Shown piece after piece: positions 1 through 64,000 of a stretch of 64,000 nt of DNA (positions are counted from its first letter, which is position 1; every line of letters begins with the position of its first letter). Source of the stretch: Nemertoderma westbladi. Its lineage: Eukaryota; Animalia; Xenacoelomorpha. The translations under genes and the position numbers were made by a program. Under the pieces are notes generated by a model. That model made no database searches. It saw only the letters and a program-made list of their open reading frames with translations, and was not told the DNA's origin. The stretch lies in NCBI GenBank assembly GCA_032718475.1, contig JAUCBJ010006780.1:1-64000 (forward strand), in the 5' to 3' direction.

Positions 1-1433
1 GACACTAAGGCGAACCATTCTGCACAATATGGCCAATACCCCAATCTTGGTAGCCAATGCGGACGCGCGGTGGTGGTGTAAGATTGGAGGGACCATGCTT
101 TCTTCTGCTAGCAGTTTTGTGGTGTTTCTTTTTTTATAAATATAGATGTCTATAATTGCTCATTTTCGTGATTTAATAAATTTACCGGTAAGATTATTTA
201 ATAATAACAAATTAGGTCAAAATGTCTAAATGCTAATGCTGTCAAAATATAAGAAAATCATTCCAAAAAGTTTTGTTATGGGGGTTATCCTGGTTGCTGA
301 TTTCATTTCCCTCGTCAGATTTAAATTTTAACAAAACCTACTATGTCTGCGTATGTCTGTCTGTCGGTTTTTCTGTCTGTCCAGCTATCTGTCTGTCAAA
401 GTAATAGGAAATCATACCAACTGGCTAACTTATGGTTGGTGATTTCATTTCCGATGTCAGTTTTCATGTATGACGTCATCCACATTGTCTGTCTGTCTGT
501 TCAGCTGTTGGTCATATTTTGACGGACAGACCGACAGCAATTCAGACAGACATGGCGCTGTCAAATGAAAAATCTGACTTCAGAAATGAAATCACCGCCC
601 CGTAAAACCCTTACAACAAAATTTTCAGCTAGGTTGTGTGAATTTTAACATTTAAATTTAATTAAATGCATTTTCTGGCGAATGCTATTTATAAATTCAA
701 ATTGCAAAGGCTTTTTACAGAATCAATATAAATCGCTGATTTTTCGTATAAAAAATTGGTGTTTTGAAACTATTGTATAGAAATATTTTTGAAATTTAGA
801 GTTTATCCATAATTTTAACTAAATATTTGTTCATTTTTCATGATTTTTTGGCATGTTTCCTTTTTTTTGTTGTAATTTTTGTAAATTAGCTGTAAAATGA
901 AAACGGTATATAATATCAACATTCTGTCTGTAGGATTTATTGTATTCCGGATATGTGCATACAATTTCATTAAAATTCATTGAAAATTGTTGGAGTATTT
1001 GCGATTTTTTGAATAATTTCATAAATTATGTTAAAAGGGTAAAATAAAAAATTAAAAAACATCAATTCAAACAACAAGTGTGCAAAACATCAATTAATTT
1101 GGATAAAATGCAGTGCAGTATCCTAAATAAGGGGTTGAAAATTTCTAGTCAATTAGGGACCCCCCCCCCCCCCCCCTTAATATTACAAAATGGATAAAGA
1201 AGAAGAAAATTATAGTGCTATTGCGTCCAGTTACCCCCCTATCCGATTATATGACAAGAAGTTACCTGCTTATAAAGATATTGGATTGAAGGAGAAGGTA
1301 TGGGAGACTATAGCAAAACACCTGGCGACAGATAATGAGTATAATTAAATCATGATAATTATTGTTATAATGTTAACAATAATTTTAGTTTCGAAATTAA
1401 TATTTAAAAATCCAGCTCCCCCTCTTATTGCCT

Positions 1434-1693
1434 TTGACGCGTCCGCCTGAAGCGTCCGCTTGACGCGCCCGCTTGACGCGCCCGCTTGACGCGCCCGCTT
1501 GATGCGCCCGCTTGACGCGCCCGCTTGACGCGCCCGCTTGACGCGCCCGCTTGACGCGCCCGCTTGACGCGCCCGCTTGACGCGCCCGCTTGACGCGCCC
1601 GCTTGACGCGCCCGCTTGACGCGCCCACTTAACGCGTCCGCTTGACGCGCCCGCTTGACGCGCCCGCTTGACGCGCCCACTTGACGCGTCCGC
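1434..1693. repeat. 13-bp GC-rich minisatellite (TTGACGCGCCCGC)n, ~20 copies
   Basis: The unit is directly visible. It explains the repetitive GASSGRVKRARQA ORFs (3 units = 39 nt = 13 aa). Confidence 0.95.
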
Positions 1694-1907
1694 GTTGGTT
1701 GGGGCTCCACCTCCAACCCTTCACAATCTAAAGTCCCCCAACCACTTTCATCGCTCAACTTTATATTTCCTAACCTCACTACTGATTGAATCCCGTGGGC
1801 CAATTTTCGTGGTGCCAAAAAGAGAAAATAACCAGCAAAAACTAGACATACGTTAACTAACACCAACAATATTACAGGATTTTATTTCTGAGATCCTTTC
1901 CGTTGAA

Positions 1908-1943
1908 CCATGACCTAGTAAAGATATCTTTAGTAGGTCATGG
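1908..1943. repeat. 36-bp near-perfect palindrome (tiny MITE or transposon remnant)
   Basis: CCATGACCTAGTAAAGAT|ATCTTTAGTAGGTCATGG, one mismatch. Confidence 0.7.
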
Positions 1944-2943
1944 TGGAACTTAATGTTGCATGAAATTCCGTATTCCTGGAGCCGTATTTACTAAGATCGT
2001 CCCGAGCCAGAGCCGAGCTAAAGCTTGTGAGCTTGGTCGCTTCACAACTGCCACTGAAAAGAAAAGGGAAACTCTTGGCACGAAAAAGAAACCAAATTAT
2101 CCTTGCCGTGCCTTTTTTCTGTCGTGGGTTTTTCTGTCAAGGGAGCGACAAAAAGCAACCTCCTTTACAATAATACTGTTTTTAATCTAATAACAATCTT
2201 AAATCTTCTACATAGCTTTAACAACCATAATCTTTAATACAACAATAAAATATTTCTAGCTAACAAAAAATATATTATCTATACTTAAATAAATCGCAAC
2301 ATAATTTACATCAATATATGTATTTTAATCTTCGACTGGTTTTTTATTTCAGTACCAATAACATTGCCACGTTCACAAAACATTAAAGACAAAAGTTATG
2401 ATCAAAAATGTGTTTTAATTAATAATTGTGTCACGACTTCCGACTCTCTAAATGTGAACGAGGCCTTAGGGAGGGGAGGAGGGGAGGGGGGGGGGGGGGG
2501 GGGGGGGGGGTAGACCGCACTTATAGACCGCATATAGACGTAAAATACAAATTCATCCCTCTCCAGGGAGCAATCGACGCAATTAACGCAGTTGATTACT
2601 TCCAAAATTAAAACTGAAACCTGTTCTATTGAATTTCGTTTATTGTTTTGGTTAGAATAACATACCACTGCAACAATTTAACATTGAGACGATATATTAA
2701 TTCTTTTTCACCCCCCCCAGCCCCGCCCCCCCCCCACAAAAAGTGCAAGAAATAATGTATAATTACTTCAATGACCCTAATGAAATAAATAAATAAATAT
2801 GCACATAATATATTAATTAATTACAGTACAATAATATTGCGTTGATAACAGCTATTAACATTAGAACACTAATCACTAAATGAGTTGCACCAATCAACGT
2901 TAAACTGCTATAATAAACACTAATAAACTACAACTGATAATGT

Positions 2944-5900
2944 TGGATTGGAATTAGGGTTTGGGTGTAAGTAAACCTTGTTGTAGCAAGTATTACATCA
3001 GTAATGGATTGGAATTAGGGTTTGGGTGTAAGTAAACCTTGTTGTAGCAAGTATTACATCAGTAATGGATTGGAATTAGGGTTTGGGTGTAAGTAAACCT
3101 TGTTGTAGCAAGTATTACATCAGTAATGGATTGGAATTAGGGTTTGGGTGTAAGTAAACCTTGTAGCAAGTATTACATCAGTAATGGATTGGAATTAGGG
3201 TTTGGGTGTAAGTAAACCTTGTTGTAGCAAGTATTACATCAGTAATGGATTGGAATTAGGGTTTGGGTGTAAGTAAACCTTGTTGTAGCAAGTATTACAT
3301 CAGTAATGGATTGGAATTAGGGTTTGGGTGTAAGTAAACCTTGTTGTAGCAAGTATTACATCAGTAATGGACTTCGCGAATTACGGGTTTGGCAGTAGCC
3401 TTAGCGAATTGACACTGTTAGGGGGTAGGTCAATTTATGCATAGTAACGTTGGCCCTCTAGCGGTATGACTGGAGTAACTGCAGATGGATTAGCCTCCTT
3501 GGTGAAAGTCACAGCTTGGTCTAAGTACATATCTGACAAGTTTCAGCTTAATCGGATTGCGAATTAGGGTTTGGGCTGTAAGTAAACCTTGGCCCTCTAG
3601 CAAGTATTACCATCAGTAATGGATCTGGAATTAGGGTTTGGGTGTAAGTAAACCCTTGTTGCTCAAGTATTACATCAGAATGGATTGGAACTTAGGCGCT
3701 TTGAAGTCCGTAGCAAAGTTATTAGCATGTCAAAATCGTAACGACGACGACGACGACGACAACGACGACGACAACTATTTGCATAAATTGACCCACCCCC
3801 TAACAGTGTCAATTCGCTAAGGCTCCGCCAACTTCGTGGCTCGCCCCACATCAGTAATGGATTGGAATTAGGGTTTGGGTGTAAGTAAACCTTGTAGCAA
3901 GTATTACATCAGTAATGGATTGGAATTAGGGTTTGGGTGTAAGTAAACCTTGTTGTAGCAAGTATTACATCAGTAATGGATTGGAATTAGGGTTTGGGTG
4001 TAAGTAAACCTAGTAGCAAGTATTACATCAGTAATGGATTGGAATTAGGGTTTGGGTGTAAGTAAACCTTGTTGTAGCAAGTATTACATCAGTAATGGAT
4101 TGGAATTAGGGTTTGGGTGTAAGTAAACCTTGTTGTAGCAAGTATTACATCAGTAATGGATTGGAATTAGGGTTTGGGTGTAAGTAAACCTTGTTGTAGC
4201 AAGTATTACATCAGTAATGGATTGGAATTAGGGTTTGGGTGTAAGTAAACCTTGTTGTAGCAAGTATTACATCAGTAATGGATTGGAATTAGGGTTTGGG
4301 TGTAAGTAAACCTTGTTGTAGCAAGTATTACATCAGTAATGGATTGGAATTAGGGTTTGGGTGTAAGTAAACCTTGTTGTAGCAAGTATTACATCAGTAA
4401 TGGATTGGAATTAGGGTTTGGGTGTAAGTAAACCTTGTTGTAGCAAGTATTACATCAGTAATGGATTGGAATTAGGGTTTGGGTGTAAGTAAACCTTGTT
4501 GTAGCAAGTATTACATCAGTAATGGATTGGAATTAGGGTTTGGGTGTAAGTAAACCTTGTAGCAAGTATTACATCAGTAATGGATTGGAATTAGGGTTTG
4601 GGTGTAAGTAAACCTTGTAGCAAGTATTACATCAGTAATGGATTGGAATTAGGGTTTGGGTGTAAGTAAACCTTGTTGTAGCAAGTATTACATCAGTAAT
4701 GGATTGGAATTAGGGTTTGGGTGTAAGTAAACCTTGTAGCAAGTATTACATCAGTAATGGATTGGAATTAGGGTTTGGGTGTAAGTAAACCTTGTTGTAG
4801 CAAGTATTACATCAGTAATGGATTGGAATTAGGGTTTGGGTGTAAGTAAACCTTGTAGCAAGTATTACATCAGTAATGGATTGGAATTAGGGTTTGGGTG
4901 TAAGTAAACCTTGTAGCAAGTATTACATCAGTAATGGATTGGAATTAGGGTTTGGGTGTAAGTAAACCTTGTTGTAGCAAGTATTACATCAGTAATGGAT
5001 TGGAATTAGGGTTTGGGTGTAAGTAAACCTTGTAGCAAGTATTACATCAGTAATGGATTGGAATTAGGGTTTGGGTGTAAGTAAACCTTGTAGCAAGTAT
5101 TACATCAGTAATGGATTGGAATTAGGGTTTGGGTGTAAGTAAACCTTGTTGTAGCAAGTATTACATCAGTAATGGATTGGAATTAGGGTTTGGGTGTAAG
5201 TAAACCTTGTAGCAAGTATTACATCAGTAATGGATTGGAATTAGGGTTTGGGTGTAAGTAAACCTTGTAGCAAGTATTACATCAGTAATGGATTGGAATT
5301 AGGGTTTGGGTGTAAGTAAACCTTGTTGTAGCAAGTATTACATCAGTAATGGATTGGAATTAGGGTTTGGGTGTAAGTAAACCTTGTAGCAAGTATTACA
5401 TCAGTAATGGATTGGAATTAGGGTTTGGGTGTAAGTAAACCTTGTAGCAAGTATTACATCAGTAATGGATTGGAATTAGGGTTTGGGTGTAAGTAAACCT
5501 TGTTGTAGCAAGTATTACATCAGTAATGGATTGGAATTAGGGTTTGGGTGTAAGTAAACCTTGTTGTAGCAAGTATTACATCAGTAATGGATTGGAATTA
5601 GGGTTTGGGTGTAAGTAAACCTTGTAGCAAGTATTACATCAGTAATGGATTGGAATTAGGGTTTGGGTGTAAGTAAACCTTGTAGCAAGTATTACATCAG
5701 TAATGGATTGGAATTAGGGTTTGGGTGTAAGTAAACCTTGTTGTAGCAAGTATTACATCAGTAATGGATTGGAATTAGGGTTTGGGTGTAAGTAAACCTT
5801 GTTGTAGCAAGTATTACATCAGTAATGGATTGGAATTAGGGTTTGGGTGTAAGTAAACCTTGTAGCAAGTATTACATCAGTAATGGATTGGAATTAGGGT

Positions 5901-8900
5901 TTGGGTGTAAGTAAACCTTGTTGTAGCAAGTATTACATCAGTAATGGATTGGAATTAGGGTTTGGGTGTAAGTAAACCTTGTTGTAGCAAGTATTACATC
6001 AGTAATGGATTGGAATTAGGGTTTGGGTGTAAGTAAACCTTGTAGCAAGTATTACATCAGTAATGGATTGGAATTAGGGTTTGGGTGTAAGTAAACCTTG
6101 TTGTAGCAAGTATTACATCAGTAATGGATTGGAATTAGGGTTTGGGTGTAAGTAAACCTTGTTGTAGCAAGTATTACATCAGTAATGGATTGGAATTAGG
6201 GTTTGGGTGTAAGTAAACCTTGTAGCAAGTATTACATCAGTAATGGATTGGAATTAGGGTTTGGGTGTAAGTAAACCTTGTAGCAAGTATTACATCAGTA
6301 ATGGATTGGAATTAGGGTTTGGGTGTAAGTAAACCTTGTTGTAGCAAGTATTACATCAGTAATGGATTGGAATTAGGGTTTGGGTGTAAGTAAACCTTGT
6401 AGCAAGTATTACATCAGTAATGGATTGGAATTAGGGTTTGGGTGTAAGTAAACCTTGTAGCAAGTATTACATCAGTAATGGATTGGAATTAGGGTTTGGG
6501 TGTAAGTAAACCTTGTTGTAGCAAGTATTACATCAGTAATGGATTGGAATTAGGGTTTGGGTGTAAGTAAACCTTGTAGCAAGTATTACATCAGTAATGG
6601 ATTGGAATTAGGGTTTGGGTGTAAGTAAACCTTGTAGCAAGTATTACATCAGTAATGGATTGGAATTAGGGTTTGGGTGTAAGTAAACCTTGTAGCAAGT
6701 ATTACATCAGTAATGGATTGGAATTAGGGTTTGGGTGTAAGTAAACCTTGTAGCAAGTATTACATCAGTAATGGATTGGAATTAGGGTTTGGGTGTAAGT
6801 AAACCTTGTTGTAGCAAGTATTACATCAGTAATGGATTGGAATTAGGGTTTGGGTGTAAGTAAACCTTGTAGCAAGTATTACATCAGTAATGGATTGGAA
6901 TTAGGGTTTGGGTGTAAGTAAACCTTGTTGTAGCAAGTATTACATCAGTAATGGATTGGAATTAGGGTTTGGGTGTAAGTAAACCTTGTTGTAGCAAGTA
7001 TTACATCAGTAATGGATTGGAATTAGGGTTTGGGTGTAAGTAAACCTTGTAGCAAGTATTACATCAGTAATGGATTGGAATTAGGGTTTGGGTGTAAGTA
7101 AACCTTGTAGCAAGTATTACATCAGTAATGGATTGGAATTAGGGTTTGGGTGTAAGTAAACCTTGTTGTAGCAAGTATTACATCAGTAATGGATTGGAAT
7201 TAGGGTTTGGGTGTAAGTAAACCTTGTTGTAGCAAGTATTACATCAGTAATGGATTGGAATTAGGGTTTGGGTGTAAGTAAACCTTGTAGCAAGTATTAC
7301 ATCAGTAATGGATTGGAATTAGGGTTTGGGTGTAAGTAAACCTTGTTGTAGCAAGTATTACATCAGTAATGGATTGGAATTAGGGTTTGGGTGTAAGTAA
7401 ACCTTGTAGCAAGTATTACATCAGTAATGGATTGGAATTAGGGTTTGGGTGTAAGTAAACCTTGTTGTAGCAAGTATTACATCAGTAATGGATTGGAATT
7501 AGGGTTTGGGTGTAAGTAAACCTTGTAGCAAGTATTACATCAGTAATGGATTGGAATTAGGGTTTGGGTGTAAGTAAACCTTGTAGCAAGTATTACATCA
7601 GTAATGGATTGGAATTAGGGTTTGGGTGTAAGTAAACCTTGTTGTAGCAAGTATTACATCAGTAATGGATTGGAATTAGGGTTTGGGTGTAAGTAAACCT
7701 TGTTGTAGCAAGTATTACATCAGTAATGGATTGGAATTAGGGTTTGGGTGTAAGTAAACCTTGTAGCAAGTATTACATCAGTAATGGATTGGAATTAGGG
7801 TTTGGGTGTAAGTAAACCTTGTAGCAAGTATTACATCAGTAATGGATTGGAATTAGGGTTTGGGTGTAAGTAAACCTTGTTGTAGCAAGTATTACATCAG
7901 TAATGGATTGGAATTAGGGTTTGGGTGTAAGTAAACCTTGTAGCAAGTATTACATCAGTAATGGATTGGAATTAGGGTTTGGGTGTAAGTAAACCTTGTT
8001 GTAGCAAGTATTACATCAGTAATGGATTGGAATTAGGGTTTGGGTGTAAGTAAACCTTGTTGTAGCAAGTATTACATCAGTAATGGATTGGAATTAGGGT
8101 TTGGGTGTAAGTAAACCTTGTAGCAAGTATTACATCAGTAATGGATTGGAATTAGGGTTTGGGTGTAAGTAAACCTTGTAGCAAGTATTACATCAGTAAT
8201 GGATTGGAATTAGGGTTTGGGTGTAAGTAAACCTTGTTGTAGCAAGTATTACATCAGTAATGGATTGGAATTAGGGTTTGGGTGTAAGTAAACCTTGTTG
8301 TAGCAAGTATTACATCAGTAATGGATTGGAATTAGGGTTTGGGTGTAAGTAAACCTTGTAGCAAGTATTACATCAGAAATGGATTGGAATTAGGGTTTGG
8401 GTGTAAGTAAACCTTGTTGTAGCAAGTATTACATCAGTAATGGATTGGAATTAGGGTTTGGGTGTAAGTAAACCTTGTAGCAAGTATTACATCAGTAATG
8501 GATTGGAATTAGGGTTTGGGTGTAAGTAAACCTTGTAGCAAGTATTACATCAGTAATGGATTGGAATTAGGGTTTGGGTGTAAGTAAACCTTGTTGTAGC
8601 AAGTATTACATCAGTAATGGATTGGAATTAGGGTTTGGGTGTAAGTAAACCTTGTAGCAAGTATTACATCAGTAATGGATTGGAATTAGGGTTTGGGTGT
8701 AAGTAAACCTTGTAGCAAGTATTACATCAGTAATGGATTGGAATTAGGGTTTGGGTGTAAGTAAACCTTGTTGTAGCAAGTATTACATCAGTAATGGATT
8801 GGAATTAGGGTTTGGGTGTAAGTAAACCTTGTAGCAAGTATTACATCAGTAATGGATTGGAATTAGGGTTTGGGTGTAAGTAAACCTTGTAGCAAGTATT

Positions 8901-9215
8901 ACATCAGTAATGGATTGGAATTAGGGTTTGGGTGTAAGTAAACCTTGTAGCAAGTATTACATCAGTAATGGATTGGAATTAGGGTTTGGGTGTAAGTAAA
9001 CCTTGTTGTAGCAAGTATTACATCAGTAATGGATTGGAATTAGGGTTTGGGTGTAAGTAAACCTTGTAGCAAGTATTACATCAGTAATGGATTGGAATTA
9101 GGGTTTGGGTGTAAGTAAACCTTGTTGTAGCAAGTATTACATCAGTAATGGATTGGAATTAGGGTTTGGGTGTAAGTAAACCTTGAAGCAAGTATTATAT
9201 CAGTAATGGATTGGA
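2944..9215. repeat. Satellite array of 61-bp and 58-bp variants (roughly 95-100 copies by length)
   Basis: Unit GGATTGGAATTAGGGTTTGGGTGTAAGTAAACCTT(GTT)GTAGCAAGTATTACATCAGTAAT. The period is 61 at 3001/3062, and a 3-bp deletion variant is interspersed. Copies are near-identical. Confidence 0.98.
3371..3848. mobile_element. Helentron/DINE-1-like (HINE) non-autonomous element inside the satellite, partly blended with satellite sequence
   Basis: ~50-bp subterminal inverted repeats (3398-3445 vs 3773-3823), a (GAC)n microsatellite at 3741-3772, a terminal GC-rich stem-loop-like end, and an internal unit homologous (reverse strand) to the Helitron 146-bp repeat. Confidence 0.55.
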
Positions 9216-9605
9216 TCAGCATTTATAGTATTCAATTTTATTTACCTTGAATTTAAAAAAATTATAATTTATTATTTAAATTTATTAATTTTTCACAAAG
9301 TTTTCTTAAAATGTTTTATTTCAGTTTTACTGTTCGGCACTACTTTTAAGGGCCTTTGATCTATAATTAACCTCGATGGCTGACGTCAGCGGGATATAAA
9401 GTACTATATGTCTCCCAAGTAAAAAATAGTTATTATTTTATTATAAATTTCAAAATTCTGTTTATTTTTCCCATAAATTAGACTGGAAAAGTTGGGCGAG
9501 GGAATGGAATAGTTGGCTATTAAAAATAAATAAATAAATAACTGCAGCAGGTAAATAACCAACACTAATAAACTGCACCAATAATAATTGTATAACATCT
9601 GTGGG

Positions 9606-12600
9606 TCATTCCTGATTGGTGTAACAAATAGACGGGAGACGCCACTTAGAGACGGACCCGCTGTGTAGTCGGAGATTCAACCAATCAGAGAGCCGTATAT
9701 CCAGCGAGGGAGTCACGCCCCCTGTCGGGTCTCGGTATATCTGAGGAATATCGATGTCCCTTCGGTTCAGCATCGCGGGTTGTCTAGCGACCGAATCCCG
9801 TGAGGTCACCCCGCTGGGCTGTTCCAACAACACGTTCATCACACCCTGCAACTGTTCGAACATATCGAGAGACAACAGACCCCTGATCGCCTCCCTGGTA
9901 ACCCCGCATCCCTCGCTTAGCAACCAATTCTTGACCTCGTTGAAGTCCAACTGCAACTGGAGGGCCCCGTATAAACTAAACTTCACCTTCTCTTTCAGTA
10001 TGTGATCCAACCAGGTTTGGTAAACCGCTATTAAAGTCATCGATAACAGATGTATCTGTCCCACTGTAGGGATTACTGATAATCCCTCACCCAGCGGTTC
10101 CAACAGGGATTCAATTATCACATTCACATACTCGTTAGGTCCTGTAGGTGGCGTTGTTTTACGCTTCCAGTCCTTCCCCGGCGGGAAGCACTCCCTCCAG
10201 AGGTTGGCGCACATAGTAGTCGCCTGTTCCGTGTAGAGCCGCGCCGCGGAGCTATTCAATTGGCTCAACATCTCGGTCTCACCCAGCACCAACTGCCAAT
10301 AGGCGTTGAGGGATTGGAAGACGGGCGAGTGATCTTGTATGAGGGATCGAATGTGATTGGATGTGGTGTTGGCGAGAGCGGCGACGAGTCGCAGATCCGA
10401 GTATGTTAGCAGAATGTAGGCGGGCGTGTTCCAGACCTGGAGGTATCTGTCGATACGGATGTGGTACCAATGTCGGTAGGTGTCTAGGGATACTAGTATA
10501 GCGGCGTAGACCCGGGGCATCGATTCACTAACACACCGCTGGTTGAATCTAAGGAGTAAAAGCGGAGAAAGCTCAATAACAAAGCAGTAAAAAGTCGTCG
10601 GTTGAAATACAGTAAAAAGTAAAGTTTACTCGAATGTTACACCCGGGATCTCAATGCTCCCCAGAGGAATCTGAGTGACCATGTAACATGTAAGGATGCA
10701 AGGTAGAGAGAGATATGTCCCTGGCTAGTCCCTTTGAGTCATTTGTAGGGATCGAACCCTCGACCTCCGGAGTTATGTGAATTCAAGGTACCTGATTAAA
10801 CCACTAACCCAAGAAAGGACCTTCGGTTTAATACCTTTACAAATACAACCTCCATGGTAGTCCAGCTCCATCAGCTTCCACTTACCTTTGTATTCCAGTG
10901 TGGGGGAATGTCGAGGTAGGAAGTTGGTGGTCCATCGCCCTGAGAGTGACGAGGAGAGGTGTTACTGAACGGGACACCCACATGGCGAAACGGGACACAT
11001 GGGACGCAGTGACACCCTGTAGAGACTTAGCAGACTGGAGTTTGGGGCTGAGAGAGGCGGCGATAGACTGGGAGTACAGGGAGTCCCATTGGGATAAACC
11101 AATAGAGAGCAGGAGGTTGGTAACCACGCAACGCAGACCCGAGACCATGCTGGAGGGCAGGATGTCGTCTCTCGCGCTCAATGTAACTAGATGGATCATC
11201 CGACATAGCAGCAGTGCGGTGGATCGGTCTGCCAAGCCGACGTGACCCAGAGGTTGGTGGGTTGAGTTGGACCGCCAGGCCGGCTCCGACCACTGAAGGT
11301 ACATGTTTACGGCAAACCGTTGCCACAAACTATCCATATACCTAATCATTATTAAATATTAATAACTAAAAGTTTATTGTTCTCTATATTATTATTGTCT
11401 CTCCTTTATTGAAATATTAATAAGATAAATAATTAGTTAATAATTTATTTAACAAATTTACATTCCTTATTATTAAGATAGCCGTAATTGCTAATTAAAA
11501 GCCGATCAATTTATTGACTTAAAATATATATGAAAAATATATATGGGTTAATGCCAACCATATTGACCAAGTCACGTGTGACGGGACAAAAAATATACAA
11601 AAAATGGAAAATCATTCGAGAATGAATGGTCGGTTGGCTTTGATAATTTGATTGCCGAATACACAATAATCGGTCCCCTTCCTGCTGTAGTTTCGTAGTA
11701 AATTGGAGATATCAGAAAAACAAAAAAAAATTAACGTGGTCCGTTTTTTTGTCACATACGTGACACTCGGTAAATGATTAATTTAATAGCATATAAATTG
11801 TCAAATATGGTCTCATTAACCCGATGTGTTAACACTTCCACTCATATTCTTCCAGATATGTTTGAGTTAGATTGGCAATTTTTGGCGTTTTAGCAGTTCA
11901 TATAAATAAATTTCGTGAGCGTGTCCAAAATGGTCCAAAAAAGTGTCCCATACTTAACGGAGGTTTTCCATCTGTAAACGCGAACTCATCAAGATTTAGA
12001 TCACCACATCCATTTCTCTGATAGTTTTGCCATGTATGGGTTGTATCAGTGAGACTGCTATGTAAACACTTGTTTGGCCAGGTTGAAAAAACTGCCATGT
12101 CCCATAACGTGACAGGATGTCCCATACTTGACATTGTGTTGGGGGCAGAAGTTAATCATAGTCTAACTGACATTTAATTAATGGCTGGGGGCTTACCAGT
12201 CACAGATAAACTGTAATCTGCTCCTTCCCCTTAATTGACAACAGACCAAATTAACTTATTACCCAAATAACTATATATTTGTGGAAAGGGTTTTGAGATT
12301 GGGACAGTTTGGTTGAGAGTGGGATGGAAGTTGTGAATTGAACAGGAGTTGGCAGTGGGAAGGACGATGAACTGAATTTAAATTCTAGTACGGAGTCGAG
12401 TTGTTTGAATAATTTTATGATTTGTTTTTAATTGGAAAATAAATGTCAAAAATTACAATAATCGTTTCCATGTAAATTTCCTTTCTATACCATATCAATA
12501 TGTCCCATACATGACATCAAAAACTGTCTATTTACATTTTCAAATTAATTTTTTGATATAAAATATCGGTTTTCAGTTGACCATATGCAACAGTTTTGTG

Positions 12601-15600
12601 TATCACATTGTTATTTTCCTGACAAAATATATTTTTTCAGAATCTCTACACCCCCAGGGGGTTAAATTATATTTAATAACAAAGTATTTAAAAAATTATT
12701 AGCACAATTATTTAGATATAATAATAATAAATATATAAAAATATATTTAGCCCCACTTTTCACGGCAAAGTTTCCCAGAAAGTGAAACTTTATGTTGTCA
12801 CTGGATTAAAAACTTTCTGGTTTCATATGCAGAAATTATCGCTCTTTCTAACTATCACTATGCCAAATTCTCAAAGTTAATTTCAAAATTCAACAAATTT
12901 CAAAAATCATGTGCGGGACATTGGTCAATATGGTTGGCATGGACCCATATACTAAATGATTCTTTGGCTCTATAATCTGTAGTACTTAGTATAATAACTT
13001 GACGAACCAAGTCGTCCTTTGATAGTTATCACACCACACAGTACTGATCCGTACTGACAGTACGGATCCGGAATCAGGTGAGGACCTTCGAATACGTAAG
13101 GGAAAGGCATGGGCAGCCTTGAATAGGCTTTCCAGGATTTGGAAGTCATCGAGAATTAATCGGAAACTTAAGGTCCGATTATTTAGAGCAGCAGTAGTTC
13201 CAGTACTCCTCTATGGGAGTCCATGCTGGGCTCTAACTGTTGAGGACACCAAATCTCTGGATGGCACATTCACAAGAATGCTACGCCGGGTTCATTGTGT
13301 CAAGTACAATGCACACATCTCCAACCAGACACTATATAACATTGGAGGTGTCTCATTGGTTCCCCCAAGCTTGACACTAGAACAAAGTCGCCTCCGCTTT
13401 GCAGGACATTGCTTTCGGCGTGAGGACCAGCCAGTGCATAATCTTGTACTTTGGCAGCCTCATGGAGTGAATAAGCATGGTGGACAGCCCATGACTTTCT
13501 TGAGACGCATCTTAAAGGACACTGGCCTTGAAGATGCGGATGATCTAGCAAATGTAATGGGTGATAGGGAGTTGTGGCGGCGCAATTTTGTCGACAAGCC
13601 GGCACAGCATTATTAAAAATGCAGCTGCAATGCAGCATGCCTATCGTGGTAGTACACAGTACTGTAAAACTAAGAAGATATATTTATTACCTTATGAATA
13701 CCCCTAGTCATAAAGTGGTGCGCATTACAGTTAAAACATAAACTTGTTTTTATTAATCCCGGTGAACCAGAAACCTACCCAGATAATTATTTTGTAAAAT
13801 ACCGGAGACCAGAGCCAGAGATTATAGACTGTGTTTGTTTTGCACTTACAATTAATTGACTATAGCACAGCCACAAACAGGTACATTCGTTTTTAACTAT
13901 TAACTATATTTATATGGTTAATGGCATGCATTTAGTATTCAATAATTTAATACGAGTCCGATATTATTGATCGTTTTAAATTATTTTTGCCATTCTGAAT
14001 TATTCGATTAATATTTATTGGTTGATTTAAAACATTTTTGTTGAATTATTTTGCTTGATATTATATAATTTATCATATCATAATCATTATATATTATCAG
14101 AGTAAAACGCGGATCTGGTTCAGGATTCTACATATTGTCCCCACGGAAGTCGATTTTTTTTACATTTTTATAACTCCCAAAAATAAAACTATAACCTGTT
14201 CTATTGACACCTGTTTTATTGTTTTGGTTAAAATAACATGCCACTGTTACCTGTTCCTTTCCCTTAATTGATAATTTTGGAATCCGGATCCGGATCCGCG
14301 TTTTACACCTACCCGATATTATTGCATTACTGATTTATATAAATAACAGTTGAATTATTTCAACCGATAATTAGCGGTTGAAATAATTCATCTATTAAAT
14401 AAATCAATATGCAATAATATCATCAAATCAAAATAATTCAAAAAAATAATAATTATTAAAATCATTCAAAATAATATACGGTTTTGTTAATAAATTATTT
14501 ATTATATTAAATCTATACACCCCCAGTCGGTCGGGGTAAATCAGCAATACTATGTAGCTAGAGTTGATAAAGGGGGCTCTGTGGGCAAGTAAGGGCGTGG
14601 TATCGGTCGCTAGACGAGTTGATAAAGGGGGGCTCTGTGGGCAAGTAAGGGCGTGGTATCGGTCGTTAGTCGAGTTGGGACATAAAATCTACATATACAT
14701 ACTGAGGTTGGAGAGCCGAAAGAGGTAGTTGAACAGAGTTTGTGATGGAAGCCGTGGGATGTAAATCTTGTTATTAAATGTCGGTTTTTCTGGTTACTGT
14801 TTTTCCAAGTATTTGACTTAAATGCCGGTCCTAATAGGTAGAGTTGTTGGTTGAAAATTTTCGTTGCGATCAGATTGATGTTGTTTGTAGAGTTCTAGAA
14901 CGTCAGCAGAGTTAAATTGTATGTGGGTGTTGAGTAGAATGTCGTTGATGAAGGTTTGTTGGTTAGTTAGTTGAGTGCAAGTGTGGAGGAAGAGGATATA
15001 TGCAAGCCGAGAAGTCGTTTGATGAAGGTGGTCTTAATTTTGTTGAGGTCTTTAATTTGGGACGTATGGACCGACCGATTTCAATTAATGCGTGTGTGCA
15101 AAAGGGAGCGATTTTCATATCAAATAATATAATTCCATTTTCTACAGATACCAGATGTAAGTTGTTCAAACAGCCGATGGCGGCGTTGGACTTTTACATT
15201 TAACGTGTTTGGTGAATGTCAAAGTGGGCTGGAGTGAACCCCCTAAATACTCGTAGTGGTCACTGATCTTTATTGGTTTTCCGCCGTAATGAAATTTATC
15301 GTAAAGCAAGTTAGGCGGCCCCCGTTTCGGAATTTAACTATTTTTGTTTTGATAAGGTTTACATCTAGAGAGTTCTGTATACACCAAATGTGAAGGTTGT
15401 CTAGTCCGTGTCTCAGAAGTCTCTGTTTCAACTCTAGTTTGCACATTATTAGTTTAAATATACTTTTACAGTTAATTGGAATTTGCTGAGGTGACCTCCG
15501 CACGGATGCGGATTTTACAGTATAAAAGAAGAAACTCCAGTACTCATTTAGCTAGAAGAAAGGTAGAGATGCGCCATGGCTAAACCCTATATATCAAGCA

Positions 15601-17809
15601 TTCGTGCTGAAACGAAAACTCCATTAGCCCCCATGCAGGGGTTGAACCCACGACCTACAGTAAGGTCGTGATTTAATTGATTTAACCACTACATAACGGT
15701 TTGATAAAATAAGTTACTGATGAACTCACCTTGTCCTCAGGAATGACACGACCCCGGTATCCGCAGTATCTCCCCACCGAACCGACTTCCGGGACTTCTT
15801 CTTGGTCGACTGGGCGACCTTGGGCGACTCATCCCCGGGTTCGCTGGTGGATTCCTCGATACGAGACGCGAGTAAACCCAACGAGACGGGGGCCCGACTC
15901 AACTGGGTGACGCGCGTATCTATAGACGGCCGCGTGCGCGTGTCCTTGGCGAATAGATCGCTGCGAGAAGCGTTGCGTCGCATTAAACTCGTGTTACTCG
16001 AGATCGAAGTAAAAAACTGCGAGGAGAAATCTTCCTCGGCGGATATTACGTCGAGTAGGGCGGAGCAACGGGTGGAGACGTCCGGTACGGGGACATCGGC
16101 TACGGCTAGGGGGCGCGGTAACTCCGTGGGGAGGATGGAGGAGCAACCGGAAGAGGAATCGTCGTCGTCCGTAGCCGGAGGCGACGAGGGGAGAGCGAAA
16201 CTCGAGGAGTCGTCCGCGGACCAATCGTGGTCGCCGATACCGGAAGTACCGGCGATGAACTCTCGGGATTGCGTGAAGAACCAGCGGACTGCCTTACAGA
16301 TCATCTTGGAGCGCTCTTCCGCAAGGAGAGAGATAACAGTGGCGAAGGAGACAGTATAAACCCCGTCCAGGGTGTTGTACAGGGCGTTGGATTGGGTGGG
16401 ATGGGGGGAGTGTACCAGGATAGAAGGGCCGCGGAACGGATGGCACAGGGAGTAGGACGGGGAAGAGAGACTGAGGTGTTTACTCGAGTCGATTAATATG
16501 TTGAATTCCTCGAGGCCTCGAGTAGAGTTCCACAGGAGATTGTCGGGAACCTGACAGAGACTAAAAACAGATATTAAATAATATAACTTCGATGAAATGG
16601 TAATTCTGTAGTGTCTGTAGCTCAATAAACAGCGTTCAGACAAACAGGTACCGGTACTAAAGCTTGAATAAAAACACTGGAACTCACCTGGTGTGTGCGA
16701 AAACCTGGAGACCCAACCGGAGTAGATGAGACAACCAATAGAGAGTGGAGTCCCTGATTGTGGAGAGAGTGGATCTGATGGATTCTAGTTGGGGGAACAT
16801 CCCCGCGTGGTAGGAGTTGAGTAATGGTTGGGTGAGTAGACGCTGTTGTATGGAGGTCCAGTGGTCCATATGGATGCGGGTGTCCTCGCATACAGACACC
16901 AGGTACTCCAGACGAGACTCCATCTCATCAGGGTCTGAGTCTCCATGGAGTAGAGAATTACATAACTAGAACAGGGGAATAAAAGTGGTGTATGTGTCAG
17001 CCCTTAATTAATAATCACACCAGGTGGTATATGGAATCCCCCCTCTCCATTTTACTATGCTTCTAAAGTTTTCTGCTTTATAAATGCACTTTACATTAAA
17101 ATGACACCTTGTTAATAACATAATATTCATGAGGTTTTACATGCTGCCAATGTTTTGTCATATATAGGCCTATATACTGATACAGTACAGATAGATATAC
17201 TTGCAAAGCGAACTACTAATGTACTTGGCTGTAGGGCGCACCCTATGAATAATTTAATAGGCCTATTATTGCCCCGCAAGGCGCAAACCTTGTCTGTTGT
17301 AAAATTCGTTAAAACAATGTTATTGTGAGATAAACAATTCGAATATCAAAGAAAATTCGCCTAATTTCTAACCAGTTGACTGGTTGAGAGAGTATCTCAA
17401 GCTCAACTACACTCGCACTAACCTTCGATTCAACTTGTACAATCCCTTGTAGTTCTTGGAGGTAATTTTGCGCCTGAACAATAATAACATAACATTCGCG
17501 TTGGAACATTAACATTGCTCGGTGGGTAACCAACTGCCTCAAACGAGCCAACTGAATTCCCAACTGCTTACTATGGGGGCAATGAGTAAAGAACGTTGAT
17601 GATAACAACTGTTTTCTCAAAACGCAATAACCATCCGGCATCAGAGGTTCAAATATTTGCCTCATGTTATTGCACTGGGCTTCAACTTCCTCAGGGTTGA
17701 TTACTGGCACTTCTAATGTTTCTGCACGAATTGAAGCCATGCTACTGTCTTCTCCTATCGTCGCCTGTCGTTTCAACAAGGATGAGCGACCTAATCCCAT
17801 ATAATCCAT
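9606..17809 (-). CDS. CCDC142: Coiled-coil domain-containing protein 142 homolog, 5 coding exons, ~964 aa
   Basis: Exons 17809-17423, 16965-16688, 16560-15730, 11341-10886 and 10548-9606. All junctions are GT-AG and phase-consistent (2895 nt). The C-terminal WLDHIL..KVKFSLYGALQLQLDF...LLSLDMFEQLQGVMNVLLEQP resembles the recalled CCDC142 motif WLDHIL...IRFSLQGALQLKQDF. An acceptor at 17818 implies an upstream 5' UTR exon. Confidence 0.88.
11545..12946. mobile_element. Non-autonomous TIR DNA transposon (4-bp TSD, Sola-like) in CCDC142 intron 3
   Basis: TIRs GGGTTAATGCCAACCATATTGACCAA / TTGGTCAATATGGTTGGCATGGACCC, ATAT on both flanks, and internal GTCCCATA motifs. Confidence 0.8.
13047..13653 (+). 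mobile_element. 5'-truncated RTE-clade LINE (C-terminal part of ORF2 plus 3' UTR)
   Basis: ORF 13119-13616 (KLKVRLFRAAVVPVLLYGSPCW, RLRFAGHCFR, DRELWR) is typical of the RTE post-RT region. 11-bp TSD ACACAGTACTG at 13036-13046 and 13654-13664. Confidence 0.9.
14099..14315. mobile_element. MITE with GTAAAACGCGGATC.GG TIRs; its right end (CCTACCCG) resembles the inner MULE terminus
   Basis: Inverted repeats at 14102-14128 vs 14280-14306. Confidence 0.6.
14530..15440 (-). pseudogene. Decayed RTE-X/CR1-like LINE reverse transcriptase fragment
   Basis: Minus-strand fragments LDNLHIWCIQNSLDVNLIKTKIVKFRNGG, EYLGV and LFDMKIAP match the end of a LINE RT domain. The reading frame is disrupted and the boundaries are approximate. 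Confidence 0.7.
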
Positions 17810-19039
17810 AGCAGATGCTGAGATGAGCAGTAGAAAAGAAACTACAATGAACAATGTCCTAGGAATCTTTAACCTCTACAGTCTACTGCTGTACTGGTCT
17901 ACCTCCGGGCTCCAGCTGTCAGGCTATCCGTGTCCGTGTCCGTGTCCGTCCGCCCACCTGTCCACCCTCAAACCGTCCAGACAGCCAGAATGGCAATGTC
18001 TGTGCTCGTCTGCCAGTGGTGCCGCGCATCCGGGCCAGGCACCAGGTGAAATAACGATATTAGGCCTCGCCAATTATTTATTTAATTTAGACAATATGCC
18101 TACCTGACTGAATACAGGAATAGGCCTACCGGCTGACCGGTACCGGTACGGCATACGGTACCCCCGTCTCGTCTGCCCGTATTCTGAGGGTGACAGAAAC
18201 AGACCGAACTGCCGAATGTAATTTATTTATTTATTTATTTATTCATTATCTAAATTCAACACAGTAAAAGTAAAATATTGTATGTGTTTAACATCCATAA
18301 ATATCCATAAAATAAACATCCGTAAAATATTAAATTTGTAATAACGGGAGAAGTTATCAGGCAATATTAAATGCACTTAAGATAACCTACAGTACATAAT
18401 GTCTGAATGTTCACCCCAATAATATCGATTTGGACAGTTGGAGTACATTAATAAAATATACTCAGATAATAAAATTTGCACAAATGATAAAATTTACACA
18501 ACTATCAAAACTTACACAAATATTAAAATTTACACAAATATTAAAATTTACACAAATATTTACATTTACAAATGATAAAAATCATTGTGCACCATCAAAT
18601 GAACAAAAGCGACTAAATCTTATTGTAGATAGGCTACATTGTTTATGAAAAACATGTATTTTTGTGTTTGTTTGTGTAATTTTTTGTATTTTTTTGTGCT
18701 ATTTTGTGTTTTGTTTGGGTAATATTGTGTTTTTTTGGGTAATTCGTAGGACCCTATTCATTTCTACATTGTCTATACTGCTATAGGCCTATATGAAAAG
18801 ACTCTGATATTTTTCTCAAATTTCCCGTTTTCCTCGGGAAAAAATACGGGAAATTTGTTTCCCAATCTTTAGCCTATTCAAAATTTTTCTTCGAATATTC
18901 ATTAGGCCTACCCCGTAGGCCTACTGCATCGTTCCACTATGTATGAAAAGACTCTGATATTTTTCACAAATTTCCCGGTCTCCTCGGGGAAATAGCGGGA
19001 AAAAAGACAGGAAAAATTTTCACAAAAATTGGGGTCCTA

Positions 19040-20305
19040 CTAATTACCCCAACCTACCCCAACCTACCACAAACTACCACAATCTACCACAATCTACCCC
19101 AATAATTCGATACAGGCATCTAATTACCACAATATTATTTTACAATGGCATCTAATTACCACAATATACAGAACTCAAGTGTCTATTTACCACAAGACTA
19201 ACTGCGCATCTAATTACCACAATATACAGAACGCAAGTGTCTAATTACCACAATACTATACAGCGTCTAATTACCACAATATACAGAACGCAAGTGTCTA
19301 ATTACCACAACACTATACTGCGTCTAATTACCACAATATACAGAACGCAAGTGTCTAATTACCACAACACTATACTGCGTCTAATTACCACAACACTATA
19401 CTGCGTCTAATTACCACAATATACAGAACGCGAGTGTCTAATTACCACAACACTATACTGCGTCTAATTACCACAACCTATACTGCGTCTAATTACCACA
19501 ATATACAGAATGCAAGTATCTATTTACCACAACACTACACTGCATCTAATTACCACAATATACAGAACTCAAGTGTCTATTTACCACACGACTATACTGC
19601 GTCTAATTACCACAAGACTATACTGCGTCTAATTACCACAATCTATTTACGAACAAGACTACACTGCACACTGCATCTAATTACCACAATATTATTTTAC
19701 AATGGCATCTAATTACCACAATATACAGAACGCAAGTGTCTATTTACCACAAGACTATACTGCGTCTAATTACCACAACACTATACTGCGTCTAATTACC
19801 ACAACACTATACTGCGTCTAATTACCACAACACTATACTGCGTCTAATTACCACAATCTATTTACCACAAGACTACACTGCATCTAATTACCACAATATT
19901 ATTTTACAATGGCATCTAATTACCACAATATACAGAATGCAAGTGTCTAATTACCACAACACTATACTGCGTCTAATTACCACAATCTATTTACGAACAA
20001 GACTACTGCACACTGCATCTAATTACCACAATATTATTTTACAATGGCATCTAATTACCACAATATACAGAAAGCAAGTCTCTAATTACCACAACACTAT
20101 ACTGCGTCTAATTACCACAATATTCAGAACGCAGTGTCTATTTACCACAAGACCACACTGCATCTAATTGCCACAATATACAGAATGCAAGAGTGTCTAA
20201 TTACCACAATATACAGTACGGTAGTTATTAATATTCAGTGTCTAATTACCGCAAGACTTCACTAACGTCTAATTACCACAATATACAGAACTCAAGTGTC
20301 TAATC
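19040..20305. repeat. CTAATTACCACAA-based complex minisatellite (left MULE arm); inverted copy at ~24930-25640
   Basis: The repeated core motif is visible, with its reverse complement TTGTGGTAATTAG in the right arm. Confidence 0.9.
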
Positions 20306-21722
20306 ACGGGTAGGACTAAAAACCCAAACGGACCCAAACGGTAACCCAAACGGTGGAATACGGAGTTATATCAACAGATGTTATAGTTGCCACAACGGGG
20401 AAACAATTATACGATTATACGAAAAATAATTACAGTAATGCAGCTTTTTGTGTTTTACATTCATGAAGAACACAAAAAACGGTGCCAAGCCCGTATAAAT
20501 GCAGAGGCTCATCTAACAACCACGCTACTTTACACGTATATGATATACAATGGAAATCATTATGTATAAAGTAGCGCTTTATTTATACGGGGGGGGGGGG
20601 GGGGGGGGCTGAAAGCAATTGGAGAATTGATATCTCGTTTCAATGGTAAAGCATCCAATTAAGGGAGAGGAGCTAGTTAAACTGCTACGTTATTCTAACC
20701 AAAACAATAAACTAATGTCAATCGAACATGGTTAAGGTATTAGTTTTGGAAGTAATCAGTTGTTATTTCTGTAAATATCGTTTGTATCGAAAGACCCCCC
20801 TATTTAAAGTACTGTATACTTAGTTATTGAAATAAAAAGTATTTATTGTTGGGTGTTGTAGTTAAAGTTGCCGCCCTCTGGAAACAATCGCCACAACAGA
20901 TGTTATAGTTGCCCCAACGGAAGAAACAATCGCCACTACGGAGGATATAGTTGCCACAACGGAGGAAACAATCGCCACAACGGGGGACACAATCGCCACA
21001 ACGGGGGACACAATCGCCACAACAGATGTTATACTGTATTTGCTACAACGGGGAAACAATTATACGATTATATGAAATAATAATTACAGTAATGCAGCTT
21101 TTTGTGTTTTACATTCATGAAGAACACAAAAAACGGTGCCAAGCCCGTATAAATGCAGAGGCTCATCTATCAACCACGCTACTTTACACGTATATGATAT
21201 ACAATGGACATCATTATGTACAGTATAAAGTAGCGCTTTATCATTTAATTCCTAATAAAAATAATCTTAGTTCATATAAATCAATTATTGGGGCACAATT
21301 TCAGTATATTACAGTATATCCATAACGAAATCAGTTTATTTCATTTAGTAATAAGTTCTTAGGTAGGTGAGTCTGTCGGTAGGTCAGTTGGTTAGTCTGT
21401 CGGTTGGTCAGTCTGTCATTCAATCTGTCGGTCAGTCTGTTGGTCAGTCTGTCGGTAGGTGAGTTAGTTAGTCTATCGGTCAGTCGGTCGGTTGGTCACT
21501 GGTCACTCTGCCCGTCAGTCTCTCGGTCGGTTGGTCAGTTTGTCAGTCAGTGTGTCGGTCGGTCAGTTTGTTTGTCAGTGGGTCAGTCGGATGGTCAGTC
21601 TGTCGGTCGGTTGGTCAGTCTGTCGGTCAGTCGGTTGGTTGGTCAGACTGTGGGTGGGTCTGTCAGTGTGTACCATCTTAAGTTAGATAGACGGTCGGTC
21701 AGTTCGGCTGACTGAAAATAAA

Positions 21723-23050
21723 TCATCTTTGTATTATGCGGGTGCGCTCGCTTTTGGGACGTTTGCGTTGTTGGGGTTTTTTTGCAGTTCCTTTTCTTCT
21801 AGGCATCGTGAATATTTTATCTTTTGAAAATATTACTTCGGATTCCCCTTTAGGTTGACCAGATCCACTACATGGTAGTCGCTTATGGATAAAGTCCATT
21901 ACCAGCTTATCTTTTTGGGCTTCAGTTTTCTGCAACCAGACGTTGCGAGAAACTCTAAACTTTTGAAATTTATTGGACAAAACGTAATTACCTGTACCAT
22001 ATAGGGCTCGCCTAAGGTCACTCATTTGTAAATCGCTTACTGAGTGTAAATGTCTTATTAGTTCTGGCAATTTCTTTGGATGCCAATCGATAGTGACCTT
22101 TAGTTTATTGTTGATGGACTCGCAGTTATTGTTGGTGCACAGTTTTTCGTGGCAGCCCATTTGGTGTGGAACACAAATATTTTCATACAAGGTATCCCGC
22201 ACATGGGTATCAAAGTACTTATCGAATACTGGGTACTTTGTTAAAAAGGGCATAAGCTCGAATAAACGAGTATTGAACGTATGTTCATCACAACTTTTTG
22301 CAATACCATTCGGACCGAATATAATACCTACAGTATGATAGCATTGCGTTCGTCCCCATCGCAGCCAACTTTATTAATTAGGTATCGACTTATATCGTCT
22401 TTGAGATGTTTACTACAAATAATGTTAGTTGCAGACGGAAAAGCAACTCTAATTGCTTTCGTCAAACCCTTTTCCTGATCGCTTCCTATTCTAACTTCCA
22501 CTGTCCTAGCATCGGTGGTTAGTTTCGTCTTTATATGTGAAAGAAATGGAAAATATGTATTAAATTCGCCGTCCCAATGTAGAAGCATGGGTCCCAAAAA
22601 AATGGGAATTTCTGAATTTTCTTTGCGCGCTAAAGCTTGATTTTTATACACTAAAGTAGTAACAAAAACTGGACCTAAATTAAATGTCCGATCTATTCCT
22701 ATAATACTCGCGCTGTTTCTTTTAAAGTCTTCCAGTTGTTTCTCTGTGTATAGAATAACACTGGGTGGCTTATTTTTTTGATGTATTATTTCCTGAACAA
22801 AAGGATCGCTATGAATGGATGAGATAACACTTAATACATCATCAGCCAAATTGCTTGATACCTGTTCGCATTTCTTTTCAACAAGTTTTCTTTTATTGTT
22901 GTATTTTTTGTTGCGTATTTGGCGAAAGTCTCTCGGCACCTCCATCGAATTATCATTAACCATTGTTTGGTATACAGTACGTGGGCCCTTTGATTCCGCC
23001 TGTTCCCCCGCAACCCTCAAGATTTCTCGATTAGTTCTAATATAAGGGAC
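21723..23050 (-). pseudogene. MULE DDE transposase, 5'-truncated and frameshifted
   Basis: IGIDRTFNLG (D1), GSDQEKGL (D2), ICSKH (CxxH) and TNNNCESIN (E). The two ORFs (22328-23134 and 21723-22253) join in frame if the 5-bp insertion in TACAGTA at 22329-22335 is removed (AIIGIIFGPNG). Confidence 0.88.
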
Positions 23051-25751
23051 AGAACCGACCGACCGAGAGACTGACCTACAGACTGAATGATAAATTTCCC
23101 AACCGACCGACGGACTCACACACAAACTGACCAACCAACCAACAAACTGACCGACAGATTGAATGACAGACTGACCAACCGACTGACAGACAGACTAACC
23201 AACTGACCTACCGACCAATCAACCGACCGACAGACTGAACGACTGACTGACCAACTAACCCACCGACAGACTGACCGACCGACTGACCGACAGACTAACC
23301 AACTGACCTACCGACAGACTCACCTACCTATATACTGTAGAACTTATTACTAAATGAAATAAACTGATTTCGTTATGGATATAATATACTGAAATTGTGC
23401 CCCATTAATTGATTTATATAAACTAAGATTATTTTTATTAGGAATTAAATGATGTTTAAACACAATTCATTTATTGGTTAATTTTATAACTTGCGATAAA
23501 GTATTTAAACTTACAAATTATGTATTTCCTGTGTCTCGTCCGTTTCTGGTACAGTATCCGTAATTCTTCCTTCACCGTTTTCCATTATTTCATAGATGGG
23601 TGGGCCGATTTTATGATTAAGAGTAAAATTTTGCAGAGTAATTAATCACGTCCATTCTGTTGAAATTTGTACGGTACGAGGTTGACATAATTTTGACTCT
23701 TCTCGCTGAAACTCTTCCACGACACGAATAATAACGATGGATTGAAATACATAATTCTTCCACATATTTGCTACTGTAAATGTCGCTTATGTTATAAATA
23801 TCATTCTCCACCACCAATTGTGATAACTGTATGTCCTACAGTAAATTGTGCCCACATATCCCAGAGCACAACAGAACCCTTGCCCTTGGAATTTATTTAC
23901 AAAAGCCCTGCCCTGATAAATGCCCGTTCAGAAATTACACTGTACTTTATTTTATTTTTTTTTATTATAATTTTAGCTTTTGCCAACAATTCCCTCGTCG
24001 ACTGTAAATCCTATAGACGTATTTTATTTGATTTATTAATGTTTGTGTGTAATTAAATTTCATCAATTATAAAGTTGAAACGAGATATAAATTCTCCAAT
24101 TGCTTTCAGCCCCCCCCCCCCCCCCCCCCCGTATAAATAAAGCGCTACTTTATACATAATGATTTCCATTGTATATCATATACGTGTAAAGTAGCGTGGT
24201 TGTTAGATGAGCCTCTGCATTTATACGGGCTTGGCACCGTTTTTTGTGTTCTTCATGAATGTAAAACACAAAAAGCTGCATTACTGTAATTATTATTTCA
24301 TATAATCGTATAATTGTTTCCCCGTTGTAGCAAATACAGTATAACATCTATTGTGGCGATTGTGTCCCCCGTTGTGGCAACTATAGCATCTGTTGTGGCG
24401 ATTGTTTCCTCCATTGTGGCAACTATATCCTCCGTAGTGGCGATTGTTTCTTCCGTTGGGGCAACTATAACATCTGTTGTGGCGATTGTTTCCAGAGGGC
24501 GGCAACTTTAACTACAACACCCAACAATAAATACTTTTTATTCAATAACTAAGTATACAGTAATTTAAATAGGGGGGTCTTTCGATACAAACGATATTTA
24601 CAGAAAAGAAATAACAACTGATTACTTCCAAAACTAATACCTTAACAATGTACCACAAGTGGACATAATGATGTCCATTGTATATCATATACTGTACGTG
24701 TAAAATAGCGTGGTTGATAGATGAGCCTCTGCATTTATACGGGCTTGGCACCGTTTTTTGTGTTCTTCATGAATGTAAAACACAAAAAGCTGCATTACTG
24801 TAATTATTTTTCGTATAATCGTATAATTGTTTCCCCGTTGTGGCAACTATAACATCCTGTTGATATAACTCCGTATTCCACCGTTTGGGTTCGTTTGGGT
24901 GCCGTTTGGGTTTTTAGTCCTACCCGTGATTAGACACTTGAGTTCTGTATATTGTGGTAATTAGACGTTAGTGAAGTTTTGCGGTAATTAGACACTGAAT
25001 ATTAATAACTACCGTACTGTATATTGTGGTAATTAGACACTCTTGCATTCTGTATATTGTGGTAATTAGATGCAGTGTGGTCTTGTGGTAAATAGACACT
25101 ACGTTCTGAATATTGTGGTAATTAGACGCAGTATAGTGTTGTGGTAATTAGACACTTGCATTCTGTATATTGTGGTAATTAGATGCCATTGTAAAATAAT
25201 ATTGTGGTAATTAGATGCAGTGTAGTCTTGTGGTAAATAGATTGTGGTAATTAGACGCAGTATAGTGTTGTGGTAATTAGACGCAGTATAGTCTTGTGGT
25301 TATTAGACGCAGTATAGTCTTGTTGTAATTAGACGCAGTATAGTCTTGTGGTAATTAGACACTTGCGTTCTGTATATTGTGGTAATTAGATGCCATTGTA
25401 AAATAATATTGTGGTAATTAGATGCAGTGTGCAGTGTAGTCTTGTTCGTAAATAGATTGTGGTAATTAGACGCAGTATAGTCTTGTGGTAAATAGACACT
25501 TGAGTTCTGTATATTGTGGTAATTAGATGCCATTGTAAAATAACATTGTGGTAATTAGATGCCTGTATCGAATTGTTGGGGTAGATTGTGGTAGATTGTG
25601 GTAGTTTGTGGTAGGTTGGGGTAGGTTGGGGTAATTAGTAGGACCGCAAAAATTGTAAAGATTTTCGATAAACATTTTCTCAATCAATATTTTTATTATA
25701 CATAACATGTAACAGCATAATCCAGTAATCTGAGTAGACAGACCTATGGTA

Positions 25752-25780
25752 TCTATCTATCTATATATATAAATATCATG

Positions 25781-25820
<40 letters not shown>

Positions 25821-27939
25821 CAAGCTATACGTTTCTACACACAAGCACCAATCGGAGCTCGCGATACATCGAACAAAAGCTCTCGTCACGAGCACGTGCA
25901 CTGTCGCTATCTCGAGTCTTATTTTACGCGTTTGTTTGCGTGAATGCAGATTTCGTGAATTTGGTACCGGTAGCGCAGTAGGCCTAGCAGTTCATTCTGT
26001 CACTCTACACGTTGGGTCTCGACTATTATTCTACTTTATGATGCGCATCTACATGATGCAGACTGCCCCGAGCACATGGACGTGAAACGTCATTATATCG
26101 AGGCTAATTTTATGCATCATTTATGCGTGAATGCGTATTTGTGGTCAAATTGGGCTATTATTCCATAGGCCTAACCATTTTTCGGCCAAATTACAGGTCA
26201 ACCAGCAGGAAACTCTATAACAGTGGTTGTACCATCAGACTCAATCTGTTCTAAATGATACTTTGCAGATATGTTCCCGACCATAGACTGCGTGATTGGG
26301 AGGACACTGATCAATCTGCAGTTCTCCAGTCTGCCGCTAGGGGGCGAAATGTCAGAAACTGAAAACCTTCTCCAATTTCGTTATTATTAACGCCTTTTAG
26401 TTGATACGTGGCAGAGGTCTACTACACCATAGGCTGTGTGTTTTCGGAGGATGCTGACCAATCTGCAATTCCCCAGTCTGCTGCTAGGGGGAGAAATATC
26501 TGATAGTGAAAACCGTACCCATTTCGTTGTTTATAATGCTTTTTTGCTGATACTTGGCAGAGGTCTGCTACACCATAGACTGCGTGTGTGTGGAGAACTC
26601 TGAGCAATCTGCAATTCCTCTGTCTGCCGCTAGGAGGCGCAATGTCTGAAAGTGAAAACCTTCACCCATTTCGTTGTTTATAATGCTTTTTTGCTGATAC
26701 TTGGCAGAGGTCTACCACGCAAAGACTGCGTGTTTGGGGAGGAGCTAGAACCAGTCTGCATTTCTCCAGTCTGCCGCTAGGGGGCCAAATGTCTGAAAGT
26801 GAAAACCTTCACCCATTTCGTTGTTTATAATGCTTTTTTGCTGATACTTGGCAGAGGTCTACTACACAAAGACTGCGTGTTTGGGGTGGAGCTAGAACCA
26901 GTCTGCATTTCTCCAGTCTACCGCTAGGGGGCCCAATGTCTGAAAGTGAAAACCTTATCCCATTTCGTTATTAATATGCTTTTAGGCTGACACTTGGCAG
27001 ATGTGTATTACACCATAGGGTGTGTCTGGGGAGGACGCCGAACAAACTGCAGTTCTCCATTCGGCCGCTAGGGGGCGAAGTGTCTGAAAGTGAATACCCT
27101 CTCCCATTTCGATGTTTATAATGCTTTTAGGCTGATGCTTGGCAGAGGTCTACTACACCATAGGCTGCGTCTTTGTGGAGAACTTGACCAATCTGCAATT
27201 CCTCAGTCTGCCGCTAGAGGGTGAAATGTCTGAAATGAAAACCTTCTCCCATTTCGTTGTTTCTAATGCTTTTTTTTATACTTGGGAAAGGTATACTACA
27301 CCATAGGCTGTGTGTTTGGGGCGGATGCTAACCAGTCTGCAGTTCTCCAGTATACTGCTAGAGGGTGCGAAATGTCTGAAAAGTGAAAACATTCTCACAT
27401 TTATTTATTAAAAATGCTTTTAGGCTGATACTTGGCAGAGGTCTCTGTACTACATCATAAGCTGCGTCTTTGGGAAGGACGTTGACCAGTCTGCAGTTCT
27501 CCAGTCCGCCACTAGGGACGAATTGTCTGAAAGTGAAATCCTTCTCCCATTTAAATTCTTTAGAGTTTATTCTTGGCAGCGATCTAAAAGTACTGTACAG
27601 TACCTACTAAACTAAATAAACTATAGGTTGTGTTTACGAGGATGATAACCACCTGCAGTTCTACAGTTTAACCTTCTTCCATATTTTTACTATTTATAAT
27701 CCTTTGGAAATGATACTTGGCAGGTATTTATCTACTTTATACAACCTACTGTAAGCCTTATGTTGTACGTAGTATAGTAGATATTTGAAAAGTAAATCAG
27801 CTTCAGTCCTTTTGTTTGAGAGAACACTCAATCATGTGACGTTTTGTTAAGTTAAGTTAATTAATTAATCTAATGTTTGGAATGGTGAATAGGCTTGTGA
27901 ACTAGAAAGCCGTGGCCCGAAGGGCCACGGGCTTTCTAG
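25752..27939 (+). mobile_element. Non-autonomous Helitron A (shares both ends with autonomous element C)
   Basis: 5' A|TC, (TGTC)n near the 5' end, ~146-bp repeats, and a 3' hairpin ending CTAG|T. The 5' TC could be at 25752, 25756 or 25760. Confidence 0.9.
26310..27540 (+). promoter_or_regulatory. Array of CTCF-like sites (U motif plus core) in ~146-bp repeats of Helitron A
   Basis: TGCA(G/A)TTCY-N5-CTG-CCGCTAG(G/A)GGGCG, with cores near 26334, 26481, 26627, 26774, 26921, 27065 and 27211. Binding is inferred from motif similarity only. Confidence 0.6.
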
Positions 27940-30143
27940 TCTAATATATATAAATATCGATTGTCTGTCTGTGTGTTTGTCATCGGCTATACAATCGAAC
28001 CCATCTCGATGAAATCTCGCTTGCTATAGCTCGTTAGAAAGGTCTCGCCCTAACTCGTTGCAACGTAATACTCAGAGCCGTCTGAAGTTCGCCCGTCTGC
28101 CGCTAGAGGGCGATTTTCGTGATTTTCGGGCGAAATTTATCGAATTATTTCGGTTCTTCTATCGGTAATTAATTATTTAGAGGGCTAACATTTATCCCAC
28201 CTGGTATAAAATTAACATGGGTAGATTCGCCGTGTCCCATTCTCACAAAGTTTTTATTTTATTCGAGTGTTTAATATAAATATGTATGATTATTTATTGA
28301 TTAAAAACCAAATAGTGTATAAATATGTCATATTCGCCAAGCACGATCGAATTGGCCTATTGGTATTGAATAGGGAAGGATTGTTTTCTGTATCATAGCA
28401 ACGTTAAGGTAATTATTGAACTCGCAGCTAGCTGGCTGGGCACAGATAAGGAGCAAGCAGGCTGGAGTGTTGATTGGGGTGGGTTTGGGTTGTCTATTGC
28501 GAATTGCTCAGAGTAATTCTGCTTTCTCAATCATTGGCTGCATGGAAGGAGAGGTTTATAACATTTTTGTTTTACTGTTATGAATATTAAAAGTAAAATA
28601 ATTATTTCTGTAGGCCTATACTTACTGTATTATTATTTTATCTAATATTATACATCTAATCTCGATGAAATCTCGCTTACTATAGCTCGTTAGATAGGTC
28701 TCGCCCTAACTCGTTGCAACGTAATACTCAGAGCCGTCTGAAGTTCCCCTGTCTGCCGCTAGAGGGCGAATTGTCCGATAGTGAAAACCTGATCTCATTG
28801 GGTTGTTTTTAATGCTTTTGAGCTGAAACTTGGTAGCTATATACTGCAGCATAGGCTGTATATTTCCGGAGTCACTGAGTTGTCCACAGTTCCCCAGTCT
28901 ACCGTTAGAGGGCTAAATGTCTGAGAGTTAACATCTTCTCCAACTTTATTATTTACAATCCGTTTTGACTGAAACTTGGTAGGCATCTACTACAGCATAG
29001 GCTGAATCTTTACTGAGTCACAGAGTCGTTTACAATTTCCCAGTCTACCGCTAGAGGGCGAAATGTCTGCAAGTTAACATCTTCTCCAACTTTGTTATTT
29101 ATAATCCATTTAGACTGAACTTGGTAGGCATCTACTACAGCATAGGCTATATCTTTACTGAGTCGCGCAGAGTTGTCTACAGTACCCGCGTCTGCCGCTA
29201 GAGGGCGAAATGTATGAAAGTTAACATCTTCTCCAACTTTGTTATTTACAAACCTTTTAGACTGAAACTTGGTAGGCATCTACTATAGCATAGGCTATAT
29301 CTTTGCTGAGTAGTAGAGTCGTCTACAGTTCCACAGTCAGCCGCAAGAGGGCGAATTGTCTGATAGTGAAAACCTCATCCCATTTGGTTCTTTTTAATCC
29401 TTTTGAGCTGAAACTTGGCAGGTATCTACTACATCCTAGGCTCTATCTTTACGGAGTTGCAGAGTCCTATACACTTCCCCAGTCTACCGCTAGAGGGTGA
29501 AATGTCTGAAAGTTACCATCTTCTCCAACTTTGTTATTTACCAACGGTTTAGACTGAAACTTGGTAGGCATCTACTACAGCATAGGCTCTACCTTTACGG
29601 AGTCGCAGAGTTGTATACAGTTCCCCTATCTGCCGCTAGAGGGCGAATTGTCTGATAGTGAACACCTCATCCCAATTGGTTCTCTTTAATCCCTTTGAGC
29701 TGAAACTTGGCAGGAATCTACTACAGCATATTCTGTATCTTTACGGAGTCCCAGAGTCGTCTACAGTTCTTCAGTCTACCGCTAGAAGTCTGAATGTGAA
29801 CATCTACACCAATTTTGTTATTTACAATCTGTTTAAGCTGAAACTTGAAAGGCAGGCATTTTACTTCACCATAAACCCCATCTTTACCAAACTGCAGCGC
29901 CGTCTGCATTTCACCAGTCCGCAGGTAGAGTAGAGGGTGGATCTGAAAGTGATCATTTTCTGGAAATTTTGTTATTTACAATCTGACTAAAGTTGAAACT
30001 TGACAGTTATCTCTTATGGGGGTGGTGTTTTATTTAATGATGGTGTCTGTTCCGTATGCAGTTCTCCAATCTCCCACACATATTCATATATCATCTGCAC
30101 GTGCACTAGAAAGCTGTGGCCCGAAGGGCCACAGGCTTTCTAG
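27940..30143 (+). mobile_element. Non-autonomous Helitron B
   Basis: TC start directly after the CTAG of A, a 146-bp repeat array at ~28730-29960, and a 3' hairpin plus CTAG at 30140-30143. Confidence 0.9.
28735..29800 (+). promoter_or_regulatory. Array of CTCF-like sites at 146-bp spacing in Helitron B (repeated in B' and B'')
   Basis: CCGCTAGAGGGCG-type cores at 28756, 28902, 29048, 29195, 29341, 29487, 29633 and 29779. Confidence 0.6.
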
Positions 30144-32637
30144 TCTATATATATAAATATCATGTGTTTGTCTGTCTGTCTGTCTGTCCAAGCTATACGT
30201 TTCTACACACAAGCACCAATCGGAGCTCGCGATACATCGAACGAAAGCTCTCGTCACGAGCACGTGCACTGTCGCTATCTCGAGTCTTACTTTACGCGTT
30301 TGTTTGCGTGAATGCAGATTTCGTGAATTTGGTACCGGTAGCGCAGTAGGCCTAGCAGTTCATTCTGTCACTCTACACGTTGGGTCCGACTATTATGTTA
30401 CTTTTTGATGCGCATCTACGTGATGCAGACTGCCCCGAGCATATGGACGCGAAACGTCGTTATATCGAGGCTAATTTTATGTACAGTATCATTTATGCGT
30501 GAATGCGTATTATTGTGGTCAAATTGGGCTATTCCATAACCATTTTCGGCCAAATTACTGATCAACTTCTATAACAGCGGTTACACCATCAGTCTCAATC
30601 ATGTTGTAAATGATACTTTGCAGGATATGTTCCTGACCATAGACTGTGTGTTTGGGAGGATACTGATCAATCTGCAGATCTCCTGTCTGCCGCTAGGGGG
30701 CGAAATGTCCGAAACTGAAAACCTTTACCCATTTCGTTATTATTAAGGCCATTTAATTGATACGTGGCAGAGGTATACTACATCATAGGCTGTGTGTTTG
30801 CGGAGGATGCTGACCAATCTGCAATTCCCCAGTCCGCCGCTAGGGGGAGAGATATCCGAAAGTGAAAACCTTATCCCATGTCGTTGTTTCTAATGCTTTT
30901 TTGCTGATACTTGGCAGAGATCTACTTCACCATAGACTGCGTGTTTGTGGAGAACTCTGGCCAATCTGCAATTCCTCTGTCTGCCGCTAGGGGGCGCAAT
31001 GTCTGAAAGTGAAAACCTTCACCCATTTCGTTGTTTGCAATGCTTTTAGGCTGACACATGGCAGATGTGTATTACACCATATGGTGTGTGTCTGCGGGGA
31101 AGACGTCGAACAGCCTGCAATTCTCTATTCGGCCGCTAGGGGGCGAAATGTCTGAAAGCGAAAAACTACTCCCATTTCGATGTTTATAATGCTTTTAGGC
31201 TGATACTTGGCAGAGATCTACTACACCATAGACTGTGTGTTTGTGGAGAACTCTGACAAATCTGCGATTCTTCAGTCCGCCGCTAGAGGGCGAAATGTCT
31301 GAAAGTGAAAACCTTCTCCCATTTCTCCCGTAATTTGTATCTTCCATTCCAGTCATTTAGCGGTAGGGCCAGACTTACTGCCTCTTTAACAACTACGCGT
31401 AGGTGTTTTAAAAATACGCGTAGGTATTTTGGAACTACGCATTGCACTTCGCGTAGTTGCTACGCATAGCACTTCGTGTAGGTGCTACGCAGAGCTGCGC
31501 GTAGCAGTCCTGATAACAAAGATTTTTCAGTTCAGGTCCGCGGTAGCCGGTAGGGCTTGAGTTGTTAGGCAAGTATCGCTATATGGCAGGTATCTGATTA
31601 TTATCAGACAAACGGAAGAGCGAAATCGGAAGCTTATCTATCTACTGTAGATACATTCTATGGTAATAAATAATATTCGGTTCTTTCACATACAAACACC
31701 GGAATGAAAAAAATTGCATAATTTAAATATTCTACAGTAATATAAGCTGTCAGTCTACCGCTGAAGTGGTTAGTGGTTAAGCGAAAGCTGATAATACTGT
31801 ATATAATGCAATTGTTTCGTAAAATCAACAAGTACAACCAATCATGGTAGACAATTAGTCCCCCCCCCCCCCCTTGTCTACGTTAGCACATTAAATATAT
31901 CCTTGTCCTCTCGTGGACAAAGGAAATAAATGGCAATGGAGAATCGATAAATACCGCATCGTCCTAATTCCTTGTAAACTGTTTTTGAACTCTAAACATT
32001 ATAACAAAATATTGCGCGCGCTACAAATGAAGTGAAGAATATGTAGTACCACCACTACATGAGTATAGAGACATTTGTTGACAGCATTTGAAGGGTGTAT
32101 ACACTGTACATGTGGTCTCCAATTGAACATACAATATTGTCTTATTTTAGTATTGTATTGCTTAGAATGTAGGCCTACTAATTACAAACGTCTTATAGGC
32201 ATGGTTATGCGTAGCACCTACGCGTAGTTGTAGTTATGTGTAGCAACTACGCGTAGTTATTGTTAAAAATCTGACTGGCACTTGCAAGTGGTACAGTGCT
32301 GCAGTGGTACTCTACTGCAGTACAGCCAGACAGCAGTACTGCAGTCTGTATTACAGTATTAGGCAGTTCAGTCCGGCAGTACAGCTGACAGCAGTAGGTA
32401 CTGCAGTACTGGTCAGCCGGTCACCGGTAGGCTGGTACCTACTGTGGTAGGACTGGTTGTTCTACACTACAATGAACTGAGGTCAGGAAGAGGTACCGAT
32501 ACCAGTACGGCATACACTGATACAGCAGTACCGACGTACGGTCCAGTGCAGCAGTGGTCAGACGCCCCGCAGCGCCACAGGCTGACAGGCCTCAAATAGT
32601 CTGACACTCGGCCTAATTAAATTCAGTAGGCCCTACT

Positions 32638-34546
32638 CAGTCGGTGAGAAGTCAAAAATTGGACTTGAGTCCAAAATTGGACTTCGACTCCAGTTCAAGT
32701 CCAAAATTGGACTTCTGTGAGTCCAATATTGGACTTCAAATCAGCCAATTGTTCCAGGGCCTTGGGTAATAGGATCGGGCGGGATTTTTTTTCTTTAATC
32801 GAAAATATATCAAAAAATAAGAGTTTTGAACAGGGGGACCTGAAATTCACCAGGGGGAACTTTTTTTATAAGGCTTTGAATTTTTACAAAAGTCCAATAT
32901 TGGACTTTAAGTCCAATTTTGGACGTGACATTGAGAATCGAACTTAAAGGTACATGAAGCATGACAGATGAGAGACAGCCAGACAGCTGTTAAGTTATGG
33001 AAAGTTACCTTTGCAGCTCTGTATGTATCTTCAGTGTACTGACTGTACTGTACTTAGAATATAATGGTACATTCTAGCATTCTAGGTACTTTGTACTTCA
33101 GTTACTTTTAGAATATTGTTTAGTTCACAATTTACATTCATGTTATGTCTAACCTTACAGCCTTATGTACCCAGGACTTTATAGTGTCTTTAGGACTAGA
33201 TTAGATTATGCTCCAACAAATATTTAATTACAAATTATATTTCGTGGATACTGATAGCAATGCCAGGTTAGCCAACTGCAGCTGCTGCTAAGGCTAACTA
33301 CAGTACAAGCTACGATTTCGTATAAGGCTATGGAAGCCCTATCAGAAAGAAATACTACAAGTTGATGCTACCACCATCACTTCTAATTTTTCCATACAAC
33401 AGGAGGGGTATTATAAAACAGCTGGATAACAGGATAATGAAATGGGATTAGTAACTGATTAACGCGTTGGGGTCTCCACATAATAAGTACAGAAGTAACA
33501 AGTAACACACGTCATAATCATAAACCAATTGAGGGAAAGGAATAGGTTACAGAGGCAGGCTTTTCTAACTAAAACAATAAACGGCCACTTTTGACTTAAC
33601 CAATTGAAGGAGCCCTATAACCTCACCACATACTACTACTACAATCGGCATGATTCATTGCAGCTGCATTATATATATAGCAGTATAGGCCTATGTATTA
33701 AGAATGCTGTGGCGGCTTGTTCTGTTGTTGACAAAAGTGCGCCTCCACAACTCCCTTACACTCTTACAGCCTTACAGCTGACAGCCTTATCACACATGAC
33801 ATTTGCTAGATCATCCGCATCTTCAAGGCCGTGTCCTTTAAGACAGATGTGTCTCAAGAATGGGCTGTCCACCATGCTTATTCACTCCATGAGGTGCACT
33901 GGCTGGTCCTCACGGCTTAAAGCGATGTCCTGCAAAGTGGAGGCGGCTTTGTTCTAGTGTCAAGCTTGGGGGAACCAATGACTGAATGAGACAGACACCT
34001 CCAACTCCAAAGTTATATAGTGTCTGGTTGGAGATGCAGAGATGTGTGCATTGTACTTGACACAGTGAACCTAATCAAAACAATTAGTCAATAAACATTA
34101 ACTCAATAACATAATAGGTTACAGTTTACAGTAGTCTTATTTTTGCCATACGAAAATACCACAGGTATGGCAGTATGGGTATGAATGAACTATACAACTA
34201 TAGCTCAACTACGCTACCGCGGTATACACCGCTAAGGCAGTAAGGCTACCGCAAAGCTATACCACTACCGCAAAAAGTAACTACTAATGTCTGACTGTAC
34301 GTGTGCGATCCCTGCTTATAATAATTATAATAATTAATTTGATCATTAAAATAATGTTGCATTGCAATTATGTAATATATATGTACTGATACGGGATGCA
34401 GTTTTGATTTAAATACCGATATACAGTATGGCAGCTTGGGTACACTTGGAGTTGTACTAAAGTCCAATATTGGACTTTGGAGTCCAAAATTGGACTTGAA
34501 GTCTAAAATTGGACTTGAAGTCCAATTTTTGACTTCTCACCGACTG
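32638..34546. mobile_element. Non-autonomous TIR element with CAG...CTG ends and a 5-bp TSD, nested just upstream of RepHel
   Basis: TIRs CAGTCGGTGAGAAGTCAAAAATTGGACTT / AAGTCCAATTTTTGACTTCTCACCGACTG, CTACT on both flanks, and subterminal GTCCAA(A/T)ATTGGAC palindromes. Confidence 0.85.
33630..34072 (-). mobile_element. Decayed 3' fragment of the same RTE LINE family as 13047-13653
   Basis: The reverse complement aligns by eye to 13289-13650 and has a (GTA)n tail. Confidence 0.85.
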
Positions 34547-34765
34547 CTACTGCATACTGTACACGTGCCCTAGGCTGCTAGCACTACTGCACTACCGGTA
34601 CTGCTGTACTGCAGTAGCCTAACACTGTAACAGCTTAATTCAAGAATTCTGAATTACCGGTCTGCCGGTAGCTACCGTCTGACTGTTAAATTAAATTTTT
34701 CAATTTTACGTCAGTCTCTCAGCTGCTCAGAGTCTCAGTACAGCAGTACGTTACGCTATGCCAGT

Positions 34766-37700
34766 ATGCCGCCAAAGAAGAGACCACGGTTGACTGCACG
34801 CAGAAAGGGGAGATCAGCAGACGCTAAAAGAAAAGCTGCTGAACGAGCTTCAGAGAGTGAGAGTGGTCTGGAACAAAGACGTTCACTTGATCGCCAGCGA
34901 ACTTCTGCGAGGATGGACAGTGAGTCGCCTGAAGATCGTCGGGCTCGGTTGGCCCAAGACCGCCAACATACCGCGGCTGTGAGAACAGAGCAGTCGCCTG
35001 AAGATCGACGGGCGCGGTTGTCACAAGATAGCCAACATACCGCGGCTGTGAGAACAGAGCAGTCGCCTGAAGATCGACGGGCGCGGTTGGCACAAGATCG
35101 CCAACATACCGCGGCTGTGAGAACCGAGCAGTCGCCTGAAGCTCGGCGGGCTCGGTTGGCCCAAGTCCGCCAACATACCGCGGATGTGAGGATCATTCAG
35201 AGGCTGTTACCTCAAAGTAAATTCGTGGCAAGAAAAGTCAGTGGTATTTTTGCAGGAAATGTGCTTGTGTCCTACAATATCCATGACACACTCATCAAAC
35301 TGGACGGCTCGCCCAACCTAGACTTTACTTGCAAGACTTGTGGCGCTGTTCGATTTAAAGGTGAAAAGAATCGCGTAGCCATTTGCTGCGCAGGTAAGCC
35401 GACACCGGTTTTATCAGATATTTTCGCCGACTATCCTGTTAGTTTGCAGTCCCTGTGGGTGGGTCAGGATGAACGGTCGTTGATTTTCAGGGACAGATCC
35501 CGGGCTCTGAATAACGGATTATCAATGGCCTCTTTGAAAGTAAAGACGCCCCGTCCTCCGGGTTAGTAAGTACATGTCTGCATATTATTTATTAGGCCTA
35601 AATTAATTACCTGTAATTAAATTACAATTAATACCAATACCGGTAGGCCTACTCTAATAAGCCTATGCTTTTATACTAGGGCTCGATCGGAGCTCCGGCT
35701 CCGGCCCTCCTCAAGTTTTAACATGCATTCTTCAACCTATAGGCTAGTAGCCAACTTGAAACTAAAGTGTATCTATTCAATACCGGTGTATAGTTATTTG
35801 CATTTCCGCTTCGCACAGCACGAAATAACATGTGGTTCTGGTTATGGAGTTTTCGTCAAAATGTCAATTTTCAAATGTGCGTTATTTCCTCAATTTTCGT
35901 TAACATTTATTTTCATTTCACTATACTGTTATAATTTTCTCTGACAAACCGTTCTGACAAAAATTAGTAACAGGCGAATGGTGTTTAGTTTATATAGTGG
36001 TCTGAGGTCTGTTTGTTAGCCTGATTTTGGAGGTGAAGGTTTATGATTTTCGAGTTAGTTTGTCTGCCAGAATCTTATTTGTGGCCAAATGTCATAAAAC
36101 TCAGTGAGTTTTCATCCATATATGATTGGGGATTTTGGGAATATATATTCGGAATATAAAAGTTTTTTTTTCAATTTCACTTTCCCATTATTTATTTATT
36201 TATTATTCATACATTGTTAAAAAAATGCATCAGTTCTAAATATGTAGTGCAAGTATTGGAATTCTGTTTTTATACAACAACTGCGCACATCTATTAGGCC
36301 TATAAAGGTATAGAGTATCTGATGTATGTGTAAGTGTACATTATATATAAACCTGTATAAGGTTTATATGTCAGTATGTAGAGGGATGTTACATATATAT
36401 TACAGATTAAAGCTATTGCTATTATGTATACATTATAAATTGTCGGTGCAACTCTGATCTTTAACTAACTTTACTCGAGTCGTTGGCCTGTACAAATCTG
36501 TAAATAATTTATGGGATATTGGATTTAATCAATTTAATTTTTATATTTTAGTAATTAATTTTGTTTTAGGTGGAAACTATTCGCCTTCGGTTATCATCCA
36601 AGGGAAGGTAGCCGTTCTGATGGGGCCACTTCGCGCTGATGACGGCAGCCAACCTGCCTTCTCACAGCTTTACGTCCTGGATCCGGACCTTGCGGATAAG
36701 GAAACCGAGCTGCGGTGGAAGAACATGGTTCTTCCGGGATCCGTTTCGTCGAGGGAGAAGGAGGTTTTAATGGGACTCCTGGAACTATTACAGGACGTAC
36801 TCAAGAACTGCAATCCTTATCTAAAGGATTTTAAGAGTGCCATGGAGGTTGTGGACCAAGATGAGTCGACGTCTCTACAGCTGCACATAGACGGCAGTCG
36901 TCGGCCCGAGGGGGAGCACGAGAGAAGGTTTAACGCTCCTCAGGGATTGAAGGAAATATCCAGTAAGTTGATTCGTATTTCTCGGGGAATATTTAAATGC
37001 AGGTATATTACTTAACACACTATGATGTAACTGCTTCGTGAGGTATTAAGTTTCATGCGGTGTTAATTAATTAATTAATTTAATTATATTAATGACATAT
37101 GGCAATATGGGAACGAGATTTGCTTAATATATCCGGCGGATATATTATTCGCCCGGGTTAGGGATGTGAGTCAAGAAATTAAAGAAATTTTCCAGAGAAA
37201 ATTTCTGGTAGGGGAAGGTGGGGGAATTAGAAACATGGGGTAATTAGAAGCAATGGCTACTACATGCATGCTTTTGTATGTATAGACTTGAAATTTTGAT
37301 GTTTATTGAGATAAATTATTGGTGATTATTTTTCCAATAGGAATATGGCGTTTATTTTCACTTCTTCATTGTCAAATAGCTGATTGTATAAAAGATGAAA
37401 AAAAAATCAAATTTTCGATTATTTTTTGCAACTTCACAAATGGATTGTGAGCGATGTCTTATTCCAATTATCTCAAGCAATAGCTTAATTTAACGCTTAT
37501 TATGTCATCTATTCAGTAGACAACCTAATTTAATGATAGCATAATTAAAAATTTGTTTGTTCAACATAATTTAAAAATGGTCAAATTTTAGTGCCATGGG
37601 GTAATTGGAAACATAAATTTTTTTAGCTGGTCCTGTTACTTTGGGGACCGTCCTTTTCAACAGTTTCTAATTGTCATACAGCTGCGCACCGGTACCTATC

Positions 37701-40700
37701 TGCCTATTGCTTGACTGCCTGATTTTTTTGGTTATAGAGTGACTACTGACAGTCTGACCATGTGACTAATGACTACTAGCTGACTAGAAGTCTGACCATA
37801 TGGTTTCCCTCAATTGGTAAAGTAATCGTTTATTGTTTTGGTTAGAATAGCCCACCTAGGTAACCTGCTGCTTTCCCTCAATTGGTAAAGTGGCCATTTA
37901 TTGTTTTGGTTAGAAAAGCATGCCTCTGTAATCTGCTCCTTTCCCTCATTTGGGAAAGTGGCCGTTTATTGTTTGGGTTAGAAAAGCCAGCCTCTGTAAC
38001 CTGCTCTTTTCCCTCAATTTTACGCAAAACTTCATGGCTGCTTGCGTTGCCTGGGCGTCATACTCTATGGAATCTCTATCTGCTGCCTTAAAGCACCATT
38101 TCCAGTGGTCATGCCACTATTCGGAAGGCTGCATATACCTTTGGAATTCCTGGGGGTACCCTCTGGGAACAAGAAACTTAAATATAGTGATCGCTAATTA
38201 TATAGGTCAGGTGCTTAGATGTTTTCTCGGAAAAGCCAACGAGGAAACATTGGCCCAATATCTGGTGGTAATAGGAAAAGCGGGAATGGGGCTGTGCTGA
38301 ACCAACAAGAAATTCTAATTTTAATTTAAGTTAAGCTAATTCATTTTAATTTAAATAAATTAAGTTTAATTTAGTTATATATAGAGCTATAATTAGTTTT
38401 CATATATCCATATTGTTGCTGGATGTCATTTATTCACAAACATGCATATCTCTGTTAATTGTTGAAGGTTTGTGAAACACTTTAAATATTAAACATATGT
38501 GGCAACATAGACATGTTATATATCAAATTGTGCGCAATTTAATCTACATTCCCATGTGTTAATTAGAAATATTCCAATTACCCCATGTGAATTTCTGGTA
38601 GATTTAACTATTGGGAGGCAAACCCTGTTTCCATTTACCCCATTGTGGGGTAAATGGAAACAATCTCGACTTAAAAAAAATCTCGTCTGCCTGTCACTAC
38701 CAGATAGTGATAGGCAGACGAGATAGGATGTTCTATTGTTAGCAGAGAGATGCATGATTCCAAATCTATAGTTATATTTCCTCTATGAATGTTTGTGTAG
38801 AAATGAGGGCACTTTTAATTTTTTAAAATCCAAAAAGTGTTTCTAATTCCCCCACTTTTCTAGACATTTTTTCGGAAATTTCCAATTTTTTTAATTTATT
38901 ATATAAAGTTTACTTTTAATCATAAATATTTACAGAAATATCCTCATTAATTGCATAAAATAGTAATAAGATTTGAACTAAAATTGTGATTGTGAATTTG
39001 TGTTTAACAATTTCATTATTAATTAGATCTTTTATTGAACGCAATTTTGGAAAAATACATTTTCAATTTTAACTCTTTCACAATTTAATACTTCCTGTTA
39101 TTTTAGCAATTTATACACATTCTGAAAACACATAGGAAAACACAAGTAGAGTAAACAGAAACATTAGAAACAAGTGATTTCAGTGTATTCCTGTTATTTT
39201 AATGTATTATATAACTCCTACTCCATAGATAAAATCCCACTCAAAATGTAATGATTAAAGATCAAACATAATGTGTGACGGTGCCAAATGCGGCTGTCAA
39301 TGTAAATATAGCTATACCTTCCCACACAGAAAATAATTTTGCATAACTAATAATTGTAACTAGTAATTGTAATATTTTTATGGGAAGACATATACTTTAT
39401 ATTAGGCCACCTAATATAAAGGATTATTTAATTTATAATTTTAAATTTTTGGTGAGACTTTAATTGATTTTTGGCTTCTATTTCGTCAATATTTATTTTA
39501 TTTTAACTATGTTTTAGTTGTAACAGAAGATTCAACTTTTAGGAGACGTGACTTTGTTGTCTCTCTTCGAGGTCCAGGTCGCCAAGTTAGGGAGATTTCC
39601 GATACAAACCGCGCGGCCGATCCCCTGCACTTCGTGTTGTTTTTCCCGACTGGGAGGGACGGTTGGCACCCGGATATGTCACTAACACCCCGGGCTTTCT
39701 ATCGTTTTATAATTCAGATTAGGACGACGATTATCGGTGCTATTAAATTCAATCCTTTGCACTGGTGAGTTGCCGTTTATTCTTTATTGTTTGAATACCG
39801 GTACTGAGTGACATTTAATTGTGTTTAATGTTTAATATCTTATGTGTCAATATTAGATCAAATATTATGAGCCATTGATCTTGTAAGTACCGGTACCCTC
39901 CCTCGGGGCGGGCCACTTGTGTTTCATTATATTTGATTTATAAATTTACTTAACTTTATACTTCGGGGTCCCAGTCCGAAAAAAGATGGATCGGAATCGG
40001 GACCGGGATTGCATTTTTTGTCGGGATCCCGTTTAAACATTAAAACATGTATTATGTATATACTATTACTTTGTTGATTGCATGTAGTGGTTTTGGCGTG
40101 ATAAACATTTCGAAGGATGTATTATTAGCAAAGCCGGAGGAGGAACGTAGAACCTAATTTTTTTTTAAATAATATAATTTTCAATATTAGTGATTTCTGT
40201 AATTTAATCAAATAGATCAGATTAACATTATATTTAAAAAAAGTCATATTTTACAACCTTGTATATATTAATTAATAGTTTCATGATTTAATGTTTTACA
40301 GGGGACGCCGACTCTTCCAGGAGTATTTGTGCCTAGCACTCGCGAAAATCGAGAATCAGGACATGTTCTACTACACGTCGAACCAACAAAAATTACGTGC
40401 TGACAAGTACGGAAGATTGTGTGAAGCAGTGCATGCACACGATAATACCAATGAGCCCATAAGAGCTGGGAAGCTTGTCGTACTACCGCCGTCACACATT
40501 GGTTCCCCGCGATATATGCATTCTCATTTTCAGGTACATTATTTTGTTTTATGAAAATATAAAATACGAAAATAAGTTCTTCAAATTTATATTACATTTT
40601 TTAAAAGTGGTATTATAAATATATGCCTTTAGATTATAGAGATACTTTACATACTATAATATACTTACTTTACTTTTAAGTTTGACCTAAAGATATTTAT

Positions 40701-43700
40701 TTAATAATTTCCTTTTTGTGAAAAGTTTGAAACAATTTAACATTGAAATATAATTAATTCATTTTATTTTCAGGATGCCATGGCCATATGTCGCGAGTTC
40801 AAAAAGCCAGATGCCTTCATAACAATGACGTGCAATCCTAATTGGCCCGAGATTCTTGGGTCAATCTACCCCGGGCAGAAACCCGAGGATCGACCCGACA
40901 TCATCGCTCGGGTCTTCAATAACAAACTAAAGGAATTAATAGACGACCTCTGGGAGAGAAAGGTGTTTGGGAAACTCGACGCGCGGATACATGTGGTAGA
41001 GTTCCAGAAGCGAGGACTCCCACATGCTCACCTTTTGGCAATCATGTGTCCAGGGGATCGAATAACATCAGCGGATGAAGTGGACGCCATGATCTCTGCG
41101 GAATTGCCACCTGATCCGGCGGAATTTGCTGAGGGAAGCCCCGCGAAGGAGCAGGCACAGCGCCTTCTCGAAGCTGTGCTAAACTTCATGACGCACAGCT
41201 GCGGGCCCGCCTGTAAGAAAGTCGAAGGCGATGGCTGTAAGAAAGGTTTCCCTAAACTATTTTCCGATGCTACAACATGGGAGGACACTGCATTTTACCC
41301 GGAGTATCGTCGTCGACGTGGGAGGGCTGTAATTTTTAAAGGAAGAGTTGTGACCAACCAGTGGATTGTTCCGTATTCGCCATATTTATTGTTGAAGTTC
41401 CAATGCCACATTAACTTTGAAATTTGCATTTCGGCGCATACTGTAAAGTATTTATTTAAGTATATGCACAAGGGCGGCGATAGATTAATGGTTGGTGTGG
41501 ACACGAACGAAATTCGGAGCTATCAGAACCTGCGATACATCGGATCTCCAGAAGCTGCTTATCGAGTATTGGGATTCGATATCACACAGCAATGCCCTCC
41601 CGTCCAGGCTCTCAGAGTCCACCTGGAGAACGAGCAGACGGTGATTTTCAACGAGGAAAACGTTGCTGAAATCGTATCGCAAGGGCCAAAAGATACCGAA
41701 CTTACAGCGTTCTTCAAGTTCAACGCAAAGAATCCCTCAACGAACGTTACATATGTTAATTACCCAAAGAAACATACATACGACAGGAGTAAACACGAAT
41801 GGCACGTGAGAAAGAAGGGCTTCACTGTAGGTCGGGTGCACACCGTCCATCCCCTCGCCGGAGACGAATATTATCTGAGGCTGCTTCTGCATGAGGATCA
41901 CTGCTGCGGAAAGACAAGCTTCCAAGTGAGTTAAATTAATAATTGTCATTTATTTGTACGGAATTAATTTCGCACTATCAAATCGCCAGTGCAACATATT
42001 TTCCAAGTCATCGCAGTGCCACATTATTTATCAGAATGTCCCTACGCCATACATTTACTATGTATGTCCAATATATCCAGTATGTCACCGCGTAATAACT
42101 ACAAATAATTCCCCACAAATGAATAAAATTAGATTCTCCATTAATTTTCTCCATTCTCTGATTCTCCAGTTCATAATTAGCACTTTAAAGCTTTTATGGC
42201 CCTCGTTCTATTATTTCCTTCGCTGTCGCTCGGGAAACAAAATCATTCGTGCCGTAACGCTATGGAAAGAGCTATTTTATGAACTACAGGTCACGGTGCA
42301 ATCATTCTCGAACCAATAGTGATTTGTTGTTACCAAATAGAAAGCTGACCGTGCAAGGATTCCGAATATGTAAAAATATTTGAATTTGGTTGGGAAATAG
42401 CTGAGATATGGGCATTCGAAATTTGCATGTATTTGCTTCCTATGCAGGCCATTTATTCTATTAATAAATACACAATGTTCTAGAATATTTTGTTTATCTT
42501 CTATACATTAATAATATGGTCAACTGTGGAAAAACCTGCTGTCCGTATCAACTACCGCCAGTCTATCTCCAGCCAGCCAATCTATCTATTCCCCATTAGT
42601 GTTGCAGTTTTAGGCATACCTTTACAATTATAAATAAGCCGTATGTATCCAATATATCCGCAGCGGCACCGGGATTCTCTACCAACGCTGTTTTATTTCG
42701 AGCAAGGGAGGGGGGGGGGCTCAAAAATGACGTATTTACATAAAAGCACATATGTTCATTTGATTACATATTTGTCCCTTATATGATCCTTTAGTCTATA
42801 GTTAACCTCGCTCGGTATGGGCAAATTATATATCTCTGGGTGCGTTGGCGGGAAGTCTATTTGATATTCATGTAATACTATAGTTATTATCGTACTTATG
42901 TATTTACACTATAGCTTGTTAAATTATTTCAAACTGAGACACTTGGAAAGAGGTATGCTAAAAATTATGTCAAACCTACCATTTAGCATTTACCATTCCT
43001 AAAATTATTATTTTCTAGGATATGTTAACCATCGATGGAACAACATTTTCCACTTATAAAGAGGTTTGTGTGGAGTTGGGGCTACTACAAGATGACGGTG
43101 AATGGGAAAGAGCGCTGGTTGAAGCGGATGCAACTAAACTTTGCCATCAGATTCGCAGCCTCTTTGTTGTCATCTTGTTATATTGCAACGCATCGCGACC
43201 ATCGGTTTTGTTTGAGAACCACTACAGAGAATGGGTATATGATTTAAACAGGAAACATCCCAACGCTACCGCGGACCAACTCAAAGTCTTGATACTTTTG
43301 TCTTTGGAAGAGAAGCTGCAAGACAATTATAAACAACTGTCGGACTTTGGCCTTCCAGTACCAACTGTGAATGAGCGCACAGACATAGCTATCCTACAGA
43401 GACAACAGTTTGACAACCAACTTCCAGCCATAATCCAGGACGAATTGAGTTTCGTTCTGGAAGACGAGATGCTCACCGATTCAACTCGAGCGAATCTTCT
43501 CAATGCATCGCAAATAGCCATTTACCGAGAAATAAAAGACTCGCTAGAATGTGGTTAGTTTAATATTAATTTTCAAATTTTAATCGTGATAACAGCCGAA
43601 ATTAATTCCAAAATAACGAATTACAAAGCAACAATTAATAATTAATTGAGTATAATAAGCTTCGATTTTTTTCGGTTTTATTTCAAATTTAATTGATTAT

Positions 43701-46700
43701 ATATTATCTTTAATTCATTTGTGTATTAAATTGTGTGTGTTGAATCCACCTGTTATCAACGCACCGTCAGAGGAGGACTAGATGGTCCAGTTCAGGACTG
43801 TCATACTAATAATGTCTATTTATATAATATTATATTATTATAAATTGCCAATATTTTAATGCAGATTTATAATTCAAACAATTCAAAAACAATTTATGTG
43901 GCTTTTCTGTTAAGTACACTACAAATCTACCGGTACATAATATGACCTCAGTCAAACATTATGATGATACGTTTTATAATTGAATTGTATACTTATTTTA
44001 TTAATACAGTTTATATTTTACAAATCGCTGGAAATACTGCATTGACACGGCAAAAACACAATTTCAGAACTTCAGGTAATCACGAACTCGAAAAGCCGTT
44101 TTCATGTCTGAAATCACTGTTTCAGAATCGAACACGAACATGCTCAAAATTAGTTCTTCTTTTGGTCCCCTGGTGTCGTGGTTAAACTGGATCCCGATCC
44201 CGGGAAAACCGGGATTCCGGTGAAAAATACAATCCCGGTCCCGATCCCGACTTTTTTGGAACGGGATCCCGAAGTATAAATTGTAAGTAAATTTCTGGAA
44301 TATCCAACGGATATTTGAACCGGAACCTAAATAAATGTATTGATTATTATCGAATTGCCTGATTACTGGATGTCAGTAACCCATCCAGTAATTAACTGTA
44401 AATAAATTATAATATAATTTTATCTTACCTCTTACATCTTACTTATCAGCAGTGTGAAATAAAGTGATTTGGTTTTGCCAAAACCCGTTTTTTATTAACA
44501 CATCAATGTACTGAAAACCTTGAGTAAATTGTATTCAAAATTGCAATCCCGATCCCGAAGATCTGGATCACGAGAGTGACAATCCCGATCCCGGAAATCC
44601 CGTTAAGTCTGATCCCGTTTAAACACTAGCTGGTGTAATAATTCAATAATATTTTTTAGGAACTGCTCTATCGATGTTTGTGGATGCCAGGGGTGGTACC
44701 GGTAAAACGTACCTACTGAATACGACACTCTCTGCGGCTCGGACCCTCAGAGGGGATAAGCATGTGTCCATTGCCGTTGGAGCGAGTGGCATTGCGGCTA
44801 CTCTATTAAATGGCGGACGCACCTTCCACTCGCGATTCCGTGTCCCGTTGAAGAGTAGTAGTAACGAAACCTTCTCGATTTCATCAAACGATGCCACCGC
44901 CAGGCTTATCAGCATGGCCAATCTAATAGTTATTGATGAAGCTCCTATGCTTCATCGATTCCATTTAGAGGCCCTGGATAGAACATTGAGGGATCTTACT
45001 CAAGTAGAGCAGCCTTTTGGAGGAAAGCCCATGGTCTTAGGCGGAGACTTCCGCCAAGTTCTGCCCGTTATTCGACATGCATCAAGGTAAGGAAGGTCTA
45101 AGGTCCTTGCCTCATTGGTAAGTCATTTTATGTCGTTTTCAGATTTTGTCTTAGTCCGTGTGTTCAAATTTTCTAAATTATTTTTTCTAAAAAAATTTTC
45201 AAAATTTTCTCATATATGTACAAGATGCGTCTCCCATTTATTTCGGATTTGTGAGATTAACAACTTTGTGAAAAATTGTTTTTCTGAGTGATCAAAAAAA
45301 AATGTCAAGCGAAAAACGATGGGCATTTATTATGTCAAAATTTTACACGATGTAAGAGATGATGAGGACAAATTTAATGTATTATTCGCATGTAAGTTAA
45401 AACGAAAAGGATTACTGTACAATATTTTATGGCTTGCTGCTACCTAAAGTATCCAATCACAGACCTCCATCCTGCCCATAATCACTTTCGATTTTCGAGC
45501 CATGGGTTGTGAGTATAAGTATATGAGTACGACATATGAGTTATTACCAGTGGAGCACGGGACATATGATTTTTTTACGGCAATATTGTTGAATTTTCTG
45601 TTCTTTCTATTTTATTTGATGTTTTTTATCTTTCTGACATTATTAAACACAATATACCTATTGAAGATAGTCAATAATATTAAAAATCGTCAAAGTTAGA
45701 GAACATGTTGCTAGTGTAGCATCTCACTAATAACTTCCTCAGCTAGCAGTGCACCCTGCATTGGCGCTACAGGGTGGGGCTTCAAGTCACTGTTATTATA
45801 CTTCAACTGAGTCATTGGAAGCTCGTGCAACTGCGAGCAGTATTTAGTAAAGTATTCAATTCAAGTAAAGCAATAACAAACTCACATTACATCATATTAT
45901 AACGAATAGTTACAATTCAATGTTTATTCCTAATACATATTATTCCAGAGCCCAAGTTACCGATGCATCAATTCACAAGTCGCCTTTGTGGGAGCAATTT
46001 ACAGTGCGCAGTCTCTCGGAGAATATGCGGGTCGGGAGAAATCCCTCATTACAAACCTTCGACAGATATCTGGAGCAACTGGGTAATGGGCAACTCCCAA
46101 TTGTTGAAGAGCCTGATTGGATAGAGCTCCCATCCGATATGGTGTTTCATATCAACGATTCCTCCCCAGATGAATACAAATCATCAATCAAAGAATTCGT
46201 AAAGTGAGTTCCTACCACGAAAACAAGATTATAACCTCAATAATGAATATTTAATTAGATTATTGACGTAGACTTTGGGCAAAACCAACAAGCCCAAAAC
46301 CCTTGGCTTTATTGATCACAAAGCTGTCCATAAATTATCAATTACGGCACTATTTTTTCAGCTTATTTTACACATTTCCTACCAAATAATACAGTTTGCT
46401 CAAAATTATTGAAACCCCCTTCCATATTATTCATTCATATTCACATAAATACTTTTTCCGAAATAAAATAACCCTAAATCCTATAAATCAACACTTAAAA
46501 ACTTTTGTCATTTAAATCCTGTACTCATTCTCCGCATACCGAAATATTGTTAATCCCTATAAAATTGTTTAATTGTTCTATGAAATTCAATTTGTTATCG
46601 CTGGCATTTATTTTTCTCATTGTTATCCCCCTGGAAGGTTTGACACCCCCCCCCCCCGTCTCCCTCCACATCAATAACATTTACATTATCAATGTTTGTT

Positions 46701-48445
46701 CATTTCAGGTTAATATTTCCTGACATTGTAGTCAAATTCAACCACCCGGGTGCCGAATGGAGTGACTGGATTGCCGAGAGGGCTGTTCTCGCTCCCAGGA
46801 ATGAGGCAGTGGACATGCTTAACAATTTCATAACGGGTCTTCTTCCTGGCGAAGCGAGCTTCATACTGAGTGCCGATTCCACTGAAAACTCGGATGACGT
46901 CACGAGATTCCCAGTTGAATTTCTCAACAGTTTGACACCAGCTGGTCTCCCTCCACATACCTTAACCCTCAAGGTATCAGCCAAGCTCTTTCTTTATTCA
47001 TTTAAACTCTGTTACTATATGAAAACGTTTTAACAATATGAATTTAACATTTTTTAACTTTAGCTCTAATTCCTTCGGCTCTGCTAAGAAGACTTGAATA
47101 AATTAATTAATAAATGTTCATTATTCCCACAGCTCTAATTCCTTCGGCTCTGCTAAGAAGACTTGAATAAATTAATTAATAAATGTTCATTATTCCCACT
47201 GAGTTAATATAATGACTTAGCGGAAAACGAGGATTAATGTGTTAAATACTTGTGGCGAAGCCTTTTCTTATATTAAAATTGTGCTTGTGTCATAAAAGTG
47301 AGTACTGTAAGAGGGCAAATAGTCACGAAAATTATTAAATTACGTGTTTTGTAGATTTCTCACTTTCTATTGGAAAGGAACAGGTTGCAATGTCTCTAAC
47401 CAAAACAATAAACTAATTTCCTATTTTATTTCTATCATTTTCCCGCTTTGCGTCCGTATTTATCTTTGTGGTCATTTTCCATCCCTTAAGTTATTAAAAC
47501 GTGTGTTGTGTGGTTGAAATATCATTGTGTAACAGTGTATCCGCAATAAGTTGTATCAGATGAAGTCAATCCTGCTTAATTACCATTAATTGTTTTTTCC
47601 ATAGCCTGGAATCGTGCTCATGCTGTTGAGGAACTTGAACCCACGTCAAGGACTTTGTAACGGTACAAGGCTAATCCTAAGGAATGTCACCAACCATTTA
47701 TTACACTGTTTTATTTCTTCAGGTAAATGTAACTAACTTTAGCTGTATTTAACAACTTTCCGGTATTTATCATTATTTTCATGATTAATCTTAAAAATTA
47801 AAATATACAAATGATAAGCGAATTTGTAATGATTTTTCTGCGTATTTATTGTTGGCACTTAGCGAAAACCTACACTAAACGGTTTCATTAACCCAATAAA
47901 TCGTAGAACGTAAAAAGTTTAGTTTAACTATATTTTTTAATACAATTAAATTTTGTTTATTTTTTCATTGTCAAGAAAATTTAACAACTATAATCGACTT
48001 TTAGCCTTATTAACTGGTATCAATAATGCAATGCCTATATTACCCCCCCCCCCCCCCCCCCCCGGGTTGTCGCGTTCTATTATTAATAATATCCACGTGC
48101 AGTAAAATAAAGTTAGAAATTATTGTTTCAATTATCACAGGTAGCCACGCCGGAGATGAGGTCCTCATCCCTCGAATAGAATTAAACACCACCGAGGAAG
48201 ACATCCCAATCAAGTGGCGGCGGCGCCAATTTCCCGTCCGTGTCGCCTTCTCAATGACCATAAACAAGGGCCAAGGCCAAACGCTAACTGTAGTTGGCGT
48301 TTGGTTGAAGCAGCCTTGTTTCGCCCACGGCCAACTCTATGTGGCGTCATCGAGAGTTGGAAACCCCCATAACCTTGTGTATGCCATTAAGAAAACAGAC
48401 TGTGGACTAACTAGGAACGTAGTCTACCATGAAGCTTTGTTATAG
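34766..48445 (+). CDS. Helitron Rep/Helicase (HUH-Y2 endonuclease plus Pif1 SF1B helicase), 11 exons, ~1574 aa, no disruptions seen
   Basis: Exons 34766-35561, 36570-36962, 39518-39764, 40302-40533, 40774-41925, 43019-43553, 44660-45086, 45949-46203, 46709-46973, 47605-47722 and 48141-48445. All are GT-AG and phase-consistent (4725 nt). Motifs: CxxC..CC zinc finger, DPLHFVLFFPTGRDGWH, EFQKRGLPHAH, YLFKY, GGTGKT, IDE, GDFRQ, LCNGTRL, TINKGQGQT, HGQLYVASSRV. Confidence 0.95.
37209..38862. mobile_element. Degenerate TIR element in RepHel intron 2
   Basis: GTGGGGGAATTAGAAACA near 37218 is inverted as TGTTTCTAATTCCCCCAC near 38838. No clear TSD. Confidence 0.55.
44178..44628. mobile_element. MITE with GATCCCG-rich subterminal repeats in RepHel intron 6; related fragment at ~39940-40040 in intron 3
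   Basis: The ends GTTAAACTGGATCCCG / GATCCCGTTTAAAC are inverted, and 39940-40020 is the reverse complement of 44220-44295. Confidence 0.55.
47062..47199. repeat. Exact 69-bp tandem duplication in RepHel intron 9
   Basis: AGCTCTAATTCCTTCGG...TTATTCCCAC occurs twice in tandem. Confidence 0.9.
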
Positions 48446-49956
48446 TAACTTTCGTAACTTTGGTAACACTTTGGTAACTTTTGCTGATAATCTCGCATTT
48501 AATTTTTTTATCAAAGAATTATAATATTATATTTTTGCCATCAATGAATTACATACATACAGTATCAGCGAATCTGCCCCGGTTGATAATGTTATATTTA
48601 TTTTGTTCCTGCATTAAGACACACTGATATAAATAATGTTCTTTCTCTTAAAACCGCAACCCACTAATATAATGAAATATAGTAGAATAGTAATACTCAA
48701 CATTTCATTCTAATTTAATTATTTATTCTTGTTAGAGAGACAGCGTGATATAATAATAAAACTCTCTAACGCTTTTAAAGAGATAATGTAAGCGATTTGT
48801 AGCGTGATTATAATAAGGTATGGCAGAGGAAATTGTACCAAATGATCACTTACTTGATAATAATAATTAATAACAAATTAATTAATGATATACATAAATC
48901 CAGAAATAAAAAATAGCTGCATTGCAGTTATTTTATAGAATTGGTATTCTCCCTTTACTAACTACACTGCCGTTGTATATGGTAAAACACTGTATCTTGA
49001 AAAATTTCGATTTTAATTTTTACATCGATTCTGGGTTTCGAACCTGCTCTTTCTTGTGGTGCCATTCGTTTTCTACCATTTAGTATAGTTTACAAGTTAG
49101 ACTGTATCTCGCCAAATCACGTATTTTGGGAAAGGTTAATACGGTAAAACACTGTATCTCTACTAGATTCAGTGTTTTACCATACAACTGTTAGATACAG
49201 TGTTTTTGTATACAGCTGAGTTTTAATTATAAGAGTTACAGTGTTGTTCTTCAACGAAGCATTACATACAAACTCCCTGTTACCGGTACTTCATATTTAA
49301 TTTCAGTTAGTGAGTAACATGCAGACTTGCATTGACTTTCAATTTAATATAATGCAGGTGTTAGTTAGTTTTTTTAGTACAACATACCCAACCAACTTTG
49401 TATATTTTAACAAATTGTATTATTTTGACAATATTCTATGCATTTATTCTGATTTTCATTTCCTTGTAGAATAAATAATAATATTTCATATTTCACCTTA
49501 TACATTCAATTTGTGAGTTTCACGAAAAATTAAAAAACGGATGTGTTATATAGAATGAGAGAGAGATGGGAAAGGCACGTAAAATAAACCTTAAATAATT
49601 TCAAATAGCTGTATTTGAAAACACTGTATGTGTACCGGCTTGTAAAATAACGTATCAAAAACACTGTATCTGAAATTTCAAAGATAAAGGTGTATGTCAA
49701 AACACTGTATGTATTTTCTAAAATCAAATGCTTAAGGCTATCAAAATTAATTAATTAAAAAAAGTAACCAAAAAAATTCCCCGGTTTTCCTCTTCCCTGT
49801 GATATAAAAATCATCTGATCTTGACTTATCAGATTGTTACAATTTGGATTGAAAGTCCGGTGTATCGCTGGCGTATGATGTGTATTGCGAATAAGCTAAG
49901 GCGCTTGCGAATTTTTCACTGTGTGATACAGTTAATAATTTGTTTATTTCTGATAG

Positions 49957-51719
49957 TTAGGTTAAAAGTATTTCGGATACTTTTAGTATTTTCTTTTTAA
50001 CCTCCCCAGCATCGTCCATGCTCTCCAACGCGGCCCCCCACGCAGCAACCTGGCTATCGATTAGCCTTTTTAGTGGTGGCGTTTGGGCGGGAGAAGATCC
50101 CGATCCCGATCCTCTCGGTATAAATGGGGAGGAGGTACCCAAATAGGATGGGGATGCCGGTGGTGGTGGGGTTGCAGGTGGCGGTGGGGTTGCCATTATC
50201 TCCTCTTCGTAGGGGAGAGGGACCCCCGATACCACCGTGGTGGTAGCTATTACCTCCTATATTAAAACATAAATTTTTTGAAATAATATTAATAACAATC
50301 AGCGGAGTGTTTAAAAGGGATCAGACTTCTCAGGATAAACAGGTTTTAGGGATCGGGTATAATAATATATATTGTTCAAAGCGCAATTCACAATATAACA
50401 GAACATAATTAAATACATAAAGGCCGATTGAGTATATATCCTAAATATGAATTAGATCGACAGAAAATTAACTTCTCCATCAGTTATTAAAATTGTGGAG
50501 AAAAAATTGAATTCCCACAGGAAATTCAATTTTTAATACAGTTTAGTTATCTACATTATGTGGCGGTGTAAGTATGAGACGGATTTAGACGTAACATTCT
50601 CACTTTGTTTCATACAGCTGAAGTATAGTAATACAGTAACTAATATATCCTTAACTAATGTAATAATATACAACTTACCTTCCCTGTGGTCCGGGCGGTG
50701 CTGTACAAGGTTTTCAGGCCTTGATAGTGCCGCACTTTTAGATTTCTGATTTCTACTATACTGCCTTTCGGCAGATTTAGTTTACTCTCTGGGAACTTGG
50801 ACGGTTCCCAGACTGTTAATGAACATTCGTTGACCCCATCTCGTAAGGTGTATACCCTGATGGGGACTTCTTTCACCACATTATCTCTTGTGACCACAGC
50901 CACGTCGTCTTCTACGTGGTCCACGTAGGCAACTATGGGGCCTATAGTATAAATAAACAGACAATGAAATAGGTTATCAAAATATATGTAAATATAAGAA
51001 ACCTCAATAAAAACAGTATAAATCGCTGTTTACCTTTTTTCATATTTCTCCTGTATAAGTACTGTAATACCGGTACCTATTACCATGATCAGCCACAACA
51101 GTTATGTTTTGGTTTTGTCATTAATGTACAGTAACTTTCGGATACGTTTTGGGTAAATCTTTCAGATATTCGCGTAGCTACGGCAGTTTGACGCATTGCA
51201 TCTTATATCACCAGTTTCAGAGTTTGAACATTAAATTCTGTACCTGTTTGTGACGCGCGTGGCTACGCTAGATGCGACACATCACTACACTTGTGCTAAC
51301 CTTAAGTAAGTGTATGTGGATGTGCTAATGTGCTATACATAATCTTAAAAAAACGTGAATACTACGTTATTATACTGTAGTTATTAGAATCAACATTTGA
51401 AACTGAACGCCCGTTTACTGATACCCAATTAAACGCCCGTTGGACTATATATTGCACTGAATTTACTGATGAAAGCCTACTCTATGTGCCTCAACATAAG
51501 TCAGTATAAGTATAGGATATGTATATTACAATTATTTATTACCTAGGCCTACTGTATGCTGGTATGAGTCAATCTGGTGGATATTATTATATTTAACGAC
51601 CAAAGTAAAGGCTACATCTGCTGTGTTAAACAATAATCTATTAACATACCTGACAAGAAACTTCCAATAGCTGCATTTACTAATGGTCCCAAACTCATAT
51701 CGGGAAGTTCTTCCCCCAT
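49957..51719 (-). CDS. Helitron-borne OB-fold single-stranded DNA-binding protein (RPA/SSB-like) with a Pro/Ser-rich tail, ~210 aa
   Basis: Exons 51719-51650, 50941-50679 and 50256-49957, GT-AG and phase-consistent. YTLRDGVNECSLTVW...GSIVEIRNLKVRHYQGLKTLYSTART fits the OB-fold beta-strand pattern. The start and last exon boundary are uncertain. Confidence 0.7.
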
Positions 51720-51768
51720 GTCTTCGACCAAAACAAATAAATATAAAATAAATGGATATTGCAGATAA

Positions 51769-51897
51769 ACTCGATAACACAAAATAAAATAACAACTATG
51801 CTGCTAAACCTACGCAACTGTAGCTACGGTAAACTCGATAACACAAAATAAAATAACAACTATGCTGCTAAGCCTACGCAACTGTAGCTACGGTAAA
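51769..51897. repeat. ~62-bp tandem duplication upstream of the OB-fold gene
   Basis: TAAACTCGATAACACAAAATAAAATAACAACTATGCTGCTAA.CCTACGCAACTGTAGCTACGG occurs twice. Confidence 0.85.
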
Positions 51898-52288
51898 GGA
51901 ATTATATATATACATACCCACATAGAGATACAGGCCAGACCAATGTAAATAACCACCCTAATAACCAATCAGGTTCTTTACTCAATAAGACTCCACCATA
52001 TCTGCTTGCATTAAGTATAGGATAATATTCAGGGGTGAATGTCTGAATGTTTATTGTTTATAATTGGTATAATTCCCTTAACCCTGTTCATGAATCATAA
52101 ACCTGTCTCATAACTCATAGATGCACGTGACCTTAGTTAGATGTTATGTATGGCTGCTATGGATATGGGCTGATAGATTGATTACCTATCATTGTGGCCG
52201 ATAGGTTTGGTGGGTGATGGTTTGCTGACATGCAATAAAACAAGCTTGCCAGCGAGAGCTGTAAATAAAAAAAGACGAATCCATTACT

Positions 52289-54660
52289 GGCTCATTCCAT
52301 GAAAAGGTCAACCTCCCTAATTTCGAAAAATGAGATGTAGCTTTGAATTTATACTTCTTTTAGGTCAAAATTTATCGTACTTCCTGAATTCAGTGTTAAA
52401 AATTGTATCAACACAGGTGGTTTCTCAAAAATAGTCGAATTACAAATTATGCACCTGCTCTGCACAAAATGTGAATAAAAGTGTGCAAAAGTTTCGTTTC
52501 TTGTAGGCACTTTCTATGACCAATAAATTAACATTTCTGAGCTTTGTACCAAATCAAAAATAATCCCATTTTCGAATTTTTTTGGTTTCATTTAATTTCA
52601 CCAGCGTTTCATTCCTCTGTAATGAAATCGATAAAGTTAATCTTGTGATGTCCCATACTTTACCTAAAATAGTGAAATTTTTAGTTTATTCACAGAGATG
52701 TAACTCAGCCTAATCACCCAGTTAAATGTAAAGCACGTTTGTGTTGCGTCATCGTATAAGACAATTAGTTTCATCTTCACTCCCTCAGAAATATCATGAC
52801 GGCCAATTGAAAATTGTCCCATACTTTACCATTAAAATGGCGATTATATTAGTGCACTGTATTAATGTAATATGTGAAGCCAGGAGTGTCATAATACTCT
52901 AAGATCATAGTCGGTCGTAAGAATATGAGTCTATATTTGAACTGAGAATCATTCCTCAGTCAAGAACTCTTTTGGTTTTTGCATGTAAAGTCCCATACTT
53001 TACCAAAAAATAGTGAAATTTTTAATTTATACACAGAGAAGTAGTCTAACTCAGCCCAATCACCCAGTGGAATGCAAAACAGGTTTGTGTTGCGTCATCT
53101 TAAGAAACAATTACCTGTAGTTTCATAATCTACTCCCTCAGAAACATCATGATCACGGCCAATTGAAAATTGTCCCATACTTTACCATTATAATGGCGAT
53201 TACATTTTAGTGCACTGTATTAATGTAATATGTGAAGCCAGGAGTGTCATAATACTCTAAGATCATAGTCGGTCGTAAGAATATGAGTCTATATTTGAAC
53301 TGAGAATCATTCCTCAGTCAAGAACTCTTTTGGTTTTTGCATGTAAAGTCCCATACTTTACCAAAAAATAGTGAAATTTTTAATTTATACACAGAGAAGT
53401 AGTCTAACTCAGCCCAATCACCCAGTGGAATGCAAAACAGGTTTGTGTTGCGTCATCTTAAGAAACAATTACCTGTAGTTTCATAATCTACTCCCTCAGA
53501 AACATCATGATCACGGCCAATTGAAAATTGTCCCATACTTTACCATTATAATGGCGATTACATTTTAGTGCACTGTATTAATGTAATATATGAAACCTGG
53601 AGGGCAGGAGTGTTATAATGCTTTAGGGTGATAGTAGTGGGAAGCATAGAAGTATGTATTTGAACTAAGAATCATTCCTCAGTTAACTAATCTTTGAGTT
53701 TATGCATGTAAAGTCCCGTACTTTACAACAAATTTCAAAAAATTTAGTTTTTTAGCAGAAAAGAAGATCGGTAAGTACAGTAACTGATACATTTTTAGAA
53801 AAATGGAAAGAATTTCTAAACTTTTCACAGACTACATGTGTACCAAGTTTGGTTATATTTCATCAATGATTGACGGACTTATTTCGGTTTTTATCAAAAT
53901 TTTGAAACTATCGGTACCAACAGACAGAATGTCTGATATGTCACCTTTCATTCCTTAAACTTCAGATTATTTCCAAACTTTTGACAGACTTCATACGTAC
54001 CAAGTTTGGTTTAATTTCATCTATAAACTGAGTTATACAGTATTAGCGATCAAAAATTAGACAGATGACATACAACTCCTCAACGGCACCCATATGCTAA
54101 GACTTCGGGTCAATTTGTGGGTCGCCCCACATTTTGCATCCATATCTTGGTTGGAAATACTTAGTTGCACTTTATTATCACTAATTATCCAGAAATTACT
54201 GTTAGGTTAAGTGTAAGAGACCATTTTGACCATAAAATTCGGACAGGTCCCGTACTTTACTTAGCAATGTCCCATACTTTACCACACACACCACACTATA
54301 AAAAATTAGCAATGTAGCAATTCGTCTGATATTTATATTTTTATTTAAGCTTAATAATACAGCTTTATCCTAAACATCAACTCAACACCGTACCTGCGCA
54401 CAATTCGCTAAATTTTAGAATTGAAATCATAAAATAAAATAAAAAATTTCGTACGAATCCGTACTTTACCTTAATTGGACAAGCTGGTGTTTTCTCAAAA
54501 GTGACTAAGTCCCGCCATAAGCTTCGCGAAATCAAAGCTGATATTCGAAAGTTCAATCCAAGCACAATTTTGTGCACATATGTGCTGTGGATAACATTGT
54601 ACAGGCAATCAAAGTTCAAAATTGGGTACGAATGTCCCGTACTTTACTTTGGAATGAGCC
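52289..54660. mobile_element. Non-autonomous TIR DNA transposon with a 4-bp TSD and internal ~358-bp tandem repeats, nested in Helitron C
   Basis: TIRs GGCTCATTCCA / TGGAATGAGCC, TACT on both flanks, repeat anchors at 52801, 53157 and 53515, and recurrent GTCCC(A/G)TACTTTAC. Confidence 0.82.
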
Positions 54661-55753
54661 TACTATCAATATTTTTGTAATACATTACGCACCTATGCAG
54701 GGCAGCATCCTAATATCGAAAAACGAAACATTGAGCAAAGTAACGTTTGTACAATACAATATATACGTTCAGTATACAATACAATATATACATATACAAT
54801 ACAATACAATTGTATATATATATATATATATACTATATTGTACAGTACGTTAAAAAAACACTGTTTGTAGGAAATGTATCTTCTATAGGCCTACAATTCT
54901 AAACGAAATAAAGCGAAATTTTGCAGAAAGCATATCATGTCCAATATATGCTCCCTATGGGGTGTCGTCAGAATTTTGATTGAGTCTACGATTATGATCG
55001 GTCATTCTAGAATTTATTTCACTGTTGCTAGGCAACCAACAGGTACCTAGCAACCAAAACCTTGCATACACAACTACTGTAGGTCCGATAACGAACCTAT
55101 ACTTGGGAACGGTATACTACACCATAGGCTGTGTGTTTGGGGCGGATGCTAACCAGTCTGCAGTTCTCCAGTATACTGCTAGAGGGTGCGAAATGTCTGA
55201 AAAGTGAAAACATTCTCACATTTATTTATTAAAAATGCTTTTAAGCTGATACTTGGCAGAGGTCTACTGTACTACATCATAAGCTGCGTCTTTGGGAAGG
55301 ACGTTGACCAGTCTGCAGTTCTCCAGTCCGCCACTAGGGGACGAATTGTCTGAAGGTGAAATCCTTCTCCCATTTAAATTATTTAGAGTTTATTCTTGGC
55401 AGCGATCTAAAAGTACTGTACAGTACCTACTAAACTAAATAAACTATAGGTTGTGTTTACGAGGATGATAACCACCTGCAGTTCTACAGTTTAACCTTTT
55501 TCCATATTTTTACTATTTGTAATCCTTTGGAAATGATACTTGGTAGGCATTTACTATATACAACAAGCCTTATGTTGTACATAGTAGTTTGTAGTAAAAT
55601 ACAGTAGCTTCAATACTTTTGTTTGAGAGAACACTCAATCATGTGACGTTTTGTTAAGTTAAGTTAATTAATTAATTACAGAATTAATGTTTGGAATGGT
55701 GAATAGTCTTGTGAACTAGAAAGCCGTGGCCCGAAGGGCCACTGGCTTTCTAG

Positions 55754-57815
55754 TCTATATATATAAATATCGATTGTCTGTCTGTGTGTTTGTCATCGGC
55801 TATACAATCGAACCCATCTCGATGAAATCTCGCTTGCTATATCTCGTTAGAAAGGTCTCGCCCTAACTCGTTGCAACGTAATACTCAGAGCCGTCGGAAG
55901 TTCGCCCGTCTGCCGCTGGGCGATTTTCGTGATTTTCGGGCGAAATTTATCGAATTATTTCGGTTCTTCTATCGGTAATTAATGATTTAGAGGGCTAACA
56001 TTTATCCCACCTGGTATAAAATTAACATGGGTAGATTCGCCGTGTCCCATTCTCACAAAGTTTTTATTTTATTCGAGTGTTTAATATAAATATGTATGAT
56101 TATTTATTGATTAAAAAGCAAATAGTGTATAAATATGTCATATTCGCCAAGCACGATCGAATTGGCCTATTCTTATTGAATAGGGAAGGATTTTTTTCTG
56201 TATCATAGCAACGTTAAGGTAATTATTGAACTCACAGCTAGCTGGCTGGGCACAGATAAGGAGCAAGCAGGCTGGAGTGTTGATTGGGGTGGGTTTGGGT
56301 TGTCTATTGCGAATTGCTCAAGAGTAATTCTGCTTTCTCAATCATTGGCTGCATGGAAGGAGAGGGTTATAACATTTTTGTTTTACTGTTATGAATATTA
56401 AAAGTAAAATAATTATTTCTGTAGGCCTACATATACTTACTGTATTATTATTTTATCTAATATTATACATCTAATCTCCATGAAATCTCGCTTACTATAG
56501 CTCGTTAGATAGGTCTCGCCCTAACTCGTTGCAACGTAATACTCAGAGCCGTCTGAAGTTCCCCCATCTGCCGCTAGAGGGCGAATTGTCCGATAGTGAA
56601 AACCTGATCTCATTGGGTTGTTTTTAATGCTTTTGAGCTGAAACTTGGTAGCTATATACTGCAGCATAGGCTGTATCTTTACTGAGTGGCAGAGTCGTCT
56701 ACAATTCCCCAGTCTACCGCTAGAGGGCGAAATGTCTGAAAGTTAACATCTTCTCCAACTTTGTTATTTATAATCCATTTAGACTGAACTTGGTAGGCAT
56801 CTACTACAGCATAGGCTATATCTTTACTGAGTCGCGCAGAGTTGTCTACATTACCCGCGTCTGCCTCTAGAGGGCGAAATGTATGAAAGTTAACATCTCC
56901 TCCAACTTTCTTATTTACAATCCTTTTATACTGAAACTTGGTAGGCATCTACTATAGCATAGGCTATATCTTTGCGGAGTAGTAGAGTCGTCTACAGTTC
57001 TACAGTCAGCCGCTAGAGGGCGAATTTTCTGATAGTGAATACCTCATCCCATTTGGTTCTTTTTAATCATTTTGAGCTGAAACTTGGTTGGTATCTACTA
57101 CATCATAGGCTGTATCTTTACGGGGTTGCAGAATCCTATTCACTTCCCCAGTCTACCGCTAGAGGGTGAAATGTCTGAAAGTTAACATCTTCTCCAACTT
57201 TGTTATTTACTAACGGTTTAGACTGAAACTTGGTAGGCATCTACTACAGCATAGGCTGTACCTTTACGGAGTCACAGAGTTGTATACAGTCCCCCCATCT
57301 GCCGCTAGAGGGCGACATATCTGATAGTGAACACCTCATCCCATTTGGTTCTTTTTAATCCTATTGAGCTGGAACTTGGCAGGAATCTACTACAGCATAT
57401 TCTGTATCTTTACGGAGTCCCAGAGTCGTCTACAGTTCTTCAGTCTACCGCTAGAGGGTGAAATGTCTGAATGTGAACATCTACACCAATTTTGTTATTT
57501 ACAATCTGTTTAAGCTGAAACTTGAAAGGCAGGCATTTTACTTCACCATAAACCCCATCTTTACCAAACTGCAGCGCCGTCTGCATTTCACCAGTCCGCA
57601 GGTAGAGGGTGGATCTGAAAGTGATCATTTTCTGGAAATTTTGATATTTACAATCTGCCTAAAGTTGAAACTTGACAGTTATCTCTTATGGGGGTGGTGT
57701 TTTATTTAATGATGGTGTCTGTTCCGTATGCAGTTCTCAAATCTCCCACACATATTCATATATCATCTGCACGTGCACTAGAAAGCTGTGGCCCGAAGGG
57801 CCACAGGCTTTCTAG
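55754..57815 (+). mobile_element. Non-autonomous Helitron B' (second copy of family B, one repeat unit shorter)
   Basis: Near-identical to 27940-30143, with a TC start and a hairpin plus CTAG end. Confidence 0.92.
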
Positions 57816-59493
57816 TCTATCTATATATATAAATATCCTCTGTCTGTCTGTGAGTCTGTGAGTCTGTGAGTCTATGAGTCTGTGAGTCTGTCCAAGCTAT
57901 ACGCTCCGACACACGAGCACCAATCTGAGCGAATGATACATCGATCGAAAGCTCTCGTCCCGAGCACGTAAACTATCGCTATCTCGAGGCTTATTTTACG
58001 CGTTTGCTTGCGTGAATGCGTATTTTGTATTCGCTACAACATGTTGTGTGATAAAATCTCAAAGTGATTCGAATATTCCTTTTGGCAGTACAGGCCTGGC
58101 AAAGCTGAGAGTTAGTTAGCAAGGCAGCTAGCTACTTGCAGACCAATCATAGGTGGCCTGCAGCAGGCTGGGTTGGTTAAGTAGTAATCTCAATAAATAG
58201 GACCCAGCAGGAGAGTGGAGTGGATCTACTGTGATTGGTTCTTGACTTACATTGGTAAGAACAAGCAGTAAATCTTAGATTAGCTTTTTTTCAGTTCACA
58301 TATTGTTTATAATCATAAACACAAAATGATTCAATTATTCATTTTTGCAATGTACCGGATGGGTGCTAGCGAGGTAGGCCTAGCAGGTCGTCAGTCCGTC
58401 ATCCTACAAGTTGGATCTTGACTCTATCATGTGCGTGCACCTATATAATGCAGACCATCCTCAGCCCGTGAACATGAATTGTAAAGGCTATCTCGAGGCT
58501 GATTTTTTACACATTTACTTGATACTTGCATGAATGCGTCTTTGAGGAAAATTGCATTATTCTGCAGTTGTTTTGTTATCGGAGAAATTACTGATCAGCA
58601 AGCAGGAAATTATAACAGCAGTTATTGCATCATCGTAACCACTCTGCTGACACTTTGCAGAATAAATTCTACCTGACCATAGCTGCGTGTTGGGAGGACG
58701 CCGACCAGTTTGCAGTTCTTCAGTCTGCCACTAGGAGGCGAAATGTCTGAAAGTGAAAATCTTATCCTATCTTGTTATTAATAATGATTTTTAGCTGAGA
58801 CTTAGGTCCTTTACACAATATGTTTATAATGTTTTTTTTGCTGATACCAAGCAGAGTATACTACACCGTAGGGTGTGTATTTGGGCTTGGGGAGACGATG
58901 ACTAATCTTCAGTTCCCCAGTCTGCCGCTATTAGGGGATGAAATGTCTGAATGAGGAAACCTACAATTTTGTTGTTTATGAATACTTTTTTGCTGATACT
59001 TGGCATTTGGCAGAGGACTACTACACCATAGTCGTCATGTTTGGGGAGGACGCTAACCAGTGCATAATTATGCAGTCTGCCACTAGGGGGCGAAATGTCT
59101 GAAATTAAAACCTTCCATTTTAATACGATAGAGTTGCTGCAGTGACCTACTGCACTATAGGTTATGTTTGCGAGGACGCTAACCACTACTCTGCAGTTAT
59201 ACAGTTTTCCACTAAGGGGAAAATATTACACACAGTTTAAACCTTTTCACATTTTATTATTTGTAATCCATTGGAGGTGTTACTTGGAAGGTATCTACTA
59301 CAACATAAAGCCTTATGTTTATTATTGTATGTACTGTAGCTGCAACTAAAACGGGATCAGTCTGTTAGTCTTATGTAAAGTTTTGTTAAGTTAATTAATT
59401 TATTTATTTATGTTTGATATTGTCCATTGATTGATTGATTGTATAGAAGCTTGTGAACTAGAAAGCCGTGGCCGAAGGCCACGGGCTTTCTAG
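57816..59493 (+). mobile_element. Non-autonomous Helitron E (diverged relative of A)
   Basis: TC start, an A-like 5' block (CAAGCTATACG...GAAAGCTCTCGTC), diverged repeats, and the hairpin CTAGAAAGCCGTGGCC-GAA-GGCCACGGGCTTTCTAG. Confidence 0.88.
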
Positions 59494-61719
59494 TCTAATA
59501 TATATAAATCTCGATTGTCTGTCTGTCTGTCTGTCTGTGTGTTTGTCATCGGCTATACAATCGAACCCATCTCGATGAAATCTCGCTTGCTATATCTCGT
59601 TAGAAAGGTCTCGCCCTAACTCGTTGCAACGTAATACTCAGAGCCGTCTGAAGTTCGCCCGTCTGCCGCTAGAGGGCGATTTTCGTGATTTTCGGGCGAA
59701 ATTTATCGAATTATTTCGGTTCTTCTATCGGTAATTAATGATTTAGAGGGCTAACATTTATCCCACCTGGTATAAAATTAACATGGGTAGATTCGCCGTG
59801 TCCCATTCTCACAAAGTTTTTATTTTATTCGAGTGTTTAATATAAATATGTATGATTATTTATTGATTAAAAATCAAATAGTGTATAAATATGTCATATT
59901 CGCCAAGCACGATCGAATTGGCCTATTGCTATTGAATAGGGAAGGATTGTTTTCTGTATCATAGCAACGTTAAGGTAATTATTGAACTCGCAGCTAGCTG
60001 GCTGGGCACAGATAAGGAGCAAGCAGGCTGGAGTGTTGATTGGGGTGGGTTTGGGTTGTCTATTGCTAATTGCTCAGAGTAATTCTGCTTTTTCAATCAT
60101 TGGCTGCAGGGAAGGACAGGTTTATAACATTTTTGTTTTACTGTTATGAATATTAAAAGGAAAATAATTATTTCTGTAGGCCTATACTTACAGTACTGTA
60201 TTATTATTTTATCTAATAGTATACATCTAATCTCGATGAAATCTCGCTTACTATAGCTCGTTAGATAGGTCTCGCCCTAAGTCGTTGCAACGTAATACTC
60301 AGAGCCGTCTGAAGTTCCCCCGTCTGCCGCTAGAGGGCGAATTGTCCGATAGTGAAAACCTGATCTTATTGGGTTGTTTTTAATGCTTTTGAGCTGAAAC
60401 TTGGTAGCTATATACTGCAGCATAGGCTGTATTATTTCCGGAGTCACTGGGTTGTCTACAGTTCCCCAGTCTACCGTTAGAGGGCTAAATGTCTGAGAGT
60501 TAACATCTTCTCCAACTTTGTTATTTACAATCCGTTTAGACTGAAACTTGGTAGGCATCTACTACAGCATAGACTGTATCTTTACTGAGTAGCAGAGTCG
60601 TCTACAATTCCCCGGTCTACCGCTAGAGGGCGAAATGTCTGAAAGTTAACATCTTCTCCAACTTTGTTATTTATAATCCATTTAGACTGAACTTGGTAGG
60701 CATCTACTACAGCATAGGCTATATCTTTACTGAGTCGCGCAGAGTTGTCTACAGTACCCGCGTCTGCCGCTAGAGGGCGAAATGTATGAAAGTTAACATC
60801 TTCTCCAACTTTGTTATTTACAATCCTTTTAGACTGAAACTTGGTAGGGCATCTACTATAGCATAGGCTATATCTTTGCGGAGTAGTAGAGTTGTCTACA
60901 GTTCCACAGTCAGCCGCAAGAGGGCGAATTGTCTGATAGTGAAAACCTCATCCCATTTGGTTCTTTTTAATCATTTTGAGCTGAAACTTGGTTGGTATCT
61001 ACTACATCATAGGCTCTATCTTTACGGAGTTGCAGAGTCCTATACACTTCCCCGGTCTACCGCTAGAGGGTGAAATGTCTGAAAGTTAACATCTTCTCCA
61101 ACTTTGTTATTTACAAACGGTTTAGACTGAAACTTGGTAGGCATCTACTACAGCATAGGCTCTACATTTACTGAGTCGCAGAGTTGTATACAGTTCCCCT
61201 ATCTGCCGCTAGAGGGCGAATTGTCTGTTAGTGAACACCTCATCCCAATTGGTTCTTTTTAATCCCTTTGAGCTGGAACTTGGCAGGAATCTACTACAGC
61301 ATATTCTGTATCTTTACGGAGTCCCAGAGTCGTCTACAGTTCTTCAGTCTACCGCTAGAGGGTGAAATGTCTGAATGTGAACATCTACACCAATTTTGTT
61401 ATTTACAATCTGTTTAAGCTGAAACTTGAAAGGCAGGCATTTTACTTCACCATAAACCCCATCTTTACCAAACTGCAGCGTCGTCTGCATTTCACCAGTC
61501 CGCAGGTAGAGGGTGGATCTGAAAGTGATAATTTTCTGGAAATTTTGTTATTTACAATCTGCCTAAAGTTGAAACTTGACAGTTATCTCTTATGGGGGTG
61601 GTGTTTTATTTAATGATGGTGTCTGTTCCGTATGCAGTTCTCCAATCTCCCACACATATTCATATATAATCTGCACGTGCACTAGAAAGCTGTGGCCCGA
61701 AGGGCCACAGGCTTTCTAG
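59494..61719 (+). mobile_element. Non-autonomous Helitron B'' (third copy of family B)
   Basis: Near-identical to B. It ends with hairpin plus CTAG followed by a host T at 61720. Confidence 0.92.
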
Positions 61720-64000
61720 TAATAATAGAAATAGGAGTAAATATTAAACAATAGGCCTACACAGATAGGCCTACAAAGCATGCAAATTAATTTCACAATT
61801 TTTGTAAGGAAAGGAGCAGGTTACATAGGCAGGCTTTTCTAACCGATACAATAAACGGCCCTTTTACCAATTGCTGAATTGTGGGAAAGGAGCAGGTTGC
61901 AGATAAACGATCACTGTACCATATGGTCAGACAGTCGGTCAGACTGTAAATGGCGATGTTAAATTCGGTCGATACGTAATAACTATGTTACATTCGATCC
62001 TGATTACGTTCGGTCATGTAGGCCTACCACGAAAATTTAATTGTCAACTACAATGTTTTGTTCTTTCATAGATCGTTCAGGGAATATTTAAAGCTCTTTG
62101 AACATTAATTGAATATTTTAAGTTCAAACAAATTTTACCATGAAAATTTAATTATTAAAAATAATTAATAATATGGACACAGGAATAAGAAATTGATAGC
62201 AGCGTTTGCCAATATTATCGTTCTCTTAGTTTTACACGTTTACGGTTAGGTTTAGGTTACGGTTAGGATAGGTTTACTTACATACAATGATTAAACAATA
62301 ATTACAACAGATAAAGAAAAACGAAAAGAAAAAGAACAACATAATATTATAATAAATTGAAACACGTTCGTGGGGCCATCGCGCAGGACGAGGCTCAGTT
62401 ATCAGATACAGATTAAAATTGAGCGACAGTATCACAAAATCAGGTTTTGAGAAATTTACCCATACCACCAATCAATCAAAGAAAGGGGGACAGTATGTGT
62501 TCACCCCTTTTAATCTGCCTTGACGTGTTCGATTTTGGAATTTACTTAAAGGCTTACTAAATTTGTTAAGTCCAAACAGTCAATAAAAGCTGTTTTTCAT
62601 TTTCCAGCTCTAGCTGTCTAGTAAACAATGCAGTATCCTAAGGTACTGTATGATTGGAAGTTACCATGTAGATCCATGGTTGGTTACTGGTTCTAAGTAT
62701 TCCTTGCATTTGATTGCTGGACGCCATTTTAGTTTTATACTGCAGTGCGACATGCCTTTGTTCAGTATTCTTCTTTAACAGTTAGCTAGAAGACGTGTTT
62801 GCCTTTTAACATCTGGCTTAGAATCCGGAGAATTATAGTAAATTACCGTGGTACAGTGTGCTGCCGTTTGTTGCACACTGTAACGCAGTGCTGGGGTACA
62901 CTCAAAGTACTGAAACACCATTAAACACTCTATTGCACTGATTTACTGTTGTAACTGTTAAATTATTATATTTGATAGGCAATTATTGTATATTTGGTAA
63001 TGATATGGAGGGAGATGCTGCAAGATTAATACCGCATAACTTCGAACTATCGAACTTCGAATTTATATTCATATTTAACGCAGTAAGCTTTTAGGGGGTT
63101 AATTAGCAGTCTCGGTTCACAATCAATTGCAGTGTATGAGAATATATGTTATCAGATAGCCCCAGTGTGTGTGCCTGTCTACTCCTTATACATGAATAAA
63201 ATTGCCTCAAGTGAGCAAGTCAGTGTCCAGAGTGTATTTCATCCGGTCCATAATACCATGCTTATAAAGAGTATGCAGGCTAGTTCTTGTTAACAATCTG
63301 TTGTAATTACCAAGAGGGCCATCCAACGCCCATGTGATGTGAAGTATACAATATAGTAGTAGTGAAAAACACAGGTTACAGAATGGCTGAATCTAACCAA
63401 AACAATAAACGAATAAGTATCTATACAGGTTATAAGACAGAAATAAGCGCTATAAAACACTTAATAAAGATAAATTTAAAAAAAAATAAAAATCTTTATA
63501 TATAAAATTCCAATACAATCCAATAATTTATTTCATTAAACGTCCGTGGTAAAACAACCTACAGTAATAATAGCCTCTACATAGATTTGAATTCATTACA
63601 AACCTCCTACAAACTTACGGAGTGTTGTTCTATGGGGAAGCGAAGGTGTTCTGTCCGAATTGAAATCGATTAAAGAAACACTGGATTAGATGTAAACACC
63701 ATCTATCATTCATGGCCTATCAATATGGATTCTTTTGTGGTGTTTAAATTGCCGCACAGAGTGTTAATGCCTATTATTATCACACATGTGTTCATTCATT
63801 CACGACTAATATATTTAATGCACAATGGATTAACTTTTTTAGGCCAAATAATATAATACACCATCGTGATACCAATTCATATTCATACCTTGAACAGTTC
63901 GAAATTATTGCGAAGTAACAATTTAGTAAATAAAATAAAAAAACTTTACATTTAATTTGCCGTTTTAATGTATAAAGTTGCCGAGCGCGAGTTTCAGTGA

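Follow-up and report, generated by a model that had tools for sequence, protein, structure and literature searches.

Do the tandem repeats inside a cluster of Helitrons carry CTCF-type sites, and what would such sites be to the elements and to their host? These questions are raised by a window of 64,000 nucleotides (the whole stretch of DNA analysed here), for which a first-pass annotation had proposed Helitrons with nucleosome-length arrays of co-oriented CTCF-like sites, acting as a mobile insulator or loop-anchor cassette that could shield the transposase from silencing.

A head-to-tail cluster of Helitrons

The cluster spans positions 25760-61719 and consists of six Helitrons in head-to-tail arrangement, one of which has an open RepHel frame (1574 aa):

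25760..27939, + strand: Helitron 1, non-autonomous, A-type; TC start after A, hairpin and CTAG at the end
27940..30143, + strand: Helitron 2, non-autonomous, B-type; solo site at 28100 and 8-unit array at 28729-29854
30144..55753, + strand: Helitron 3, coding element of 25.6 kb with A-type ends
55754..57815, + strand: Helitron 4, B-type; 7-unit array at 56544-57531, solo site at 55913 broken by a deletion
57816..59493, + strand: Helitron 5, diverged A-like; 3 units at spacings of 197 and 155, site at 58925 broken by an insertion
59494..61719, + strand: Helitron 6, B-type; solo site at 59666 and 8-unit array at 60300-61435; a T follows

The count of six had been given before and was borne out by six 3' ends with a GTGGCC..GGCCAC hairpin ending in CTAG (27912, 30116, 55726, 57788, 59468, and 61692), a combination found 0 times in 100 shuffles of the sequence. 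Membership was judged by the definition in PMC4778049. All six elements start with TC and end with CTAG, in agreement with 5'-TC and CTRR-3' termini lacking terminal inverted repeats, and all six have a 3' palindrome (-17 to -19 kcal/mol). The stem runs up to the terminal CTAG and does not stop about 11 nt short of it. The cluster begins with TC after an A and ends with CTAG before a T, which corresponds to an insertion between A and T, and at the five inner junctions the CTAG of one element is directly joined to the TC of the next. Helitron 1 could begin 4 or 8 nt more to the left, within TCTA repeats. This element is 87% (5' part) and 93% (3' part) identical to element 3 and looks like an internal-deletion relative of it, while Helitrons 2 and 6 are 96.5% identical.

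A RepHel protein with an HUH Rep and a PIF1 helicase was found in element 3 only, where the following features were annotated:

30636..31325, + strand: 5' array of 5 units, all with p<1e-5
34766..48445, + strand: RepHel gene, predicted 11 exons, open 1574-aa frame
50658..51029, - strand: exon-sized ORF with a weak RPA OB-fold match (PF16900, E 9e-4, under the curated cut-off)
55099..55386, + strand: 3' pair of units, 55176 damaged and 55331 with p=2e-6

The RepHel frame matches PF14214 (E 5e-36) and PF05970 (E 2e-46), shows the HUH, YxxKY, and helicase motifs, and is 45-53% identical to Helitron-type proteins among the 120 matches listed. It also has STPR-like repeats (E 7e-4, weaker than the cut-off). 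Eight short ORF pieces of element 3 were scanned and gave no further Pfam matches. Inverted-repeat elements in its introns and spacers look like nested insertions. The idea that the RepHel gene lies in a separate nested Helitron was rejected, as none of the 94 inner CTRR-T sites has a comparable hairpin and the best inner fold reaches -10.4 kcal/mol, against -17 to -19 at the real 3' ends.

Most copies of the family are non-autonomous. The summed depth in run X1, which is no copy number, amounts to 72-230 for RepHel exon 1 versus 64,000-77,000 for the 5' part of B-type elements. Contigs fitting one repeat unit number 1723 in this run and 485 in run X3.

A two-part CTCF-type site in the repeat units

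Altogether, the six Helitrons contain 45 motif-bearing repeat units, 42 in arrays and three as solo sites, with 3-9 sites in tandem per element. We give below one array, one example site, and a relative of the unit found outside the cluster:

26280..27552, + strand: A-type array of Helitron 1, 9 units, cores at 26334-27509, spacing 144-154
26316..26349, + strand: example of a two-part CTCF-type site, 34 bp (U, 5-bp linker, 3 bp, core)
3450..3544, - strand: homologue of the repeat unit (nhmmer E 6e-8, profile positions 1-92), core at 3464

This homologue ends at the core and is part of a small inverted-repeat element of another kind, at 3370-3847 in a satellite. Two metagenome scans, one for a 22-mer specific to the family and one for a general U+core pattern, returned 0 matches.

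The arrays are less regular than first described. A period of 146-147 bp was claimed for all six elements and holds for elements 2, 4, and 6, but not for element 1, element 3 (147-149 in the 5' array and 155 in the 3' pair), or element 5, where TRF reports no such array. The motif is present in most units rather than in each of them: indels affect 6 of the 45 sites, and edge units on the 3' side of arrays have lost or broken cores. One position listed as a core, 29779, is in fact broken by a deletion.

The core CCGCTAGRGGGCG occurs 44 times in the window at two mismatches or fewer, with 41 matches inside Helitrons, all on the + strand, and three outside, which agrees with the earlier estimate of about 40 co-oriented sites. 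We scored CTCF cores with a matrix that is consistent with the consensus printed in PMC12885311. At p<1e-5, 36 of its 39 hits in the window fall inside Helitrons, where 1.3 are expected, and 36 of the 45 units reach this threshold, all on the + strand. When seven units were compared with dinucleotide shuffles, 0-3 of 3000 shuffles each equalled or beat the score of the unit, so that with this matrix the motif does exceed shuffled controls.

Of the 50 offsets scanned, a distance of 18 nt upstream of the core fits the U motif best in both subfamilies. The two-part arrangement, which had been proposed for A-type units, extends to the B-type. A match of at least 8 of 10 U positions, for which chance gives 2.5e-4 per site, was found in 17/19 A-type and 17/23 B-type units (34 of the 42 array units, with the three solo sites excluded); B-type units show a drifted U, TACAG. 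The IL3 +2.9 insulator site, as printed in PMC12885311, has exactly this U-to-core spacing, which also gives the 33/34 bp stated for the two-part site in the excerpted text of PMC3368268. Because the units are homologous and go back to one ancestor, the roughly 40 sites represent one improbable motif that was amplified, not 40 events. For a single ancestral unit, the combined probability comes to about 3e-8 (292 positions x 2e-7 x 2 spacings x 2.5e-4). The second CpG of the core is TG at 8/45 sites, and roughly one quarter of the read depth shows TG there. These results support the prediction of a two-part CTCF-type site with canonical spacing, carried by a high-copy Helitron family.

Conservation of the site

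The motif had been described as the best-conserved part of the unit. This stands for the core, which has the lowest entropy among 147 windows of 13 columns (random-site p 0.02) and ranks 5 of 147 by rate (p 0.035), but not for U, whose average conservation is reached by 47 and 63 of 147 shifts, and the block adjoining the core downstream is conserved to an equal degree. In the genome-wide reads, a variant of at least 12% was seen at 1/13 core versus 2/68 downstream positions, an estimate biased by clipping. The A and B consensus sequences differ at 1/13 core positions, where A/G is tolerated, versus 28/117 elsewhere, which alone is not significant. We also analysed the 22 distinct variants of the 39 indel-free sites, leaving out the 6/45 with indels (including 27509). 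They cause a smaller loss of matrix score than random changes (P 0.002-0.003), and those seen at least twice are milder than random as well (P 0.01); restricted to the 13 core positions, the test is weak (P 0.04-0.11). Solo sites are homologous to the unit only at profile positions 49-94, and in the second element family homology stops at 92, the downstream edge of the core. These observations suggest modest selection on the site and provide weak-to-moderate signs that it was kept compatible with CTCF.

Repeat length and orientation

The length of 146 bp is that of a nucleosome core particle without linker, and a link to nucleosomes had been drawn from it. At this period no room is left for a linker, the gap between neighbouring sites is 112 bp, and an AA/TT/TA periodicity of about 10 bp was not significant in the two units tested (15% and 33% of shuffles equal it). 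A role as nucleosome-phasing repeat is thus not supported. The length itself is ordinary among Helitron-type central repeats; those of oyster Helentrons measure 140-180 bp, including 146-147 bp, in the excerpted text of PMC7492417.

The proposed loop anchors fare no better: 41/41 core matches in Helitrons point the same way, and none is convergent around the enclosed gene. This common orientation does not call for loop anchoring, as tandem duplication alone accounts for it, and loop anchoring is not supported. Sites do bracket RepHel on both sides in the coding element, as had been stated, but they number only five upstream and two downstream, and 3.4 and 6.6 kb separate them from the coding sequence.

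Competing explanations

In the explanation that we favour, with a probability of about one half, the Helitron repeats carry CTCF-type sites, host CTCF likely binds some of them, and insertions would deliver clusters of sites in the same direction. A single CTCF-type site close to the 5' end of a Helitron would have been duplicated into arrays, which rolling-circle transposition would then have dispersed, chiefly as non-autonomous copies. Weak selection on active master copies may have preserved a CTCF-compatible core while single copies decay, and tandem duplication would have produced the period of 146 bp and the shared orientation as by-products. If host CTCF binds some sites, each insertion would therefore bring a same-direction cluster, which would act as a local patch of open chromatin or as a barrier. 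For transposon-borne sites, ChIP has demonstrated CTCF binding in mammals, lamprey, and zebrafish (excerpts of PMC3368268, PMC5504073, and PMC7182764). Against this explanation stand the absence of CTCF from non-bilaterians and flatworms, together with a CCDC142 tree that does not reject a host position outside the bilaterians sampled, the lack of the U motif in flies, and the loss of one or two fingers in ambulacrarian CTCFs. The average conservation of U, the equally conserved downstream block, the weak variant test on the core alone, the indels and broken edge cores, and the TG reading of the second CpG also count against it. A bolder version, where an invertebrate CTCF would read the full two-part site, regarded as a vertebrate trait, and the Helitrons, in thousands of copies with 3-9 sites each, would be mobile multi-site insulators that protect themselves and redraw boundaries on jumping, is rather doubtful.

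The alternatives differ in who reads the sites, if anyone. Neutral amplification of a host CTCF site captured once, with most copies methylated or heterochromatic, unbound, and non-insulating, is about as doubtful as that bolder version. Helitrons do capture flanking DNA (PMC4778049), the conservation excess is small and common to neighbouring blocks, and the indels and decaying edge units described above fit such a history, as does the CpG observed/expected ratio, 0.53-0.57 in arrays versus 0.95-1.04 in exons. Yet neutrality does not predict variants biased toward tolerated changes or homology breakpoints at the edge of the site in both the solo sites and the second element family, and the scarcity of A/B differences in the core, not significant alone, points the same way. 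It is improbable that the reader is another protein, either a lineage-specific zinc-finger factor or the STPR-bearing RepHel, or that CTCF reads the core only and U is a relic. Ctenophores employ unrelated zinc-finger proteins at GC-rich loop motifs (PMC12221973), further conserved blocks in the unit suggest additional binders, and the STPR-like repeats of RepHel would fit, if below the cut-off. However, two halves at canonical spacing would be expected very rarely per unit (about 3e-8) unless a CTCF-type reader existed at some time, and the best CCDC142 relatives are bilaterian.

Of similarly low probability, or slightly lower, is the original proposal of a nucleosome-phased insulator and loop-anchor cassette selected to bracket RepHel and shield it from silencing. 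The sites flank an intact RepHel frame, vertebrate U-bearing sites are strong insulators and 2-4 tandem copies insulate better (PMC12885311), and same-polarity Dxz4 arrays block cohesin in the excerpted text of PMC6985041. However, the sites do not converge, damage affects one of the downstream pair, apparent nested elements separate them from the gene, a nucleosome does not fit the 112 bp between sites, and echinoderm boundaries follow no CTCF orientation rule (PMC13317027). Moreover, shielding would concern a small minority of copies because most are non-autonomous, and the low depth of RepHel exon 1 relative to the B-type 5' part implies that few copies have a gene to shield.

Relation to known systems

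Transposon-borne CTCF sites are already known. Judging from excerpts of the respective papers, mobile elements multiply CTCF sites in the case of B2 SINEs and other mammalian repeats (PMC3368268), lamprey hAT-Tip100 and hAT-Charlie (PMC5504073), and zebrafish non-autonomous DNA transposons (PMC7182764), and all three systems have the two-part motif. They are vertebrate systems with ChIP evidence, and the excerpts name neither tandem arrays nor Helitrons, whereas the present, predicted sites belong to a rolling-circle element and stand 3-9 in tandem in an apparent invertebrate. Helitrons are also said to mark sperm loops in Xenopus (Shi et al. 2023), reportedly at anchors without CTCF.

The closest parallels among rolling-circle elements come from partial texts too. 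Caenorhabditis Helitrons disperse dense clusters of one host factor's motif, there heat-shock elements for HSF-1, with binding shown and a short, overlapping motif (PMC6927752); the present motif is a predicted architectural site of two parts and 34 bp that recurs once every 146 bp. The oyster non-autonomous Helentrons Cg_HINE and Pearl hold short satellite-like arrays, with monomers of 146-147 bp in one cluster, but end as HINE elements rather than with TC and CTAG, and the paper (PMC7492417) does not mention CTCF. Minisatellites of C. elegans Helitrons are likewise internal repeats proposed as chromatin barriers (bioRxiv 10.64898/2026.08.08.743475, in excerpt), but these PATC barriers rely on a 10-bp periodicity that acts mechanically and arose after insertion, in a species that lacks CTCF, as opposed to a predicted protein-binding motif built into the element. 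Tandem same-polarity CTCF sites are found in DXZ4/Dxz4, FIRRE, and ICCE, which according to the excerpted PMC6985041 are immobile single-locus mammalian macrosatellites with binding and boundary activity shown. We found no Helitron-borne two-part CTCF arrays in the literature searched.

A Helitron family thus likely scatters clusters of predicted CTCF-type sites through a genome. If bound, the elements would make up a large share of this genome's CTCF sites and arrive as ready-made clusters, the best-insulating arrangement in vertebrate assays (PMC12885311), and U at the vertebrate spacing would push recognition by fingers 9-11 back to before the vertebrates. If they are not bound, they would exemplify a host absorbing thousands of decoy sites. 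Insertion polymorphisms would allow the question whether CTCF sites create boundaries in an invertebrate (PMC13317027, PMC10658182) to be tested in nature.

Affinities of the CCDC142 exon

A full HMMER search found 164 relatives of the CCDC142 exon, whereas word-index protein searches gave none. CCDC142 was considered as a bilaterian-only gene, an idea dropped when sponge and cnidarian members were found. The top five relatives are bilaterian, at 153-116 bits versus 40-61 for the named sponge and cnidarians. The AU test did not reject a placement outside the bilaterians sampled (p 0.21). In the three trees, the sequence has a long branch that falls close to slow-evolving bilaterians and apart from vertebrates, insects, tunicates, and medusozoans.

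Structure of the Helitron chain

Six Helitrons lie head to tail at positions 25760-61719 of the window, belonging to two subfamilies (A-type and B-type):

25760-27939, +, element 1, A-type
27940-30143, +, element 2, B-type
30144-55753, +, element 3, A-type
55754-57815, +, element 4, B-type
57816-59493, +, element 5, diverged A-like
59494-61719, +, element 6, B-type

All six elements begin with TC. At the other end of each stands a GC-rich hairpin, its stem continuing into the terminal CTAG. The whole chain is flanked by A on the left and T on the right, and Helitrons target the position between A and T (PMC4778049). Element 3 spans 25.6 kb and carries the RepHel gene, an 11-exon open frame of 1574 aa built from canonical splice sites, with HUH, YxxKY and helicase motifs and with Helitron Rep and PIF1 domains by Pfam. 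Since no second Helitron-like 3' end was found within element 3, the gene belongs to it. Element 1 matches both of its ends. Elements 1, 2, 4, 5 and 6 are non-autonomous (1.7-2.2 kb), and elements 2, 4 and 6 form the second subfamily.

The types alternate strictly along the chain (A, B, A, B, A-like, B), which is incompatible with simple rolling-circle multimers of a single element. Such a mixed chain could have arisen if elements inserted repeatedly at the A|T found at the 5' end of a resident copy, or by 3'-end read-through. Element 3 may hold a second Helitron gene, an ORF at 50658-51029 (-) that runs opposite to RepHel and weakly matches the RPA OB-fold. At the RepHel N-terminus (34923-35190, +), a 69-bp coding repeat yields 23-residue STPR-like repeats.

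A two-part CTCF-type motif in the tandem units

The Helitrons carry tandem units of about 146 bp, most of them with a 13-bp CTCF-like core and an upstream motif (U). We anchored 45 units: 42 in arrays and 3 solo sites, i.e. single sites outside the arrays in B-type elements (28100, 55913, 59666). With up to 2 mismatches allowed, there are 41 core matches inside the Helitrons, all on the forward strand, and 3 elsewhere in the window; with the TC starts, the CTAG hairpins and the head-to-tail order, this bears out the six Helitrons and the co-oriented sites of the first-pass annotation. A CTCF count matrix (MA0139.1-like, not taken from print) gave 39 matches at p<1e-5 across the window, where 1.3 would be expected; 36 of the 39 lie inside the elements. 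When seven units were shuffled 3000 times each, preserving dinucleotides, the score was equalled by 0, 0, 3, 0, 3, 2 and 1 shuffles. For the U motif, defined as in PMC12885311, the best fit in either subfamily falls at the canonical offset of 18 nt upstream of the core, and at least 8 of 10 positions match in 17/19 A-type and 17/23 B-type units (chance 2.5e-4). The proposal that these are full-length CTCF-like sites is supported. The sites in the Helitron units share their 9+5+3 spacing with the IL3 +2.9 insulator oligo (PMC12885311), and in total length they equal the 33/34 bp of the two-part CTCF motif (PMC3368268). All units go back to a single ancestral copy and so count as one observation; even then, arithmetic from the matrix scan and U matches puts the joint chance for a single 146-bp unit at ~3e-8. 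Judged by these figures, the two-part motif is not due to chance.

Possible selection on the site

Conservation was computed on 32 internal units; the 10 units at array ends and the 3 solo sites were excluded. Of the 147 windows of 13 columns, the core has the lowest entropy (random-site p 0.02), and by rate it comes 5th (p 0.035). The block directly after it is as conserved as the core, and U is average. The earlier statement that the motif is the best-conserved part of the unit appears to hold for the core but not for U, for which neither the 32-unit alignment nor the genome-wide variants showed excess conservation. Between the A and B consensus, differences number 1/13 in the core (a tolerated A/G), 3/9 in U, 0/5 in the linker and 28/117 elsewhere.

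Among 39 indel-free sites (the 6 left out all have indels in or at the core), the 22 distinct variants lower the matrix score less than random draws do (P 0.002-0.003), and so do the 16 that occur two or more times (P 0.01). For the 13 core positions by themselves, P rises to 0.04-0.11. Genome-wide variants at 12% or more affect 1/13 core, 4/9 U and 2/68 downstream positions, in a test biased by the clipping of divergent contigs. The core variant is a CpG change at about a quarter of the depth, and two U variants go towards the CTCF consensus. Homology of the solo sites with the unit is limited to profile positions 49-94, and that of a homologue in a different element (3450-3544) stops at position 92, the core's edge. 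These endpoints are more suggestive than the variant statistics. The core is lost or broken in 3'-edge units. Taken from sequence, the case for constraint on the core appears weak to moderate.

Abundance in sequencing runs

One 161-bp unit is fitted by 1723 contigs in run X1 and 485 in run X3; the Helitron family is abundant. In X1, which may itself be where the window comes from, the B-type 5' part has a summed depth of 64,000-77,000 and the first RepHel exon one of 72-230; these values are not copy numbers. The sole reading we take from this contrast is that non-autonomous copies are many and coding copies few. A separate repeat inside element 3 (33330-34100) reaches a summed depth of up to 434,000 in X1, exceeding every bin of the CTCF-like arrays in the same profile.

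Host lineage and host CTCF

One host gene lies beside the chain:

9606-17875, -, CCDC142, long branch, 29-37% identity to nearest relatives

Its closest relatives are from amphioxus, Lingula, Owenia, a gastropod and a crinoid. In the tree it lies far from vertebrate, insect, tunicate and medusozoan clades, and placement beside the cnidarian clade, outside the sampled bilaterians, was not rejected (AU test, p 0.21). The CpG observed/expected ratio of 0.8-1.0 also argues against a vertebrate host. A CCDC142 intron contains an ORF with a weak DUF6451 match (13026-13616), which we take to be LINE-like. CTCF is bilaterian and was lost in flatworms and some nematodes (PMC12221973, PMC7535936, PMC10658182). 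The host is likely an invertebrate bilaterian possessing CTCF. In flies the U motif is absent (PMC12885311), and in ambulacrarians CTCF has lost fingers (PMC13317027), so the CTCF of this host may or may not read U.

Possible role of the arrays

For the Helitron arrays, structure, motif, spacing and abundance are observed. Our main reading, to which we give a probability of about 0.5, is that a CTCF-type site near the Helitron 5' end would have been duplicated into arrays and dispersed by rolling-circle transposition; active lineages would keep the sites loosely CTCF-compatible, and host CTCF may bind unmethylated copies, which would create local open or barrier patches. That the arrays are neutral passengers, mostly silenced, is a minority reading. 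It is rather improbable that a different protein reads the motif, or that only the core is read.

The first-pass annotation linked unit length to nucleosomes, and a nucleosome-phased shield could protect the transposase. The length of the nucleosome core particle, linker excluded, is indeed 146 bp. This leaves no linker in the unit, and with 34-bp sites bound on either side only 112 bp would remain, less than a nucleosome needs. The ~10-bp AA/TT/TA periodicity was not significant in either of the 2 units tested, spacings of 155 and 197 also occur, and the central repeats of oyster Helentrons, 140-180 bp long, include a cluster of 146-147 bp (PMC7492417). The nucleosome link is not upheld, and we regard the shield as unlikely.

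The suggested loop anchor fares no better: all sites point one way because of tandem duplication and head-to-tail stacking, whereas vertebrate loops require convergent sites (PMC6985041); echinoderm boundaries are described as following no CTCF orientation rule (PMC13317027). Sites do occupy both sides of RepHel, as had been claimed, but element 3 itself holds just 5 and 2, one of the two damaged. A bolder reading, in which these Helitrons serve an invertebrate as mobile insulators with several two-part CTCF sites each, is conceivable, if doubtful.

Helitrons are reportedly found at Xenopus sperm loops (Shi et al. 2023). Transposon-borne CTCF sites are established in mammals (PMC3368268), lamprey (PMC5504073; with overlapping peaks at 489/586 copies of one hAT-Tip100 repeat) and zebrafish (PMC7182764). 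Dense clusters of host-factor motifs are likewise Helitron-borne in Caenorhabditis (PMC6927752), and tandem CTCF arrays are already known at DXZ4 and FIRRE (PMC6985041); the Helitron-derived barriers of a 2026 preprint (bioRxiv 10.64898/2026.08.08.743475) are described without CTCF. We found no Helitron-borne CTCF arrays among the papers listed in literature searches, as judged mostly by titles and abstract openings. The word 'Helitron' is absent from two supplementary files of the zebrafish paper, whose Table S3 might name such elements.

Neighbouring elements

Three further repeats precede the chain:

2944-9215, satellite of 6.3 kb in which 58- and 61-bp units alternate; strong G/C strand skew, TTAGGG present in units
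3370-3847, -, small inverted-repeat element with a (GTC)n microsatellite, within the satellite
19013-25665, Mutator-like element whose long inverted ends are repetitive; transposase pieces at 21723-23194 (-)

The small element, which resembles a non-autonomous Helentron, carries a homologue of the Helitron unit and its CTCF-type site. Its middle looks like a mixture with satellite sequence, perhaps owing to misassembly, and loose ends in the X1 depth profile and contig-fit data match its subfamily. The Mutator-like element stops ~90 bp short of the Helitron chain.
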